Positions 1 to 64,000 of a stretch of DNA of 64,000 nt are shown here, piece by piece. This DNA comes from a virus (taxonomy: Duplodnaviria > Caudoviricetes). Under the pieces are notes generated by a model. The model ran no database searches. It saw nothing but the letters and a program-made list of their open reading frames with translations, and was not told the origin of the DNA. Location: IMG/VR virus record IMGVR_UViG_3300029288_000150, positions 11,220 to 75,219 of that record. One strand, written 5' to 3'. Every line of letters begins with the position of its first letter. Position 1 is the stretch's first letter. The translations under genes and the position numbers were made by a program.

Positions 1-217
1 GGCAGGCGTCAAACGCCGGACCATCCAACTTAACCACAGGATAGTAATTGCGCCACGCCTCGGCCAGCCGTTGGCCTTCTGCCTGGTCCCATGTGAACAC
101 CACCGATACATGAACCTCATCGGCGGCGGGTCGCCACAGCGGCGGGTCACCTACAAAAGCCAGTGGATCATCTGGCGTCATCGCGGTTTTTCGCGGGAAC
201 ACTCTTAATATTCGCAT
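1..217 (-). CDS. Truncated ORF (runs off window), probable radical-SAM-associated protein N-terminus
   Basis: Not in ORF track; translated by hand from ATG at 217: MRILRVFPRKTAMTPDDPLAFVGDPPLWRPAADEVHVSVVFTWDQAEGQRLAEAWRNYYPVVKLDGPAF..., open to the window edge. Resembles from memory the N-terminus of phage radical SAM proteins; the CxxxCxxC motif would lie outside the window. Confidence 0.5.
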   Translation of the reverse strand, partial: MRILRVFPRKTAMTPDDPLAFVGDPPLWRPAADEVHVSVVFTWDQAEGQRLAEAWRNYYPVVKLDGPAFDAC

Positions 218-239
218 CTCAGCAATCCGTTGTTAGCGC

Positions 240-983
240 CTACACGCTACAAGCGCATGGTAGCCAGCGTGTCAGGTCCATTTGCACCAGGCCCTGCCAT
301 CGCCTGTCCCGCATCTGCTCCAAACTTTGACCATGCGGGTCCAAAGTGGCCCATTTCTGCGAGTGCTCACTGGCCCGGTTTTCAATGGCAATCGCCCGCT
401 CGAATAAGTCAGGATAGTTGAGCCACAGATCGCGCCACTGAGTCAGTGCCTGCCCAGGACAAAAGAAACACCCGGATTTGCGAGGCAGATCAAGCCCGGC
501 CCGTTGGATAATGCGGTAACATTCCGGCCGGTTAATGCCAGCATCGTCTAGGGGATAACGGACGGCGGGATCGTCCCTGACCCGCCGGGGCTCATCGCTC
601 GTGATCCCCAGGCATGACACCTCATAACTGTTCGCCTCCGCCCAGGTAGTAAGCGGGGTTCGTTTGAACTCAACAGAACACCAACGCACGGCCAAGAGCG
701 GGATAATCCCCTGAGTCAGGCAATATTCCTCCAGAGTCAACGCTCCCATTTTTTGCACCTTGTTGCTGTATAGGTGTGAGTGCGTGGCCGGTGACAGGCG
801 CGTGATCTCCAGGCCGCGGGGCCTGAGGAACCGCCGCTCGAAATACTCCATGTAGCAGTAGGTTTCGGGGTGCTCGTTGCCCGGATCTGCAAAGACAATC
901 GGCCCACGCCAGCCCTGTTCAGCAAGCATGATCACCATTGCCACAGAGTTGACGCCCCCGCCGAAACTGACCATCTCGGACAT
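240..983 (-). CDS. PAPS-reductase-like / PP-loop adenine nucleotide alpha-hydrolase family protein
   Basis: N-terminal SFGGGVNS PP-loop, FADPGNEHPETY, RWCSVEFKRTP, KSGCFFCP; GGAG RBS. Lacks the C-terminal ECG motif of true CysH. Confidence 0.8.
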   Translation of the reverse strand: MSEMVSFGGGVNSVAMVIMLAEQGWRGPIVFADPGNEHPETYCYMEYFERRFLRPRGLEITRLSPATHSHLYSNKVQKMGALTLEEYCLTQGIIPLLAVRWCSVEFKRTPLTTWAEANSYEVSCLGITSDEPRRVRDDPAVRYPLDDAGINRPECYRIIQRAGLDLPRKSGCFFCPGQALTQWRDLWLNYPDLFERAIAIENRASEHSQKWATLDPHGQSLEQMRDRRWQGLVQMDLTRWLPCACSV

Positions 984-1173
984 TGTTGCTGCTCCAATCT
1001 CTACAATCGCCGCTATGCCGTTACCTTGCAGGTGCAGCAGCCTGAAGCTGCTCGTACCTCAAGTGGTCTTGGCATTGTCGATCTCCTTTCTCGCTGCAAT
1101 CGTTGCCTTGCTGGACTTAGTATCCGCGATAAATCGCTACGAGTCCAAGGCCAATGCTGATATACGGCCCGCG

Positions 1174-1458
1174 CTAGGCGAACATCTGGCGCTCTACCAT
1201 CATCTGGTAGACCATGCCCCAGAAGTTGCCTGCGCAGTGCTGATACAGCGCAGGCTCGTTGGCTTGCATCCTGCGCGGGTCATCGTAGTTACCGTGGCGA
1301 TAGATCACATCTTGCCACAAATCATCATCGCACATGATTGTCTCGTAGAGCTTGCGGAGGCGCGGCCCGGTCACACCATGCCCGCCGCCCTCCCCCCACA
1401 CGGCCCAACGCTCAATGAAATGGAGCCAATATATGCGGCGTTTCTGTTCCTCAGTCAT
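1174..1458 (-). CDS. Hypothetical protein
   Basis: 94 aa ORF co-oriented in the operon, GAGGGGAG RBS upstream. Confidence 0.6.
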   Translation of the reverse strand: MTEEQKRRIYWLHFIERWAVWGEGGGHGVTGPRLRKLYETIMCDDDLWQDVIYRHGNYDDPRRMQANEPALYQHCAGNFWGMVYQMMVERQMFA

Positions 1459-1543
1459 TGTCGCTTCTCCCCTCTCGGCAATCTTCTCTTTGCGGCAACC
1501 CCCGCCGGGGCTGCCGGGTAGAATCCTTATCGGAAGTTAATCC

Positions 1544-2011
1544 TTATTTCTCTTTCACGAACCATGCTCCACGCTGAGACCCAACCTCTATCCGTGGAGT
1601 GTGATGCAGCAACCACGCAACTTGCTTCCCGATGCCCAGGCCCGCCAGAGGTATCTCGATCTCGTGACCCCGGCGCAAGTTGGTAAGCAAAAACTCGCGA
1701 TAGGTATTACCTGCCAAGAGTACAATCTTGGCACCCCGGGGCACCTCGCGGGCAATTTGCCGTAGCACGCGCTCGGCCCATGCCCGGCGCTGCTCGTGCC
1801 TCATCGTGGTCAGGGTTAGATCGTAGGGAGTGATAACGGCATCGGGCCGCAAGAGGCCGTGCTTGGCAGATAGAATCCACCACGGCCAGCCCGTAGCCTC
1901 AACATAGGCACGCGAGGCCCGGAAGAGTTGCCCGGTGTAAAGGTCTTTCGCGGGCGCAGGGTAAGGCAGTTTTGACTTTCCGCAAGAAACGAGGGCAATG
2001 ATCTCAGACAT
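1544..2011 (-). CDS. DUF6884-like (YaaA-related) protein
   Basis: LVSCGKSK...PAKDLYTGQLF...WWILSAKHGLL...ITPYDLTL...LLAGNTY...PLAGLGIGKQ pattern; overlaps upstream gene. Confidence 0.75.
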   Translation of the reverse strand: MSEIIALVSCGKSKLPYPAPAKDLYTGQLFRASRAYVEATGWPWWILSAKHGLLRPDAVITPYDLTLTTMRHEQRRAWAERVLRQIAREVPRGAKIVLLAGNTYREFLLTNLRRGHEIEIPLAGLGIGKQVAWLLHHTPRIEVGSQRGAWFVKEK

Positions 2012-3347
2012 GGGAATCCTCCACTATTTTGACAGGGACATTGCCACAAAGGCGAATGTTATCCCCGCCGAACAATTCCATCTTGGCCTGGGTAAGACGG
2101 CCGTGCAAGTCGTCTACTTGGTCAACATCGTGCATGTCCAGGGGCAGAGGATCGGGCGGCGGCCAGGTCCACAGCCCTGCGTAGGCCGCCAGAAGTGAGC
2201 GCAGGTTGGCTGCCATACATTCGGTGATGGTGAAAAACGACTGAGCGATGCCCTCCAGGGAGTGCATCTGAATGATGCCATCCATGACCACGGCAAACCG
2301 CTCGCAGGCAGCATCAAGGATCCACCATGTGCCATCCGTCCAGATGCGATCAAGGAGCCCCATGCTCCCTAGCCCATTGATTACCTTGAAATTGGCTTGA
2401 CCGAGACCCCAGAATTGATGATCCGGGAGGAGGCGGGCCAGCTCGGCAATGTAGTAGTGGCGGACGTCACGGGGGATGGGGCCGCGGACCATGCCGCCCA
2501 AGCCGATAAGGGGCGACTTGTCGGCATAGTAACGCATGACCGGATCCTGCGCAGCCCTGCGGGCATTGGCCACAACGCACCGGGCAGCCTCTGAAACATT
2601 ACGCCACGCGAGCCCGGTAACGGTCGCCGCGGGATCCCAACGAGGCCGAACGTGATAGATGGGAAAACACCCCCGTTCCGGGCCAAACCCCATCGCGGTC
2701 ATGGCGTCAAAATACCGAACGCTCTCCGCCTGATCCCCTATCACATCATAGGCAGCAAACCCATCCGGATCAGTTAGCTCAATAGCCTGCAAGTAGCTGT
2801 CGAATGAGACCCATCCGGGAACCGTTCCCGTCCAACGGCGGTAAGCCGTCGAATCCAGAAAAAGAGGCAGCAAGCGGGAGTGACGACCGAACACGCCCTC
2901 GCGGTCTTTGCGCCAACGGAGCCCCCCACTTCCAGTTGTACAGACCACGTAGCTGTAATCGGCAAAATAGACGCCATGTTGCCAGCCTTGGGCCGCGGCC
3001 CTATCTCCCAACCGCCCCCGCCCATTGGCCTCGTCCACCTTGAGCATGGCGGGCAACTCGGGCCGGATGGTGCTCCCCAGGTTGCCCGCCAGGCCGTGCA
3101 TGGCAACTGGCCGGATAGTACTCGCGTCTTTCAGCCCGGCTGCACCAAATGACGCCCGCCGAGCCGCCGTGGTGATGTTGTCGGTATTCACTCCCGCGAT
3201 GCCACAGGCGGCCAGTTTGCCCCGGTGGTCAATTCCGGCAATGCCGTACATGGCGCCCGTGTGCCGATTGCCCCGACCGTCGCTCACAATGCCGAGCATG
3301 GCGCGGTTGCCTGAAGTGTCCAATCCAGCGAGTCCACACTTGCTCAT
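2004..3347 (-). CDS. tRNA-guanine-transglycosylase-like (TGT/DpdA-like) TIM-barrel protein with N-terminal GxAG repeats
   Basis: Motifs in TGT order: LFLDSTAY, AYDVIGD, FPIYH, IGLGGMV, FWGLG, WTDGTWW. Confidence 0.7.
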   Translation of the reverse strand: MSKCGLAGLDTSGNRAMLGIVSDGRGNRHTGAMYGIAGIDHRGKLAACGIAGVNTDNITTAARRASFGAAGLKDASTIRPVAMHGLAGNLGSTIRPELPAMLKVDEANGRGRLGDRAAAQGWQHGVYFADYSYVVCTTGSGGLRWRKDREGVFGRHSRLLPLFLDSTAYRRWTGTVPGWVSFDSYLQAIELTDPDGFAAYDVIGDQAESVRYFDAMTAMGFGPERGCFPIYHVRPRWDPAATVTGLAWRNVSEAARCVVANARRAAQDPVMRYYADKSPLIGLGGMVRGPIPRDVRHYYIAELARLLPDHQFWGLGQANFKVINGLGSMGLLDRIWTDGTWWILDAACERFAVVMDGIIQMHSLEGIAQSFFTITECMAANLRSLLAAYAGLWTWPPPDPLPLDMHDVDQVDDLHGRLTQAKMELFGGDNIRLCGNVPVKIVEDSHV

Positions 3348-3598
3348 GTTGCCTTCCGAGTTGCCGTATTATCGGCACTTCCCCCGTTCCCGGCGGCCCG
3401 TGCCAGGAACCACGCCGCGGCCCGCTCCCGGCCCCGCAGCGCCGGGCAGGCGGCGGCCACCCGTTCGGCCCGGGGCGGCTCCTTGCCGTTGTTGGCCAAG
3501 TAGTCGGCCACCTGGCCCTCGGCCCGGGCCAGCCAGTCCCGCCACAGGCGGCCCACCGGCCGGCGGAGCAGGTCCCCCGCCGTTCCCCCGGGGGTCAT
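3344..3598 (-). CDS. Hypothetical protein
   Basis: Start reassigned to ATG 3598 (ATGA overlap with upstream stop); stop overlaps start of the TGT-like gene. Confidence 0.45.
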   Translation of the reverse strand: MTPGGTAGDLLRRPVGRLWRDWLARAEGQVADYLANNGKEPPRAERVAAACPALRGRERAAAWFLARAAGNGGSADNTATRKAT

Positions 3599-3891
3599 TC
3601 CCGCCCCCCGCGCCGCCGGCCCCGGCTCCCCGGAGAGGCCAGGCGCCCGCTTTCCTGCCAGCCGTCGACGGCCAGCAGGAAGCAGAGCACCCAGAGGAGG
3701 AACAGGTGGAACGCGGCGTCGCTCCGGTCGATGAGTTGGACGGTCGGCCAGAAGCCCCACCACAACGTATACCCCACGCCGGCCAACGCCGGCGCGACCG
3801 CCAGGCCGTCCACCAGGAGCCGCAGCCGCACCCGGAGCGGGACCCGGGTGCGGGCGATGGCCTGCTGCCTGTGGGTCACTCTTCCGCGCAT
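3595..3891 (-). CDS. Small membrane protein
   Basis: Start reassigned to ATG 3891 after GGAGGGGG; two hydrophobic segments. Confidence 0.5.
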   Translation of the reverse strand: MRGRVTHRQQAIARTRVPLRVRLRLLVDGLAVAPALAGVGYTLWWGFWPTVQLIDRSDAAFHLFLLWVLCFLLAVDGWQESGRLASPGSRGRRRGGRE

Positions 3892-4229
3892 GGCCCCCTC
3901 CCGTTCCCCGGGTCCGGTTGTCGCCCGGCCCCGGTTTCGTCGTGGACGGTTGTCCACCCGGGCGGCAAAGAAAAGGGCCCCGCCCCCGGCTCGGCCCGCA
4001 CCAGCAGGCAGCCCGGGGGCACGAACGCCCCGGCCACCAGGTCGGGCTCGGCCTGGCGGAGTTGCTCCAGGGCCCGGGGGCCGATGCCGCCCCGCTCGGC
4101 CAGGATGCGATAGACGAGGAGGTAGGGCATCCCCCACCGCTCGGCCAGGGCCTTGAGGGTCCGCCCCGCTACCTGTCCCTGGAGGCCGGCCAGCAAGCGG
4201 GCCTCCCAGGGTGTTAACTCTCTCTGCAT
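3876..4229 (-). CDS. Cro-like HTH regulator
   Basis: AAGGAG RBS before ATG 4229; TLKALAERWGMPYLLVYRILAERGGIG helix-turn-helix pattern; divergent from XRE repressor. Confidence 0.65.
   Translation of the reverse strand: MQRELTPWEARLLAGLQGQVAGRTLKALAERWGMPYLLVYRILAERGGIGPRALEQLRQAEPDLVAGAFVPPGCLLVRAEPGAGPFSLPPGWTTVHDETGAGRQPDPGNGRGPCAEE
3942..3957. promoter_or_regulatory. Operator-like palindrome copy (intragenic)
   Basis: GTGGACGGTTGTCCAC. Confidence 0.6.
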
Positions 4230-4270
4230 GTTGGTCTCCTTCCGGCGGTCGTGCCGCCTCCCTTCCCGTC

Positions 4271-4286
4271 GTGGACAATCGTCCCC
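4271..4286. promoter_or_regulatory. Operator-like palindrome copy
   Basis: GTGGACAATCGTCCCC just downstream of the cro-like promoter -10. Confidence 0.7.
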
Positions 4287-4289
4287 CGT

Positions 4290-4318
4290 ATTATACACTA
4301 TCCCGCGCCAGTTGTCAA
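4290..4318 (-). promoter_or_regulatory. Sigma70-type promoter for cro-like operon
   Basis: Minus strand TTGACA-17bp-TATAAT, perfect consensus. Confidence 0.85.
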
Positions 4319-4358
4319 TACCAAATGCGACAAATGGCGAAATTCATAATGCTCAACC

Positions 4359-4378
4359 GTGGACAATCGTGGTATAAT
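4359..4378 (+). promoter_or_regulatory. Operator copy overlapping extended -10 of repressor promoter
   Basis: GTGGACAATCGTGGTA (4359-4374) overlapping TGgTATAAT (4370-4378). Confidence 0.6.
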
Positions 4379-4409
4379 GCTTTCAGATGCGGGGGAGCGA
4401 GGGGGAGCA

Positions 4410-4910
4410 ATGTCAATTGTGGGAGCCCGGATCCGGTCGCTCCGCGAGGACCAGGATCTGGAGGTGGGCCAGCTCGCATACAAGGCCCGGGTCAATAAAT
4501 CGTATTTGCACTATATCGAGCGGGGCGAGCGCCCCAACGTGAGCGGGGTGATCCTGGCCAGGATCGCCGACGCGCTCAACACGTCGACCGACTATCTCCT
4601 GGGCCGGACAGGCATCCCGGCCCCGCCCGATGGCCGCCAGGGGCCCGACCCCCGGATATTGCACGATGCCGAGACGCTGGCCGGGGTTTCGCCCCGGGTC
4701 CGGCAATATGCACTGGAAATCTGTGAGATCTTCCAGGAGCTGGAGGAGATCGCCCCCGACCTGCTGGAGCAGGCCGTCAACATCATTGCCACACAGGCGG
4801 AATTCGTCAAGCTGGCAACGACCCAAAAGCCGGCGTCGCCCCAAAGCGGCGCCGGGAAGGCCGACCATAACAACAATCCGGAGGGGGAGCACCAGGCCGC
4901 CGCCACATAG
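4410..4910 (+). CDS. XRE-family CI-like repressor
   Basis: GARIRSLREDQDLEVGQLAYKARVNKSYLHYIERGERPNVSGVILARIADALNTSTDYLLGR (HTH_3 pattern); GGGGAG RBS before ATG 4410; no S24 peptidase domain seen. Confidence 0.85.
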   Translation: MSIVGARIRSLREDQDLEVGQLAYKARVNKSYLHYIERGERPNVSGVILARIADALNTSTDYLLGRTGIPAPPDGRQGPDPRILHDAETLAGVSPRVRQYALEICEIFQELEEIAPDLLEQAVNIIATQAEFVKLATTQKPASPQSGAGKADHNNNPEGEHQAAAT

Positions 4911-4954
4911 GCACCCACACAACCCGCCCACCCTCCCGCAACTGGCAGGGGGCA

Positions 4955-5542
4955 ATGACGCACAAACGAGTTTTGCATCAATCGCTGTCAAACCTGGCCG
5001 ACGCGAGCCTCCACCAGGGCACTTCCGCCCTGGCGGAGGAGACGCTCGGCTATTGCCTGGCCCAACTCCGCGAGTTGCGGGACCAGGCCCGCCGCCGCCT
5101 GGGCCTGGCGAGCCTGTGGGCGGCTTTCTCCGACGCCTGGCTGTTCCTGGCGCCGGACGGGGCGATCCTGGATTGCAACGCCGGGATGGCCAACGCCTGC
5201 GGGCTGCCGGCGGAGGACCTGGTGGGTCACGCCCTCTGGGATCTCGCGCCGTCCGTGCGGCTGCCCGTCCAGCCCGACATGCTGGCGTCGGTGCTGGAGT
5301 TGGGCCGGCCGGTGGCCTTTGAGGCCGGCGCCGCCCCGGGGTGGGCCGAGGTCTACCTCCAGCCCCTGGGGCCCCCGGGCCGGCCGTGGGCGGCCCTGGT
5401 CCTGGTGCGCCACGTCGGGGAGTGGCGGGCCGGGGGCTGCCTGCGCCGGCAGTGGCTCTTTGCCGACGACGAGGAGGGGGCCGAAACCAGGGCGATGCGC
5501 GAACACGGGAGGGAGAACAATGGCGATCTATGTCGGGGATGA
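4955..5542 (+). CDS. Stand-alone PAS-domain protein
   Basis: DAWLFLAPDGAILDCNAGMANACGLPAEDLVGHALWDL is the canonical PAS N-terminal pattern; no kinase or HTH output domain. Confidence 0.7.
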   Translation: MTHKRVLHQSLSNLADASLHQGTSALAEETLGYCLAQLRELRDQARRRLGLASLWAAFSDAWLFLAPDGAILDCNAGMANACGLPAEDLVGHALWDLAPSVRLPVQPDMLASVLELGRPVAFEAGAAPGWAEVYLQPLGPPGRPWAALVLVRHVGEWRAGGCLRRQWLFADDEEGAETRAMREHGRENNGDLCRG

Positions 5543-5978
5543 TCGGGTCCCGGAGGGCCTGTCCTGGCAGGGGTACGGCCTCAAGGTGACGCCCCTGGCG
5601 GTCGTTACGCCGGGCGGGCGGAGCATCGCCACGGCCAACATTGCCGCGGCCACGGTCGAGACGGTGCCGGCGGCCCGGGCGCCGGGGATCGTGGTGGCCC
5701 TGGTGGGGATCGTGGTGGGCGGGGCGTGCCTGGCGTCGGGCGGCGAGTCCCAGGCCGTGGGGCTGGTCTTCGGGGGCGTCTCCCTGGTCGTGGGGCTGAC
5801 CATGGCGGCCCTGGCCCACGAGCGGCACGCCGTCCACCTCGAGCTGGTGGGCGGCAGGGGCCGGCAGGCCCTGGGCTGCCGGGACCAGGAGGAGGCCCTG
5901 GAGGCAGCGGCGACCATCAACCGGGCGGCTGCCTGGGCCCGGGGGCGGCCCGCGGGGGCCGGCCTGCAAGCGACATGA
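5520..5978 (+). CDS. Membrane protein (DUF6232-like)
   Basis: GGGAGGGAG RBS before ATG 5520; beta-rich N-terminus, two TM segments, C-terminal HAVHLEL..GG. Confidence 0.55.
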   Translation: MAIYVGDDRVPEGLSWQGYGLKVTPLAVVTPGGRSIATANIAAATVETVPAARAPGIVVALVGIVVGGACLASGGESQAVGLVFGGVSLVVGLTMAALAHERHAVHLELVGGRGRQALGCRDQEEALEAAATINRAAAWARGRPAGAGLQAT

Positions 5979-6018
5979 TCGGCGGTTCCCCGGGAGGCGG
6001 GGGACTCCCGGGGAACGC

Positions 6019-6060
6019 AAAAAGGCCCCCACCGGATCGTCCGGTGGGGGCCTTTATCTT
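6019..6060. terminator. Bidirectional intrinsic terminator
   Basis: Perfect 16-bp stem AAAGGCCCCCACCGGA/TCCGGTGGGGGCCTTT with A-tract and T-rich tail between convergent genes; a second 12-bp hairpin lies just upstream (about 5986-6016). Confidence 0.85.
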
Positions 6061-6085
6061 AGGGGCGACTGCTCCCTCGCAGCTT

Positions 6086-6880
6086 TTACTTCCTGTTGGG
6101 GTCCCGCATGTAGGCCAGGGCCTGCTCCCGGGCCCAGCTCCAATGCTGGGGGCTGGTGGCGTCTGCCCACGTCCAGGCCCTGTTGCCGCTGGCCTGGCGG
6201 ATGGCATACAGCAGGTGCCCCGTGCTCTTGAAAAACTCTGTTTCCAGGTGGGCGTTGATCGCCCCCAGGAAAGCCTCGGGCAGGGTCGCCCCATCGGGGT
6301 CGGCCGGCCCGGGTTCCTCGGCGGCGGGCGGCTCCGGCTCCGGATCGGGCTCGGGCGGGGCTTGCAGCGCCGCACCGTCCCGGCGCTGCGCCTGCGTGAC
6401 GGCGCAGGTGTGGCCCGGCGCCGGGAGGGCCTCGTCGGTCGTGCGGGGCGGGGCGGCGGGCAGGTCCATGCCAAAGAGGGTCATGCCTTCCACCACCAGG
6501 CCCAGCAGGGCCCGGATGGCCCGCAACTCGCCCAGGACCTCGCCCAGGTCGACGGCGGCCGGGGCCTGACCGGCGCTGGCCTGGTCCACCGGCTCCAGGT
6601 ATTGCACGTCCCGATAAGGGTTGCCGTCTTTGTTGAGTTTGCCCGGCTCGGTATAGTGAGCCCAGAAGCGGGCGTGGACCCGCTGGCCCGCTTTCAGGCC
6701 GTTGGGGTCGATGCCCACGGCCAGCAGGGCGGACAAATCGAACAGGCGGAGCACCTCGAACTGCAGGCGGGTGTCCGTGCTGAACAACTTAACGATGGCC
6801 TTGCCGCCCTTGAACGTCTCGCTCAACTCCAGGGAGCCGATGAGCTCCCGCTTGATTTGACCGTTGCCGTTGTCTGTCAT
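6086..6880 (-). CDS. Hypothetical protein (acidic Pro-rich linker)
   Basis: Start reassigned to ATG 6880 after AAAGGA; good coding composition. Confidence 0.6.
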   Translation of the reverse strand: MTDNGNGQIKRELIGSLELSETFKGGKAIVKLFSTDTRLQFEVLRLFDLSALLAVGIDPNGLKAGQRVHARFWAHYTEPGKLNKDGNPYRDVQYLEPVDQASAGQAPAAVDLGEVLGELRAIRALLGLVVEGMTLFGMDLPAAPPRTTDEALPAPGHTCAVTQAQRRDGAALQAPPEPDPEPEPPAAEEPGPADPDGATLPEAFLGAINAHLETEFFKSTGHLLYAIRQASGNRAWTWADATSPQHWSWAREQALAYMRDPNRK

Positions 6881-6933
6881 GGGGGAGATCCTTTCTGCCC
6901 GGGTACGAGGCCCCCGGGCGGGCACTTCCTCTG

Positions 6934-7434
6934 CTACGCGGCGGCCAGGGCCCCGGCCGGGCGGGTCTTGCCGCCCTGGGGGACCACCTGGGAGCCGTAC
7001 ATCTGGCGCAGGTCGTCGAAGTCCATCTCGCTGTACTTGCGCCTGTAGTCAAACTTGCGCCAGTACCACATGACCCGCTTGGAGTGCCAGGAGCACCCGG
7101 CGGCCTTGAGTTGGTCCTTGACCGGCCGGGTATCGCCCGAGACCCAGATCCAGCGGCCGATGATCTCAATCTCAATCCCCTCCAGCCCCAGGGCCAGGAG
7201 CTCGGCCACCTTGTCCACCACCTCCTGCTCGGCTTGGAAGTCGTAGCGGTAGACGTGCTCCTTGCCGTCGCTGCCCCGGGTGGCCTGCCCGTTCAGGGCC
7301 TCCAGGCGGGCGTGGTAAGCGGCGTTCACTTCCTGCATGGTCCGGGTGCTGCCGCCCCGGTCGGGGTGATGCAGCTTGGCCAATTGGCGATACAGGGCCT
7401 TTACTTCGGCCACGGTCTTGCACCTGTCAAACAT
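6934..7434 (-). CDS. J-domain (DnaJ-like) protein
   Basis: EVKALYRQLAKLHHPDRGG...MQEVNAAY with HPD motif; AAGGAG RBS. Confidence 0.85.
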   Translation of the reverse strand: MFDRCKTVAEVKALYRQLAKLHHPDRGGSTRTMQEVNAAYHARLEALNGQATRGSDGKEHVYRYDFQAEQEVVDKVAELLALGLEGIEIEIIGRWIWVSGDTRPVKDQLKAAGCSWHSKRVMWYWRKFDYRRKYSEMDFDDLRQMYGSQVVPQGGKTRPAGALAAA

Positions 7435-7489
7435 GGTCGGTCTCCTTCAAATGGGGAGCCGCCCGGCTTGCACGCCGGGCGGCTTTGTG

Positions 7490-8137
7490 TTACAATGACC
7501 GTGGTCGGTCTCCGTTTCGTGGGGACGTAGAGGCCGGGAGCGTGGGGGCGCTCCCGGCCTCGTCGTTGGTGGCGTCCTCGGCCTCCAGGCGGGCCGTCTT
7601 GACAAACAAGGCCACGGCCAGGCGATGGGTGCACCAGCCGCCGTCCTGGGGGTCAAAGTCGAGGCAGGGGCAGGTGCCGTTCACGATAAAGGCCGTCCCC
7701 CAGCTCGTCACCCGGAAGTTGCCGCCCCGCAGGGGCTCGACCTGCCCGCCCCGCACCAGGGGCAGGGCCTCCTGCAGCCGCTTGAGTGTCCGCTTGTCGC
7801 CCTTGAACGCCGCCCGGGCCGCCAAGTAGGCCCGGTCCAGGGCGGAGGGGCGGGGCGGGGCGATGGGGGCCGGGTCCCGGAGGCCGGCCTCGACCTCCAG
7901 GGCGGCCTGGCGCTCGGCCATCACCCGATCGACGTCGGCCACGCCGGTCAGCGTCTTGGTGTAGTGGACGGCGCCCCGGATGCTCTCCAGGGTCGTGTAG
8001 TAGGCCAGGACCTCGGACAGGTCCTCGTCGCTCTCGATAACCTGGGGGTCAAGGAAAACCTTGATCGGCGGGTCGTAGCGGGGGCCGTACCTGTCCAGGA
8101 TCAGGCGGGCGGGGTAACTGACTTTCGTCGTGTCCAT
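7490..8137 (-). CDS. SWIM zinc-finger protein
   Basis: CPCLDFDPQDGGWCTHRLAV (CxC...CxH); AAGGAG RBS before ATG 8137. Confidence 0.75.
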   Translation of the reverse strand: MDTTKVSYPARLILDRYGPRYDPPIKVFLDPQVIESDEDLSEVLAYYTTLESIRGAVHYTKTLTGVADVDRVMAERQAALEVEAGLRDPAPIAPPRPSALDRAYLAARAAFKGDKRTLKRLQEALPLVRGGQVEPLRGGNFRVTSWGTAFIVNGTCPCLDFDPQDGGWCTHRLAVALFVKTARLEAEDATNDEAGSAPTLPASTSPRNGDRPRSL

Positions 8138-8156
8138 CGTTGGGCTCCTTTCGTGG

Positions 8157-8333
8157 CTAGTATGGCGCGATTGTGCCATCGGGGGCCACCATCGCGTCGT
8201 CGTAACGATCCGGTTCACCGCTATCGACCCACCGGCCGGAGCCGTGGGCGGAGCTGTACTTGTTGCGCTCCTCGTCCTCGCGGGCGGTGTCCCGTAGCAT
8301 CTGCTCAAAGTCCCGATCCAGTTGATCACTCAT
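8157..8333 (-). CDS. Small acidic protein (58 aa, not in ORF track)
   Basis: AAGGAG RBS; MSDQLDRDFEQMLRDTAREDEERNKYSSAHGSGRWVDSGEPDRYDDAMVAPDGTIAPY*. Confidence 0.65.
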   Translation of the reverse strand: MSDQLDRDFEQMLRDTAREDEERNKYSSAHGSGRWVDSGEPDRYDDAMVAPDGTIAPY

Positions 8334-8433
8334 CGTCTGCTCCTTCTGCGCGTTACGGTCGCGCCCCCGGCCAGTCCTACCCGATGTAGGCGATTGGTTG
8401 TTAAGTCTACTTCGCTAACTAAGTTATGACGCC

Positions 8434-8462
8434 ATTTTACACTATAAATGGACGTTTGTCAA
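8434..8462 (-). promoter_or_regulatory. Sigma70-type promoter of leftward early operon, with operator over -35
   Basis: Minus strand TTGACA-17bp-TAAAAT; operator copy ATGGACGTTTGTCAAT at 8448-8463. Confidence 0.75.
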
Positions 8463-8480
8463 TAGGCAATTTGCCTATTT

Positions 8481-8496
8481 GTGGACGATTGTCCCG
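8481..8496. promoter_or_regulatory. Operator-like palindrome copy
   Basis: GTGGACGATTGTCCCG between divergent promoters. Confidence 0.65.
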
Positions 8497-8548
8497 CCAG
8501 TTTGGTTAAGAAGGTTAAAGCCGCCCGGCAAATCGGCCAAACTGGGGC

Positions 8549-8578
8549 GTTGACAATTGTCCTCGCCTGTGATATACT
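8549..8578 (+). promoter_or_regulatory. Sigma70-type promoter for xis-like/integrase operon, with operator over -35
   Basis: TTGACA-17bp-TATACT with TGn extension; operator copy GTTGACAATTGTCCTC at 8549-8564. Confidence 0.8.
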
Positions 8579-8611
8579 TAGCTAACTCTGCTCGGCAATA
8601 GGGAGGGTTGA

Positions 8612-8893
8612 ATGACGTATGACGTTAGGGAAATAGTCTACCGCCAGGCGGTGGGCCTGGAGCCGGGGGACCTGCTGACCATCAAGGCTGCCGCCCAGGC
8701 CCTGCAGATGACCATGCCCGGAGTGATCGCCGCCATCAACCGCGGCGAGATGACCGAGGTGCTGGACAGGGACGCCCGCCACCCGTACCACGAGCGCCGC
8801 TTCGTGCTCCGCGAGGACGTGGAGCGCGTGGCCAGGCGGCGGGGCCTGGAGGTGGCCGGCGCCGGGGAGGGGAGGGGCGATGGCCAGCAATAG
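8612..8893 (+). CDS. Excisionase/RDF-like HTH DNA-binding protein
   Basis: DLLTIKAAAQALQMTMPGVIAAINRG...RRFVLREDVE (MerR/HTH_17-like); two genes upstream of integrase. Confidence 0.6.
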   Translation: MTYDVREIVYRQAVGLEPGDLLTIKAAAQALQMTMPGVIAAINRGEMTEVLDRDARHPYHERRFVLREDVERVARRRGLEVAGAGEGRGDGQQ

Positions 8894-9089
8894 CCAACGT
8901 TGGGAGCGACTCGCGGTGGCCCTGGTCTACCTGGCCTGGGCCGCCGTGTGGGGCGGGCTGATCTGGTACGGGGAAACCCGGGAGGCCGGTTGGGCCTGGG
9001 GGTTCGGTGCCGTCATCATGATTGCGCCCCTGGTGCTGCTGTCCCTGCTGACCGGTAGGATCTCGGACGGCCTCGACGAGGGGCCCTAG
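8880..9089 (+). CDS. Small two-TM membrane protein
   Basis: Two hydrophobic helices; overlaps upstream stop. Confidence 0.55.
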   Translation: MASNSQRWERLAVALVYLAWAAVWGGLIWYGETREAGWAWGFGAVIMIAPLVLLSLLTGRISDGLDEGP

Positions 9090-9092
9090 AGC

Positions 9093-10739
9093 ATGCCCGC
9101 TGACTGCCCCCTGCCCGCCGGCTCGACCGTGGCCGGCTACGGCCGCGACTCGGGCGGCCGCGATCAGGACCGCTCGGTCCTCCAGCAGCGGGCCGAGATC
9201 GAGGCGTACTGCCGCGACCGGGGCCTGGCCCTGGTGCGGTGGTTCGCCGACGAGGCCCGCCCCGGCTCCTCGGTCATCGGCCGGGACGCCTTCCTGGAGA
9301 TGATCGCCTGGCTCCGCCGCCTGGCCCCCGAGCCCGAGCGGCGCCGGTCCCGCCGGGGCGACGGCCGCGACCCCGACGCCCCCGACGGCGTCCTGTTCTG
9401 GTCCCTGGCCAGGAGCGCCCGGGAGCAGGACGACCGCGCCTACTTCTGGGCCGACCTCCGCCGGCGGGGCTACACCGTCTTTTCCGTGACCGATGGCATC
9501 CCGGGCGGGGACCTGGCGCCCGTCGTCGAGAGCCTGTTCGCCTGGCAGGCGGAGCAGTACCTCCAGCAGCTCTCCCGGGAGGTGACCCGCGGGATGCGCG
9601 ATATGGTCACCCGCCGGGGGCCCGACGGGGAGTACCTCAACTGCTGGAACAACCACCCGCCGCCCGGCTTCCGGGCCGAGCCCCGGACGATCGGCGCCCG
9701 CCGCGACGGCCGGCCCCACGTCGTGCGCTGCCTGGTGCCCGACCGGGACGGGCTGTGGGAGCCCGTCCGGCGGGCCTTTGCCCTGCGGGCCGCGGGCCTG
9801 TCGGTGCGCCAGATCGAGGCCGAGTTGGGCCTGGGGTGGAGCCGGCAGCGATACGGCCACCTGTTCCGCAACCCCATCTACGCCGGGCGCCTGGAGTATG
9901 GCGACCTGGTCATCGACGGCTGGATCGAGCCCGCCGTCGACCCCGCCACCTGGGCCGCCGTCCAGGACATTTGCCGGAACCACGACGCCTTTCAGCGCCG
10001 GGCCCGCTCCCGGCCCCGATCGGCTTATCCCCTGTCGGGCCTGTTGCGCTGCCCCGTCGACGGGGCGGCCATGACCGGCTCGAGTTGCCGGGGGCCCGTC
10101 CCCGGGGCGCCGCCGTACCGCTACTATCGCTGTAGCCACTACGGCGACGGCGGGGCCTGCGCCCACTCCCGGGGCCTGCGGGCCGACTACCTGGAGCCGG
10201 CGGTCTATGGCGCCCTGGCCCGGGACGTCCTGACCCCCGAGGCCCTGCGGGCGGCCCTGGAGGGCGGCGGCCCGGCCGAGCTGAACGGCGCCCGGGCCGA
10301 GCTGGCCGCCGCCGAGAAGCGGGTGGCGGACCTGGAGCGGGCGACGGGCCGGCTCCTGGAGGCCATCGAGGGCCTGGGGGGAGAGGGGCAGCCCGTGGCC
10401 GTGCTGGCCGAGCGCCTGGCCGCCCGCCAGGCCGAGCGCCTGGAGGCCGAGGCGGAGTTGCGGGCCGCCCGGGCGCGGCTGTCGGGGGGTTGCGAGCCCG
10501 TGCCCCCCGAGGTCCTGGCCGACTTTTGCCGGGACGCGGCCCGGGTCCTGGAGGAGGGCGAGCCGGGGGCCGTCCGGGATCTCCTGGAGGTGATCGTGGT
10601 CCGCATCGTGGCCCGCACCGACGGCACGGGCGAGATCCACTACCGGCCCCTGGGCGAGCTGCCCGGCCGGGCCCCTGCCGCCGTGGCCCCGTTCCACTGG
10701 TTCCCCGGGGGCCGGGGCTTCAAGCGGCCGGCGGTCTGA
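9093..10739 (+). CDS. Large serine recombinase (integrase)
   Basis: YGRDS catalytic motif, FADEARPGSS, SLARSAR, recombinase domain (FRNPIYAG), zinc ribbon LSGLLRCPVDG...YYRC...C, coiled coil. Confidence 0.92.
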   Translation: MPADCPLPAGSTVAGYGRDSGGRDQDRSVLQQRAEIEAYCRDRGLALVRWFADEARPGSSVIGRDAFLEMIAWLRRLAPEPERRRSRRGDGRDPDAPDGVLFWSLARSAREQDDRAYFWADLRRRGYTVFSVTDGIPGGDLAPVVESLFAWQAEQYLQQLSREVTRGMRDMVTRRGPDGEYLNCWNNHPPPGFRAEPRTIGARRDGRPHVVRCLVPDRDGLWEPVRRAFALRAAGLSVRQIEAELGLGWSRQRYGHLFRNPIYAGRLEYGDLVIDGWIEPAVDPATWAAVQDICRNHDAFQRRARSRPRSAYPLSGLLRCPVDGAAMTGSSCRGPVPGAPPYRYYRCSHYGDGGACAHSRGLRADYLEPAVYGALARDVLTPEALRAALEGGGPAELNGARAELAAAEKRVADLERATGRLLEAIEGLGGEGQPVAVLAERLAARQAERLEAEAELRAARARLSGGCEPVPPEVLADFCRDAARVLEEGEPGAVRDLLEVIVVRIVARTDGTGEIHYRPLGELPGRAPAAVAPFHWFPGGRGFKRPAV

Positions 10740-10787
10740 TTTTGTGTTAAGGCAAACTCTGGCCCCATAATTTGCCTAAACGCAAAA
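10740..10787. other. Putative attP site
   Basis: Imperfect inverted repeat TTTTGTGTTAAGGCAAA-14bp-TTTGCCTAAACGCAAAA (15/17 arm match, 48 bp) immediately after integrase stop. Confidence 0.6.
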
Positions 10788-10809
10788 TTGACAGGTGCAT
10801 GACAAATGC

Positions 10810-10838
10810 TTGACAGCCCCCCGGCTTTGTGATATACT
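10810..10838 (+). promoter_or_regulatory. Sigma70-type promoter of lysis-like operon
   Basis: TTGACA-17bp-TATACT with TGn extension. Confidence 0.8.
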
Positions 10839-10874
10839 ATCACCGGCGACGAGGCGATATTTTTTTATCGCAAT

Positions 10875-10892
10875 GGTGGACAATTGTCCACC
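10875..10892. promoter_or_regulatory. Perfect 18-bp operator palindrome
   Basis: GGTGGACAATTGTCCACC. Confidence 0.8.
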
Positions 10893-10937
10893 GGCCCGCC
10901 CGGGCCGATGGACAGGGGCAAGGGAGCAGGGAGGGGA

Positions 10938-11609
10938 ATGGAGTTCCTGGTCCGTGGCAACGACGGCAACGTCTGGGTGTACGACGACCTGGACGAGTAC
11001 CTGCGGGGCGTGGGGGAGGTGCCGGCCCTGTGGGAGCCGGCCGTCGTCCAGGCCCAGATGGTCGCCGCCCGCTCCTATGCCGCCTTTGCCTACGAGCATC
11101 CCCGCCACGACGATTGCCACCTGTGCGCCCGGCCCCATTGCCAGAGTTGGGGCAACCGGCACCACTACGCCCGGGACAGGGCCATCGAGGCCACCCGGGG
11201 GCTGGTGCTGTACTACGTCGGCCCCAGCCCGCCCCGGGGCTCCCGCTCGCCCATAGTCTGTCAAACGTTCTACTCGGCCCGCTGCGGCGGCCGGACGGGC
11301 ACGCGGGACGAGGAGACCGGGATATGGGTTCCCGTGTGGAACCCACCCGCCGCCCCGTGGTGCAAGATCGTCGAGTGCCCCTGCCCCGTCCTGCCGGGCT
11401 GGCAGGGGGAGACGACCCAGCGCCACGGCCACGGGATCGGCCTCTGCCAGTGGGGCGCCCGGGTCCTGGCCCGGCGGGGCTACACCTTCCGCCAGATCCT
11501 CCAGCATTACTTTGCGGATTTTGCCCTGGGCATTTACGGCCAGGGCCCGTCCTGCCCCGAGAAGCCGGGCCAGGACATAGAACACACTGACCCAGGAGGT
11601 GACCGATGA
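10938..11609 (+). CDS. SpoIID/LytB-domain peptidoglycan lytic enzyme, candidate endolysin
   Basis: LDEYLRGVGEVPALW..AVVQAQMVAARSYA, CARPHCQSWG, AIEATRGLVL, TFYSARCGGRT, GHGIGLCQWGA, YTFRQILQHYF. Confidence 0.85.
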   Translation: MEFLVRGNDGNVWVYDDLDEYLRGVGEVPALWEPAVVQAQMVAARSYAAFAYEHPRHDDCHLCARPHCQSWGNRHHYARDRAIEATRGLVLYYVGPSPPRGSRSPIVCQTFYSARCGGRTGTRDEETGIWVPVWNPPAAPWCKIVECPCPVLPGWQGETTQRHGHGIGLCQWGARVLARRGYTFRQILQHYFADFALGIYGQGPSCPEKPGQDIEHTDPGGDR

Positions 11610-12067
11610 TCCGCTCGTTTCGCAACCGCTACCGAGTGAGGGCGATCCTGATCGTCGCCCTGGTGCTGGCCCTGTCGCTGCTGGCCGGCGTCCTGTTCCC
11701 GGCCCTGGCTCAGGGCCCCGACGGCGAGGAGGTGCCGACGGTTGACGCCTTCCTCCAGTTTATCGCCTCGGGCGGCGTGGCTGCCGCCGTGGCCGTGCTC
11801 CTGTCGTTCCTCGTCGAGAACTGGGCCGGCTACGAGGCTTTGGCACCCCGATTCAAACGCTACATTTACGGGGCGCTGTGTTTTGTCGTGCCGGTTGGCG
11901 CCGTGCTTCTGCGCTGGGCGTTCGGCTACGTGCCACTGACCCTTGACCCGCTCATCTGGCACGCCCTATGGTATGGCGCCGGGGCCTTTGGCGTAGGCAC
12001 GGCGGTTCACGGACTCAAGTTGTCCCGGTATCCCAGTGCGTTCCCGACAAAGGCCCGCCGGGCATAG
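11606..12067 (+). CDS. Multi-TM membrane protein, holin candidate
   Basis: Four hydrophobic segments, basic C-terminus, adjacent to lytic enzyme. Confidence 0.55.
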   Translation: MIRSFRNRYRVRAILIVALVLALSLLAGVLFPALAQGPDGEEVPTVDAFLQFIASGGVAAAVAVLLSFLVENWAGYEALAPRFKRYIYGALCFVVPVGAVLLRWAFGYVPLTLDPLIWHALWYGAGAFGVGTAVHGLKLSRYPSAFPTKARRA

Positions 12068-12100
12068 GGTCCCTACGGCGGCCAGGAGGCGCCCCGCACA

Positions 12101-12493
12101 ATGGACAACACCCCCTCGCTGTTGATCGCAATCGTCGCCGCCCTTCCCGGCCTCCTGGCCGCCGTGGTGGCCTGGAGACAGGCCCGCTCCGCCGCTGCCC
12201 GCTCTGACGTGGCGGCCCTGGTCGAGACGGTCAAGTCCCTCCAGGAGGAGAACGCCCGCCTGCGGGCGTGCGTCGAGGACCTGGAAAAGGATTACAAACT
12301 CCTCCGGGCCGAGCACCTGGACCTGGGGCGGCGGCTGGCCGAGACCCAGGCCGAGCTCCAGCGGGCCCAGGCCGAAAACAAGAGCTTGCGGGCGGAGAAC
12401 GGCAAGTGGAAAGCTCGCGTCCAGGCGCTGGAGACGGACCTGGAGCGGCTGCGGGCGCGGTTGGAGCCGCCCGGGGCGGGCGGGGCGGAATGA
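12101..12493 (+). CDS. N-terminal TM plus coiled-coil protein (lysis accessory candidate)
   Basis: LLIAIVAALPGLLAAVVAW then heptad-rich helix; AGGAGG RBS. Confidence 0.6.
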   Translation: MDNTPSLLIAIVAALPGLLAAVVAWRQARSAAARSDVAALVETVKSLQEENARLRACVEDLEKDYKLLRAEHLDLGRRLAETQAELQRAQAENKSLRAENGKWKARVQALETDLERLRARLEPPGAGGAE

Positions 12494-13368
12494 GCGAGCC
12501 AGGGGCCGCCCCCAGCCCCGCCGCCCGGCGACCTGCCCGCCGCTCGGTGCGCCGTTTCGTGGTCCTGTCGGACACGCACATCGGATCGACGGCGGGTTGC
12601 TGGCCCGGAGCCCACGCCGTCGAGGGTGGCGGGGAGTATCACGCCAACAAGTACCAGCTCTGGCTTGCCGCTTGCTGGGACAAGATGCTGGCCGAGGTGG
12701 CGACGTTCCGCCCCCGGCCGGTCGTGATCGTCAACGGTGATTCCCTGCAGGGGGTCAACCCCCGGGATGGGCAGCTCGTTACCAACAACATCGCCGTGCA
12801 GGTGCAGGCGGCCCTGGCCCTGTATGGGCCCTTGCGGGCCATGGCCTCACGGTTCTACATGGTCCGGGGCACGGAATGGCACGAGGGCAGGGCCTCGGAG
12901 TATGTCGAGCTCCTGGCCCAGCAGCTAAAGGCCGAACGCGACCCGGCCACGGGACAATACTCCTGGTGGGAGTTGTACCTGGACGCCGAGCCGGGCGGGG
13001 GCGGGCCCGTGATGCACTTTGCCCACCACGTCGGGGTCTCGTCGGTGCCCTGGTACGAGGCGACGGTCCCCCTCCGGGACACGCTCCTCCAACTCTCGGA
13101 GTTGTGGCGGTTCTACGGCAAGCGGGCGCCCAACCTGCGGATGGTCATTCGCTCCCACCGCCACCGCCACATTCACGTCGACGCCCCGCCCGACATCCAC
13201 GCCCTGGTCACGCCCGCCTGGCAGCTCAAGACGGCATTCGCCCACAAAAAGGCGGCCAGTATGGTGCCCCAGGTGGGCTATGTCATCATCGAGTGGGACG
13301 GCCTCGACCTGGTGCCCAAGAAACGGGTCTTTGCCCTGCCTGACCTGCACGTCGAGGTGCTCCGGTGA
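12490..13368 (+). CDS. Calcineurin-like metallophosphoesterase
   Basis: VLSDTHIG, VNGDSLQG, VRGTEWHEG, FAHH, IRSHRH. Confidence 0.75.
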   Translation: MSEPGAAPSPAARRPARRSVRRFVVLSDTHIGSTAGCWPGAHAVEGGGEYHANKYQLWLAACWDKMLAEVATFRPRPVVIVNGDSLQGVNPRDGQLVTNNIAVQVQAALALYGPLRAMASRFYMVRGTEWHEGRASEYVELLAQQLKAERDPATGQYSWWELYLDAEPGGGGPVMHFAHHVGVSSVPWYEATVPLRDTLLQLSELWRFYGKRAPNLRMVIRSHRHRHIHVDAPPDIHALVTPAWQLKTAFAHKKAASMVPQVGYVIIEWDGLDLVPKKRVFALPDLHVEVLR

Positions 13369-13655
13369 TTATCAACGTCCCGGCCAACTTTACCCTGGAC
13401 GAGCTGCTGGCCCACCTGCGGGCCGAGGCGGAGCCGGGGCAGGCTGAGGGCTACTGCTCGACGGCGGACTGGGCGCGGCGGTTCGATGTGAGCGAGAAAC
13501 GAATGAGGGACATCCTCGGCGAGGCCAAGGCACAGGGCAAGCTCCTGTGCCGCCAGGTCCGCCGCGAGCGGCTGGACGGCTCGGCGGGACGGCTGCCGGT
13601 GTATGCGTTTGACCTGTCAGAAGGGGAACCGGGCCCCCAGGGGGAGGAGCCTTGA
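13365..13655 (+). CDS. Hypothetical, possible winged-HTH protein
   Basis: STADWARRFDVSEKRMRDIL; GTGA overlap. Confidence 0.5.
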   Translation: MIINVPANFTLDELLAHLRAEAEPGQAEGYCSTADWARRFDVSEKRMRDILGEAKAQGKLLCRQVRRERLDGSAGRLPVYAFDLSEGEPGPQGEEP

Positions 13656-13838
13656 CAGATAGAACCGGCGCGGCGCATCCGCGACGCTGGCCTGATGCCC
13701 TACCGGCGGAGTGGTGGCCACCTGCGGGCCAAAGCCCGGCAGTCCACCCGCCCCGGGGCGTCCCCCGACGTGGGGCCGGCCAGTATGCGGTATCTCGGGG
13801 CCGTCGCCCTATGCGGCCGGGCCGGTCTATTGCGCCCT

Positions 13839-13867
13839 ATTGTAACACACTATACAGGAATTGTCAA
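13839..13867 (-). promoter_or_regulatory. Antisense sigma70-type promoter
   Basis: Minus strand TTGACA-17bp-TACAAT in AT-rich patch. Confidence 0.6.
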
Positions 13868-13904
13868 GGTTTTGTAACAATTGTGGGGAGGGCGTGAGGT
13901 GGGC

Positions 13905-14195
13905 GTGAGTCAGAAGCGAGCCGTAGGCGAGCCGCCCGCGAACCGGCCCCCGGCCGTGCGGGCGGGGCTGGACCTGCTGGGCTTCGAGCTGGACGGGGTC
14001 TCCTGGCAGTCCCTGGAGGCTGAGCACCCGGCGCTGGCCGGGGCGGTGGCCGAGGTGGTCAACGAGGGCTACAGCCCGGGCCAGATCCGCCAGTACGTCA
14101 TGCAGCGGGGCCTGCCCGTGGAGTGGGCCCGCTGGCTGGAGCAGGCCGCCCGCTACGTGGCGGCCCTGGGGGACGCCGGGGGCCTTTTAACGTGA
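13905..14195 (+). CDS. Hypothetical protein
   Basis: GTG start after GAGGTGG. Confidence 0.55.
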   Translation: MSQKRAVGEPPANRPPAVRAGLDLLGFELDGVSWQSLEAEHPALAGAVAEVVNEGYSPGQIRQYVMQRGLPVEWARWLEQAARYVAALGDAGGLLT

Positions 14196-14492
14196 TACCC
14201 AATTGTCGGGGCGGATCAATGGAGGGTGTAGCCTCCAGGCCGGGTGGTCATGAGGTGCTGGACTTGGGCCAGATAGTTCTGCCCGCGAAAGGGGCAGCCA
14301 CTCCGCCCAACGGTATAGAGGCCGTCCCCTGGCATGGCCCGGCACGCTGCCAGGAAACGGGCGGCCCCAATGTGCTGACTTTTTCTGCCGCCTGGCAAGC
14401 GGCCTTTTTCTCTCCTCCTTGCGAGCCGGGCAGGCGGGGCTTAACTCCTTTCACCCGTCCTGCCCGGCAGGGGAGGGCTAACGCGAGGATAG

Positions 14493-15314
14493 ATGGCGAT
14501 TAAACGCTCCTCTATTGGCTGGACGGACTTCTCGGGCGGCGACGCCAACTTTATCATTGGCTGCACCCCGGCCAGCGAGGGCTGCGCCAACTGCTACGCC
14601 CGGACCCTGATCGAGAGCCGCCAGGGCCGGCCCTTCTCGGAGGTGCGTCTGTACCCCGAGAAACTGAAGCGCCTGGCAAAGACGCGGTTTAGCCCGGGCG
14701 GGGACGCCTACCGCCGGGGGCCCGGGAGCCGGCCCATGGTCTTCCTGGTGGACCTGGGGGACTGGTGCCATCCGGCCGTGCCGGACGAATTCCGAACGTC
14801 GGCCTTTGACCTGCTCCTGGCCCGGGATGACGTGGACTGGCAATGGCTGACCAAGCGGCCCGAGGTCATGGCGGGCTTTGTGTCCGGCTACTGCGAGCGG
14901 CGGGGCCTGGCCCAGCTCCCGGCCCACTTCTGGATGATGGTTACGGCTGAGAACCAAAGGCGCTATGACGAGCGGGTGCCGTGGGTGCTGCGGACGCCGG
15001 CCACGGTGCGGGGCCTGAGTATCGAGCCGATGCTCGGGCCGATCGTGCCCAAGGCCGGCCTGGAGGCCGTCGCTCGTGTTGGGAAGCCGGGCAGCAGGCG
15101 GGTTATCTGGGTTACGCGGCCCACGCTGGATTGGGTGATCCTGGGTGCGGAGTCGGGCAACGCTCGCCGCCCGTTCGATCTCGATTGGGCGCGGCGGGTG
15201 CGCGACGAGTGCCGGGCGACCGGCGTCCCGTTCTTCTACAAGCAGGGGAGCCACCGCTTCCCGGGCCGCCTGGACGTGCTGGACGGGGAGCGGATCAAGG
15301 AGTATCCGGGGTAA
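14493..15314 (+). CDS. Phage Gp37/Gp68 (DUF5131) family protein
   Basis: SSIGWTD, GCTPASEGCANCYA, LTKRPE, LSIEPMLG, LDWVILGAESG, VPFFYKQG. Confidence 0.85.
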   Translation: MAIKRSSIGWTDFSGGDANFIIGCTPASEGCANCYARTLIESRQGRPFSEVRLYPEKLKRLAKTRFSPGGDAYRRGPGSRPMVFLVDLGDWCHPAVPDEFRTSAFDLLLARDDVDWQWLTKRPEVMAGFVSGYCERRGLAQLPAHFWMMVTAENQRRYDERVPWVLRTPATVRGLSIEPMLGPIVPKAGLEAVARVGKPGSRRVIWVTRPTLDWVILGAESGNARRPFDLDWARRVRDECRATGVPFFYKQGSHRFPGRLDVLDGERIKEYPG

Positions 15315-15334
15315 CGGTACAGAATCAGGGCATT

Positions 15335-15964
15335 ATGGGCAACCATAATCAGGAAGATGACGCCACGGAGCAGAGGCCCCGCCTGACAGGGAAGCAGCGG
15401 GCCTTTGTCAATTTTTGGTTTGGGCAGGCCAACTTCAACGGGACTGAGGCGGCTCGCCTGGCTGGCTATGCGGGCAACGACAACGCCCTGGCCGTCCGTG
15501 CATCCGAGACATTAAGAAACCGTAAGGTTCAAGCCGAGATCGAGCGCCGTTGGGCCGCCCATGGCTTGGCCGCCAATGAGGTGCTATCTCGCCTCGCTGC
15601 CCAAGCCCGCGCCAGTATCGGGGATTTTCTCAAGAGAGCTGACGGGAACAAAGAGGGCGAAGAGAGCGACGGGGGCGGGTGGTATCTCGATTTGGAAGAG
15701 GTGCAAAGAAAAGGGCACCTTGTCAAATCGATCCAATGGACAAAGTTCGGCCCCAAGCTAGATATGTATGATGCACAGGGGGCCTTGCAACTGATTGGCA
15801 AGCACCTAGGATTATTTGCGGAGAGAGTAGAGCACACCGGGAAAGATGGAGGCCCAATTGAGACACGCCGGGTAGTGCCGGATTTAGGCGATTTGACCGA
15901 TGACGAATTGCGAGATCTCGTCCGACTTGTGGACCGACTTGAAGGAAAAGGCGGCGGAGGCTAG
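15335..15964 (+). CDS. terS: Terminase small subunit
   Basis: LTGKQRAFV...NGTEAARLAGY...ASETLRNRKV..., DAQGALQLIGKHLGLF..RVEHTGKDGGPI. Confidence 0.85.
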   Translation: MGNHNQEDDATEQRPRLTGKQRAFVNFWFGQANFNGTEAARLAGYAGNDNALAVRASETLRNRKVQAEIERRWAAHGLAANEVLSRLAAQARASIGDFLKRADGNKEGEESDGGGWYLDLEEVQRKGHLVKSIQWTKFGPKLDMYDAQGALQLIGKHLGLFAERVEHTGKDGGPIETRRVVPDLGDLTDDELRDLVRLVDRLEGKGGGG

Positions 15965-18368
15965 ATGCAAGCTGGCCCGGAAGTACCTGATAGACTTCAC
16001 TACCTACACCTTCCGCCAGTATCAAGCCGACGCTGCCCATAGACTCCTGGCCCGTACCCTGGAACGAGTGATCGCAGGGGACTTGCAAAGGCTTATGATT
16101 TTTGCTCCGCCTCAACATGGCAAGCTGATAGCACACGAGACGCCCGTCTTGACGCCGGGCGGCTGGCGCCTGCATGGCGATCTGCGCCCCGGTGATCGTG
16201 TGTTTGGGGACAAGGGGCAGCCCGTGACCGTCCTGGCGGTCTCTGCTGAGGGAGAGGCAAATCGAGAGATTGAGTTCACGGACGGCGCAAGCATCCAGTG
16301 TCACGCTGCCCACGAGTGGGTAGTATTTGACCGGGCAGGGCACCGACCCTCAGAAGTGACCATGGAGACGGATACCATGGCCTCGCTGGGAGTATGGATA
16401 GGGGAGCAAGGCAAGCGGGGCGGGCGTGGGCGCTTCCAGGTGGACGCCAATGTCTGTGTTCACTTCGAGGAGGCCGACCTGCCCCTGCACCCGTACATTC
16501 TGGGGGCCTGGCTGGGGGACGGCACCGCTACCAAAAACTGCATAACCCATCACCCTGACGATCAACCCATCGTTGACAAAATCGAGCGCCTGGGCATGGA
16601 GCGGACATCTATTTGCACTCATCCCACAACAGGGATCTTGAGTAGCTATTTTCGCAAGTTGTACGGGGTGCTCATGGCCATGGGCTTGATGGGCCATAAG
16701 CGCATCCCCGAAACATACCTTTGCAGCTCGATTGACCAGCGTCTGGAGTTGCTGGCCGGGCTGCTGGATACGGACGGGTATGTCTACCCAAACAACGGAC
16801 GGGTCACATTCAGCACGACCGATCCCGAGTTGGTCGAGGGCGTGTCAAGACTCGTGGTAAGCCTTGGCTGGCGCGTGACCGTGAGTGAGGCAGCCCCGTT
16901 TGTGTCTACATCGGGCATAGAGGGCAAGCGGGCGGTATATCAGGTGACATTCAATCCGACCATACCGATCCCTGTGGCCCTGGAGCGCAAACAGGGCGGG
17001 CGGATCAACCCTACACGCAGGCGGCGGGCGATTCGCCAGATTCGAGAGATTGAGCCCGTGCCGGGCCGGTGCATCCAGGTTGAGGGCGAGATTTATCTCG
17101 TGGGTCCAACGCTTATCCCGACTCATAACTCGGAGCTCGTCTCCGTCCGCCTGCCGGCCTTCTGGATGGCCCACCGGCCCGACGATCCGATCATCCTGAC
17201 CAGCTACGCCGCCAGCCTGGCCTACTCGAAAAGCAGGCAGGCCCGCAACCTGGTGGAATCGGACGAATGCCGGGAGTTGTTCCCGGGCGTCAAGACAAAC
17301 CCGGGCAGCCGGGCGGTCGACCATTGGGAGTTGGCCCCGCCTCACCGCGGCGGGATGCTGGCCGCGGGCGTGGGCGGCCCCATCACCGGGCACGGGGCGG
17401 CCCTGGGGATCATCGACGATCCCTTCGAGAACTGGGCACAAGCCTACTCGGAGACCGTCCGGGCCCACGTCTGGGATTGGTACAGAACGACCTTTCGGAC
17501 GCGCATCTGGGAGGGCGGGGCCATTGTCATTATCATGACTCGCTGGCACGAGGACGATCTCTGCGGCCGGCTGCTCCTCGACCAGGGCGAGAGTTGGGAG
17601 GTCCTGCGCCTGCCGGCCCTGGGGGAGACCCAGGAGGACCGCGACCGGCGAAACCGGCGCCTGGGCATCAAGCCCGGGCAGCCCGACCCCCTGGGCCGCA
17701 AGCCCGGCGAGCCGCTTTGCCCGTCCCGCTACAGCGCGGAGGCCCTGGGGGAGTTGCGGCGGGACGTGGGCTCCCTGGCCTGGGAGGGGCAATACATGGG
17801 CAGCCCGACCCTGCCCGAGGGCAACCGCATCAAGCGGGCCTGGCTGCCCATCGTGGACGCCGCCCCGGCCAAGGCGGCCCGGGTGCGCTACTGGGACCTG
17901 GCGGGCAGCGAGTCGGACGCCGCCAAACGCACCGCCGGGATCCGCATGGCCGGCCCGGTGGATGGGGTCTATTACGTGGAGCACGCCATCACCGGCAAGT
18001 GGACCACGGGCGCCAGGAACAAGGTGATCCGCCAGGTGGCCGAGACCGACGGCAAGGCGGTCAAGATCCGCATCGAGCAGGAGCCGGGCAGCTCGGGGCT
18101 GGACACCGCCCGCGACCTGGTCAAGCTCCTGGCGGGCTTTGCCATCCGGCCCGACCGGGTGACGGGCGACAAGGACGTGCGGCTGGAGCCCTTCGCCGCT
18201 CAGGCCGAGGGCGGCAACGTCAAACTCGTCCGGGGCGACTGGAACGGGGATTACATCGAGGAGTTGTGCGCCGTGCCCACCGGCCGCTACCGCGACCAGG
18301 CCGACGCCACGGCGGGCGCGTTCAACGAGTTGAGCCGCACCGGCTGGGTGCGGGGCGCGTCGGGATAG
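15900..18368 (+). CDS. terL: Terminase large subunit with intein
   Basis: IFAPPQHGK/SEL Walker A split by intein, GIIDDP Walker B, IMTRWHEDD, nuclease RYWDLA, IEQEPGSSG, DQADA; start position uncertain. Confidence 0.92.
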   Translation: MTNCEISSDLWTDLKEKAAEARCKLARKYLIDFTTYTFRQYQADAAHRLLARTLERVIAGDLQRLMIFAPPQHGKLIAHETPVLTPGGWRLHGDLRPGDRVFGDKGQPVTVLAVSAEGEANREIEFTDGASIQCHAAHEWVVFDRAGHRPSEVTMETDTMASLGVWIGEQGKRGGRGRFQVDANVCVHFEEADLPLHPYILGAWLGDGTATKNCITHHPDDQPIVDKIERLGMERTSICTHPTTGILSSYFRKLYGVLMAMGLMGHKRIPETYLCSSIDQRLELLAGLLDTDGYVYPNNGRVTFSTTDPELVEGVSRLVVSLGWRVTVSEAAPFVSTSGIEGKRAVYQVTFNPTIPIPVALERKQGGRINPTRRRRAIRQIREIEPVPGRCIQVEGEIYLVGPTLIPTHNSELVSVRLPAFWMAHRPDDPIILTSYAASLAYSKSRQARNLVESDECRELFPGVKTNPGSRAVDHWELAPPHRGGMLAAGVGGPITGHGAALGIIDDPFENWAQAYSETVRAHVWDWYRTTFRTRIWEGGAIVIIMTRWHEDDLCGRLLLDQGESWEVLRLPALGETQEDRDRRNRRLGIKPGQPDPLGRKPGEPLCPSRYSAEALGELRRDVGSLAWEGQYMGSPTLPEGNRIKRAWLPIVDAAPAKAARVRYWDLAGSESDAAKRTAGIRMAGPVDGVYYVEHAITGKWTTGARNKVIRQVAETDGKAVKIRIEQEPGSSGLDTARDLVKLLAGFAIRPDRVTGDKDVRLEPFAAQAEGGNVKLVRGDWNGDYIEELCAVPTGRYRDQADATAGAFNELSRTGWVRGASG
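16125..17129 (+). mobile_element. Class-3-like intein with LAGLIDADG homing endonuclease (335 aa)
   Basis: Begins LIAHETPVLTPGGW after HGK, block B HAAHEW, LAGLIDADG motifs LGAWLGDG and LAGLLDTDG, block F RCIQV, ends PTHN followed by Ser; lower GC by eye. Confidence 0.88.
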
Positions 18369-18378
18369 GAGGAGACTG

Positions 18379-20085
18379 ATGGACCAGGAAACCAGGCAGG
18401 CCCTGGAGGCGGCCGAGGGGGCCGTCGAGCGGGCCCAGGAGAAACTATACTCGAAACAACCCCGCTTCGCCGGGGATCCCGGGCGGTTCTTCGGCGCCGT
18501 CTATCGCTGGGTCAAAGCGGCCGAGATCGAGGCCCCGCCCTACAAGGCCGACTCCCGCACCCGGGACGCCTGGCTCCGCCGTTTCTGGCACCAGGAGCCC
18601 CACCTGGCCGGCGTGCTGAATTCGGTTGTCGGCCTGGACAAAAACCGGGGGTGGGCCCTGACGGGCGGCCGGAACCAGGTGTACCGCTACACCAAAATCC
18701 TGCACGCCTACGAACGGGGCAAGGGCTGGCGGTACGGCCTGGGGCAGACGGCCCTGTCGTTCTACGCCGCCGACGCCGGCGGCATCGTCGAGTTGGGCCG
18801 CGAGGGGCGGGGCGGCCCGCTCCGGGCCCTGTACCACGTCGACCCCGCCCGCTGCCGGCTGACGGCCGACGGCCTGGAGTTTCGCCCGCCCACGGGCAAA
18901 ACCCAGGAGTGGGCCGACGGCGAGGACTTTTTCCGGTGCGCCCCCCTGCCGTCCACTGACGAGACCATGAACGGCCTGGGCTTCTGCGCCGTGTCCCGGT
19001 GCCTGGAGATCGCCAAGCTCCTCCTGGCCATGATGTGGCACGACCAGGAGCAGATGGGCGCCCGGGCGCCGCGGGGGCTGCTGCTCCTCAAGGGCATCTC
19101 GGAAAAGCAGTGGGACGACGCCATGGCCGCCCGCGACGAGGCTCTGACGAGCATGGAGCGGGTCTACTATGGCGGCGTAGCCGTGCTGGCCAGTGAGGGC
19201 CTGGACCAGATCGAGGCCCAACTCGTGGCCCTGTCGCAGCTGCCGGCCAACTTTGACCAGAAGACCTTTACCGACCTGATGATGTTCGCCTATGCCCTGT
19301 GCTTCGGCTACGACCCCTCCGAGTTCTGGCCCGTCCAGTTCGGGGCCCTGGGGCGGGGCAACGAGGCCGAGACCCAGAGCCGCAAGGCGTCCTCAAAGGG
19401 CGGGTTGGACTTTACCCTGTCCTTCCAGGAGCAACTGCAATCCGACGCCGTGCTGCCCGAGACCCTGCAATTTGAGTTTGACTCCCGGGACCTGGCCGGC
19501 GACCTCCAGGAGGCCGAGGTGGCGGCCGCCTGGGCCGGGGTGGCGGCGGCGCTGCCCCTGCCCGACGAGCTCCGCCTGCAGTTCCTGGTGGACCATGGCG
19601 TCATCCCGCCGGAGTGGACCGAGGCGATCGAGGACATCCAGGCCGAGGACACCGAATCCCCCGACGAGGCCCAGGAGTCGCAGGAGGCTGCCCAGCAGGC
19701 CAAGCAGGCGGGCAAGGCCCAGCAGGAGGACGAGGAGGCCCTGGAGAGCGAGCGGGTGCGCCGGGCCATGGCCGAGTTTCCCGGGGAGGACATCGTCCGG
19801 CACCACTGGACGCCGGCCCGCCCCCAGGGCGTGACGCGCTGCCTGTGGCGGCCGGGGACCCGGCGGCGGTGGCAGGTAGCCCGGGCCGTGGCCCGCCAGG
19901 AGGAGCCGGGGGCGGTGCTGTACGCCGACCCCGACGGGGACTTTACCATCACCGAGGCCGACGTCGACCGGGCCATCGCCGAGGGCCGCAGGCGGCTGGG
20001 GGCGGAGTATGGCGAGCTCCTCGAGGGGGAGCCGCTGACGGCCGGGGAACCGGCCGAGACAGAAGGGGAGGCAACGACCGAATGA
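18379..20085 (+). CDS. Portal protein (probable)
   Basis: Directly follows terL; size and motifs LYHVDPARC, GLGFCAVSRCL, APRGLLLL, YALCFGYDP consistent with portal fold. Confidence 0.7.
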   Translation: MDQETRQALEAAEGAVERAQEKLYSKQPRFAGDPGRFFGAVYRWVKAAEIEAPPYKADSRTRDAWLRRFWHQEPHLAGVLNSVVGLDKNRGWALTGGRNQVYRYTKILHAYERGKGWRYGLGQTALSFYAADAGGIVELGREGRGGPLRALYHVDPARCRLTADGLEFRPPTGKTQEWADGEDFFRCAPLPSTDETMNGLGFCAVSRCLEIAKLLLAMMWHDQEQMGARAPRGLLLLKGISEKQWDDAMAARDEALTSMERVYYGGVAVLASEGLDQIEAQLVALSQLPANFDQKTFTDLMMFAYALCFGYDPSEFWPVQFGALGRGNEAETQSRKASSKGGLDFTLSFQEQLQSDAVLPETLQFEFDSRDLAGDLQEAEVAAAWAGVAAALPLPDELRLQFLVDHGVIPPEWTEAIEDIQAEDTESPDEAQESQEAAQQAKQAGKAQQEDEEALESERVRRAMAEFPGEDIVRHHWTPARPQGVTRCLWRPGTRRRWQVARAVARQEEPGAVLYADPDGDFTITEADVDRAIAEGRRRLGAEYGELLEGEPLTAGEPAETEGEATTE

Positions 20086-20453
20086 GCGAGCAGACAGAAC
20101 GCGAGCAGCCGGCCCAGGAGCCGGGCGGGGATGGAGTCCAGGGGCAGCCCGGCCCCACCCGCGAGCAGATCTTTGCCGTGATCGCCGGGGTGCCCCTGCC
20201 CGACGGGAGCGGGATGCAATTCCAGCTTCGCCTGGGCCCCGGGGTGGCCGGCCCGCTGGACTTTTGCCTCATGGTCGCCCAGATGGCCCTGGGGAACGCG
20301 GCCAAGATGCGCCAACAGGAGCAGGCGGCCGAGAGCCCGATCCAGGTGCCCCGCATCGCCCTGCCGCCCTCGTTCGATCCGCGGGGCGGGGCGCCGGGCC
20401 CCACCCGCCCCGGCGCTGTCCCTCGTTCCCGGGGCAAGGGGCGGGGCCGATGA
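20082..20453 (+). CDS. Hypothetical protein
   Basis: ATGA overlap with portal stop, GGAGG RBS. Confidence 0.5.
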   Translation: MSEQTEREQPAQEPGGDGVQGQPGPTREQIFAVIAGVPLPDGSGMQFQLRLGPGVAGPLDFCLMVAQMALGNAAKMRQQEQAAESPIQVPRIALPPSFDPRGGAPGPTRPGAVPRSRGKGRGR

Positions 20454-20857
20454 GCGAGCAGGAGACCCAGGCCGGCGCGTGGGCCCTGGACCCACGCGTG
20501 GGTCCAGGGTGGGCAGAGGCGGAGCGGCAACGCATCCTGCGGACCGGGGCCGCCATCCGGGCCGAGATCGGGGCCGCCCACGGGGAGGCCATCGACGCCA
20601 TTGGCGCCCGGCACAGGGCCGCCATAGAGGATGCCCTGGCGGCATTGCGGGCACAGCTCGACAGGCTGCGCGTCGAGCACCACAAGGACCTGGAGCGGCA
20701 AGGCGCGGTCCTGACGCAGGCCCTGGCCGGGGCCCAGCAGGACCTGGCCCGTATCTTCTTTGTAGAGGCCGGGGAGGAGCCGCCGGACCTGGACGGGTTG
20801 CTGGCCGGCCTGGCGCGGGGCCGGGCTGCCTACGAACGGGCAGAGGAGGGGGTCTAG
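20450..20857 (+). CDS. Hypothetical helical protein
   Basis: ATGA overlap; contains 26-bp palindrome. Confidence 0.55.
   Translation: MSEQETQAGAWALDPRVGPGWAEAERQRILRTGAAIRAEIGAAHGEAIDAIGARHRAAIEDALAALRAQLDRLRVEHHKDLERQGAVLTQALAGAQQDLARIFFVEAGEEPPDLDGLLAGLARGRAAYERAEEGV
20484..20509. repeat. 26-bp perfect palindrome, copy 1
   Basis: CCCTGGACCCACGCGTGGGTCCAGGG, identical at 37126-37151. Confidence 0.9.
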
Positions 20858-20858
20858 G

Positions 20859-21509
20859 ATGACCGGGGCACGCGCTCCTGAGACCGGCCGCCGGGTGCTC
20901 GTCCTGGCGCCGCACACAGACGACGGGGAGTTGGGGGCCGGGGCGACGGTCGCCCGCCTCGTTGAGGAGGGGGGCCGCGTCTGTATCCTGGCCTTCTCGA
21001 CGGGCCACCCCAGCCGGGGGTCGACGCACGAGGAGGCCCTGGCGGCGGCGGCGGCGCTGGGCGTCGCCGAGCCCGGGGGGCGCGTCCACTTCTGCAACCT
21101 GGAGGCCCGCCGCTTTCCCGAGCGGCGCCAGGAGATCCTGGAGGCCATGATCTGGGCAAGGGGGGCCTGGGAGCCCGACCTGGTATTCTGCCCGTCCAGC
21201 TTCGACCGCCACCAGGACCACCAGGCCGTCCACGCCGAGGCGATCCGGGCATTCCCCCGGGTAACGCTCCTGGGCTATGAGCTGCCCTGGGGCTGCCGGG
21301 GCTTCCACGCCACCTGCCTGTGGCCCGTCGAGCGGGGCCACGTCGAGGCGAAACTCCGGGCGCTGGCCTGCTACCAGAGCCAGGCACGGTATGCCTACGT
21401 ACAGCCCGCGGCGATCTGGGGGCTGGCAACCGTGCGCGGCCTGGGCCTGGGGCTGGATGGCCAGGGCTACGCGGAAGGGTACGAGGTGCTGCAATGGGTG
21501 AGCAAGTAA
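20859..21509 (+). CDS. PIG-L/LmbE family N-deacetylase
   Basis: LVLAPHTDDGELGAGAT and HQDH motifs. Confidence 0.9.
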   Translation: MTGARAPETGRRVLVLAPHTDDGELGAGATVARLVEEGGRVCILAFSTGHPSRGSTHEEALAAAAALGVAEPGGRVHFCNLEARRFPERRQEILEAMIWARGAWEPDLVFCPSSFDRHQDHQAVHAEAIRAFPRVTLLGYELPWGCRGFHATCLWPVERGHVEAKLRALACYQSQARYAYVQPAAIWGLATVRGLGLGLDGQGYAEGYEVLQWVSK

Positions 21510-23041
21510 GAGTCGGCCTTATCGGCTGCGGGGCCTGGGGGAAAAACATCCTCCGCAACCTGCTAACCCTGCCCGGGGTGGATCTGGCCTGGGTGTGCGA
21601 TCCCAACCCGGACGGCAACGAGAGGGCGGCCGCCATGCTCCAGGCGGCGGCCGCCGATACCACGGTGTATATGTCCCCGCCGCCCCTGTGCGGGGTGGAC
21701 GCCGTGTGCATCGCTACCCCGCCCGCGACCCACTACGACCTGGCCCTGGCGGCGGTGCGGGCCGGGGCCCACGTCTTTGTCGAGAAGCCGCTGACCCTGC
21801 ACATGGACGCCGGGGAGCACCTGGCCTGGGAGGCCCAGGCGGCCGGGCGGGTGCTGATGACCGGCCACCTCCTGCGCTACCATCCGGCGTTCGTCAAGCT
21901 GCTGGCCATGGTCGACGCCGGGGAGTTGGGCCGGCTGGAGTACGTCTACTCCAACCGCCTGAACCTGGGGCGGGTGCGGCCCCGGGAGTCGGTCCTGTGG
22001 TCGTTCGCCCCGCACGACGTGTCGATGATCCTGGCGCTGGCCGGGGACCGGCTGCCCGCCCGCGTCCAGGCCCAGGGCGCCGCCTACCTGCAGGCCGGGG
22101 TGCCGGACGTGACCACGACGCTCATGGACTGGGGGCCCGACGATCTCCGGGCGCACATCTTTGTAAGCTGGCTCAACCCGCTCAAGGAGCAGCGCCTGGT
22201 CGTCGTCGGGGAGCGGGGCATGGTCGAGTTTCGGGACGATGGCCTGGCCCCCCGGCTCATCCACTGGCCCTACCGGGTGGAACGGGTTGGCGCCGGCCGG
22301 GATGCGCCGCGGCCCGTCGCCGGGCAGCCCGTCGCCCTGGACGTGCCCCACGAAGAGCCCCTGGCGGCGGAGCTGGCCCACTTCCTGGCCTGCTGCCGGG
22401 GGGAGGCCGAGCCCCTGACGGGGCCTGCGGAGGCGTTGCGGGTTTTGCGGGTTTTGGCCGCCGCCCAGGAGTCCCTGGAGGTGGGCTGCCCGGTGCGCCT
22501 CGGCGGGGAGCCCTGGCCAGCGCGGGGCCCGGCGCCCGACGCGCCCCGCGGCCAGGACGAGGAGGGCCCGGGGGCCGGCTGGTGGGCCCATCCCCTGGCC
22601 GACGTCGAGGCGGGGGCGGAGATCGGGGCCGGGACAAAAATCTGGCGCTGGACGCACGTCCAGGCCGGCGCCCGCATCGGCCGGGATTGCATGATCGCCC
22701 AGGGCTGCTACGTGGCCCCCGGGGCGGTTATCGGCGACGGCTGCCGCATCCAGAATGGGGTAAGCATCTTCCAGGGGGTGATCCTGGAGGCGGGGGTCTT
22801 TGTCGGCCCCCACGCCGTCTTTACCAACGTCCGCCGGCCGAAAGCGGGCGAGCGCGGCGACTTCGAGGAGACCCGCATCTGCACAGGGGCGGCCATCGGG
22901 GCCAATGCCACGGTACGCTGTGGTGTGACCATCGGTCAGGGGGCCATGGTGGGCGCCGGGGCCGTCGTGACCCGCGACGTGCCGCCGTGGGCCACCGTCG
23001 TGGGCAATCCGGCCCGCATCTGGGACATACAGGAGGAATAG
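21494..23041 (+). CDS. Gfo/Idh/MocA oxidoreductase fused to hexapeptide N-acetyltransferase (WlbA-WlbB / WbpB-WbpD-like)
   Basis: VGLIGCGAWG, VFVEKP, SFAPHD; C-terminal AHPLADVEAGAEIGAGTKIW...IQNGVSIFQGVILE...VFTN hexapeptide repeats. Confidence 0.85.
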   Translation: MGEQVRVGLIGCGAWGKNILRNLLTLPGVDLAWVCDPNPDGNERAAAMLQAAAADTTVYMSPPPLCGVDAVCIATPPATHYDLALAAVRAGAHVFVEKPLTLHMDAGEHLAWEAQAAGRVLMTGHLLRYHPAFVKLLAMVDAGELGRLEYVYSNRLNLGRVRPRESVLWSFAPHDVSMILALAGDRLPARVQAQGAAYLQAGVPDVTTTLMDWGPDDLRAHIFVSWLNPLKEQRLVVVGERGMVEFRDDGLAPRLIHWPYRVERVGAGRDAPRPVAGQPVALDVPHEEPLAAELAHFLACCRGEAEPLTGPAEALRVLRVLAAAQESLEVGCPVRLGGEPWPARGPAPDAPRGQDEEGPGAGWWAHPLADVEAGAEIGAGTKIWRWTHVQAGARIGRDCMIAQGCYVAPGAVIGDGCRIQNGVSIFQGVILEAGVFVGPHAVFTNVRRPKAGERGDFEETRICTGAAIGANATVRCGVTIGQGAMVGAGAVVTRDVPPWATVVGNPARIWDIQEE

Positions 23042-23042
23042 C

Positions 23043-23849
23043 ATGGCCAAGGACAAGGAATACCAACTGACATCTACCGAACTCGCCCAGCGGGTGACAA
23101 CCCCGCTGCGCGGCGCCGCCGGCCTGAGCATCATCGGGCCCGACGGCAAGCCCTGGACGCTGGCGGAGCTATCCGCCTGGTGGGGGGCCGAGATCGAGGT
23201 CGTCGAGCCGGAGCCCCACGCCCAGGCGGCCTACATGGTCCGCGCCCACGAGTTGCGCGTGGCCGACGGCCCGGCGACGCAGATCGTCCGGGTCATCGAC
23301 CAACACGGCAACCCCATCGATCGGGCGGCCGTCTGTCGCTGGTGGACCGACGCGCCCCACCTGCCCGCGCTGCCCGCCGGCTGCTATGCGTCCTACCTCC
23401 GGCCCCAGGCCGTGGTGGGCGAGACCAACGCCGGCGGCGACGTGGGCTTCGGCATGGGCAAGGGCGATATGCCCGGCAGCTCGGGCGTCTGGGTGGCCAA
23501 CTGCCAGGCGCCGAGCGGGGGCGTGTTCGGCCTGGGGTGGAAGCCGTTCACCAACCACGCCGCCGTGGTCGTCACCTTCCAGGTCCTGCCCGTCGGCGGC
23601 GGGCCGGTCGTGCCCCCGCCCGAGCCGGTCGATACCGATCTGGAGGAGATCCGCCGCCGGGCCGAGACCGCCGTCCAGGTGCTGACCCTGGCCGAGGGGC
23701 TGGGCGGGGAGACGCGGGACGCGATCCAGGTCGCCCGCGCCCGCCTGGATGCCGCGGAGCAGCGGCTGGTCAACGCCCTGACCGGCGTCAAGTCGGCCCT
23801 GGAACTGGCCCAGGAGATCCAGATCCTGGCCGAGCCGGGGGAGGGGTAG
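23043..23849 (+). CDS. Hypothetical protein (beta-rich N-domain, helical C-tail)
   Basis: GGAGG RBS; inserted between sugar-pathway genes. Confidence 0.7.
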   Translation: MAKDKEYQLTSTELAQRVTTPLRGAAGLSIIGPDGKPWTLAELSAWWGAEIEVVEPEPHAQAAYMVRAHELRVADGPATQIVRVIDQHGNPIDRAAVCRWWTDAPHLPALPAGCYASYLRPQAVVGETNAGGDVGFGMGKGDMPGSSGVWVANCQAPSGGVFGLGWKPFTNHAAVVVTFQVLPVGGGPVVPPPEPVDTDLEEIRRRAETAVQVLTLAEGLGGETRDAIQVARARLDAAEQRLVNALTGVKSALELAQEIQILAEPGEG

Positions 23850-23852
23850 GCC

Positions 23853-24998
23853 GTGGACGACATCCTGCCCGGAACCCCCATCCCGCCCCTGGACCTGGCG
23901 GCGCAATACCGCCAGTGCCGGGAGGCCGTCGACGCCGCCGCCCTGCGGGTGCTCGCCTCGGGGCGGTACGTCCTGGGCGACGAGGTCAAGGCCCTGGAGG
24001 CGGAGGTGGCCCACATCTGCGGCACGGCCGATGCCCTGGGGGTCGCCTCGGGCACCGACGCCCTGCTGCTGGCGCTGCTGGCGGCGGGCGTTGGGCCGGG
24101 GGACGAGGTCATCACCTCCGCCTTTTCCTTTATCGCCACGGCGGCGGCCATCTCGCGCACGGGCGCCCGGCCGGTCTTTGCCGACATCGAGCCCGAGACG
24201 TTCAACCTGGACCCGGCGGCCGTCGAGGCGGCGGTCACGCCCCGGACGCGGGCCATCGTGCCCGTCCACGTCTTCGGGCAAATGGCGGACGTGTCCTGGC
24301 TGGGCGACGTGGCCCGCGATCACGGCCTGCTCATCGTCGAGGATGCCTGCCAGGCCCTGGGGGCCACCTGGGGCGGGCGGGCGCCGGGGGCCACGAGCGC
24401 GGCGGCCTGTTTCTCGTTCTACCCCACCAAGAACCTGGGTGCGGCGGGGGACGGGGGGATGGTCGTCACCAACGACCCGGACCTGGCCGACCGGGTGGAC
24501 GTCCTCCGCCGCCAGGGCTGCCGGCAAAAGTACCACGCCGAGGCCCTGGGGTTCAATAGCCGGCTGGACGAGCTGCAGGCGGCCATCTTGCGGGCCAAGC
24601 TGCCCTGGCTGGCCGACTGGACCCTGCGGCGGCGGTGGCTGGCGGCCATCTACCGCCGGGGGCTCTCGGGCCTGCGGGCGGTCGAGGCCCCGGCGGAGAC
24701 CCTCGGGGCCGTCCACGTCTACCACCAATTCACCGTCCGGGTCACCGGGGAGGGCCGGCGCGACGGGCTCCTGGCCCACCTCCAGGCCCAGGGCATCGGG
24801 GCGGGGGTCTACTACCCGGAGCCCATCCACCGGCAGGCGCTGTACTCCCGAGAGTACGCCGGCGTCCACCTGCCCGAGACGGAGCGGGCCTGCCGGGAGG
24901 TGCTGTCCCTGCCCATGTATCCCGAGCTGGCCGAGCGCCAGGTGCGGGCCGTGTGCCGCGAGGTGCGGGCGTACCTGGAGGGGGCGGGCGATGGGTGA
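23853..24998 (+). CDS. DegT/DnrJ/EryC1/StrS PLP aminotransferase (WlbC/WbpE-like)
   Basis: VASGTDAL, VHVFGQ, IVEDACQA, FSFYPTKNLGAAGDGG, NSRLDELQA, LSLPMYP. Confidence 0.93.
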   Translation: MDDILPGTPIPPLDLAAQYRQCREAVDAAALRVLASGRYVLGDEVKALEAEVAHICGTADALGVASGTDALLLALLAAGVGPGDEVITSAFSFIATAAAISRTGARPVFADIEPETFNLDPAAVEAAVTPRTRAIVPVHVFGQMADVSWLGDVARDHGLLIVEDACQALGATWGGRAPGATSAAACFSFYPTKNLGAAGDGGMVVTNDPDLADRVDVLRRQGCRQKYHAEALGFNSRLDELQAAILRAKLPWLADWTLRRRWLAAIYRRGLSGLRAVEAPAETLGAVHVYHQFTVRVTGEGRRDGLLAHLQAQGIGAGVYYPEPIHRQALYSREYAGVHLPETERACREVLSLPMYPELAERQVRAVCREVRAYLEGAGDG

Positions 24999-25269
24999 GG
25001 AACTAGACCCGATCATGGCAGCCTTCCTAAAGTCTATGCAGAGGTCGAGCGACTATATCCTGGGCAGCCTGGGGATCAGGGTAGACCTGGGAGAGATTTC
25101 AGAGTACAAGCGTTATGCCCGGCTGCGCGACCGCCTGGGGCGCATGACTCGCTTTCGGCGCTGGTTATCCTGGCAGCTGCGGGATGAACTCCTTTACAGG
25201 GAAGCGATGGCCCATCAAGCGGTCTTTCATGCAATCCTGGAGAAGGGGCAGGAGGTACTCCATGCCTGA
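24991..25269 (+). CDS. Hypothetical protein
   Basis: Overlap-coupled 92 aa ORF. Confidence 0.55.
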   Translation: MGEELDPIMAAFLKSMQRSSDYILGSLGIRVDLGEISEYKRYARLRDRLGRMTRFRRWLSWQLRDELLYREAMAHQAVFHAILEKGQEVLHA

Positions 25270-26416
25270 CAAGTTAACCGTCGTCGTCACCGCCGCCGGC
25301 TGCCCGGGCGGCCCGTCCGTAGTGCGGGCCCTGCGAGAGGGCTTCCGCGTGGTCGCCACCGACCGCGACCCGGAAGCCTCGGGCCGGTTCTTTGCCGACG
25401 CCTTCCACGTCGTGCCCGGGGGCAACGAGCCCGGGTTCGTGGAGGCCCTCTTGGACGTGTGCGCCCGGGAGGGGGCTGCGGCCCTGGTGCCGGAGTCCAG
25501 CGGCGAGGTGCTGGCTGTGGGGGAGCGGCGGGCGGACTTTGAGGCCCAGGGCGTCAAGGCGCTGGTGAGCGAGCCCGGGGCCGTGGCCGTGGCACTGGAC
25601 AAGGCCAGGACCTACCAGGCCCTGGAGGGGGCGGGAGTGCCCCTGCCCCGGTGGAAACTCGTCGGGTCGGAGTACCCGCCGCGCTCTGATGACCTTTACC
25701 GCATCATGGAGGCCGCCCACGGGTTGGGTTTCCCCCGCGAGCCCGTGGTCCTGAAACGCCCGACGGGCAAGGGCGGGCGGGGCTTCTGGATTGTAGAGCC
25801 CTGGGGTTACTCCGGGCCGCGCATAGGCCAGGACTTGCGGACCTGGCCCAACGCCCAGCGGGTGAGAATGGACGAGGTGGCCGCCTGGGCCAACTATCGC
25901 CTGAGCCGGGACCAGGGCCTGGGGCGCTGGCTGGTCATGGAGTACCTGGAAAACGACCCCGCCCGCCCCGACACGGCCGACCTGTATGGGACGGCCTTTG
26001 GCTACACCAAGATCCGGGGGGACTGCCGGAACGGCGTCCACTTCCGGCACGAGGCCCGCTTCGATCCCGAGCTCTTGGGCATGGCCCGCCGGGCCGTGGA
26101 GCGCCTCGGCCTGGAGCACTTTGTCAACGTCCAATTCATGGGCGGCAAGCTCCTGGAGGTCAACCCCAGGATTAGCACCCAGATCCTGGCCCCGGGCTAC
26201 AACATGCCCCTGGCGGGGGTACAGCTCGCCCTGGGGCTGGTGGACCAGGTGACGGCCACCCTGCCCGACGGGACGCGGGCGGGGTACTATCTCGACCTGC
26301 GGAGCTACACGCCGGCCGGCCCAGTTGCGGGCGGTTGCGGCGGGTGCGGTTGTGGCGGCGGCGCGGCGTGCGACCGCCGGCATTGTGCCCCCGGCCCGGG
26401 CGGGGCGGGGGCCTGA
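25262..26416 (+). CDS. ATP-grasp domain protein
   Basis: VVTAAGCPG, LDKARTY, VLKRPTGKGGRGF, LVMEYL, VNVQF..LLEVNPRIS. Confidence 0.85.
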   Translation: MPDKLTVVVTAAGCPGGPSVVRALREGFRVVATDRDPEASGRFFADAFHVVPGGNEPGFVEALLDVCAREGAAALVPESSGEVLAVGERRADFEAQGVKALVSEPGAVAVALDKARTYQALEGAGVPLPRWKLVGSEYPPRSDDLYRIMEAAHGLGFPREPVVLKRPTGKGGRGFWIVEPWGYSGPRIGQDLRTWPNAQRVRMDEVAAWANYRLSRDQGLGRWLVMEYLENDPARPDTADLYGTAFGYTKIRGDCRNGVHFRHEARFDPELLGMARRAVERLGLEHFVNVQFMGGKLLEVNPRISTQILAPGYNMPLAGVQLALGLVDQVTATLPDGTRAGYYLDLRSYTPAGPVAGGCGGCGCGGGAACDRRHCAPGPGGAGA

Positions 26417-26431
26417 AAGGAAGGGCAAACG

Positions 26432-27067
26432 ATGGACGAGAGCGAGATGGACTTTGTCAAGGACGTGCGCCGGGCGCTGCGGGCCGACGAACCGCCCGCC
26501 CTGGACCTGCCCCTGGGGGAGGAGTACCCCGGCTGCGTGGTGGCCCCCGACTTCCGGCACGGGGCCAACTTCAAAATCGGGCGCTTCTGCGTTATCGAGG
26601 AGGGCTGTATCGTCGGGGATGACGTGACCATGGGGCATTACGTCCTGCTCAAAAAGGGAACCGTGATCGGGGATCGGGTCTTTGTCGATTCCTACGTAAA
26701 GAGCAGCGGCCAGAACCGGATCGGGGACGACGTCACGCTCCGGTTTAACGCCACGATCGCCCGCGAGGTGACCGTCGAGGACGGGGCCTTTATCAGCCCC
26801 AACGTCATGACCGTCTACTCGACCCACCAGGGCGAGAAGCGGGGCGGGACGGTGATCGGCGCCGGCTGCCACGTCGGCACCAACGCCGTGCTGGGGCCCA
26901 ACGTCCACCTGGCGCCGGGCACCGTGATCGGGGCGCTGGCCTACGTGAACAGGAATATCGACGAGCCGGGCATCTACGGCGGCATCCCCGCCCGCCTGCT
27001 CAAACCCGGCCTGCACGCCGCCACGCCCGAGGCCAGGGCGACCTACATCCAGGACTACAAGAAATGA
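26432..27067 (+). CDS. Hexapeptide-repeat (LbH) acyltransferase
   Basis: Repeated (I/V)GDD(V/C) hexapeptides, IGAGCHVGTNAVL, GIYGGIPARL. Confidence 0.85.
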   Translation: MDESEMDFVKDVRRALRADEPPALDLPLGEEYPGCVVAPDFRHGANFKIGRFCVIEEGCIVGDDVTMGHYVLLKKGTVIGDRVFVDSYVKSSGQNRIGDDVTLRFNATIAREVTVEDGAFISPNVMTVYSTHQGEKRGGTVIGAGCHVGTNAVLGPNVHLAPGTVIGALAYVNRNIDEPGIYGGIPARLLKPGLHAATPEARATYIQDYKK

Positions 27068-27702
27068 GCGAGCCGGTGGCCTGTGTCCTCGAGGCCCGCG
27101 CCGTCTTGCGCTGGGCCCTGCAGCAATACCCCGAGCCGGGCCGCGTGGCCATGACCTCGGCCTTCGGCCTGTCGGGCTGTGCCCTGATCCACCTGGTCTA
27201 CGGGGAGCTGGGCTGGGAGGTGCCGGTCCTGTTCGTGAACACCGGGCACCTGTTCCCCGAGACCCTGGAGACGCGGGACCGGCTCCGGGAGCGGTACGGG
27301 CTGGACCTGGTCGAAATCGAGGCCAGGGGAAAGATGCCCCCGCCCGGCCATGCCCAGTGCTGCCAGAAACGCAAGGTCGAGCCCATGCGGGCGCTCCTGG
27401 AAAAGGTGGCCCCCGCGGCGCTCCTGTCGGCCCGGGGGCGATTCCAGGCCGTCACCCGCCTTGACCTGCAACTCGTCGAGTGGGAGCGGCGGCCCCTGCG
27501 CGTCAACCCCCTGGCCAACTGGGCCCAGGGGGACGTCGAGGCTTACGTCCGGGACAACGGCGTGCCCTACAACCCCCTGTACGACGAGGGGTATTTTTCC
27601 ATCGGCTGCCGGCCCTGCACGCGGGCGGTCAAGGCCGGCGAGGACGTGCGGGCCGGGCGCTGGGACGGCCTGGGCAGGGTCGAGTGCGGGCTGTGGACGT
27701 GA
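27064..27702 (+). CDS. cysH: Adenylyl-/phosphoadenylyl-sulfate reductase
   Basis: TSAFG, FVNTGHLFPETL, CCQKRKVEP, VNPLANW, YNPLYDEGYFSIGCRPCT, RAGRW, ECGL; CC...CxxC Fe-S signature of APS reductases. Confidence 0.92.
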   Translation: MSEPVACVLEARAVLRWALQQYPEPGRVAMTSAFGLSGCALIHLVYGELGWEVPVLFVNTGHLFPETLETRDRLRERYGLDLVEIEARGKMPPPGHAQCCQKRKVEPMRALLEKVAPAALLSARGRFQAVTRLDLQLVEWERRPLRVNPLANWAQGDVEAYVRDNGVPYNPLYDEGYFSIGCRPCTRAVKAGEDVRAGRWDGLGRVECGLWT

Positions 27703-27705
27703 GCC

Positions 27706-28455
27706 ATGCTCGCGCATGAGTGGGTCAAGGTCCACCCCGGGCTGGAGGGCACCTGGGACGTGGTCCTGCGGCTGGGGCCGGGTGACGGCCTGCTCCTGGC
27801 CGGGGGCCTGGCGGAGCGGGCCTGGGCCGTGGCGTTTGCCGAGAAGGTGCGCGGGGCGCTCCGGGCGTACGCCGGGGACGCCATCCGCGCCGGGGAGAGC
27901 GAGCCCGCCCGGCTCACGGACAACCTGTACCTGGCGGCCGGGCGGCGGGCCTTTCGGCCGAACAATGCCCGCCTGCGGGCCATGGCCGGCCTGTGCGCCG
28001 GGCCCCGGGTGCTGGACGTGGGCTGCGGGGCGGGGGATCTGCTCCTGATGCTCCGCGAGGGGGACCGGCACCTCCACCTGGCCGGCACGGAGATCAGCCG
28101 GGTCGCGGCGGGCATGGCGCTGGGCCGGGTGCGGGCGGTCCACGTCCACCTGACCGACGGCATCCCGCCCGGGCCGTGGAACACGATCGTCATGGGCCAG
28201 CTCCTGGAGCACCTGGCCGACGACGAGGCCATGGTCGACGCGGCGGCGGGGGAGCTGGTCCCCGGCGGCCGGCTGGTGGTCTCCGTGCCCAACGGCCCGG
28301 CCGTCCAGAGCCCGGACCACGTCCGGGAGTACACGCCCCGGACGCTGCGGGCCCTGTTGCGGCGCGTGGGCCGGGTGCGGCCCCGGCACTGGGGCGGGGA
28401 GGAAACCAGGCTCATCATGTGGGCGGAGAAGGACGGGCGGGCCGAGGGGGGATGA
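27706..28455 (+). CDS. Class I SAM-dependent methyltransferase
   Basis: VLDVGCGAG, QLLEHL, PGGRLVVSVPN. Confidence 0.85.
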   Translation: MLAHEWVKVHPGLEGTWDVVLRLGPGDGLLLAGGLAERAWAVAFAEKVRGALRAYAGDAIRAGESEPARLTDNLYLAAGRRAFRPNNARLRAMAGLCAGPRVLDVGCGAGDLLLMLREGDRHLHLAGTEISRVAAGMALGRVRAVHVHLTDGIPPGPWNTIVMGQLLEHLADDEAMVDAAAGELVPGGRLVVSVPNGPAVQSPDHVREYTPRTLRALLRRVGRVRPRHWGGEETRLIMWAEKDGRAEGG

Positions 28456-29195
28456 TGCGGGCAAAGCGCACGGGTGCGGAATGGGAGGAGGTTTGCCGGG
28501 CGGGCGTCTGGACCGGCTATCAGCCCGGCGGCAAGGCGGGCCGCCGCTACCTGTACCGGCGGGGGGTCGCCATCGTGCGCGACAGGCTCAAGCCGTGGGC
28601 GATCTGGCGGCCGGGCGACGCGGTGCTGGACCTGGGTTGCGGCAACGGGCAGGTGGCCATGGGCCTGCTGGACGAGGGCCTGGGGGGCTATTGGGGCCTC
28701 GACGTGTGCGCCGGGGCCATCGCGTTCTGCCGGGCGGCCTTTGCGCCGTGGCCCGAGTTCCGGTTCCGCCACCTGGACGTGCGGAATGCCCGTTATGCGC
28801 CGCAGGGTGCGATGGAGCCGGCGGCGATGCGCCTGCCCTTCGAGGCGGGCACCTTCGACGCGGCGCTGTGCAAGAGTTTGTTCAGCCACCTGGAGACCGA
28901 GGCCGTGGCCCGGCGATATGTCGGCGAGCTGGCGCGGGTGATCCGGCCGGGGGGCAGGCTCTACTCGACGTGGTTTGTATCACCGCCGAACGAGGTGACG
29001 GCGAGCCCGGCCCGCACGGTCTACCGCCGGGCGTTCGTGGAGGAGTTGCTCGCCGGGGCCGGCTTTCGCGCGATCGCCTCCGGGGGCGGGTACACCACGG
29101 GCAAGAACGACCAGTGGGCATTATTGGCAGAGAGGGCAGGGGCGGCGGAGCCTGGAGGGGAACGTGGGCTGGAAGTGGAACCAGACAGCGCATAG
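28452..29195 (+). CDS. Class I SAM-dependent methyltransferase
   Basis: VLDLGCGNG, YWGLDV, FDAALCKSLFSHL, RVIRPGG. Confidence 0.85.
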   Translation: MMRAKRTGAEWEEVCRAGVWTGYQPGGKAGRRYLYRRGVAIVRDRLKPWAIWRPGDAVLDLGCGNGQVAMGLLDEGLGGYWGLDVCAGAIAFCRAAFAPWPEFRFRHLDVRNARYAPQGAMEPAAMRLPFEAGTFDAALCKSLFSHLETEAVARRYVGELARVIRPGGRLYSTWFVSPPNEVTASPARTVYRRAFVEELLAGAGFRAIASGGGYTTGKNDQWALLAERAGAAEPGGERGLEVEPDSA

Positions 29196-29802
29196 ATACT
29201 ACAACACCGACACGGGCCGGTTTCTGACCCACGCGCGGGCCCTGGAGTTCATCGAGCAGGGCCTGGCGGCCTCGGGCTCCGTGGTGGACAACCTGGCGGC
29301 CTACGTGGCCGACGGGCTGCTGGCGCCGGGGGACTGGTATACCCTCATGGCCCGGGAGGTCAAAGGCGAGTACATCCGCCAGTACCTGGCGGGGATCGGC
29401 GGCCGGGCGCAGATGACCCAGGCAGACTGGGGCTCTATCGGCGGGATGCTCAAGGAGCAATACGGGCACCTCCAGGGCTTCATGGAGGAGATCGCCCAGG
29501 GCAAGCTGTCCGAGGCCCAGATCCGGGCGCGGGCCCGGATGTATACCAACTCCGCCCGTGAGGCTTACGAGCGGGCACACGCCAAGGTGGCCGGGCAGGC
29601 GGGCAACGACCAGGAGATTTGGGTCCTGTCGGCCGCCGAGCATTGCGAGGACTGCCTGGCCTTCGCCGCGGAGAACTGGCAACCCCTGGGCCATTTCCCC
29701 ATGCCGGGGGCGGGCCATACGAAATGCCTGACCAACTGCGGGTGTCACCTCGAGTACCGCAAATCAGAGACTGGCGAGGTCTGGGGGGAGGAGGTGGCCT
29801 AG
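29164..29802 (+). CDS. Minor head / head morphogenesis protein (gp7/MuF-like)
   Basis: C-terminal WVLSAAEHCEDC...PGAGHTKCLTNCGCHLEY Cys/His cluster. Confidence 0.65.
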   Translation: MGWKWNQTAHRYYNTDTGRFLTHARALEFIEQGLAASGSVVDNLAAYVADGLLAPGDWYTLMAREVKGEYIRQYLAGIGGRAQMTQADWGSIGGMLKEQYGHLQGFMEEIAQGKLSEAQIRARARMYTNSAREAYERAHAKVAGQAGNDQEIWVLSAAEHCEDCLAFAAENWQPLGHFPMPGAGHTKCLTNCGCHLEYRKSETGEVWGEEVA

Positions 29803-30090
29803 ATGCCTGCCGCCATGGCCGATGGTTCGGGTCCCGGGGAGCCGCCCCGCCCCCAGCCCCAGGAGACCCGCCGCACCTACCGCCCGACGGTCACGCCCGC
29901 GGGCGAGGTGCTGGTCGCCGGCTGCTCCCTGGGCACCGTGGAACGCGGCCCCGACGGGCAGCCGGTCCTGGTGCTGCGCGACCGCTGCCGGCCCCGCTCC
30001 CAGGCCCGCGGCACCGACCGGCCGGCGGTCTGCATCGAGGACCTGGCGGCGGCGGTGCGGGGGGCCGTGGGGGACAAGGGCGAGGGGTAG
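29803..30090 (+). CDS. Hypothetical protein
   Basis: GGAGG RBS; abuts upstream stop. Confidence 0.45.
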   Translation: MPAAMADGSGPGEPPRPQPQETRRTYRPTVTPAGEVLVAGCSLGTVERGPDGQPVLVLRDRCRPRSQARGTDRPAVCIEDLAAAVRGAVGDKGEG

Positions 30091-30100
30091 GGACTTGTCA

Positions 30101-30913
30101 TCATTTGCCGAAACTTGGTTCCCAATCTGGCCCGCCGTAGCGTTTGCGATCCCGCAGGGCACCGTCACGAACCCTATCCAAAGCTTCGGTTATTGAGTCA
30201 ACATTGCCAAACGAGACCGAGAAGATCGCGTCGTCTTCACAGTCATAATCGTTCTCGCCCTTGCCTGGTACGGGGATTGGCACTGGTAGGTCAACCGTGG
30301 TTGTGTTCTGCACGCGCCGAAACCAACGCGAACGCTTGTACACCGACCTCTTGACTTTGTAAGTCGCCCGATAGATGTTCTCTGGCATCATTACATCGCC
30401 GGTTCCCTCGTCAACCGTCTCGATGCTAATTCGCTTCTCTCTGCCAAGCAGCAGGTCAGGTAGGTTAATGTTGAATTCCCACCACCACGGATCATTGCGG
30501 CTTGACTCGTTTGGGTTCTCCCACAAGCTGAACCAGAGCGTGGCATTGAAAATGCGTACGCCGATTTGCCGCTCAACCGGCATCCTGAACCAACGCCCGT
30601 CACGACTGGATTGAACCATCTTCCCCGGCATCCACCTGTCGAACCAGGGAAAGTCAAAGGTCAACCAGTGGGTAAATAGGTGCCACAGGCCAAGGCTAAA
30701 CGTAAGCTCTCGCCCGGTATCGCCTCCAGCAAGTTTAACCGTTGCCCTAGTAAACCGGGCCTCTTTGCCGTGTGCCCACTCCAGGCGAATGGTCCAGTGT
30801 TCACCGTGTAGCCATGCCCGACCATGCCAGAACATGGCCCGCTTAGGCTTGTCGCCCCAGGAGTCGGTCAAGTTTTGCGAGCTGATCCAAACCGTATCAG
30901 TAATGTGTTTCAT
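30101..30913 (-). CDS. Hypothetical Trp-rich protein (moron operon)
   Basis: Long ORF in lower-GC block; ATG 30913 after AAAGGGA. Confidence 0.7.
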   Translation of the reverse strand: MKHITDTVWISSQNLTDSWGDKPKRAMFWHGRAWLHGEHWTIRLEWAHGKEARFTRATVKLAGGDTGRELTFSLGLWHLFTHWLTFDFPWFDRWMPGKMVQSSRDGRWFRMPVERQIGVRIFNATLWFSLWENPNESSRNDPWWWEFNINLPDLLLGREKRISIETVDEGTGDVMMPENIYRATYKVKRSVYKRSRWFRRVQNTTTVDLPVPIPVPGKGENDYDCEDDAIFSVSFGNVDSITEALDRVRDGALRDRKRYGGPDWEPSFGK

Positions 30914-30946
30914 CCCCAATCCCTTTCAGCAATCCGTTGCTTTCGT

Positions 30947-31318
30947 CTATTCCATCGCCCGGATGTCAGCGCCGCACGACCACGCCTCAGCGGCCTTGGC
31001 GTCGTGGAGGGCCACCGGATAGGACGCCGGTTTCGTCGCCACCTCTTCCCACATTGCGGCTCGCTTCTCGCAAACCAGGGCGCACCGCTCGCGCACAGCT
31101 ACCGTTGCCTGCTCCAACTTGGCCTCTGCCGCTTCGGCGCGGGCAAGAGCGGTAGTATAGGCTGCAATGATTTGCGCCATCTCAGCCTCGACTTGAGCGA
31201 GAGCCTCACGTGCCCGGGGCTCTGATTCCGCGTAGCGTTCGGACAGGTAGAGCAGAGTCGGCACGGTTCTGTTGGCGAGATTGTTGAGATGCTCCGTGAA
31301 CTCCTGAACTGTAGTCAT
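30947..31318 (-). CDS. Hypothetical coiled-coil protein
   Basis: GGGGA RBS before ATG 31318. Confidence 0.6.
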   Translation of the reverse strand: MTTVQEFTEHLNNLANRTVPTLLYLSERYAESEPRAREALAQVEAEMAQIIAAYTTALARAEAAEAKLEQATVAVRERCALVCEKRAAMWEEVATKPASYPVALHDAKAAEAWSCGADIRAME

Positions 31319-31319
31319 G

Positions 31320-31628
31320 TTATCCCCCTGCCTCCAACTGCTCCCGCAGCCGCTCGACCTCAGCCTCTGCCGCGCCAATTTCGCAATCGTTGGCGTGCGT
31401 CTCAGGGTCGCCACACACCGGGCAGATGCATTTCTCGCGCCGCTCGTTGAGACGCTGGTCTAACATCTGGTCGATGTTGTCCGACTGCCCGTCGGGGTCG
31501 CCGTGAGCCAGCGCGTGCAACTCGTCAACCTCTGCGACCGACAGGTAAAAAACCGGGGCGCGGTCGGTGGTCCCGTATGTGATTCGGACCCAGTCGTCGT
31601 CCAGTGTCGCAGATAAGAACTTTGCCAT
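31320..31628 (-). CDS. Hypothetical protein with CxxC..H..C motif
   Basis: AAGGGAG RBS before ATG 31628; CICPVCGDPETHANDC. Confidence 0.6.
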   Translation of the reverse strand: MAKFLSATLDDDWVRITYGTTDRAPVFYLSVAEVDELHALAHGDPDGQSDNIDQMLDQRLNERREKCICPVCGDPETHANDCEIGAAEAEVERLREQLEAGG

Positions 31629-31665
31629 TTCTGAAACTCCCTTCTTGGAAATCGTTGCTTTACCG

Positions 31666-31836
31666 CTACTTGGCGGTGTCTGGTGCAAGCCGCTTGGCAT
31701 TCTCCAGAAACAACATGATGTCGTTCAGATGGCCGATGTAACCCATTTGCTTGCCCCTCGGCAATGCCTGGAACATTTCCTCAACTGCTTCAATCGTGCG
31801 CTGTGCTTCCGCTTTGGTGAACTCTCCCTGTGCCAT
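31666..31836 (-). CDS. Small protein (56 aa, not in ORF track)
   Basis: AAAGGA RBS; MAQGEFTKAEAQRTIEAVEEMFQALPRGKQMGYIGHLNDIMLFLENAKRLAPDTAK*; first gene after promoter. Confidence 0.65.
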   Translation of the reverse strand: MAQGEFTKAEAQRTIEAVEEMFQALPRGKQMGYIGHLNDIMLFLENAKRLAPDTAK

Positions 31837-31889
31837 TTCAAATCCTTTCCGCCGCTCGGATTGCGGCTTTCCGTTGTTAGACCTGCCCC

Positions 31890-31919
31890 ATTATACCGCA
31901 TCTTTGGACAATTGTCAAT
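31890..31919 (-). promoter_or_regulatory. Sigma70-type promoter of moron operon with operator over -35
   Basis: Minus strand TTGACA-17bp-TATAAT; operator copy TTGGACAATTGTCAAT at 31904-31919. Confidence 0.85.
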
Positions 31920-31935
31920 AGCAAACTTGCCAACC

Positions 31936-31951
31936 GTGGACAATTGGCAAC
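31936..31951. promoter_or_regulatory. Operator-like palindrome copy
   Basis: GTGGACAATTGGCAAC. Confidence 0.55.
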
Positions 31952-31986
31952 CGGGCGGCCGGTTTCTCGACTCGCCCGACAAAACC

Positions 31987-33402
31987 TGTTAGGAAAAGTT
32001 GAAAAGTGAACCGTTCGCGACGCGTTTAAAGTTCAAAGGTGAACTCGAAATTCGCCCAGCGGGAGGGCCACAGAGTGCACCATCTTGCCCTTCCACCAGA
32101 TGCGGACCTCCATAACCTGCTTGGCCGTATCAGGCACGAGATGGACTTGGACTTCCTCGTAGAGGTCCACCTTCGGAACTTCGATGGTGTGATTGAATAG
32201 CGAGATCCGTCGATACCCGTTGACGGTTCTGGACTCGCGCAGGCAAAAGACATCCTTGGGTGACGTGTAGGGCTTGGGCAAGGAGAACGGGCGGAAGAGG
32301 GTGTTGCCTTCTTTCCTGGCCCTATTGAAGCGGACACTGGGGATCTCTTTGGTGGTGGAGTGGACCTGGTGGTGGTTGTAGCGGGTTACCTCTTCCTTGA
32401 GCACAGCCCGAACCTCCTCCACGGCTGATATCTTTTCTAAAGCGCAGGTTCGAACAATGCGATCTTGCAGCCACTGGTAGGGTCTCTCGACCTTCCCCTT
32501 GGCCTGGGGAGACAGGGCATAGGTCACATCCACGCCCAAGACGCGCATCATCTTGCTCCATTGCGTTTCTACATCATCAGTTTGCAGAACGTGCTTGCGC
32601 CAGACACTGTCTCTCCCTTGAACGAAGCGGAAGACACGCAGGGAGTCTACGTAGTAGCGCAAAGGGATGCCGTAAGCCCGCACGAGGGCCTGAACGGCCT
32701 GGATATGTGCCCAGGTCGTGTCACTGGGAACAAAGTCTGCAAACAACAGCATTCGGCTGTAGTCGTCGATGGACGTGATCAGGCTCCACTTCTCTCCAGC
32801 GAAGGGAGACCATAGGTGCAGCGAGGAGTCGTGTTGAATCAGAGCGCCGATGGAAGCGGTCAGCACCTCACGGTCGTGTGCCTTTCGCTTCTTCCGTGGT
32901 TTGTAACAATCCAGGCGCTTGGCGCGGTCGATGACGGTGGTCACAGAGACCTCGATGCCCTTCTTCTTGAGACGGTCGCGTAGGGCTGAGTAGTTGTAGC
33001 CGGAGATCGGCAAGCGTTTGTCCTCGACGATCTCCTTCTCGCGCAGCAACTCCCGCTCGATCTGCGCCTCAGCGGCGACCGACAATCTATCGGGTGTATG
33101 CCTTTCGTAGCCGACGGAGAAAGCTTCAGGGTCTTGCCGGTACTCTTTGAGCAGGGCAAAGAAGCGAGTCTTGCCAATGTCCAGCATCTCCTGAATCTCG
33201 GCTCTTTCCAGTAGGCCCTGGCAGTATCCCTTGAGCAGCACCTTGACCTGGTCATCTGTGAACCGCTTGTGCAGCTGTGTCATTTCGTCCCTCCTCATCT
33301 CGAGATCGACCTGCTGGGACTCTACCACAATCGGTTCACTTTTCAACTGGAAAGAGTTCACTTTTCAGCCTTAAATGGTTCACCTTTCAACTTTCAACCA
33401 CA
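31987..33402 (-). mobile_element. Insertion sequence, IS1202/ISNCY-like, 1416 bp
   Basis: 26-bp terminal IRs TGTTAGGAAAAGTTGAAAAGTGAACC / TGTGGTTGAAAGTTGAAAGGTGAACC; 16-bp direct repeat CTCGCCCGACAAAACC at 31971-31986 and 33403-33418; subterminal GTTCAC(T/C)TTTCA repeats. Confidence 0.9.
32033..33283 (-). CDS. DDE transposase (ISNCY/IS481-like)
   Basis: LIQHDSS, SIDDYSR, YYVD, SPQAKGKVERPYQWLQDR; GAGGAG RBS before ATG 33283. Confidence 0.92.
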   Translation of the reverse strand: MTQLHKRFTDDQVKVLLKGYCQGLLERAEIQEMLDIGKTRFFALLKEYRQDPEAFSVGYERHTPDRLSVAAEAQIERELLREKEIVEDKRLPISGYNYSALRDRLKKKGIEVSVTTVIDRAKRLDCYKPRKKRKAHDREVLTASIGALIQHDSSLHLWSPFAGEKWSLITSIDDYSRMLLFADFVPSDTTWAHIQAVQALVRAYGIPLRYYVDSLRVFRFVQGRDSVWRKHVLQTDDVETQWSKMMRVLGVDVTYALSPQAKGKVERPYQWLQDRIVRTCALEKISAVEEVRAVLKEEVTRYNHHQVHSTTKEIPSVRFNRARKEGNTLFRPFSLPKPYTSPKDVFCLRESRTVNGYRRISLFNHTIEVPKVDLYEEVQVHLVPDTAKQVMEVRIWWKGKMVHSVALPLGEFRVHL

Positions 33403-33418
33403 CTCGCCCGACAAAACC

Positions 33419-33466
33419 TTGACAAACGCCGGGCGGTATGATATAATGCCGGGGACGGTTGTCCAC
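33419..33466 (+). promoter_or_regulatory. Promoter of head operon with downstream operator
   Basis: TTGACA-17bp-TATAAT (33419-33447); operator copy GGGGACGGTTGTCCAC at 33451-33466. Confidence 0.85.
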
Positions 33467-33525
33467 GTCGCGTTCGTGCGTTCGGGACAACTGTAACAGC
33501 ATAGACCATCGCTGCGCCACAGTAA

Positions 33526-33564
33526 GCGCCTTTCCGGCTTTGCACCCGGAAAGGCGTTTTTTTT
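33526..33564 (+). terminator. Intrinsic terminator in head-operon leader
   Basis: GCGCCTTTCCGG-8nt-CCGGAAAGGCGT followed by a T run. Confidence 0.85.
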
Positions 33565-33580
33565 GTGTTCGGAGGGGGCC

Positions 33581-35149
33581 ATGCCCTGGAGTGTGACCAA
33601 GACCGGCAAATGCCCGGCCTCGAAACCCTGGGGGGTCGTGAAAGAGGGCGGGGAGCTGGAGGGCTGTCACGAGACCAAGGCCCAGGCCGAGGCCCAGCAG
33701 GCGGCCCTGTACGCATCGGAGGAACGGGGGATTATGAGCAAACTTCGAGAGTTGCGCGACCGGGTCCTGGCGCTGTTCCGCGAGGCCGGGATCGACGAGG
33801 AGCCGGGCGGGGACAGGGAGCGGGCGCTGAGCTCGGGCCAGATCCTGGAGCAGTTCTGGTACTCGCTCTCCGACTCCGAGGAACACTGGTCCGCCTGGCC
33901 CCTGGACATCTACCTGGACGGCGGCGAGACCTACGCCCTGGTGGCCGAGCGGGGCAGGCTGTACCGCGTGGGGCTGGGCGTGGGGGATGGCGGGGTGACG
34001 GCCGGGGAGTGGACCGAGGTGGAGACCGTCCACCAGCCGGTGGGCCGGACGCGGGTCTCCCGCCAGGCCGACGGGCGTTACCGCTGGCTCAACATCTCGG
34101 CCACGGCCACCCTGAACCGGGTAGCCGAGATCGACTCCCGGGCGCTCTTTGACGACTTTATCCGCCGGGCCGAGGAGTCCGGCGAGTACCCCGGGCGGGA
34201 CTTTTACCACCTGGGAGAGGCGGCCCGTCTGGGCCAGTGTGACTACCTGGCGCGGGATGACGCGGTCCTGATCAGCTCGGGGCTTTTCGACGAGACGCCC
34301 CTGGCCCTGGCCGTGGCCCGCGCCATCGAGGCGGAGCCGGGGGAGTGGGGGGACTCCATCTCCTACCGGCCCGAGGCCGAGGCCGAGCTCGTGGAGGTGG
34401 CCGAGGGGGTGCGCGTCCCGGTCTACAACGCCGGGGTGCTGCGCTACATCTCGACCCTGCCCGAGAGCCGGGCGGCCAGCCTATTTACCACGGCAACCGT
34501 GGGGGAGGTAACGAGGATGCGAGCAGACATCAAGGAGGCGCTGGAGCGCCTGAAAGGTCACGGCCTGAGCGACGAGGAGATCGCGGCCATCGAGGGCGCG
34601 GTCGACGGCACAAACCGGGCCATCCAGGACGGCGGGATCATCAACCGCGAGGAGCCCCCCGACGCCGAGCCGGAAGGGGACCAGGACCCGGAGCCCGAGC
34701 AGGCCGGGGACGTGGCCCGCGAGGAGCCCGAAGCCGAGGGGGAACCCGAAGCCGAGCCCGACCCGGAACCCGAAGCCGGCCGCGAGGTCGAGCTGGACGA
34801 CGAGGCCCTGGCGGCCATCGTCGAGCGCGTGCTGTCCGGCGAGGCCGTTGCCGGCCTCCAGGCGCAGGTGGCGGCCCTGACCGAGCAGGTGGACGGCCTG
34901 GCCCGGGAGTTGTCCGAGGCCCGGGCGTTGAACGTCAGGCGCTCCGCCGAGGTCGACGGGCGCCTGGTCGCGCTGGAGAAGACCGACGAGGAGAAGCGGC
35001 GCACCTGGCAGGCGGACCTGCCGCCCCGGGCCCGCGACTCCCTGCGCGTCACCTACCGGCCCCGCGAGGCCAACGCCGGCGGGGATGGCGACGGGCCGGC
35101 CAACCTGGCGGCCGTGGCCGAGCAAACGATGAGCAAATGGGGCGCCTAG
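33581..35149 (+). CDS. Prohead protease/scaffold fusion (probable)
   Basis: N-terminal GCHETKAQAEAQQAALYASE head motif, protease-like central domain, acidic EP-rich linker, coiled-coil C-terminus; precedes capsid gene. Confidence 0.65.
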   Translation: MPWSVTKTGKCPASKPWGVVKEGGELEGCHETKAQAEAQQAALYASEERGIMSKLRELRDRVLALFREAGIDEEPGGDRERALSSGQILEQFWYSLSDSEEHWSAWPLDIYLDGGETYALVAERGRLYRVGLGVGDGGVTAGEWTEVETVHQPVGRTRVSRQADGRYRWLNISATATLNRVAEIDSRALFDDFIRRAEESGEYPGRDFYHLGEAARLGQCDYLARDDAVLISSGLFDETPLALAVARAIEAEPGEWGDSISYRPEAEAELVEVAEGVRVPVYNAGVLRYISTLPESRAASLFTTATVGEVTRMRADIKEALERLKGHGLSDEEIAAIEGAVDGTNRAIQDGGIINREEPPDAEPEGDQDPEPEQAGDVAREEPEAEGEPEAEPDPEPEAGREVELDDEALAAIVERVLSGEAVAGLQAQVAALTEQVDGLARELSEARALNVRRSAEVDGRLVALEKTDEEKRRTWQADLPPRARDSLRVTYRPREANAGGDGDGPANLAAVAEQTMSKWGA

Positions 35150-35187
35150 TCCCCCCCAGGGCGGCACGACATAGAGGAGGCTTTACC

Positions 35188-36495
35188 ATGAACGCGAAAA
35201 CCCGCGATCTGACCGTGTCGGACCTGGCCACCACCTACGGGTGTTGTGGCCTGTATGATATGTGTTCCGACGAGGACCTGGTCAGCCTGTCGCTCCAGGG
35301 CGCCGATCAGTTCCTGGACTGGCTCGGCTGGCAGGGTACGGACGTCTGCGTCATCAAGAAAAACTTTGTGACCTGGATCCGCCCCGAGCAGGCCGGCGGC
35401 GTCTGCACCGACGGCTACACCGCGGACCCCTGCGCCGACGCCAACGGCGTGGAGTTCGGCGTGTGCGACTTCACGCTCGAGGACTTTGCCCGCATCCGGC
35501 GCCATGGCCCCGTGCGCGACGTCACCAAGAACGACCTGCGCTACTGCGACCGCCAGCCGCGCTATCGCCTGGATGGCTCGCAGATCGCCGACAACCGCGA
35601 GTTCGACATCATCGCCACGGCCGAGGTCATGCTGCAGGACGTGCGGCGCATGGTCATCACCGGCAACGGCGCGGTGGCCGGCCAGGCCGACGGCCTGGAG
35701 AACCTGGTGGTCACGGGCTACACCAACTCGGCCGGGCGGCGCTGCGCGTCGATGGACTCCTACGTCATCGACTGGAACCAGAACGGCATGGACGGCGGGG
35801 CGGGCATCACCGTCAACGGCGACCCCATCGCCGCCACCTGGGGCTTTGTCGACGCCCTGCTGGCCGTGTTCCGCCGCGTGCGGAAGCGCATCCGCCTGGC
35901 GCCCATGCTGGCCTCCCGGCTGGGGGCGGGCCTGGACATCATCCTGCTCCTGCCGTCCCACCTGACCAACTGCGTCCTGAACGCCTACACCTGCTGGAGC
36001 GTGTGCCCGGGCCGCCAGTACAACGAGGCCAACCTTAACACCTACGAGGCCCGCAACTTCCGCAACTCCCTGCTGGGCGGCCGGTTCGGCGCGGGGGCCA
36101 TCTCCCTGGACGGGACCACCATCCCGCTCCTGGAGTACGACTGGGAGCTCATCAAGGGCCCGAGCTGCGGGGACATCTACCTGCTCATCGGCGGCGTGGG
36201 CAACGTCAAGGTGCTGAACGGCCAGCACCTGGACATGGCCGGCGCCCCCCGCGCCTACCCGGGGGCCGAGTACCGGGTCTCGGACGGCGGGCGGTTCCTG
36301 CACTGGACGATCACCGATCACACCTGCGTCCAGGAATACCAGGAGTTCGCGCCGCGGATCCTGTGCTGGGCGCCCTGGGCCCAAACCCGCTTTATGGACG
36401 TGTGCTGCGACTCGGTGCTCGATCCTCTGAGCCCCGATCCGTGCGAGACGTCCTTCTTCCCGGAGACGTCGTTCAGCGTCGCCGCCTGCCCCTAG
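35188..36495 (+). CDS. Major capsid protein (probable), Cys-rich
   Basis: GAGGAGG RBS; 435 aa after protease/scaffold; ITGNG...DGL pattern; followed by a 12-bp hairpin (36515-36543). Confidence 0.72.
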   Translation: MNAKTRDLTVSDLATTYGCCGLYDMCSDEDLVSLSLQGADQFLDWLGWQGTDVCVIKKNFVTWIRPEQAGGVCTDGYTADPCADANGVEFGVCDFTLEDFARIRRHGPVRDVTKNDLRYCDRQPRYRLDGSQIADNREFDIIATAEVMLQDVRRMVITGNGAVAGQADGLENLVVTGYTNSAGRRCASMDSYVIDWNQNGMDGGAGITVNGDPIAATWGFVDALLAVFRRVRKRIRLAPMLASRLGAGLDIILLLPSHLTNCVLNAYTCWSVCPGRQYNEANLNTYEARNFRNSLLGGRFGAGAISLDGTTIPLLEYDWELIKGPSCGDIYLLIGGVGNVKVLNGQHLDMAGAPRAYPGAEYRVSDGGRFLHWTITDHTCVQEYQEFAPRILCWAPWAQTRFMDVCCDSVLDPLSPDPCETSFFPETSFSVAACP

Positions 36496-36571
36496 TGGCG
36501 GGGCGTAGCCAGGTGGCCGGGGTGGGCCGTACCCGCCCCGGCCCCGGCGAAATCCGGGGAGACGCGGGGGC

Positions 36572-38686
36572 ATGATCGAGAACCTGACGGTTGTGGTGCC
36601 GTTCTGGAACGGGCAGGCGACCCTGCCGCGGCTGCTGGCCAGCCTGCCGGCGGGGCTGCCCGTGATCGTCGTGGACGATCACTCCGACAAGCCGCCCCAG
36701 ACAAAAAGGCCCGGCGTGCGGGTCATCCGCCCGCCACAGAAGGGCTTTTTCGCCGGGGCGGTCAACGCGGGCCTGGCGGCTTGCGGGACCGACGTCCTGG
36801 TCCTGAACCAGGACGTGTGGCTCGAGGGGGAGCAGTGGCTGGCGGCCGTGGCAAAGATGCGCCGGACCTACGCCGTCTTTGGCGACGGCGTGGAGGCCCA
36901 TCCCGCGTGGCCGCGGGGCTACGTCCACGGGACATTCATGTTCATGCGCCGGGACGCCATCGCCGCAGTGGGCGGCCTCAACGAGCGGGACTATCCGCTG
37001 TGGGGCTGCACCTGCGAGTGGCAGCTCCGGGCCTGCCGGGCCGGCTTCCGGGCCCACGTCTCGCGGAAACTCTGGCGCCAGTGGTTCGGCCACGAGGGCC
37101 GGCACGACGTGGGGTCCAGGGTCAACCCTGGACCCACGCGTGGGTCCAGGGTCAAGGGCGGGCGCCGGGCGCGGTATGGGTCCTCCATCCGGGAGGCCAT
37201 CGGCCGCTGGCCGGGGCAGCGGGCCCGCTTCCTGGCCGTGCCGCCCGCGGTCTCGGTGATCGTGCCCTGTTTCAACTATGGGCGGTACTTGCCGGACTGC
37301 ATCGCCAGCCTCGTGGGCGGGGACACGTCCCTGGGGCGCTGGGAGCCGCCGGGGCAGACCTTCCAGAGCTTCGAGGTGATCATCGTCGACGACGCCTCGA
37401 CGGACGATAGCTGGCAGGTGGCCCAGGCCCTGGCCGACCCGTGGAAGGGCGTCCACGCCATCCGGCTCCCCAGGAACCGGGGCACGCCGGGGGCCATCAA
37501 CGCCGGGATCGAGCGGGCCCGGGGGGAGTACATTCACATCCTGTCGGCTGACGATATGCGGGAGCCGTGGGGTCTGGAGGTGCTGTATCGCGCCTGCCAG
37601 GAGCACCCGGGCATGGTCGCCTATGGCAACGTGCGGATCTTTGGCGACGGCCAGCGGGGCCGGATGCTGACCCTGCCGGGGTACGACTTTGACCTGGTGC
37701 TGCACAAAAATCCCATGCCCGCCGGGATCATGTACCCCCGGGCGGCCTGGGAGGCGGTCGGGGGCTATCCCGAGGTGATGAAACTCGGCCGCGAGGACTG
37801 GGCCTTTAACATCCGCCTGGGGGCGGCCGGCTACTGCGGGCACCACGTCGGCGACTCGGGCAACCTCTACCGCCGCGAGGGCCAGAACCGGAGCTTGCGG
37901 ACGGGCAACGTCCACCGCAGGGAGGCGGCCGGCGGGCCGGGCGCCGTCGCCCGGGGGACGTTCAAGGCGCAACTGAAAAAGCTGTACCCGAGACTGTATG
38001 CAGGTTGGAGGCCGCCAATGTGCTGCGGACGACAAAATACACCCAAGGCCACGCCCCGAGCCCGGGCGCTGCCGGGGGCGGCGCTGGAGCCCGTCCTGGG
38101 CAGCCGGCGCCAGCCGGAGATCGGCACCCCGGCGCCGGGCATGGAGTGGCTGGAATACGTCGGCGGGAACGCCGGCAACTCGCGCTGGATCGGCCCGGCG
38201 ACGGGCACGCGCTACATCTTTGGCGGGGGTCGGCCCGTGGGCCAGGTGTACGCCGAGGACGCCAGGGGGCTCCTGGACCTGCGGCACAACACCCGGGCCG
38301 TGTTCCGCCGCTACAAGCTGCCGGCGCCCGTCGCGCCTGCCGCGCCCGCGCCTGCCGTCGCGGCTGCGGCTCCCCGCGGCAAGCCCACGGCCCCCAGGAT
38401 CGCGGGCACTCCGAACCCCGCGGAACGGGAGCCCGAGCTGGTGGACGTGGCGGCCCCGGAGCCTGAACCGCGGGCCGGGCCCGTCCCGGCCGACGACCTG
38501 ACCAGGATCGCGGGCGTGGGGCCGGCGACGGCCGCCAGGCTGGACGCCGCGGGCTTTGGCGCCTTCGCCACCCTGGCGGGGGCCTCGCCCGAGACGGTGG
38601 CCCGGCTGGCCGGCATCCCGCGGGCCACGGCGGAGCGGGCGGTAGCCGGCGCGGCGGCCGTGCTGTCCGGGGAGGGCGACGGATGA
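36572..38686 (+). CDS. Tandem GT2 glycosyltransferase domains fused to MCCG domain and helix-hairpin-helix
   Basis: VVVPFWN/VVDDHS/LNQD; VIVPCFNYG/IIVDDASTD/ILSADD/EDW; C-terminal DDLTRIAGVGPATAARL HhH. Confidence 0.85.
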   Translation: MIENLTVVVPFWNGQATLPRLLASLPAGLPVIVVDDHSDKPPQTKRPGVRVIRPPQKGFFAGAVNAGLAACGTDVLVLNQDVWLEGEQWLAAVAKMRRTYAVFGDGVEAHPAWPRGYVHGTFMFMRRDAIAAVGGLNERDYPLWGCTCEWQLRACRAGFRAHVSRKLWRQWFGHEGRHDVGSRVNPGPTRGSRVKGGRRARYGSSIREAIGRWPGQRARFLAVPPAVSVIVPCFNYGRYLPDCIASLVGGDTSLGRWEPPGQTFQSFEVIIVDDASTDDSWQVAQALADPWKGVHAIRLPRNRGTPGAINAGIERARGEYIHILSADDMREPWGLEVLYRACQEHPGMVAYGNVRIFGDGQRGRMLTLPGYDFDLVLHKNPMPAGIMYPRAAWEAVGGYPEVMKLGREDWAFNIRLGAAGYCGHHVGDSGNLYRREGQNRSLRTGNVHRREAAGGPGAVARGTFKAQLKKLYPRLYAGWRPPMCCGRQNTPKATPRARALPGAALEPVLGSRRQPEIGTPAPGMEWLEYVGGNAGNSRWIGPATGTRYIFGGGRPVGQVYAEDARGLLDLRHNTRAVFRRYKLPAPVAPAAPAPAVAAAAPRGKPTAPRIAGTPNPAEREPELVDVAAPEPEPRAGPVPADDLTRIAGVGPATAARLDAAGFGAFATLAGASPETVARLAGIPRATAERAVAGAAAVLSGEGDG
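37126..37151. repeat. 26-bp perfect palindrome, copy 2
   Basis: Identical to 20484-20509; lies in a 30-bp periodic segment (GGGTCCAGGGTCAA at 37112 and 37142). Confidence 0.9.
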
Positions 38687-39027
38687 TCGCCTACGGCGCC
38701 GGGGACCTCGTGCACCTGGCTGTCCTGGCCCTGGCGGCCTGGCGGCTGGCGGTCGCCCTCTACATGGAGGGCGGTCTCTGGCTTCGCCTGCGACTCCTGG
38801 CCCAGCGGCGGGGCGGCTTCTGGCAGGAGCAGCTATCCTGTTTCTGGTGCTGCACCAGCTGGGCCGCGGGCCTGGTGTGGGCCCTGGGGCGGGCGCTGCC
38901 CCTCGTGGCGGGCGGGGGATGGGCATGGGAGTACCTGCTGGAGGTGCCGGCGCTGTCCGCGGCGGCGCTCCTGGCGAGCCACGCCGGCCGGGCGGTGTGG
39001 TCCGAGATGCGTGAGGGAGGAGGCTAG
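38683..39027 (+). CDS. DUF1360-like membrane protein
   Basis: WRLAVAL...LSCFWCCTSWAAG with flanking TM segments. Confidence 0.65.
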   Translation: MIAYGAGDLVHLAVLALAAWRLAVALYMEGGLWLRLRLLAQRRGGFWQEQLSCFWCCTSWAAGLVWALGRALPLVAGGGWAWEYLLEVPALSAAALLASHAGRAVWSEMREGGG

Positions 39028-39028
39028 C

Positions 39029-39631
39029 ATGGCGCCGAGATACATTGTCGAGTTTGTGCGAATGCTCGCCGGCGGGCACCACCAGCCGTGCGGGAACCGG
39101 GTGCAACTGGAGGACGCGGCGGGGAACCTCGTCGCGCCCCTGCCCGACGGCGGGGACGTCAACCTGGCCGAGTACGGCGGGGCGGCCGTGGGCGAGACCA
39201 ACCCGGTCGACGTGGCGGATACCTGGGTGCCGATCATCGTGCCCGACGTGACGGCGAACGACTCGGACAAGACCCTCACCGTGCCCGTCATGACCCTGTG
39301 GCAGGTGCTGTGGATTCGGGTGGAGTTGACCACGACGGCCACGGCCGGCGACCGGCAACTCGCCATCCAGATCCTGGACACGGGGCCTGACGTGATCGCC
39401 GAGTTCCGGCCCCGCGTCACCCAGGCGGCCAGCCTGGCCTATGTGTACCAGTTCGCGCCGGGCATGGCCCAGGACACCGCCGTCTACGATACGGACCTGG
39501 TCACCACGCCCCTGCCGCCAACCCTGATCCTGGACCCCGAGTTCAGCCTGCGGATCTATGACAACAACGCCGTGGATGCCGCGGCGGACGACATGGTCGT
39601 CCAACTCATGGTCGCCCGGAGGGCGCTCTAG
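39029..39631 (+). CDS. Putative structural beta-sandwich protein
   Basis: GGAGG RBS; Val/Thr/Asp rich; in structural operon. Confidence 0.6.
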   Translation: MAPRYIVEFVRMLAGGHHQPCGNRVQLEDAAGNLVAPLPDGGDVNLAEYGGAAVGETNPVDVADTWVPIIVPDVTANDSDKTLTVPVMTLWQVLWIRVELTTTATAGDRQLAIQILDTGPDVIAEFRPRVTQAASLAYVYQFAPGMAQDTAVYDTDLVTTPLPPTLILDPEFSLRIYDNNAVDAAADDMVVQLMVARRAL

Positions 39632-39633
39632 CC

Positions 39634-41505
39634 ATGTTCCGCAGGGTGGGCGGCCCGGGGATGCGCGGCATAGGCGGGATCGCACTGGCCGATCTTGATT
39701 GCGGCATTGGGCAGAATGCCGCGAGTACCCTGCCCACTGGCCTGCTGGCCTACTGGCCGCTTGGGGAGGCCAGCGGCAACCGGGTGGACGCCACGTTGCG
39801 TGGCAACGATCTCGCACCGAGCGGCGCCGTGGTCTGGGGATGGGGGCTGAATCAGCACTGTGCCGAATTCACCGGGATCGGCTCGGGATTCCTGACCATT
39901 GCCAGCAACGCGGATCTCTCGCCGGGCGACAATGATTTTACCGTCGTTTGCGCGGTGCGGTTTGATGCGGTAGGGACGAATGCGATCTGGTCAAAATATA
40001 GCACAACGGACAATCAGCGCGGTTATCGTTTGGTTTACAACGCGACAACAAGCCGCTTCTGTTTCCAGGTGAGCGCCGATGGCGTTGCCGCCGTGACAGT
40101 TCAAGCGGACAACGCCGGGGCGGCAGCTATCGATACCTGGTATCTAATCCGCTGCTGGTACGATGCAACGAATGACCTGGCCTACATCCAGGTGGATACC
40201 AACGCCGCCGACAGTGGCGCACACGCAGGCGGTATTTTCAATAATAGCGCGACACCTTTCATGGTCGGTGATGATGACTCCAACACCCCGATAAATGGAC
40301 GAGTAGACGAACTGGGGGTTTGGAATCGCATCCTGAGCGATGCGGAGTGGCTAGAGTGGCGGAACGGCGGCGCTGTGCTGACCTATCCGTTCGACGGCGC
40401 GGCATTGCCTGTAGCGAATATAAGTATCAGTTCGTCCAATGCCTGCCGGGTGCCGCACCAGCGTCAATGTTTCTACGCCGCCGGCCGCTACTGGATTTTC
40501 TACAGCGATGCCAGCCGGAATCTATGGTACGCGAGCACTACCGACAACGAGCACTGGATCGAGCCGGTCAATCTGACCACGTTCCCGCAGTACGACGCGC
40601 AATGGTCGGTCGCCTGGGATGGCACGTATCTGCATATCACCAAAGTGATCCAGAACGGCGGCGTGGGCCTGGTCCACGACGGGCTGACCTACCGGCGGGG
40701 CACGCTGGGGATAGACGGCGTGATCACCTGGGACGCAGACTGGCAAATCGTGCTGGCTACCGGCAATTTCGTCGGGGATCCCTCGCTGGCCGTAGCGACG
40801 GATGGGGCGGTGTGGGTCGGATATAAAAATGCGACGGCAGGCGATGCGTGCGTCGTCAAAAACAGCGCAGTTGACGGCACATGGGCGACGGCGGCGGGTT
40901 TTCCGGTGCAACTCACAATCACGACCGACAACCGCCACGCGATGGTCGCACCGCTCGCGGCGGGCGGGATACACGCTACCGTCTACCGCTACGGCACGGA
41001 TGATACGGCGCTCGGATTTTATTCGGCTGACGGTGGGGCGGTATTTGCCAGTGAAGGCGCGATCACCGCATCCAACGTCGAGACCAACAGCGGGGCCGGG
41101 GCTCAAGTGGGTCGCATCGAGAGCGCCAGCGAGGGTGACGGGATTGTCCACCTGGCATACCAGACGGACGACCAGAAGATCATGTATCGCCAGCGTTCGG
41201 CGCTTGGAGTGTGGGGTACGGAGGTCGAGCTAGACGACGGAACCAATGTCACGGCGGCAATTAGCTCGCCGCGCATTTCATTCAACGGCAGCGGCGAGAT
41301 TTACGTCATGTGGTCCACGGCGGCCAACATTTTCATGCGGAAATATAGTGCCGGGGCGTGGGGCGCGGCGACAGCGGTTGTGACTGAATCGCTGGAGGCC
41401 ACATTTGAACACGCCATGCCGGCAGAGTTGACGAACGGGGCCACGCTGCAACTGGCGTACCTGACAGACGCGAATCTGGTACGCCATAGATTGCTGACGT
41501 TGTGA
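39634..41505 (+). CDS. LamG/concanavalin-A-like plus propeller-like domain protein (virion accessory)
   Basis: LLAYWPLGE, DFTVVCAVRF, DTWYLIRCWYD, NGRVDELGVWNRILS (LamG); C-half has repeated HLAY/IYVMW propeller-like strands; lower GC by eye. Confidence 0.7.
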   Translation: MFRRVGGPGMRGIGGIALADLDCGIGQNAASTLPTGLLAYWPLGEASGNRVDATLRGNDLAPSGAVVWGWGLNQHCAEFTGIGSGFLTIASNADLSPGDNDFTVVCAVRFDAVGTNAIWSKYSTTDNQRGYRLVYNATTSRFCFQVSADGVAAVTVQADNAGAAAIDTWYLIRCWYDATNDLAYIQVDTNAADSGAHAGGIFNNSATPFMVGDDDSNTPINGRVDELGVWNRILSDAEWLEWRNGGAVLTYPFDGAALPVANISISSSNACRVPHQRQCFYAAGRYWIFYSDASRNLWYASTTDNEHWIEPVNLTTFPQYDAQWSVAWDGTYLHITKVIQNGGVGLVHDGLTYRRGTLGIDGVITWDADWQIVLATGNFVGDPSLAVATDGAVWVGYKNATAGDACVVKNSAVDGTWATAAGFPVQLTITTDNRHAMVAPLAAGGIHATVYRYGTDDTALGFYSADGGAVFASEGAITASNVETNSGAGAQVGRIESASEGDGIVHLAYQTDDQKIMYRQRSALGVWGTEVELDDGTNVTAAISSPRISFNGSGEIYVMWSTAANIFMRKYSAGAWGAATAVVTESLEATFEHAMPAELTNGATLQLAYLTDANLVRHRLLTL

Positions 41506-41568
41506 TCGCGGCAATCGGCTACAACCCGCTCTTGCGGGTGCGCCTCTTTCGGCTAACAGGGGGCAGGG

Positions 41569-42663
41569 GTGACGGTAGTACCGGAACAATCGGCCATAAT
41601 TGAGGAGGGTTCGGCGGTCTCGATGGCCCGCTACGCCAAGATCGTGGGCTACTGGGAGTGCTCGTTCTTTGGCGTCAACCGGCCCGGGGCTCCCCAGTCC
41701 TGCCGGTCGATCTGGGTCAAGCGCGAGCGGGACCTGATCGACCACTACCTGGCCGAGGGCCAGGAGGAGCTGGAGAACGAGATCGGCTACCCCCTCGGCA
41801 CCTGGCGCTGGTTCCAGGATGCCATGGCCTACCGGCAGCCCATCCGCGCCCGCCGGGGCTGGGTGCTCGAGGGCGGCGTCCGGGCCGTGGCCGTCGTCGC
41901 CGCCGGCGTGGCCGTCGATCACACGGCCGACCCGGCGACCATTGGCCCCGTGCCCACGGCGGTCACGGACCCCGACGAGCTGCGCCTCTACTATCCCGCC
42001 GCCCTGGTCGAGGAGGAGCTCGAGATCCACCCCTCCGACGTCGACCTGGCCGGGGGCTTTGTGACCTTCCGGGTGCCCCGCTGCCGGATGGTCCACCCCG
42101 ACGTGGCCGACAACCCGCGGACGGGGTTGGACTATGCCGACCTGGCCAACTTCCTGGCGACCGTGGACGTGCGGCGGGTCTACAACGACCCGGGCACCCA
42201 GGCCGTGCTCCACTGGCCCAACCGCTCAAGCGCAAGTTGCCTGCCGGGCTGCTGCTGCCCCACCTGCTCCACCTACAGCGCGACGGCGTGCATCACCGTC
42301 CGCGACGCGGAGCGGGGCAGCCTGTCGCTCCTGCCGGCGACCTACAGCGCCGGGGCCTGGACGGCCACCTGCCCCGCCTCGTGTTGTGTCGGCCGGCCGG
42401 AGTTCGTGACCCTCAACTATCGGGCGGGGCGGGCCCTGACCCGCCAGGCCGAGGACGCCATCGTCCGCCTGGCCCACGCCAAGATGCCGGCGGAGCCGTG
42501 CGGGTGCGAGGTGGTCAAATTGCTCTGGGAGCGGGACCGGAACGTGCCCGAGGTGGTGACCAGGGAGCGGCTCAATTGCAGGTTCGGCACCTCGGACGGC
42601 GCCTGGGCCGCCTGGCAGTTCGCCCAGGCCCTGCGCCTGCACCGTGGCGGGAGGCCCCTCTAG
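41569..42663 (+). CDS. Head-tail adaptor-like protein, Cys-rich
   Basis: Position in operon; 15 Cys including CLPGCCCPTC and CPASCC. Confidence 0.5.
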   Translation: MTVVPEQSAIIEEGSAVSMARYAKIVGYWECSFFGVNRPGAPQSCRSIWVKRERDLIDHYLAEGQEELENEIGYPLGTWRWFQDAMAYRQPIRARRGWVLEGGVRAVAVVAAGVAVDHTADPATIGPVPTAVTDPDELRLYYPAALVEEELEIHPSDVDLAGGFVTFRVPRCRMVHPDVADNPRTGLDYADLANFLATVDVRRVYNDPGTQAVLHWPNRSSASCLPGCCCPTCSTYSATACITVRDAERGSLSLLPATYSAGAWTATCPASCCVGRPEFVTLNYRAGRALTRQAEDAIVRLAHAKMPAEPCGCEVVKLLWERDRNVPEVVTRERLNCRFGTSDGAWAAWQFAQALRLHRGGRPL

Positions 42664-42918
42664 ATGTGCTGCGGGAACAGGGGGGGCAGGCGCCGGCCGC
42701 GGCCCGTGGCCATCGTGCCGGGCACGGACAGGGTGCTGGCGGAGTACACCGGGGGCCGGGAGGATTTGTTTTCCACCCGGGGCCCGGCGACCAGGGTTCG
42801 CTATTACGTCTCGGCCCGGGCCCACGAGCGGCAGATCCTGGTCTACGTCGAGGACCTGCCGGGGCTGGTGGGGAGCGGGGAGTGGCGGCCCGTCGAGGGC
42901 TGGGAGGAGGCCGCCTGA
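42664..42918 (+). CDS. Small MCCG-domain protein
   Basis: Paralog of segment starting at 38018 (MCCG, EYxGG, GPATxxRY, VYxED..GL). Confidence 0.65.
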   Translation: MCCGNRGGRRRPRPVAIVPGTDRVLAEYTGGREDLFSTRGPATRVRYYVSARAHERQILVYVEDLPGLVGSGEWRPVEGWEEAA

Positions 42919-43421
42919 TGCCCGCCGTCCTGTGGAAAGCCATCAAGCCCCGCAAGTTCAACGACCGGGCGCTGCGGGCGGCCCTGGAGCGGGCGGCGGA
43001 GCAGGCCGCCGGCGGGATGCTCCTCGATTTTGAGCTTTCGGTCTCCAAGTGGGACCGGCGGCCGGCCTTTGACAAGATCGTGAGCGTCGGGCCCACCTCG
43101 GTGGACGTCCTGGTGGGGACCGACGATCCGATCTACCGCTACGTGTCGGGCGGCACAAAGCCGCACCCGATCCGGGCCAAACGCGCCCGGGCGCTTCACT
43201 TCCGGGGCGTGTACCGGGCCAAGACGACGCCGGGGGTCATCGCCTCGCAGGCGGGCGGGGCATCGGGCCCGGACGTGTACGCCAAGTCGGTCATGCACCC
43301 CGGGACCAAGCCCCGGCACTTTGAGAAACAGATCGCCAAAAAGTGGCGGCCCAAGTTCAAGAAACTCGTCCAGGCCGCCCTGTCGGAAGGGGCCCGGGCC
43401 TCCGGGCACGCCCTGACCTGA
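42918..43421 (+). CDS. Neck/tail completion protein (HK97 gp10-like)
   Basis: IYRYVSGGTKPHPIRAKRARALHF...KSVMHPGTKPRHF. Confidence 0.7.
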   Translation: MPAVLWKAIKPRKFNDRALRAALERAAEQAAGGMLLDFELSVSKWDRRPAFDKIVSVGPTSVDVLVGTDDPIYRYVSGGTKPHPIRAKRARALHFRGVYRAKTTPGVIASQAGGASGPDVYAKSVMHPGTKPRHFEKQIAKKWRPKFKKLVQAALSEGARASGHALT

Positions 43422-43468
43422 CGCGCGTCAGGCCAGGGCACGGGATACGCAAATCGTAGGAGGTTACC

Positions 43469-44929
43469 ATGGGAAGCCAAATTGTAGGGGGGGACATTGT
43501 CCTCTACACCAAGAGAGGCGTCGGGCCCGAATACGCTTTCGAGTACGAGGGCTGCGCCGAGTTTGACGACGCCGACCTGGCGCCGGGCGAGCTGACGCCC
43601 ATCACCTGCCGGTCAAACGCCGCCTACCGGGAAACCGTCGTGATCGACATCGCCCGGGGCGAGTCGGGAATGCCGTCCACGACCATCCGCCTGCTCCTGC
43701 GGCAGGCGCAATGGCTCATGGAGCAGGGCCGCGCCTGCCCCATGACCGTCGACTACCGCTTCGGGATGTGCGGCCGGCCGGACAATCCCGAGGACTGGAG
43801 CGAGATCCTGCGCTTCAACGGTGCCTACGTTCAGCCGGGCAGCGTCAACACCGGGGCCGGGCAGGCGGACAAGGTGCAGGTCTCGGCCAACGTGGGCGGC
43901 ATGACCTACACCATGCTCTACTCGCTCACCCTGGACGCCGTCGACGTGGGCGACCAGACCGCCGGGCTGGACGCCGTCCTGGTGGTCCCCAAGGCCGAGT
44001 GCTCGGGCGACTGCGGCCCGGGCTTTGGCGTGTGCGACTATGTGTTCGTCGCCACCGAGGGCGAGTACCTGACCACGGCGGAGGTCATCTACACCGCCGA
44101 CGGGGGCTCGACCTGGGAGGCCATGGCCGTCTCACCCTTCGCCGCCGGCGAGTCGATCTCGTGCATGGTCGGCGACGTGACCGGCTCGGCGACGGGCACG
44201 ACCATGCGCCTGGTGGTTTTCCGGGGCACCACGGACGGGGCCAACCCGGCCGAGTGCGCCATCACCACCGACTGGGGCGCCACCTGGGCGGCCGTCGAGA
44301 TCGGGGCGGTCAACGGCCAGTACGTGACCGCCGCCTTCCGCCGGGGCCGCAAGATCTGGGCCGGGTGTGACGACGGGTATCTCTACTACTCCGCCAACTT
44401 TGGCAACACCTGGGCCCTGCAATCGAGCGGCACCGTGACGGGGGCCATCAACTCGATCTGCATGTTCTCCGACTCGGTGGGCATGGCCGTGTGCGACGGG
44501 GACGAGGGCCTGGTCACGGCCGACGGCTCGACCTGGTCCGCCCTGGGGGACGTGGCCGACGGCTCGGATCCGGATCTCCTGTGCGTCTGGATGACGACCC
44601 AGTGGATCGCCTACTGCGGCACGGACGCGGGCACCGTCTACTACTCCCTGGACCGGGGTGTGACCTGGACCCTGCTCCAGACCCTGGGGACCGATCCCGT
44701 CCGCGACATCCAGTTCTGGACGGACACGACCGGCTACGTGCTGTACGGCAACACGGTCTATCGCACCGTGGATGCCGTGGAGTTCGTGGCCCAGACCACG
44801 CCCACGGCGGCGGTGCTGCGGGATCTGGACCTGTGCGGGCCCAACAGCGGCTGGGCCGTGGGGCAGACGTCGGCCAACGCGGATCTGGCCGTCCACTTCC
44901 AGCCCCAGCCGGCGACGCCGATCTACTAG
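43469..44929 (+). CDS. Probable major tail tube protein with C-terminal BNR/YCF48-like propeller
   Basis: AGGAGG RBS; position before chaperone-like genes and tape measure; repeats YTADGGSTW, TTDWGATW, SANFGNTW, TADGSTW, SLDRGVTW. Confidence 0.55.
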   Translation: MGSQIVGGDIVLYTKRGVGPEYAFEYEGCAEFDDADLAPGELTPITCRSNAAYRETVVIDIARGESGMPSTTIRLLLRQAQWLMEQGRACPMTVDYRFGMCGRPDNPEDWSEILRFNGAYVQPGSVNTGAGQADKVQVSANVGGMTYTMLYSLTLDAVDVGDQTAGLDAVLVVPKAECSGDCGPGFGVCDYVFVATEGEYLTTAEVIYTADGGSTWEAMAVSPFAAGESISCMVGDVTGSATGTTMRLVVFRGTTDGANPAECAITTDWGATWAAVEIGAVNGQYVTAAFRRGRKIWAGCDDGYLYYSANFGNTWALQSSGTVTGAINSICMFSDSVGMAVCDGDEGLVTADGSTWSALGDVADGSDPDLLCVWMTTQWIAYCGTDAGTVYYSLDRGVTWTLLQTLGTDPVRDIQFWTDTTGYVLYGNTVYRTVDAVEFVAQTTPTAAVLRDLDLCGPNSGWAVGQTSANADLAVHFQPQPATPIY

Positions 44930-44932
44930 GCC

Positions 44933-45664
44933 GTGAGGGTCGCGCTACCCTGCGGGGTGAGTCTGGAGGTTTCGGGGGCGCCGCCACTCAAACGTGCCGC
45001 CGTCCTGGCGGCGTTCCCGTTGCCCGAACCGCCGTCGGTTCGCATCCGGCGGGCCGACGGCGGCTTCGACCTGTGGCCCGACCGCGAGGATCCGGCCTAC
45101 AGGGCGGCCCTGTGGGAAGCCTACAAGGCCCGCGAGGCGGCCCTGTGGCGGTTCTACCTCCTGGAGTGCCTGCCGGGCCTGGAGGTGCCCGCCGGCGATG
45201 CCTGGCGGGCTGACCTGTCGGCCCTGGGGATCAAGCCCCGGGCGGGGGAGGCCGGGCGGCGGCTGGACTTTTGCGAGTTCTGCATCCTCCAGACCCAGGC
45301 GGACGTCGACGCCCTGCGGGACGCCTTCCGCCGGGCCAACGAGGGCGAGCCGGCCGACCGCGAGGCGGCCGAGGCGTGGTTCGGGCTTACGTGGAACGGG
45401 ACTCCCATCCGCGAGGCGGCGGATCGGCTGAAAAAGGGCAAGCTGGCCTTCGCCCCGGGCTGGGCCCAGTACCAGGCGGCCCTGGCGGCGCGGCTCCTGC
45501 CCTTCCACGAGGAGGAGATCCCGCCGGCCCTGCGGGCGCGGCTGGGGCTCCTGTACTACGACCTGCCGCCGGCCCTGCGGGCGCGGCTCGAGGTCGGTTA
45601 CGAGTTGGACGTGTTGGTCCGCGCCCTGGCGGCGGACGACGTGCGGAGGCAATACGACAGATGA
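44933..45664 (+). CDS. Tail assembly chaperone-like protein 1
   Basis: Position; paralogous to next ORF (AVLAAFPLPEPP vs AVLEAHPLPRRP). Confidence 0.45.
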   Translation: MRVALPCGVSLEVSGAPPLKRAAVLAAFPLPEPPSVRIRRADGGFDLWPDREDPAYRAALWEAYKAREAALWRFYLLECLPGLEVPAGDAWRADLSALGIKPRAGEAGRRLDFCEFCILQTQADVDALRDAFRRANEGEPADREAAEAWFGLTWNGTPIREAADRLKKGKLAFAPGWAQYQAALAARLLPFHEEEIPPALRARLGLLYYDLPPALRARLEVGYELDVLVRALAADDVRRQYDR

Positions 45665-46179
45665 GCGATTGGACGGCGGACACCATCCCGGTCCAGCAGG
45701 TCTCCCGCCTGCTGGTCGAGGCGGTCCTGGAGGCCCACCCCCTGCCCCGGCGGCCCGACTTTGACGGGGCGCCCCTCACCCTGGAGCGCCTGGAGGACAA
45801 GAAAAGCTGGCCCAACGGCGGCCGGCAGCGCAAGGCCCGGGCCGCCTGGGAGCGGTTCGTGGCCGAGGCAAACGAGGCCGCCGAGCGGCGAAACGACGCC
45901 CTGTTCCGGCTGCTGATGGCCCGGGGCGTGGCCCTGGAGGTGCCGCCCCTGGAGACGTGGGGCGCGGACCTGGCCGAGGCGGGGATCGCGGACGGGACGG
46001 TCTCGGCCTCGACCCTCAAGCTCCTGTATCTCGATCACATTTTGCCCTCGCCCGACGACAAGCTGGCGCTCCTGGTGCGGGCCATGGAGGCCAGCGGGCT
46101 GCAGGCGGCGGCGGTTGACGCCGTGCGGGACCTGTTCCGCCAGGCGCTGGCTGCGGCCAAGGCTACGGGCCGGGCGTGA
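45661..46179 (+). CDS. Tail assembly chaperone-like protein 2
   Basis: ATGA overlap; paralog of upstream ORF. Confidence 0.45.
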   Translation: MSDWTADTIPVQQVSRLLVEAVLEAHPLPRRPDFDGAPLTLERLEDKKSWPNGGRQRKARAAWERFVAEANEAAERRNDALFRLLMARGVALEVPPLETWGADLAEAGIADGTVSASTLKLLYLDHILPSPDDKLALLVRAMEASGLQAAAVDAVRDLFRQALAAAKATGRA

Positions 46180-46183
46180 GGTG

Positions 46184-47206
46184 TTACACGCCTACTGGTT
46201 CGGGGATTAGGTAGGGCTGGACGGCAATCGAGCCCGCGTCCGCCTTGCGGTGGCAGGATGAGCAGAGGCAAATCAGGTTAGAGAGGCGATTCGCTTGACG
46301 GTAGTTTTCATTCTCGCCAGGTATATAGCCGAACTCACGAAACGGCTTGATGTGGTGAACGTCCATCGCTCGCCTGTTGCCGCGCTGCTTCTTGCCGCAA
46401 TGCTGGCAGCGGTTCTTGTCTCGCTTGCGGGCGCGTTGGCGCTGCGCCTCCCAGTTGGGGCCGTAATAATAAAGCTCACCGCCCTTCCAATTGGGGTGAG
46501 CCTCGCCCACCTGGTTCTCAGCCTGCCATCGGCCATGGCACTCCTGGTTGCAGAAAAAACGGCGGGTCCGATTCTCGATCTCCGAACGGATGCGCTCAAG
46601 AGGCTTGCCGCAAGTAGCACAATACACCGTGACCTTGCCGCCGGTCCACCGCAGGGCTTCCTTGCCCGTCAAGTGCTCGGATTGCCAGCGACCATAACAC
46701 GTCCTGCTGCAAAACCTTTGCCCGCTGGAAGGGCGGGCCTCGAAGGGCTCTCCGCACGCATCACAGCGGGATACAACCGGCCCGCCGTTCCATCCCGGCG
46801 CCTTTACGCCGCGCCAGTTGGCCGACTTCCAGGCGGTGAAGCAGGCCCGAGAACAGAAGCGGCGCCCCTTCTCGGCTTGACCGGGCGTTACATCAAAAGA
46901 CGTGCCGCATTGTTCACAGGTGAGCGTGACACGGGCAACCGGCGCCCAGTATTCGCGGTTCTTTTGCTGCCATTCGTAAAAGCAGGCACGGTCACAAAAC
47001 GCCTGCTTCCTGTATCGGAAGTGATTGGGGCAGACATCCAGGGGCTTGCCGCAGTTGGCACACTCGATAGCGATCCGCTGCCAGATGTTGTCATGGCGCC
47101 AGGCAGAGTAACACGCCATGCTGCAAAATGCCTTATTACCCCTGCGGTTACTGGGGCGGGTCTGAAATGATTGGCCGCATTGTTCGCAAGTCAACTCGAT
47201 CTTCAT
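46184..47206 (-). CDS. HNH homing endonuclease with five CxxC...FCxxxC zinc-finger repeats
   Basis: RDKNRCQHCG, DVHHIKPF, NLICLCSSCH; antisense to tail operon; lower GC by eye. Confidence 0.88.
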   Translation of the reverse strand: MKIELTCEQCGQSFQTRPSNRRGNKAFCSMACYSAWRHDNIWQRIAIECANCGKPLDVCPNHFRYRKQAFCDRACFYEWQQKNREYWAPVARVTLTCEQCGTSFDVTPGQAEKGRRFCSRACFTAWKSANWRGVKAPGWNGGPVVSRCDACGEPFEARPSSGQRFCSRTCYGRWQSEHLTGKEALRWTGGKVTVYCATCGKPLERIRSEIENRTRRFFCNQECHGRWQAENQVGEAHPNWKGGELYYYGPNWEAQRQRARKRDKNRCQHCGKKQRGNRRAMDVHHIKPFREFGYIPGENENYRQANRLSNLICLCSSCHRKADAGSIAVQPYLIPEPVGV

Positions 47207-47212
47207 GCGTCT

Positions 47213-47241
47213 ATTGTAGCACAATAGTCCGCAATAGTCAA
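47213..47241 (-). promoter_or_regulatory. Promoter for leaderless HNH transcript
   Basis: TTGACT-17bp-TACAAT then 6 nt then ATG 47206; no RBS. Confidence 0.7.
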
Positions 47242-47262
47242 GGGGTGCAAGGGTAAATCGCC

Positions 47263-50200
47263 ATGGCGCTCCAAATGTCGGCCGCAGAGTTTCTCGGGAT
47301 CGCCGCCATATGTGATACGTCCCAATTTGATGAGGGGCTCCGTACCTACATCGCCGGCCTGCGGCAGATGGAGTCCGAGACCGACAAGAAGACCGGCGAG
47401 GTCGGCAAAAAAACCGACGAGATGGCCCGCAAGCAGGCCGCCGCCCTGAAAGAAGTCGGCCTGGCCTTCTCCGCCGTGGGCGCCGCCGGGACGGCCCTCC
47501 TGACGTCCATGGCCTTGACGGCCAGCCGGGCCGAGGAGTTGGGCGTCATCCTGGACGTGACGGCCACCAACGCCCAACGCCTGGCGACCCAGGAGGCCGC
47601 CGCGGCCCGGGAGGCCGGCGACTTTGCCGCCGCCGCCGCGGCAACGGCCCGGGCCTCGTCCATCACCGGGCAGGCGGTCAATGAGCAGGTAAAGGCCGTC
47701 AAGGAGCTGGGCATCACCACGGCCGTGGCCAACAAGACCGTGGCGCAGCTCATCCGCTACAACCTCGATTGGAAACAGTCCACCGACCTGGCCCGCCTCG
47801 CCCAGGACGCCGCCACGTTCGCCGCCCAGGACTCCAGCCAGGCCCTGGACGGCCTGATCCACGGCATCACATCCCTTAACCCCCGGGTGCTCAGGACCTA
47901 CGGCATCCTGGTCAACCTGGAGCAGGAATACAGCAAGTTCGCCCGGGCCAACGACCGGACGGCCACCAGCCTGACCGACCTGGAGAAACAGCAGATCGCC
48001 TTTAACGCCGTCCTCCGCCAGGCGCCGGCCATCGCGGGCGCCTACGAGGCGGCCATGGACACCGCCTCCAAGCAGCTCCGCTCCCTGCCCCGCGACATCT
48101 CCGAGGCGGCGGAGGCGTTCGGCGGGCACCTGACGCCCATGCTCAACTCGGCCGTGGGCGCCCTGCGGGACCTGCTCCACTGGCTGGCCGACCTGCCCCA
48201 GCCCGTCCAGGAGACGGCGACCCAGATGCTGGCCTTCGGCACCGCCGTTACGACCCTGGCGGGCGGGGCGGCCCTGGCGGTGCCCAAGATCCAGAAGCTG
48301 GTCCAGGCCATGCGCGATCTGGCCATCGTCCAGCAGCTCGCCTCGGCCGGGATGCTCGGGCCCGCAGGCCTGGTGGCCGGGCTGGCCCTGGCGGCGGGGG
48401 CGGTGTTGCTCTACCAGAAAAACCTCCAGGACGCCCACCAGGAGGAGGCGGCGGCCCTGGCCGAGGCGGCCGAGAACTACACGGTCTATACCCGCAAGCT
48501 CGACGAGGCGGGCCTGTCGGCCTACGGCCTGACCGAGGCCCTGTATAAGCTGGTCAAGGCCCAGGAGGCCAGCGCCCAGGCGGCCTACGCCGAGAGGCTG
48601 GCCCGGGCCCGCGACAGCCTGGAGGGCCTGGTCTACGCCGCGACCAACGCCACGGAGCGGACGGGCGAGTTCTGGGAGGAGGTCGAGGCCCTGCGGGGGC
48701 CGCTGTCCGATGCGGAGTTGACCGTCCTGGCCGACCGGGACGCCGTCCTGGAATTGTACAGCGCCCTGGGCCTGGAGGGCGAGCGCCTCATCGAAAACAC
48801 GCGCCTGACCAACGCCTGGGCCATCTCCAAGAAGACGGCGGCCCAGGCGGCCCAGAACGAGGCCGAGTTCGAGCACCGCCGCTGGCAGGAGCTCCAAAAG
48901 ATCCAGTCGGGCGTGACCCGCGTCACCGCCCAGGGCACCGACGCCCTGCGGGAGCGGGCGGACTGGGAGCAGATCGTGGCCGACCGGGAGAAGGCCCGCT
49001 TCCAGATCCTGGTGGACCTGGCCCAGGCCGAAAAGGAATATGCCGACGCCGTGGAGGACGCCACGGCCGCCGCGGCCCGGCAGATGGTCGAGGCCGAGGA
49101 CCAGGCGGCCGCAGCCCGGGAGTCGGCCCGCGAGGAGCTGACCGGCGCCCTGACCGACCTGGAGGAGGACCACGCCGACCGGGTGGCGGACATCTACGGC
49201 GACATCGCCGGCGTGGCCCGCGACCTGGCCCGGGACATCGTCGAGGCCGAGCAGAAAGCCGCCCGGGAGCGGGAGGCCATCGCCCGGGAGATGGCCGAGG
49301 CCATAGCCGACGCCGAGCGGGACCTGGCCCAGGATCGGGAGGATGCCGCCCGGGACCTGGCCCGCGACCTGGAGGACATCGAGCGCAAGGCGGCCGAGGA
49401 CCTGGCCGACCTGGAGCGCGACCTGGCCCAGGATCGCGAGGACGCCGCCCGCGACCTGGCCCAGGAGCGGGAGGACCTGGCCCGCGACCTGGCCCGCGAC
49501 CTGGAGGACATCGAGCGCAAGCACAACGACAAAATTGAGGACCTGCGCCTCAAGCACCTCCAGGAGCTCGAGGACCTGCAGGCGGAGCACGGCGAGCGGC
49601 TGGCCGACATCGAGGAACGCTACGCCCAGGAGCGGGCCGACATCGAGCAGAAATACAGCCTGGAGCCCCCCGAGCCCGACTTTGACGAGCGCCGCGAGGA
49701 CCTCATGGAGGAGCTGCGCCGGCTGGAGGAGTTGGCGGCATCGGGCACGGGCATCTGGTACGGCGCCGACATCGACCAGGTCAAGAAACAACTGGAGGAG
49801 CTCAAAAAGGAGGAGCTGGCCGCCCTGGAGGAGCGCAAAAAGGAGGAGCTCGAGGCCCTGGAAGCCTGGCTCGCCGAGGAGCAGGGCGTCCGGGAGGCCG
49901 CCTACCAGGAGGCCCTGGAAGCCGAGGAGGCCGCCTACCAGGAGCAGCAGGACGCCCGCCAACGCCAATACGAGCAGGACCTGGCGGACCTGGCCCTCGA
50001 GCACCAGCGGGAGCTCGAGGAGATCCAGCGCCAGCACGACCGGGAGCTGGCGGAGTTGGCCCTCAAGAACGAGCGGGCCCGGGCCGAGCGCCAGCGGGCC
50101 TACGAGCAGACCCTCCAGGACCTGGCCGTCCAGCACGAGCGGGAGCGGGCCGAGATCGCCCGGCGCAACGCCGAGGCGCTGGCGGACCTGGACGCGCAAT

Positions 50201-50868
50201 TGGCGGAGGAGAAGGCACGACTTGAGCAAAGCGCGGCGGAGCAAGCGGCAAGGCTGGCGGAACAACTGGCAACGGAGCAGGCCAACTACCTGGAGAGGCG
50301 CGGCGAGCTCGCGGCTCATTACGACGAGCAGTTGGCAGAGATCGACGCGGCACTGGCTGAGGAGGTGGAGAAAATACAACTCGGCCTAGCCGAGGAACTG
50401 GCCGAAATCATCCGCAGCCTGGGGGAGCAGTCCCGGGCGTTCCGCGACGCCTACGCCGAGCAGCTCCGGGACCTGGAGACCTACCTGGCCGACCGCCTGG
50501 CCCGCGAGCGGGCCTACCAGGACGACCTGGCCGGGATGTGGGAGGCGCACAGCCCGTCCCGCTGGATGCAGCGCCTGGCCCGGGACATCCTGACCGGCTT
50601 CGAGGAGCCCTTCCAGGGCCAGCCCCTGACGTCGGGGCTGGGCTCCGCCCTGGAGGGCTTCCAGTCCGCCCTGGGGGACCTGGGGGGCGGGGCGGCGTAC
50701 CGCCCGCCGGCCGTGGCCCCGCCCGTCGTCTCGCGGAGCGTGTCCACCCAGACGTCCAACACCATCAACCTGGAGGCCCATTACGCCCGCGGCCGCTCCG
50801 AGTCCAGCCTCCGGGATGACGTGGCGCTCCTGCAGATGACCATGGATAGCCAGGTGCCGAGGTATTAA
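47263..50868 (+). CDS. Tape measure protein
   Basis: 1201 aa Ala/Glu/Leu-rich helical protein with 11-aa repeats (ERDLAQDREDA/ARDLARDLEDI), C-terminal HSPSRW motif. Confidence 0.9.
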   Translation: MALQMSAAEFLGIAAICDTSQFDEGLRTYIAGLRQMESETDKKTGEVGKKTDEMARKQAAALKEVGLAFSAVGAAGTALLTSMALTASRAEELGVILDVTATNAQRLATQEAAAAREAGDFAAAAAATARASSITGQAVNEQVKAVKELGITTAVANKTVAQLIRYNLDWKQSTDLARLAQDAATFAAQDSSQALDGLIHGITSLNPRVLRTYGILVNLEQEYSKFARANDRTATSLTDLEKQQIAFNAVLRQAPAIAGAYEAAMDTASKQLRSLPRDISEAAEAFGGHLTPMLNSAVGALRDLLHWLADLPQPVQETATQMLAFGTAVTTLAGGAALAVPKIQKLVQAMRDLAIVQQLASAGMLGPAGLVAGLALAAGAVLLYQKNLQDAHQEEAAALAEAAENYTVYTRKLDEAGLSAYGLTEALYKLVKAQEASAQAAYAERLARARDSLEGLVYAATNATERTGEFWEEVEALRGPLSDAELTVLADRDAVLELYSALGLEGERLIENTRLTNAWAISKKTAAQAAQNEAEFEHRRWQELQKIQSGVTRVTAQGTDALRERADWEQIVADREKARFQILVDLAQAEKEYADAVEDATAAAARQMVEAEDQAAAARESAREELTGALTDLEEDHADRVADIYGDIAGVARDLARDIVEAEQKAAREREAIAREMAEAIADAERDLAQDREDAARDLARDLEDIERKAAEDLADLERDLAQDREDAARDLAQEREDLARDLARDLEDIERKHNDKIEDLRLKHLQELEDLQAEHGERLADIEERYAQERADIEQKYSLEPPEPDFDERREDLMEELRRLEELAASGTGIWYGADIDQVKKQLEELKKEELAALEERKKEELEALEAWLAEEQGVREAAYQEALEAEEAAYQEQQDARQRQYEQDLADLALEHQRELEEIQRQHDRELAELALKNERARAERQRAYEQTLQDLAVQHERERAEIARRNAEALADLDAQLAEEKARLEQSAAEQAARLAEQLATEQANYLERRGELAAHYDEQLAEIDAALAEEVEKIQLGLAEELAEIIRSLGEQSRAFRDAYAEQLRDLETYLADRLARERAYQDDLAGMWEAHSPSRWMQRLARDILTGFEEPFQGQPLTSGLGSALEGFQSALGDLGGGAAYRPPAVAPPVVSRSVSTQTSNTINLEAHYARGRSESSLRDDVALLQMTMDSQVPRY

Positions 50869-50869
50869 C

Positions 50870-51781
50870 ATGCTGCCCGTCGCAGAGATCGAGCTAGAGG
50901 ACGCCTGGGGGACGGTGTTCCCCCTGGAATGGCCTGACCGCCACCTGACCGAGATCACCGGCCTGGGGCTGCCGCCCGTGGTCCACTGGACGACCCGCAG
51001 CCCGTTCCAGCACGGCCGGACGCACTGGTCCTACACCGTCCAGCCCCGGGTCGTCAATATCGGCCTGTTTATGCGCGGCTGCGGTCGCCTGGGCTACTGG
51101 CAGGCCCGGGCGGCGGCGGCGACCATGCTCAACCCCGAGAATGGCCCCCACAAGCTCCGCCTGACCTATCCCGATGGGGAGACGTTCGAGCTGCACGACG
51201 GCTGGGTCAACGGCGACTTTGGCCTGTCCAGCCAGCAGGCGACCTACTCGACCCAGGCCGGGGCCCTGCAGATGGTATTTTACAGCCCCTTCTGGAAGTG
51301 GATCACCTCGCCCCTGGCCGCCGGGCAGACGCGGGACGACGAGGGCCGGACGTGCGTGGAAACGTCGACCATCGCCGCCGTGGCCCAGCTCGCCCTGCCG
51401 TTCGTGGGGCCGTTCCTCCTGGGCACCACGGCCGGCACGGCGACGCTGGCGGCGACCAACGGCGGCGGGGCGGCGGTCAAGCCGGTCATTTCCCTGGAGG
51501 GGCCGGCCGAGGACTGGACGCTGACCAACCCGGCCAACGGCCACCAGCTCACCTGGGACGGCTACGCCATCGCCGCCGGGGAGGTGGTGACCATCGACGT
51601 CCCGGCCAAGACCATCACCAACGGGGCGGGCACGGACTTGAGCGCCTACGCCCAGGGCAACACCGGGACGTTCGCCCTGCAGCCGGGGGCCAACGCCCTG
51701 GCGTTCTACGGCGCCGGGGGCGTGGTCAACGGCGTCACAACCCTGTCTGTCTGCTGGTACGTCGAGGTGATCGGGGTATAG
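50870..51781 (+). CDS. Distal tail protein (Dit-like)
   Basis: Follows TMP; GLGLPPV, QPRVVNIG, NGGGAAVKPVISLEGP, VTIDVPAKTI, FALQPGANAL. Confidence 0.8.
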   Translation: MLPVAEIELEDAWGTVFPLEWPDRHLTEITGLGLPPVVHWTTRSPFQHGRTHWSYTVQPRVVNIGLFMRGCGRLGYWQARAAAATMLNPENGPHKLRLTYPDGETFELHDGWVNGDFGLSSQQATYSTQAGALQMVFYSPFWKWITSPLAAGQTRDDEGRTCVETSTIAAVAQLALPFVGPFLLGTTAGTATLAATNGGGAAVKPVISLEGPAEDWTLTNPANGHQLTWDGYAIAAGEVVTIDVPAKTITNGAGTDLSAYAQGNTGTFALQPGANALAFYGAGGVVNGVTTLSVCWYVEVIGV

Positions 51782-51783
51782 CC

Positions 51784-52923
51784 ATGGCGCAAAGATCGTT
51801 CTTCTGGGATGGGGCCAGTTTGGGGGACGCCGGGGCGCTGACGGTCCACGACGCGGCGGGCATCGGCTACGCCCTGGCCAACGTCAATTACGAGTCGCTC
51901 CTGGTGGACGTCGCCTTCCGTATGCTCTGGAACGGGGACGGCAACCGGGGGGTGCTGCGCGGCTGGGGCAACGAGCTGGAGGTGACCGGCGCCGCGACGC
52001 CCGTTCAGGTGGACACGGGCGGGGCGGTGGTCTACGGGATGCCCTACGAGAGCCAGGTGGCGGTCAACGTCGCCGTGCCGACCCCGGTCAACGACACCCG
52101 CCACGACCGGCTGGTGCTCCGCCGGGACTGGACGGCCCAGACGGTGCGGATCACGCGCCTCCCGGGCGCCGAGGGCGGGGGCCTGCCGGCCCTGACCCAG
52201 AGCCCGGCGCCGGCCGGATCGGGGGTGTACGACGTGCCCCTGGCGGCCCTGGAGGTGACGACGGGCGGGGCCATCGCCGTCACCGACGAGCGGGAGTTCT
52301 GCGCCTACGGCACGTCACCCGGGACCGATTCCTTTGCCGAGGCTAACCTCCAGGACGACTCCATAGACCTGAACGACCGGGCGACGCGCACCCGGCGCTG
52401 GTTCGTGGGGGCCGGGGACATGGCGCCCCTCCTGGCCGCCGCCCAGTTCTTCACCTCGGGCACCACCATCACCGCCACCGGGACGGCGGGCTGGGGCGGC
52501 GGGGGCAACGTCCAGGGCTGGCAACTCACCGGCTCGGCCTACGAGGGAGCCATCGCCACCCTGACCACGCCGCCGCCCGGCTGGGCCGCGGGCAACGTCC
52601 TGAGCTATATCTGGTGGGCGGCCAACAGCAGCCTGACGCCGTCCTTTGCCATCGGTTCGGCCCTCCAGGGCTACAGCCGCCATGTGCTCTATACGCATTT
52701 CGGAGCGTGGCACCCGCGCTATGCCACCTCGTCCGTCTGGGAGACGGACGCCATCGTGGCCAATACCTGGTATCGGACCCAGGGCGCGACCATCCCCGAG
52801 GTGGCGTTTACCTACTATCGACCCACAGAGGTGATCCACTACCTGGCCTACTGGTACAACGCCGCCGGGGCCGAGGACATCAACTTGCTGGGCGTCGAGT
52901 TCGTGTATACGGGGTACGTCTAA
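51784..52923 (+). CDS. Minor tail/baseplate protein, paralog A1
   Basis: MAQRSFFWD, NRGVLRGW..LEV, YDVPLA shared with next two ORFs. Confidence 0.7.
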   Translation: MAQRSFFWDGASLGDAGALTVHDAAGIGYALANVNYESLLVDVAFRMLWNGDGNRGVLRGWGNELEVTGAATPVQVDTGGAVVYGMPYESQVAVNVAVPTPVNDTRHDRLVLRRDWTAQTVRITRLPGAEGGGLPALTQSPAPAGSGVYDVPLAALEVTTGGAIAVTDEREFCAYGTSPGTDSFAEANLQDDSIDLNDRATRTRRWFVGAGDMAPLLAAAQFFTSGTTITATGTAGWGGGGNVQGWQLTGSAYEGAIATLTTPPPGWAAGNVLSYIWWAANSSLTPSFAIGSALQGYSRHVLYTHFGAWHPRYATSSVWETDAIVANTWYRTQGATIPEVAFTYYRPTEVIHYLAYWYNAAGAEDINLLGVEFVYTGYV

Positions 52924-53912
52924 TGGCCGAGACTTCCTACCTGTGGGACAACCCCGGGACGGGCGACTCGCCCGCCGGGGGCTATGGCAATGCGCTCTTG
53001 TGCCGGGCCGTCTTTCGCATGCTCCTGGGCAGCGATGGGGACCGGGGCGTGCTGCACGGCTGGCTCGACGACCTGGAGGTCACCGACGGCGGGGGCCTGG
53101 ACGCTGCGGTGGGGGCCGGGGCGGCCCTGTGCTACGGGGCATGGCACGAGTCCGACGAGGCCGAGACCGTGGCCCTGCCGGACAATTCGACGGTCCACGT
53201 CGTCGTCCGGGCCGACTGGGCGGCCCAGACCGCCCGCCTGGCCCAGGTGGCGGCCCTGACCCAGAACCCGGGCGTGACCTACGACGTGCCCCTGGCCGAG
53301 GTGACGACGGCCGGCGGGGCCATCGCCCTGATCACCGACGAGCGGGACTATTGCGAGTATCCCACCGTCCTGGAGGCCAGCGCAGTCACGGCCGACAACA
53401 TCCAGACCGGCGCGGCGACTGTCGCCAAGATGATCGACCAGGCGCGGCACCTGTCCCGGGGCGCGGGCGAGTTTGTGGCCGACGCCACGAACCCGGCCAC
53501 CTGGGGCGGGGGCACGACGAGGGGCACCATCTGGCTCCTGGCGGACGCGGCGACCAATGCCGCCTGGTGTACGTTTCGTGTCCCGGCCGATATAAGCAGC
53601 GCCGCCATCGATTTTAACGTCTGGTTTGCCGGGGCCGCCCTGGACAATGGGGACGTGCTCTGGAGCTACAGCCTGTGGCAGGCGGCCGCCGGGGGCGTCC
53701 TGGCAAACACGGCCGGAACCATGACCACGACATTCACGGCCAGCGACCCGACCCAGCACGAGGCTGTCTGCGAGCTGCTGGCGTCGGTAGCCGCCGCGGC
53801 GGGCGACCTGGTCCACCTGCGGGTGGAGCGCCTGGGGGCGGACGGGGCGGACACCTGGACCCATAGCGTGATCCTGTGGGGGATCTCAATCGACTACACG
53901 GCGGATAGCTAG
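52923..53912 (+). CDS. Minor tail/baseplate protein, paralog A2
   Basis: SYLWD, DRGVLHGW..LEV, YDVPLA. Confidence 0.7.
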   Translation: MAETSYLWDNPGTGDSPAGGYGNALLCRAVFRMLLGSDGDRGVLHGWLDDLEVTDGGGLDAAVGAGAALCYGAWHESDEAETVALPDNSTVHVVVRADWAAQTARLAQVAALTQNPGVTYDVPLAEVTTAGGAIALITDERDYCEYPTVLEASAVTADNIQTGAATVAKMIDQARHLSRGAGEFVADATNPATWGGGTTRGTIWLLADAATNAAWCTFRVPADISSAAIDFNVWFAGAALDNGDVLWSYSLWQAAAGGVLANTAGTMTTTFTASDPTQHEAVCELLASVAAAAGDLVHLRVERLGADGADTWTHSVILWGISIDYTADS

Positions 53913-54935
53913 ATGGCACAACGATCACTGTTCTGGGACACCGAGGGCCTGGGGGATGGCGGGCCCTACTCACAGGCCAACCTGCACGACCAATTTCTGC
54001 GCTGCATCCTGGGGGCCACGGGAAACCGGGGCGTGGTGCCGGGCTGGCGGGACGGGCTCCTGGTTTCGGGCACGAGCTCGCCCCTGTCCGTGGCCGCGGG
54101 CGGGGCGGCCGTCTATGGCCTGCTGCACGACTCGGACGCGGCAGTCTCGGTATCGCTCCCCACCCCCTCGGCGGGCCACTCGCGCTATGACCGCGTTGTG
54201 CTCCGCCGATCCTGGGCCGAGCAGACGATCCGCGTTGCCCGCGTGGCAGGCGTGGCGGGGGTTATCCCGGTCGTGCCGGCCCTGACGCAAAGCCCCGGGG
54301 CGATTTACGAGGTGCCCCTGGCCACCGCCCTGGTGACCGATGCCGGGACCGTGACCCTGACCGACGCCCGGGAGTTCCTGGCCTTTCCCACCGCCTGGCC
54401 GGCCGGCATCGTCGGCCTGGGCGATTACGCCGAGGGCGCCGTGGGGGCGGCCGAAATCCCCAACCGCACCCGCTACGAGCTCAAGGGCGGCGGCTCTATC
54501 CGCCCCGACGCGACCAACCCCTGCACCTGGACGGCGGGGGGCTCCTACGATTACTGGGAGTTTGCCGACGCGGCGACCAACGCCGGCTGGGTGACGTTCA
54601 TGGCCCCGGTGGGCCTGGTGGGGTCCGTCAATTTCTACCTATGGAGCGTGCCCGACGTCAACGGCGCCGGGGGCGGGGCGGAGAACGCCCAGTGGGATTA
54701 CTCGGCCTTTTACGGCGCGGGGGACGTGGCCCCCACCAACGCAACGGGCACGGTCAACGCCGACCAGCAGGCCCGGGTTAACACCCGGGTCTACCGCGAC
54801 CAACTCATCGCCGCCCTGCCGGCAACCGAGGGCCAGCCCATCGCCCTGCAGGTGAGCCGGGACGGGGCGGCCGACTCCTATAATAGCGCCATGCGCCTGC
54901 TGGGCGTCGAGATGGAATGGACGGCGGACTCGTGA
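53913..54935 (+). CDS. Minor tail/baseplate protein, paralog A3
   Basis: MAQRSLFWD, NRGVVPGW, YEVPLA. Confidence 0.7.
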   Translation: MAQRSLFWDTEGLGDGGPYSQANLHDQFLRCILGATGNRGVVPGWRDGLLVSGTSSPLSVAAGGAAVYGLLHDSDAAVSVSLPTPSAGHSRYDRVVLRRSWAEQTIRVARVAGVAGVIPVVPALTQSPGAIYEVPLATALVTDAGTVTLTDAREFLAFPTAWPAGIVGLGDYAEGAVGAAEIPNRTRYELKGGGSIRPDATNPCTWTAGGSYDYWEFADAATNAGWVTFMAPVGLVGSVNFYLWSVPDVNGAGGGAENAQWDYSAFYGAGDVAPTNATGTVNADQQARVNTRVYRDQLIAALPATEGQPIALQVSRDGAADSYNSAMRLLGVEMEWTADS

Positions 54936-56386
54936 CGGACCTGACGGTTATCATCCCGGCCCGGAACGAGACGCACCTCCAGCGCACGATCGAGAGCGTG
55001 CTCGCCGCCAGCGAGGCCGACACCGAGATCGTGGCCGTCTGCGACGGCTACTGGCCCGACCCGCCCATCCAGGACCACCCCCGGGTCAACATCATCCACC
55101 ACTCCGAGGCCCGCGGCCAGCGGCAGTCCATCAACGAGGCGGCCCGCATCGCCCGGGGCCGGTTCATTATGAAGCTGGACGCCCATTGCGCCGTGGGGCC
55201 GGGCTTTGACCGCATCCTCATCGAGGACTGGCGGCCGGGCTGGACCCTGGTCCCCCGGATGTATAACCTGGACGCGGCGACCTGGGAGCCCAAGCTGCAC
55301 AAGAAAACAGACTACATGTACGCCGGCTGGAACGAGCGGGGCGAGCTGCGGGCCATGTACTACACCGGCCGGGAGTGGAAACGGCAGCACGCCAGGGCCG
55401 CCGAGATAGACGAGACCATGTGCTGCATGGGGCCGGGCTGGTTCATCGCCGCCGATGACTTCTGGCGAACGGGCGGGTGCGACGAGGGGCACGGAAGCTG
55501 GGGCCAGCAGGGCGTCGAGGTCAGCTTCAAGGCGTGGCTCTCGGGCGGGGCGCTCATGGTGGACAAACGGACCTGGTTCGCCCACTGGTTCCGGGCCAAA
55601 GACGGGGGCTTCCCGTACCCCATCAGCCAGCGGAGCATCGACCGGGCGCGGGCGTACTCGAAAGACTTGTGGACGGGCGACGGCTGGCCGGGGGCCACGC
55701 GCAAGCTGCAATGGCTGGTTGACCGGTTTCAGCCGCCAGGATGGGAGGGCAGATTGGCAGGGCAGGGAGACAGGGAGAAAAACGCGGCGTTGAGCGCCGC
55801 CCTTTACGAGCACATCCACCGCAAAGGCCACGAGCCCCACTGGCGCGGGGTGCGGGTCATCAAACAGCCGGGCGACCTGATTCTCTACCAGGAGGTCATC
55901 TGGCAGAACCGGCCCCGGTGGATCGTCGAGGCCGGGACCAAGTTCGGCGGGTCGGCCCTTTTCTTGCAGGACATGCTCGACCTTGCAGGCGAGGGCGGGC
56001 GGGTCGTGACCATCGACGTCGACGCCCGGGTGGCGGAGCCCGATCCGCGCATCACCTACCTGGCCGGCTCGAGCATCGACCCGGAGATCGTCGCCCGGGT
56101 CAAGGAGATGACCGCCGGGGAGCCGGTCATGGTCGTGCTCGACTCCAACCACGCCCGCCGGCACGTCAAATGGGAGCTGCACCACTACGCCCCCCTGGTG
56201 ACGCCCGGGCAGTACCTGGTGATCGAGGACTGCTACAGCCGCGGGACCGTGCCCTTCGGGCCCCTGGAGGCCCGGGACTGGTTCCTGGCCAGGACGCAGG
56301 AGGGCCGGCTCTTCGAGCAGACGAACCTGGAGCGCAAGTTCCTGGTAGGCGTCTGCAACGGCGGGTGGCTACGGAGGAAAGCGTGA
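54932..56386 (+). CDS. GT2 glycosyltransferase fused to CmcI-family O-methyltransferase
   Basis: VIIPARNE, VCDG, KLDAH; C-half WRGVRVIKQPGDL..YQEVIW..RPRWIVEAGTKFGGSAL, VVLDSNH, YAPLVTPGQYLVIED. Confidence 0.85.
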   Translation: MTDLTVIIPARNETHLQRTIESVLAASEADTEIVAVCDGYWPDPPIQDHPRVNIIHHSEARGQRQSINEAARIARGRFIMKLDAHCAVGPGFDRILIEDWRPGWTLVPRMYNLDAATWEPKLHKKTDYMYAGWNERGELRAMYYTGREWKRQHARAAEIDETMCCMGPGWFIAADDFWRTGGCDEGHGSWGQQGVEVSFKAWLSGGALMVDKRTWFAHWFRAKDGGFPYPISQRSIDRARAYSKDLWTGDGWPGATRKLQWLVDRFQPPGWEGRLAGQGDREKNAALSAALYEHIHRKGHEPHWRGVRVIKQPGDLILYQEVIWQNRPRWIVEAGTKFGGSALFLQDMLDLAGEGGRVVTIDVDARVAEPDPRITYLAGSSIDPEIVARVKEMTAGEPVMVVLDSNHARRHVKWELHHYAPLVTPGQYLVIEDCYSRGTVPFGPLEARDWFLARTQEGRLFEQTNLERKFLVGVCNGGWLRRKA

Positions 56387-56958
56387 CGGCCGTCTTTGTC
56401 CACGTCCCGAAAACGGGCGGGGTGAGCATCCAGCAGGCGCTCGGCCTGGAGCAGCACCGCAACCGCCGGGCCCTGCGGCGGGGGGCAGAGTACGCCGGCC
56501 TGGTGACGTTCGGCCACGAGCTGCCCGCCCGCCTGGTCCGGGCCGGCTACCTGGACCCGACGGGGGTCTTCTTTTTCGCCTTCTGCCGGAACCCCTACGA
56601 CCGGGCGGTCTCCCTGTGGGCCCACTGGCGCCGCGAGGGCGGCGGCCTGGGCTTCCCGGACTGGTGCCGGCTCCTGCCCGCCATGGGCTGGCGCCTCCGC
56701 GCCCCCCAGGCCCGCTGGACGGACGCCATAGACCTGGGGTTCCTGGGAAGGTTTGAGACCCTGGCGGCCGACTTTGATCGGCTGTGCGACGCCCTGGGGG
56801 TAGAGCGGCGGCCCCTGCCACTGCTGAACGCCAGCCCCCACCGGCCATGGCGGGAGCATTACGATGAGGAAACGGCGGCCATCGTCCGGGCGCAATACGC
56901 CCGGGACTTTGAGCGGTTCGGCTACGATGAAAACGATTATCTACCTGACGGACAATAG
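56383..56958 (+). CDS. Sulfotransferase (Sulfotransfer_2-like)
   Basis: FVHVPKTGGVS (5'-PSB), RNPYDRAVSLW (3'-PB), FLGRFETLAADF, LPLLNAS. Confidence 0.88.
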   Translation: MTAVFVHVPKTGGVSIQQALGLEQHRNRRALRRGAEYAGLVTFGHELPARLVRAGYLDPTGVFFFAFCRNPYDRAVSLWAHWRREGGGLGFPDWCRLLPAMGWRLRAPQARWTDAIDLGFLGRFETLAADFDRLCDALGVERRPLPLLNASPHRPWREHYDEETAAIVRAQYARDFERFGYDENDYLPDGQ

Positions 56959-57667
56959 CCTGGACGGGCGGATCGCGGCCCTGTGCCGGCGCAAGCTCCT
57001 GGAGGTGGCGGAGGGCCGGCCCATCGTGTCCGTGTCCCAGCGGCCCGTCGACCTGGGGCGAAACGTCTGCCTGGGGGAGATCGGGCGCTCGTGGCTCTCG
57101 CTCTACCGGCAGCTCGCCGCCGGGTGCGAGGCGGCGGAGACGGATTGGGTCATGGTGGCCGAGCACGACTGCCTCTACACCCCGGAGCACCTGGCCTACC
57201 AGCCGGCCGATCCGGGCGTCTTCTGGTACAACGACAACAGATGGCTTGTCCAGCAGGGCGGCAACCACCCGGAGTTGGACGGCATGTACTCCTGGTGGCC
57301 AGGGTCGCTGGCCCTGTCGCAGCTCGTTTGCCGGCGGGACCTGCTCCTGGCGAGCGTCCGGGAGCGACTGGAGATCCTGGCGGGCGGGGGCAGCCCGCGC
57401 CTGTTCGGCAAGGCGGAGCCGGGCGTCGTGCCGCCCCGGGCCATTCAGCAGGCCCGCAGGTGGGCCGCCTCGGGCCGCCCGGTTTGGCTGCGAAAGTATC
57501 TTGAGGACTATTTGACCCGCTACGAGCATCGGACGTTCAAGACCCGGCTGCCCAACCTGGACATCAGGCACGGGACCAACTGGACGGGGCCGAAGAGGGG
57601 GGCCAGGCGGCGCTACGAGCTGCCCTACTGGGGGCGGTGGGAAACCGTCTGGAGCGAGGGGAGCTGA
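56927..57667 (+). CDS. GT-A-fold glycosyltransferase-like protein
   Basis: IIYLTDN, IVSVSQ, WVMVAEHDCLY (DxD-like). Confidence 0.55.
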   Translation: MKTIIYLTDNSLDGRIAALCRRKLLEVAEGRPIVSVSQRPVDLGRNVCLGEIGRSWLSLYRQLAAGCEAAETDWVMVAEHDCLYTPEHLAYQPADPGVFWYNDNRWLVQQGGNHPELDGMYSWWPGSLALSQLVCRRDLLLASVRERLEILAGGGSPRLFGKAEPGVVPPRAIQQARRWAASGRPVWLRKYLEDYLTRYEHRTFKTRLPNLDIRHGTNWTGPKRGARRRYELPYWGRWETVWSEGS

Positions 57668-60102
57668 TGGCCTGGGATCCAACGCAAGCCACGCCAGACG
57701 GCGGGATAAGCGCCGAACACTGGTATCGGGCCGACCAGGGCACCTGGCAGGACGCCGGGATCACCGTCGCCGACGACGATGGCGAGGTCGTGGGCCGCTG
57801 GGAGGACCTGACCGCCAACGCCGATCACGTCAACCAGGCAACGGCGGACAACAAGCCAACGCTCCAGACCGGCGAGCTGAACGGCCATTCCGTCCTGCGG
57901 TGCGATGGGACAAACGACTTTTTGCAGGGCGCGTTCACCAATGGCGGGGCGCTGGCGCAGCCGTTCACCATCCTCCTGGTGGCAAAGTCCTCTGACTACG
58001 GCGCAACGCGGTGCATCATCAACAGCGATGACGCCACCAACGAGATGGCGGTATTTCAGCACCTCGTATCAAACAGGTGGGGGATCTGGGCCGGGGGGTT
58101 CCTGACCGGCACGTCTGCGCCGGATACCAACTGGCACGTTTGGACGATCAGGTTCGGCGGCGCGTCGTCCGCTTTTTGGCTGGGCGGAGTCAACGAGGCG
58201 ACGGGCGACGGCGGGACGCAAAACGCCGATGGCCTGTCGGTGGGCAGCAACAGCACGGGCAGCGGAGAATATTGGTTCGGCGACATTGCCGAGATCATCA
58301 TCTTTGACGCCGACCTGTCGGACTATGACAAGGACATCGTCGGCCAGTACCTGGCCGACCGCTACGGGCTATCGTACACCGACATCGGCGGCAGCTCGCC
58401 CAGCCCCAGCCCATCGGCCACGCCGAGCGCCAGCCCCTCGGAGGGCACACCCTCGAGCTCGCCCTCGGCCAGCCCCTCGGAGGGCACGCCCTCAAGCAGC
58501 CCAAGCGAAGGGACGCCCAGCGGTTCGCCCTCGAGTTCGCCGAGCGAGGGCACGCCCTCAAGCAGCCCAAGCGAAGGGACGCCCAGCGCCAGCCCGAGCG
58601 AGGGCACACCTTCAAGCTCGCCGTCCGAAGGGACGCCCAGCGCCTCGCCGTCGGAAGGGACGCCGTCCGGAAGCCCCTCGGCCAGCCCCAGCGAGGGCAC
58701 GCCCTCAAGCTCGCCCTCCGCCAGCCCCTCGGCCAGCCCGAGCGCCAGCCCCTCGGCCTCGCCGTCGGAAGGGACGCCCAGCGCCAGCCCCAGCGAGGGC
58801 ACCCCGTCGGCCAGCCCGAGCGCCTCCCCGTCCGAGGGCACGCCCTCGAGCTCGCCCTCGGCGTCGCCCAGCGCCTCCCCGTCGGCCTCCCCGTCGGCCA
58901 GCCCGTCGGCCAGCCCGTCGCCGGCCGCCGTGAGCACGTTCGCCGATTACGAGCTGTGGCTGACCGGCTGGGACGCGGCCCCCCTCAAGACCCTCTGGGG
59001 CCCGGGGCTTGTGAGTTTTGAATGGAGCCACGCCCTCAACCGCCCGTCGGTCTACCGCCTGATCCTGGTCGCCGAGGCCGTGACCCGGGCCGACTTCCGG
59101 CTGCACTACGGCGTCCGGCTGATGCGGAACCCGACCGGCGAGGTCGGCGGCTGGATGCGCGAATACGACGGCCTGCACCTGGACATCGACGAGTGGCTGC
59201 CTGCGGGCGACGTCGACGAGCACTATTGGTCCAGCATGGGGCAATCGCCCGACTGGCTCCTGACCCAGCCCCTCCTGCAGCCCATGGCGTCGGCCAACCC
59301 CGACTGGATGCGGTATGACCTGTGGTGGGACCACGGCCCGGCGGACGACGTGGTCAAGAAAATGGCGGCCGAGTCGATGGGCGGCGGGGCGGAGGCGGAT
59401 CGGCAGTTCTCCTATTTCGCCATCCAGGGCTACGCCGGGGCCGGCGCCTGGGGGTGCTACGAGGGTCGATACATCCGGCTCCTGGACGCCATGGTCGCCA
59501 CCGTTGGCGAGGACGGCTCCCGGGGGCTGTGTGATTTTCGCGTGGTGCCTGCCGCAGGCGGCTACGAGCTCCAGACGTTCGCCCCGTTCTACGGCACCGA
59601 CCGCCGGCGGGGCAATCCGACAGGAAACAAGCCGACGATCTTTAGCCTGGAGAACGGCAACGTCCTGAACCCCCGCCGCCAGGTGTTGCGCCACGCCGAG
59701 GTGACGGTCGCCATCGGCGGCTGGGCCGGGGGTGGGGCGGAGCAGGACATATACCAGGAGGTCAACGCCGCGGCCCTGGCCGAGTCGCCCTTCAACCGCC
59801 GCGAGGCGTTTTATGACCTGCGGGACGTGACCCAGCCCGACCAGATCGCGGGCATCCTGCAGCAGAAGCTCGTCGAGGACGGGGCCCGGGAGATCGTGAC
59901 CTTCGAGCCGCTACAGACGCCGGGCTGCCTGTACGGCCGGGACTGGGGCCTGGGGGACCTGTGCACGCTCGATCTGTGGGGGGAGTCCTACGACGTGCGG
60001 ATCACGGGCGTGACCGGCAAAATCTGGGGCCCGGACTCCGGCGAGGACGAGGTCATCGCCGGGCAGGCGGAATCATGGACGCGGGCAGACCTGGTATCCT
60101 GA
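57667..60102 (+). CDS. LamG-like domain + Ser/Pro-rich linker + ReqiPepy6 Gp37-like (Tal/baseplate hub) protein
   Basis: HWYRADQG...GDIAEIIIFDADLS (LamG-like); C-terminal IFSLENGNV, NRREAFYDLRD, YGRDWGLGD. Confidence 0.75.
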   Translation: MAWDPTQATPDGGISAEHWYRADQGTWQDAGITVADDDGEVVGRWEDLTANADHVNQATADNKPTLQTGELNGHSVLRCDGTNDFLQGAFTNGGALAQPFTILLVAKSSDYGATRCIINSDDATNEMAVFQHLVSNRWGIWAGGFLTGTSAPDTNWHVWTIRFGGASSAFWLGGVNEATGDGGTQNADGLSVGSNSTGSGEYWFGDIAEIIIFDADLSDYDKDIVGQYLADRYGLSYTDIGGSSPSPSPSATPSASPSEGTPSSSPSASPSEGTPSSSPSEGTPSGSPSSSPSEGTPSSSPSEGTPSASPSEGTPSSSPSEGTPSASPSEGTPSGSPSASPSEGTPSSSPSASPSASPSASPSASPSEGTPSASPSEGTPSASPSASPSEGTPSSSPSASPSASPSASPSASPSASPSPAAVSTFADYELWLTGWDAAPLKTLWGPGLVSFEWSHALNRPSVYRLILVAEAVTRADFRLHYGVRLMRNPTGEVGGWMREYDGLHLDIDEWLPAGDVDEHYWSSMGQSPDWLLTQPLLQPMASANPDWMRYDLWWDHGPADDVVKKMAAESMGGGAEADRQFSYFAIQGYAGAGAWGCYEGRYIRLLDAMVATVGEDGSRGLCDFRVVPAAGGYELQTFAPFYGTDRRRGNPTGNKPTIFSLENGNVLNPRRQVLRHAEVTVAIGGWAGGGAEQDIYQEVNAAALAESPFNRREAFYDLRDVTQPDQIAGILQQKLVEDGAREIVTFEPLQTPGCLYGRDWGLGDLCTLDLWGESYDVRITGVTGKIWGPDSGEDEVIAGQAESWTRADLVS
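58393..58923 (+). repeat. Coding low-complexity repeat (SPSEGTP x12 and SPSA runs)
   Basis: About 177 aa almost only S/P/A/E/G/T; synonymous codons vary between units. Confidence 0.95.
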
Positions 60103-60650
60103 CCCGGAGCCTGGCGGACCTGGAGCGGGCGGCCAGGGCCCGGAGCACCACGGGGGTCAACGCCAACTACGGCCGCTTTCGGATGGCCGCCACCTGCCCG
60201 CCGTCGACGTCGATCCACGTCCGGGGCGGGCAGGCGTGGAACACGGGCGGCGGGGAATGGTACAAGGTGCCGTCGGCGACCTTCGACCTGGCGGTCTACG
60301 AGACGGCATACGTCGCCCCCGTGTTCGCCCAGGCGTACTACTACGCCTTCTATTGGCTCGCCGCAGATCTGGACGGGAACCGCCTGTACGTCGGCGGCGG
60401 GTCGACGGCCAGCCTGTGGAGCGAGCACGCCACGGCGGCCGAGGCGGAGCAGGCGGCCCTGGCCCACGATTGCGTCCAGTTGCGGAGCTGGCCGCCGTGG
60501 GATTACGGCATCCCCATCGGCTGCGTGATCCTGCGGAACAACGGCAACACGGTCGATCCCTGCCAGTTCCAGGCCGTCGATCAGGCCAACCGCGGGCGGT
60601 CCTACATCCTCCGCACCTATTCCAGCTTTGTGCCGGTGAATATCACGTGA
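60075..60650 (+). CDS. Tail-associated protein, paralog B1
   Basis: TCPPSTSIHVRGG and ILRNNG...DQANRGRSYI shared with next two; start uncertain. Confidence 0.65.
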   Translation: MDAGRPGILTRSLADLERAARARSTTGVNANYGRFRMAATCPPSTSIHVRGGQAWNTGGGEWYKVPSATFDLAVYETAYVAPVFAQAYYYAFYWLAADLDGNRLYVGGGSTASLWSEHATAAEAEQAALAHDCVQLRSWPPWDYGIPIGCVILRNNGNTVDPCQFQAVDQANRGRSYILRTYSSFVPVNIT

Positions 60651-61273
60651 GCGTCTACGATCTTGTGGGTGGCCGCCTGCGGGCCGTAGAGCGCACGGCG
60701 GCCCGCCAGGCGGCCAGGGGCCAGGCAGACAACTGGTATCAGCTCCGGATCGCGGCCTCCTGCCCGCCCGACACCCGCGTCCACGTCCGGGGCGGCTGGG
60801 TGCAACGCGGCCCGTACTGGGTCGCCCAGCAAGTGGCGTACTTCCCGGCCCTGACCCTGGACTTTGCCGCCGTCGATCAGTTCGCGGCCCGGGCCTACCT
60901 GGGCCCGGGCTACAGCGGCAACTTTGCGACCGCCTACGCCTACCGGCCCGCGCTGCTCCTCTACAGCGCGGACTATTTCGACGCCCTGCTGGACGGGGCC
61001 TCGGCCCCGCCGGTCATCGCCTACGCGGGTGGGACCGAGGCCGAGTTCGACACGGCAGCCGGGGCGGAGCAGGCGATCGACTCCTGGTTCGACGGCGCCC
61101 ACGATGTGGCCTACGCCGGGGATATGCCCCTGGCGGGCATCGTCCTGCGGAACAACGGCGTGACCGGCGTCGACGGCCAGGTGCAGGCCATCGACCAGGC
61201 CAACCGCGGGCGGTCCTACATCTGGCGCGACCTGCGGATCCGGTGCATCACCCTGGGCAGCGGGGTCGGGTAG
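60647..61273 (+). CDS. Tail-associated protein, paralog B2
   Basis: SCPPDTRVHVRGG, VLRNNG...DQANRGRSYIW; GTGA overlap. Confidence 0.7.
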   Translation: MSVYDLVGGRLRAVERTAARQAARGQADNWYQLRIAASCPPDTRVHVRGGWVQRGPYWVAQQVAYFPALTLDFAAVDQFAARAYLGPGYSGNFATAYAYRPALLLYSADYFDALLDGASAPPVIAYAGGTEAEFDTAAGAEQAIDSWFDGAHDVAYAGDMPLAGIVLRNNGVTGVDGQVQAIDQANRGRSYIWRDLRIRCITLGSGVG

Positions 61274-61277
61274 GCCC

Positions 61278-61880
61278 ATGGCGCTCCCCGGCGTTCCCCA
61301 CCTCCGGCGCCGCATCCAGGCGGCCGCCCGGGCCGTAGAGGGCCCGGAGGCCGGCGACTGGGGCGCGTTTTACTTCCTGCCCGCCCCCTCCTGCCCGCCG
61401 GACACCCGGGTCCACGTCCGGGGCGGCCGCCTGTGGCAGGTCTGGGACGGCGTCCCGTGGCTCATCCCCTCGGGCGCCGCCGACCTGGCGGACCCGGCCG
61501 GATCGGGGGTCTGGGGCGCCACCACGAGCCCGCTCTATAGCCCCTCGGAGCACTACATAATCTCTTTTGACACGGCGGGGTATTATCGGGTCTATACCCT
61601 GGTGGTCAAGGTGCCCGCCGACGCGGGCATGGAGTTCTACCTGGTGGACCTGGAGGCCGAGGCCGAGTTCGCCACGGCGGCCGAGGCGGAGGCGGCCTGG
61701 CCGGGCACGGCCTCGTGGGACACCGAGGCGTGGTACCAGGGCTTCCCGGTGTGCGGCCTGGTCCTCCGCAACGACGGCCGGGCGGGCACGCCGGGGGCCA
61801 TCCTGGACATCGACCGGGTGAACCGCGGGCGGTCGTACATCTGGCCGCCCGACTGCCGGCCGCTGGACTACCTGGCGTGA
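61278..61880 (+). CDS. Tail-associated protein, paralog B3
   Basis: SCPPDTRVHVRGG, VLRNDG...DRVNRGRSYIW. Confidence 0.7.
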   Translation: MALPGVPHLRRRIQAAARAVEGPEAGDWGAFYFLPAPSCPPDTRVHVRGGRLWQVWDGVPWLIPSGAADLADPAGSGVWGATTSPLYSPSEHYIISFDTAGYYRVYTLVVKVPADAGMEFYLVDLEAEAEFATAAEAEAAWPGTASWDTEAWYQGFPVCGLVLRNDGRAGTPGAILDIDRVNRGRSYIWPPDCRPLDYLA

Positions 61881-61889
61881 GGCCGGGCC

Positions 61890-62936
61890 CTACTTCTCGA
61901 ACTTCTCCCGGTAGGCCCGCCGGTAGTCCTCGACCTTGGTTTGGGCGTAGATCCTGGTAGTGGTGGGCGACGAGTGCCCCAGGGCGAATTGCGTCAGGGC
62001 CAGGTCCCCGGTCTCGCTCAAAAACTCGGTGGCGAAAAAGTGCCGCAGCGAGTGGGGCGTCAGGTTGAACCGCTCCAGGATGCCGGCCCGGCGGGCCAGG
62101 TTCTCGATCACCCGCTCCACGCTGCGGACGCCCAGGGGGAACGTCCTGGAGCCCGACCGGCGATCATGGCGGGCAAATAGGGGCAGGCGGCCCAGGGCCT
62201 TGACCGATGCCCGGTCGTCGCGCTCCTCCAGGTAGGTGTGGATGGCGGCCCAGGCTTCCTTGCTGAACAGCACCTCGCGTTCCTTCCCTCCCTTGGCATA
62301 CCGGATGTAGGCGCCCCGGGTCTCGTGCAGGAGATCCCCCCGCTCCAGGCGGACCAGCTCGCCAACGCGCACCCCCGAGCTGGCCAGGGTCTCCACCATG
62401 GCAATGTCCCGCAGCCGGGCCAACTCCTGGCGGCGCACCTCGCCGGGCGGGGCGGTCTCGGGCAGGGCCAGCGGTTGGCGGGCCTCCTGGAGGAGGGCAG
62501 CCACGATCTCGGCGCTGGGGAGCTTGTTGGGTGAGAGGTGGTCCCTGGGCCGTTTCCTGGCTGCCCGGCGGAGCGCCCGGCGGAGCACGTCGTATTGCTC
62601 CATTGTCCAGGGCAGGCGCCGCGTCTCGGCCACCAGCCACTCGAAAAAGCGGGTGGCGGCGGCCAGGTAGAGCTGGAGCGTAGCGGGCCGGACCTTCTCC
62701 GGATCTCCCCCGGCGACGTTCACCAGGAGATGCTCGTACATCCAGGGGATAAAGTCCGCGGCCGCCTGGGGCTCGACCTGGGCCAGCAGCACGACGGGCG
62801 GGTCCTGGGCGGCCAGGTAGCGTTGCAGGTGCCGCAGGCCCACGGCATAGGCGCGGGCCGAGCCCCGCGATTGCGTGGCCTTCACGTAGGCCGAAAATCG
62901 CTCGATTGCCCCGGCGACGGTGGGGTCTTCGTCCAT
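61890..62936 (-). CDS. Tyrosine recombinase (XerC/D-like)
   Basis: SGVRVGEL, AKGGKER, TPHSLRHFFAT, LGHSSPTTTRIY; GGGAGG RBS. Confidence 0.92.
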   Translation of the reverse strand: MDEDPTVAGAIERFSAYVKATQSRGSARAYAVGLRHLQRYLAAQDPPVVLLAQVEPQAAADFIPWMYEHLLVNVAGGDPEKVRPATLQLYLAAATRFFEWLVAETRRLPWTMEQYDVLRRALRRAARKRPRDHLSPNKLPSAEIVAALLQEARQPLALPETAPPGEVRRQELARLRDIAMVETLASSGVRVGELVRLERGDLLHETRGAYIRYAKGGKEREVLFSKEAWAAIHTYLEERDDRASVKALGRLPLFARHDRRSGSRTFPLGVRSVERVIENLARRAGILERFNLTPHSLRHFFATEFLSETGDLALTQFALGHSSPTTTRIYAQTKVEDYRRAYREKFEK

Positions 62937-62962
62937 CGGTTTCCCTCCCTGTGATTTTATAG

Positions 62963-63018
62963 CGGCAAAGTTACCTTTGCCGTCATATCATTTTACCACG
63001 CCCGGGCCGGTTTGTCAA
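62963..63018 (-). promoter_or_regulatory. Promoter of tyrosine recombinase with downstream inverted repeat
   Basis: TTGACA-17bp-TAAAAT (63018-62990); CGGCAAAG-TTAC-CTTTGCCG at 62963-62982. Confidence 0.7.
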
Positions 63019-63252
63019 GCCCGCTCCCCCGATCCCCGGTTTGCGGTCCTCCCGGGAGCCCGTCCCGGGGGGTCGTTTTCCCGGCCCCGTCGCCCGCTCC
63101 CGCCCGGCTCCGGCCCGCCCCAACCGGCCACCGCCGGGCCCGGAGCCAGGGGCGGGCGACGGGCAGCAGGCGGGGGAGCCCCCTACCCCGGCGCCGGGGC
63201 GGGTGGGGCGGTTATGTCGAGTTATGGAGAGGGTGGGGGGGGTGGGGGATGC

Positions 63253-63282
63253 AAAAAGCCCCCGGCCGCGTGGGCCGGGGGC
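63253..63282 (-). terminator. Intrinsic terminator
   Basis: GCCCCCGGCC/GGCCGGGGGC stem with AAAAA on plus strand, just after stop at 63299. Confidence 0.7.
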
Positions 63283-63298
63283 GTGGGGGACGGGTGGG

Positions 63299-63976
63299 TT
63301 AAAGTGCTTCTACCTCGCGCAGGCTGACCTTGCGGCGCCCCTGGCGGGCCGGCGCGGCCGGATCATGGTAGGCCCGGAGCCTGCCATCGTCAATGGCCCG
63401 GCTGATACCGGCCACCGTCATCTCTTTGATCTCGGCCGCCTCGGCCATCGTGATCAGGTCGTCCCCCCGGATGCGGAGCATGGCCAGAGCCACCATTTGG
63501 CCCAGGGGCGTATCCCAGAATCCCGCCGGGATGGTGTAGGCGCTGCCCAGCCCCGGAGGGGCAAACAGCAACTCCATCAGGCCCTGCACCCCCTCGTACA
63601 CGATGGCGAGATCGTCCTCGTCGGTGATTTCGCCGATTGCTACCCGGGCAATCTCTGCCAGCGTGTCGGTCAACATGGCCCGGCCGGCCTCGGCGACCCG
63701 GTCAGCAGGGGTGCCGCCCCGGCCGTTCAGGTCACGGTGCCATGCCCGCCCGTCCCAGTGAAACCCCAACCGCGAGACGATGCCGATGAGAGCATCGTCT
63801 CGCCGGGGATAAAGCACCGAGACGCTATTGCCCTGGACGGTGATCCGGGCGACGTCGTCGGTGCGAGGTCGGGACGGCCGGGCGAGGGCAGGCACTATCC
63901 TATCTCTCCGCCAACTCGAGGCAGCTGCGGGCGGCTCTATACAGGTCGGCGAACATTGCCGAGTCGATCTCGCCAT
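63299..63976 (-). CDS. Protein with C-terminal excisionase-like HTH (paralog of 8612-8893); start uncertain
   Basis: DDLITMAEAAEIKEMTVAGISRAIDDG...RRKVSLREVE aligns with DLLTIKAAAQALQMTMPGVIAAINRG...RRFVLREDVE. Confidence 0.6.
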   Translation of the reverse strand: MARSTRQCSPTCIEPPAAASSWRRDRIVPALARPSRPRTDDVARITVQGNSVSVLYPRRDDALIGIVSRLGFHWDGRAWHRDLNGRGGTPADRVAEAGRAMLTDTLAEIARVAIGEITDEDDLAIVYEGVQGLMELLFAPPGLGSAYTIPAGFWDTPLGQMVALAMLRIRGDDLITMAEAAEIKEMTVAGISRAIDDGRLRAYHDPAAPARQGRRKVSLREVEAL

Positions 63977-64000
63977 CTTCGTGCCGGCGGCGCAGCTCGG

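Follow-up and report, generated by a model that had tools for sequence, protein, structure and literature searches.

Sugar-modifying genes within the head and tail operons of an uncultured temperate phage suggest glycosylation of its own virion proteins

The DNA analysed here (the window, a stretch of 64,000 nucleotides from an IMG/VR record) belongs to an uncultured phage whose hosts are probably Chloroflexota bacteria, and which is temperate, since it encodes a tyrosine integrase (61,890–62,936, minus strand; Pfam Phage_integrase, E 8e-26). Placed within its head and tail operons are genes for a rare-sugar pathway, for methyltransferases and for a sulfotransferase, together with five predicted sugar-transferase domains. 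Every item claimed in a preliminary description of the window was located in the sequence, at or near where it had been placed. All features below lie on the plus strand unless stated otherwise.

The large terminase gene (15,900–18,368) marks the beginning of the packaging and head operon and contains a LAGLIDADG-type intein (Pfam LAGLIDADG_3 and Hom_end, flanked by Terminase_6N and Terminase_6C). A putative portal of 568 amino acids follows after 10 nt (18,379–20,085); it is assigned by position only, searches of Pfam, PHROG and PDB sequences gave no match, and it is 27–51% identical across relatives. Further downstream lies the gene for a candidate minor head protein with a Zn-ribbon-like C-terminus (29,164–29,802; phrog_24776, E 2e-40, function unknown), which has 80 metagenome homologues and in one relative (L028) sits directly 3' of the portal.

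Between these two genes in the present phage are the eight enzyme genes of the preliminary description, all of them supported by HMMs (Pfam, NCBIfam). A PIG-L family de-N-acetylase (20,859–21,509; PF02585, E 1e-17; HxDD and HxxH motifs) is separated by 1 nt from the ORF 5' of it, and its stop codon is overlapped by the ATG, at 21,494, of a fusion of a GFO/IDH/MocA sugar 3-dehydrogenase-like domain with an LbH N-acetyltransferase (21,494–23,041; Pfam GFO_IDH_MocA, Hexapep; WbpB/WbpD-like). The best NCBIfam matches of the fusion are UDP-GlcNAc 3-dehydrogenase and NeuD/PglB/VioB, both under cut-off. To judge by its more than 7000 fused bacterial homologues (45–52% identity), the fusion is common in bacteria, and many of these homologues are named by JGI as UDP-2-acetamido-3-amino-2,3-dideoxy-glucuronate N-acetyltransferase. 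Inside the block there is also a 268-aa protein of unassigned function with a C-terminal coiled coil (23,043–23,849), which has no Pfam, PHROG or NCBIfam match and seven homologues besides itself, none annotated; in L029 and L032 they are found 3' of the capsid gene. It is followed by a DegT/DnrJ/EryC1 PLP-dependent sugar aminotransferase (23,853–24,998; WbpE/WlbC-like; PF01041, E 4e-122), for which no NCBIfam equivalog attains its cut-off, an ATP-grasp ligase with a PylC-like N-terminal domain (25,184–26,416; Pfam PylC-like_N, ATPgrasp_Ter, ATP-grasp_3), a second LbH (hexapeptide) acyltransferase (26,432–27,067; Pfam Hexapep, E 2e-22), a CysH-type reductase (27,064–27,702) and two class I SAM methyltransferases. 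Methyltransferase 1 (27,706–28,455) matches Pfam Methyltransf_23, Methyltransf_12 and Methyltransf_11. Methyltransferase 2 (28,452–29,195; NCBIfam MTase_DVU1556, E 3e-13, under cut-off) was placed in its frame by GC3, by which a long ORF at 28,481–29,227 was rejected as the wrong frame; its homologues in L184, L191, L192 and L197 (40–49% identity) are encoded 3' of the capsid gene and 5' of the double GT2. These genes, like those of the tail operon, are mostly coupled, as had been described, with most junctions being overlaps of 1–32 nt or gaps of 0–15 nt, and no strong terminator was found inside the enzyme block of the head operon.

The CysH-type protein scores 184 bits against NF002537 (cut-off 154), matches Pfam PAPS_reduct and carries the CC...CxxC iron-sulfur and C-terminal ECGLW motifs, which identify it by sequence as a true (P)APS reductase. 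It was ruled out as a supplier for the sulfotransferase described below because such an enzyme uses up activated sulfate, and its destruction of (P)APS makes it a misfit with a sulfation pathway. No APS kinase is encoded by the phage.

A low-GC (52–61%) island of opposite-strand genes (30,050–33,450, delimited by GC profile) encodes an rve-like integrase-core protein (weak rve_3 match), contains a minus-strand consensus promoter (31,918–31,890), and is an insertion outside the glycan system. Before the head genes that follow, a perfect consensus promoter (TTGACA-17-TATAAT with TG) precedes a hairpin with a 14-bp stem and a T run (33,419–33,559), possibly a late promoter and a terminator subject to antitermination. 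The adjacent gene (33,563–35,149) probably encodes the scaffold, possibly a protease-scaffold, by its position, composition and conservation; the protein combines a coiled coil with an acidic Pro/Glu repeat, and in every relative the gene keeps its place 5' of the capsid gene.

The major capsid protein (35,188–36,495) is cysteine-rich and was assigned the HK97 fold from an AF2 model built on 60 sequences (pLDDT 80, pTM 0.81), for which Foldseek returned 279 PDB matches at E ≤ 1e-3, headed by phage capsids and encapsulins (PhiTE, A-1(L), SU10). The family has at least 395 homologues, and none of the 120 listed has a Pfam family or an informative name; on the strength of the model this is a new, unannotated HK97-fold family. 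The protein has no obvious Ser/Thr-rich tag; its C-terminal SPDP..TSFFPETSF tail is conserved and flexible. The double GT2 gene reported directly after it is confirmed by HMM (Pfam Glycos_transf_2 twice, HHH_5), starts 76 nt 3' of the capsid gene and encodes a soluble protein (36,572–38,686) that has invariant residues in each GT2 domain, conserves a PMxCCGG/GPxTGxxYxFG module and carries an HhH domain at its C-terminus. Among related loci with room 3' of the capsid gene, the double GT2 is found there in 18 of 19 (within 300 nt in 12), and a reverse search from the GT2 placed this capsid family just 5' of it in 24 of 25 IMG/VR loci. The linkage holds across contigs of 42–70% GC and capsid identities of 39–62%, which points to a phage-intrinsic acceptor. 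By its conserved position the double GT2 is a core head-module gene of this phage family, and its most likely acceptor would be the capsid protein or a protein associated with the head.

A small hydrophobic protein (38,683–39,027) with hydrophobic segments overlaps the GT2 stop by 4 nt and has homologues after GT2 in L029 and L030. Together with DUF1360, which is matched by three cargo ORFs of relatives, it hints at a membrane-linked step, so that the claim of a system with nothing membrane-linked stands for the enzymes and transferases, none of which has a predicted membrane segment, but not for this protein 3' of the capsid GT2. Next come a LamG-domain protein of lower GC (61%; 39,634–41,505; Pfam Laminin_G_3), putatively an accessory virion or lectin-like protein, whose gene is found after GT2 in L047, L110 and L186 too, and a Cys-rich conserved head/neck protein (41,569–42,663) that occurs after GT2 in nearly all relatives. 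The small 'MCCG' protein (42,664–42,918) is a weak paralogue of the double-GT2 C-terminal module (BLASTP E 0.003; phmmer E 2e-5 to 4e-4 against the GT2 homologues of L004, L006 and L034).

In the tail operon, a conserved protein with C-terminal BNR-like repeats (43,469–44,929), encoded 5' of chaperone-like ORFs and the tape measure gene, is the candidate major tail protein. The tape measure protein (47,263–50,868; PHROG tape measure families), the distal tail protein (Dit; 50,870–51,781; Pfam SPP1_Dit, PHROG minor tail/Dit families) and three paralogous virion structural proteins with shared N-termini (51,784–52,923, 52,923–53,912 and 53,913–54,935; PHROG virion structural, tail and lectin families) are followed by a mobile cassette of three enzyme genes directly 5' of the tail-tip gene. 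Two of them were upheld by HMMs, namely a fusion of GT2 with a CmcI/rhamnosyl O-methyltransferase (54,917–56,386; Pfam RMNT_CmcI E 3e-40, Glycos_transf_2 E 2e-14) and a small PAPS-type sulfotransferase (56,383–56,958; Pfam Sulfotransfer_2, 27.5 bits, cut-off 22) with PKTGG and RNPYDRAVS motifs, a GTGA overlap and a GGAGGA ribosome-binding site. The third, previously called 'GT-A-like' (orf56864; the ORF opens at 56,864, with the likely start at M22, giving 56,927–57,667), has no Pfam and no PDB sequence match. By language model (Atlas) it resembles viral clusters that bear an automatic glycosyltransferase label (score 0.99), and its phage-specific family, with 68 IMG/VR loci, conserves IIYxTxN and ExD motifs; this is a lead towards a glycosyltransferase and not a confirmation.

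The tail-tip protein (57,637–60,102; Pfam Sipho_Gp37; PHROG minor tail, virion structural) combines a LamG domain, a Ser/Pro/Thr repeat and a Gp37-like domain. Residues 253–428 (nt 58,393–58,920) consist of SPSEGTP/SPSA repeats, imperfect at the DNA level, which reach 80% S/T/P over a 40-aa window; no other protein of the window is alike. We propose these repeats as a candidate O-glycan acceptor. Ser/Pro repeats can also serve as plain flexible linkers. Across viral loci, GT2(-CmcI) adjoins the orf56864 family in 67 of 68, and a same-strand SPS-repeat protein is encoded in 43 of 65 non-duplicate cassette loci, directly abutting the cassette (within 100 nt) in 27, as in the present phage. In the baseline, a small set from a single phage family whose loci were fetched irrespective of the cassette, SPS proteins occur in 4 of 27 loci, two of these being cassette loci and the other two antisense artefacts (Fisher p about 1e-7). 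The SPS proteins of cassette loci are in part virion proteins (LamG proteins and one Prophage_tail protein), and complete genomes either have both cassette and SPS protein (G000, G002, G003) or neither (G001, G004).

The interval between portal and head genes is a variable cargo slot, which in relatives holds GT2, GT1, sugar methyltransferases, sulfotransferases and epimerases. The 83 head-module cargo ORFs of relatives include 24 GT2, at least seven GT1-type, several sugar-type methyltransferases and two that match Sulfotransfer_3. G001 carries Sulfotransfer_1 and three methyltransferases, G004 a GT2, an epimerase and a methyltransferase, and L052 a GT1 together with an epimerase/dehydratase, a DegT homologue (46%) lying nearby. 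A phage with both the donor-sugar pathway and the tailoring enzymes had been expected to be unusual; donor-sugar enzymes are, however, not unique to this phage, and in relatives the same hot spot is occupied by other enzymes of sugar modification. That related phages keep the block in place is true in part: L045 has DegT (53%), ATP-grasp (53%), LbH (66%) and CysH (59%, immediately 5' of the minor head gene) in the same order, at identities close to those of its neighbouring head genes (46–52%), but the amino-sugar pathway is absent from four complete relatives and is therefore accessory. The block is not a recently acquired host LPS operon, because its GC matches the phage and L045 keeps four of its genes in position.

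The best reading of these data, and one we hold to be likely, is that virion proteins are glycosylated by phage-encoded enzymes; the comparison with relatives suggests that the phage attaches sugars to its own capsid and to a tail protein rich in serine and proline. The idea of virion glycosylation in the cytoplasm, rather than modification of host O-antigen, gains support because soluble enzymes sit inside late structural operons, and from the comparative data; chance does not explain the arrangement, given that dozens of related loci repeat these linkages. The donor-sugar block would remodel host UDP-HexNAc, with the 3-dehydrogenase domain, DegT and the fused LbH yielding a UDP-2,3-diacetamido-2,3-dideoxy-hexose, or the uronate form provided that the host supplies UDP-GlcNAcA. 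The WlbA/B/C-like domains expected for the 2,3-diacetamido uronic acid of the preliminary description are present, but the phage encodes no WbpA-type 6-dehydrogenase, so that a uronic acid is only a candidate product, and UDP-GlcNAc and UDP-GlcNAcA are equally likely starting sugars. PIG-L, the ATP-grasp ligase and the second LbH may exchange or add an N-acyl or aminoacyl group, and the two methyltransferases would tailor the product; we infer both the identity of the sugar and the order of steps. Before the particle is assembled or as this proceeds, the double GT2 would then add sugars to the capsid protein or to one associated with the head; the tail cassette most likely builds short O-glycans, methylated and sulfated, on serines of the SPS linker, the ~176 residues joining the LamG and Gp37 domains.

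It is unlikely that the modified sugar is instead placed on a lipid-linked glycan of the host (S-layer glycan, sheath or wall polysaccharide), with host flippases and ligases completing the work and with superinfection exclusion in the lysogen, or avoidance of re-adsorption of progeny to debris, as the outcome. The phage is temperate, pathways of this type are typical of O-antigen and S-layer glycan loci, the dehydrogenase-LbH fusion has thousands of chromosomal homologues, the GT2 domains match PHROGs labelled GtrB-like, and relatives share the small hydrophobic protein whose gene is coupled to that of the capsid GT2. However, GtrB has a membrane anchor, which the transferases here lack; profile searches returned no Wzx, Wzy or GtrA family, in agreement with the preliminary description, and no ligase or GtrC-like protein by Pfam; and the genes are translationally coupled in late structural operons, with neither a promoter of their own nor a place next to the integrase. 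Both the capsid-GT2 linkage over so wide a GC range and the tracking of the phages' own SPS-repeat proteins by the tail cassette also argue against a host acceptor.

A looser reading, in which auxiliary metabolic genes or morons have collected in a permissive slot without forming a single system, CysH serving sulfur assimilation, the sugar enzymes host metabolism and the Ser/Pro repeat as a mere linker, we regard as improbable. It draws on the homing endonucleases and DNA methylase in the G004 slot, which accepts unrelated cargo, on a CysH chemically at odds with the pathway and on the four relatives that lack the amino-sugar genes, but it sits poorly with the dominance of glycan enzymes in relatives' cargo, the order kept in L045, the abutting of cassette and SPS-repeat proteins and the core position of the double GT2. 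Very unlikely, in our view, is that the transferases glycosylate modified phage bases against restriction, with the HhH domain binding DNA and the block supplying the donor. There are phage enzymes of the GT-A fold that glycosylate 5hmC, and such clusters are sometimes near structural genes (bioRxiv 10.1101/2023.12.21.572611), which, with the HHH_5 domain at the double-GT2 C-terminus, lends this some appeal. Yet this tail is not conserved, relatives having E3-binding-like or other small helical domains, and in this genome and four complete relatives there is no thymidylate-synthase-like family, no TGT family by Pfam and no Tet/JBP, the last a weak negative as that search was silent in control genomes too; moreover, the genes belong to the head and tail operons and not to the replication module, and the SPS-repeat association is left unaccounted for.

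If virion proteins are indeed the acceptors, the glycan would probably be added in the cytoplasm during late infection, and the likely benefit, which like the acceptors we infer, may be a more stable particle, adhesion, or masking against binding by host or environment. Such a system would resemble that of mycobacteriophages, whose own glycosyltransferases, according to papers relaying that work, modify capsid and tail-tube subunits (Freeman 2023, via PMC11256854, PMC12619734, PMC10877033), in that here too the phage transferases would act on the phage's own capsid and tail proteins.

Our reading of this genome, which we offer as a tentative one with somewhat less than an even chance of being right as a whole, is that tailed phages of a large, unannotated family, which probably infect Chloroflexota, build a glycan coat on their own particles. 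The family would do so with a glycosyltransferase fixed beside the capsid gene and a hypervariable, 'serotype-like' slot for glycan genes between the portal and head genes. The glycan of this member would be methylated and sulfated and contain a 2,3-diamino sugar made by its own nucleotide-sugar pathway. As part of the same joint claim, a cassette of GT2(-CmcI) and a phage-only transferase would serve many unrelated phages as a general and portable 'mucin-maker', acting on Ser-Pro-Ser (SPS) linkers of their virion proteins.

The IMG/VR source record (75,219 bp) is complete by CheckV. The window, bases 11220-75219 of this record, has a GC content of about 70%, and its genes were called by third-position GC. 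From 15900 to 61880 every gene is on the plus strand except in two low-GC insertions, 30050-33450 and the HNH gene at 46184-47224; a tyrosine integrase (61890-62936) indicates that the phage is temperate. In the large terminase (15900-18368), the ATPase and nuclease domains are separated by a LAGLIDADG/Hom_end intein-like insert. The terminase is followed by a putative portal protein of 568 aa (18379-20085), which, like the tail tube, is assigned by position, having no Pfam or PHROG match and no match in a sequence-profile search of the PDB. Pfam and PHROGs identified a tape measure protein, Dit, three paralogous structural proteins and a Gp37-like minor tail protein, which situates the tail enzymes among the tail-tip genes. 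The paralogues are encoded in tandem (51784-54935), with a common N-terminus (MAQRSxFWD/MAETSYLWD), divergent C-termini and PHROG matches that include 'lectin', and are possibly alternative receptor-binding proteins. The insertion at 30050-33450, an island of minus-strand genes with 52-61% GC, separates the minor head gene from the scaffold gene. To it belong a perfect consensus promoter (31918-31890) and the gene for an rve-like integrase-core protein (32033-33361), and it probably represents a mobile insertion or a moron. Just ahead of the scaffold gene, 33419-33559 holds a sigma-70 promoter of perfect consensus, with an extended -10 TG, and no more than 80 nt further on a terminator-like hairpin with a 14-bp stem, an arrangement that resembles a lambda PR'/tR'-style late promoter under antitermination.

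This uncultured phage is without cultured relatives, and INPHARED, a collection of phages, returned no matches to its DNA or its proteins. Homologues of its capsid protein are found on contigs of Ardenticatenia, Caldilineae and Anaerolineae MAGs and in one Gemmatimonadota bin; the hosts are probably Chloroflexota. Four complete relatives (G001-G004), with 52-57% capsid identity, have a GC content of 42-51% vs 70% here, a very wide spread for one phage family.

The protein encoded at 35188-36495 has no family match by sequence, and a PDB sequence-profile search was also empty. An AlphaFold model built on an 8-sequence alignment reached a pLDDT of 38, and one built on a 60-sequence alignment a pLDDT of 80 (pTM 0.81). 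A Foldseek search with the model gave 279 matches at E<=1e-3, the best of which are phage capsids or encapsulins (PhiTE, A-1(L), SU10, HK97; E about 4e-9, TM up to 0.65), identifying the protein as an HK97-fold major capsid protein. The family has at least 395 homologues, some at 70-77% identity, and among the 120 listed none has a Pfam family or an informative name. The C-terminus is a conserved, low-confidence tail (SPDP..TSFFPETSF) that lacks a Ser/Thr run. About a dozen Cys residues are invariant or nearly so across the family, including those of a GCCGL motif near the N-terminus and of TCWSVC, and a neighbouring protein (41569-42663) is likewise Cys-rich; disulfide or metal cross-linking of the phage shell is possible. 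The capsid homologue of G003 (L006:10001-11284; IMGVR_UViG_3300005077_000018) has two in-frame TAG codons (codons 28 and 38) and may be subject to TAG recoding or read-through.

Directly after the capsid gene lies a gene for two GT2 domains and a C-terminal HhH domain (36572-38686; Pfam), and the genome as a whole encodes three GT2 domains above the Pfam cut-off plus one putative phage-only transferase. Of the related loci that extend at least 1.5 kb past the 3' end of the capsid gene, 18/19 have a double GT2 homologue within 6.5 kb, and 12/19 within 300 nt. The reverse search, starting from the GT2, found the capsid family just upstream in 24 of 25 IMG/VR loci, four of which have a homologue of the second methyltransferase of the sugar block between the two genes. 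These comparisons mark the double GT2 as a core head gene of the phage family. The linkage extends across contigs of 42-70% GC and capsid identities of 39-62%. Invariant acidic motifs are present in both GT2 domains, and there is a conserved PMxCCGG/GPxTGxxYxFG module. The small helical domain at the end differs, being HhH here and E3-binding-like in other relatives, and a conserved DNA-binding role for HhH was rejected on this variation. A small hydrophobic protein, orf38683 (38683-39027), is coupled to the capsid GT2 and recurs in relatives, three of which have ORFs matching DUF1360. The small gene orf42664 ('MCCG', 42664-42918) matches the C-terminal module of the double GT2 (38018-38686) at a pairwise E of 0.003, and the modules of relatives' homologues at 2e-5 to 4e-4; paralogy of the two is weakly supported by these alignments, and the module may be a shared docking module.

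The sugar block (20859-29195) occupies the interval between the putative portal and a minor head gene (29164-29802). The preliminary description had listed its enzymes, together with those of the tail, as a candidate virion glycan system, and Pfam and NCBIfam HMM searches confirmed each of them apart from one 'GT-A-like' tail gene. The block opens with a PIG-L deacetylase with visible zinc motifs (20859-21509) and a GFO/IDH/MocA dehydrogenase (Pfam) joined to a hexapeptide (LbH) N-acetyltransferase domain (21494-23041). After orf23043 (23043-23849), to which no function is assigned, come a DegT aminotransferase (23853-24998; E 4e-122), an ATP-grasp ligase (25184-26416), a second LbH acyltransferase (26432-27067), CysH (27064-27702) and two class I methyltransferases (27706-28455 and, in a re-framed ORF, 28452-29195). 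At most junctions the listed genes overlap by 1-32 nt or lie 0-15 nt apart, and in a hydrophobicity check predicted membrane segments were absent from all listed enzymes. The best NCBIfam match of the GFO domain is UDP-GlcNAc 3-dehydrogenase, at 115 bits vs a cut-off of 450, and the best equivalogs for DegT are the 4-aminotransferases PseC and ArnB, all under cut-off. Fused GFO-LbH homologues bear a WbpD-type name at JGI; there are more than 7000 of them, which disposes of the fusion as a novel enzyme, and the best bacterial ones are 45-52% identical. A pattern scan of IMG/VR did not find the fusion on other contigs, and one 5.9-kb contig apparently carries a 59% identical homologue of it together with a 47% homologue of orf23043, a gene with seven homologues in all, each unannotated, and with two relatives in the head region of other phages. 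No match to UDPG_MGDP_dh_N, the mark of a WbpA-type UDP-GlcNAc 6-dehydrogenase, was found in the whole 75-kb genome, in searches whose controls did match; a uronate form of the sugar would therefore depend on the host. CysH scores 184 bits against NF002537 (cut-off 154) and has the catalytic motifs ECGLW, at the C-terminus, and CC...CxxC, from which it is predicted to be a true reductase, one that would consume activated sulfate and not supply it. On this score and these motifs CysH was rejected as a supplier of PAPS; the phage has no APS kinase.

The interval between portal and head genes is variable among relatives. In one locus (L028) the minor head gene directly follows the portal, and in the four complete relatives the gap holds 9-15 kb of cargo, in which DegT and the rest of the amino-sugar block were not found and other glycan enzymes are present instead. 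In G001 these are two Methyltransf_24 genes, an FkbM methyltransferase and a Sulfotransfer_1 (E 3e-24); in G002 and G003, several GT2s together with homologues of the tail gene orf56864; and in G004, a GT2, an NAD epimerase/dehydratase and a methyltransferase, alongside homing endonucleases and a DNA methylase. A Pfam tally over 83 head-module cargo ORFs of relatives gave 24 GT2, at least seven GT1-type, two Sulfotransfer_3 and several sugar-type methyltransferases. In L052, a GT1 and an epimerase/dehydratase immediately follow the minor head gene, with DegT nearby, and a more distant phage of the group, L010, encodes after its portal a protein of 1589 aa (L010:1583-6349) that has both Phage_Mu_F and NUDIX hydrolase domains. 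L045 retains DegT, ATP-grasp, LbH and CysH ahead of the minor head gene, at 53-66% identity vs 46-52% for its head genes. The synteny in L045 and the cargo of the relatives argue for an old, phage-borne accessory and not a fresh host LPS operon; a recent host origin was rejected on that synteny, on the 45-52% identity of the best bacterial homologues and on the GC content of the block, which is the same as the phage's. The kept place of CysH in L045 suggests some link with the block.

Among the tail genes, a GT2 fused to a CmcI-type O-methyltransferase (54917-56386; Pfam) is followed by a small sulfotransferase (56383-56958; Sulfotransfer_2, 27.5 bits vs a cut-off of 22) with the PAPS-binding motifs PKTGG and RNPYDRAVS, and by orf56864 (56927-57667). 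The 'GT-A-like' label earlier given to orf56864 stays tentative: a conserved IIYxTxN...ExD pattern and language-model look-alikes, which are viral clusters auto-named glycosyltransferase, favour it, and Pfam and PDB sequence-profile searches returned no match. A scan of IMG/VR with the orf56864 family gave 68 loci of 33-64% GC, and in 67 of these a GT2(-CmcI) homologue lies beside it. Among the 65 non-duplicate loci, 43 encode on the same strand a protein with a long SPSxSPSx tract, which is within 100 nt of the cassette in 27. The baseline, small and drawn from one phage family, was an SPS ORF in 4/27 loci fetched independently of the cassette (Fisher p about 1e-7); two of these four carry the cassette (G002 and G003) and two are antisense artefacts, leaving about 0/25. 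Across the complete genomes, cassette and SPS protein are both present in this phage, G002 and G003, and both absent from G001 and G004. Some of the repeat proteins combine LamG with repeats, and one has a Prophage_tail domain. In the window, a gene whose start lies within the end of the cassette has a product that runs from LamG through 176 residues of SPSEGTP/SPSA repeats to Gp37. No other extreme S/T/P tract occurs in the proteins of the window, and this one is internal, not C-terminal.

The order of events that we propose begins late in infection, with soluble enzymes active in the cytoplasm. From a host UDP-HexNAc, the dehydrogenase domain, DegT and the fused acetyltransferase would make a UDP-2,3-diacetamido-2,3-dideoxy sugar, in keeping with the established chemistry of WbpB/WbpE/WbpD. 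The PIG-L deacetylase, ATP-grasp ligase and second LbH protein would swap or lengthen one N-acyl group, with tailoring of the product left to the methyltransferases. The double GT2 would have the capsid protein, or one associated with the head, as its substrate, and the tail cassette would modify serines of the repeat linker, with O-methylation by CmcI and sulfation. All acceptors and products in this scheme are ones that we infer. Across phages, the genes for transferases and candidate acceptors co-vary, for capsid and GT2 in 18/19 and 24/25 loci and for cassette and SPS protein in 27/65 vs about 0/25.

The same sugar enzymes might instead remodel the host surface, an account to which the temperate lifestyle, the type of pathway and the small hydrophobic protein lend weak support; against it stand the absence of membrane anchors and of a flippase and polymerase, the placement of the genes in late operons and their linkage to phage-intrinsic genes across contigs of very unlike GC. 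The transferases might also glycosylate DNA, as is known for phage enzymes of the GT-A fold (bioRxiv 10.1101/2023.12.21.572611). The HhH tail is not conserved among relatives, however, and neither Thymidylat_synt nor Tet_JBP, the latter searched without a positive control, had a match in this genome or the four complete relatives. To regard the enzymes as unrelated passengers that form no single system leaves three comparative linkages unexplained. Glycosylation of the virion by the phage's own enzymes is the reading that we prefer.

To our knowledge, phage-encoded virion glycosylation has been experimentally shown only in mycobacteriophages, and a full-text literature search returned no description of this phage family, of the pairing of cassette and repeat, or of sulfated phage glycans. 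If our reading is true, this would be the first sulfated protein glycan in a bacteriophage and the first multi-step donor-sugar pathway dedicated to bacteriophage virion glycosylation, adding sulfation and a self-made diamino sugar to the phage repertoire. Virion glycosylation would reach another bacterial phylum and a family with hundreds of environmental members, whose coat chemistry would be diversified via a swappable gene slot, as are O-antigens in bacteria. This bears on how phage particles resist binding, degradation and recognition in the environment. The cassette and SPS repeat are a compact candidate enzyme-acceptor pair that might serve protein glycoengineering.

Several known systems share parts of this arrangement. 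In Gtr seroconversion, GtrB is a GT2 with C-terminal membrane helices, GtrA a flippase and GtrC a serotype-specific membrane transferase. Like Gtr phages, this phage is temperate and has GT2-family transferases, with a GT2 domain that PHROGs labels GtrB-like. Its genes differ in lying in late structural operons; no GT2 protein of the phage has a hydrophobic segment, neither orf38683 nor any other ORF matches GtrA in Pfam, and there is no GtrC or large polytopic protein. The serine-rich repeat glycoproteins GspB and Fap1 of Gram-positive bacteria are O-glycosylated on long serine-rich repeats by soluble GtfA/GtfB, encoded next to the substrate gene, and these systems use GT4-type GtfA/B and accessory Sec export. 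Here too, soluble transferases adjoin the gene for a serine-repeat protein, the candidate substrate, but they are GT2-type and of a phage-only family, and the proposed substrate is a virion protein.

The pathway itself has its closest parallels in bacteria. WbpB/WbpE/WbpD (WlbA/WlbC/WlbB) produce UDP-2,3-diacetamido-2,3-dideoxy-glucuronate, and the GnnA/GnnB route works on UDP-GlcNAc. As in these routes, genes that would cover all three chemistries lie together, with a GFO-family candidate for 3-dehydrogenation, a DegT-family candidate for 3-amination and an LbH domain for N-acetylation. Unlike the Wbp pathway of an O-antigen locus, the set here lies in a phage head operon, lacks WbpA and any equivalog-level HMM match for the pathway enzymes, and includes PIG-L, ATP-grasp, a second LbH protein and two methyltransferases as extras. 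Among viruses, giant viruses (chloroviruses, Megavirinae) have their own pathways for rare, bacterial-type amino sugars and transferases for capsid or fibrils, with sugar sets that vary by clade (PMC4691112, PMC9614988, PMC10117803). Both donor-sugar pathway and transferases are virus-encoded here as well, but giant viruses have eukaryotic hosts and genomes of 300 kb to >1 Mb, whereas this is a 75-kb tailed phage with unrelated enzymes and capsid.

For mycobacteriophages (Che8, Rita and relatives), it is established that enzymes of the phage glycosylate capsid and tail-tube subunits, as summarised in later papers (Freeman 2023, via PMC11256854, PMC12619734, PMC10877033). The likeness lies in phage-encoded glycosyltransferases with a proposed cytoplasmic action on the phage's own structural proteins. 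In Maravista, an F1 phage closely related to Che8, the transferase genes are near the 3' end of the genome (PMC11256854), whereas those of this phage are inside the head and tail operons. Unlike in the mycobacteriophages, one transferase here is a core gene fixed beside the capsid gene, the candidate acceptor in the tail is a linker of Ser-Pro-Ser repeats inside the protein and not a C-terminal tag, and the host phylum is probably Chloroflexota. To the transferases, this phage adds a multi-step nucleotide-sugar pathway, a sulfotransferase and several methyltransferases.
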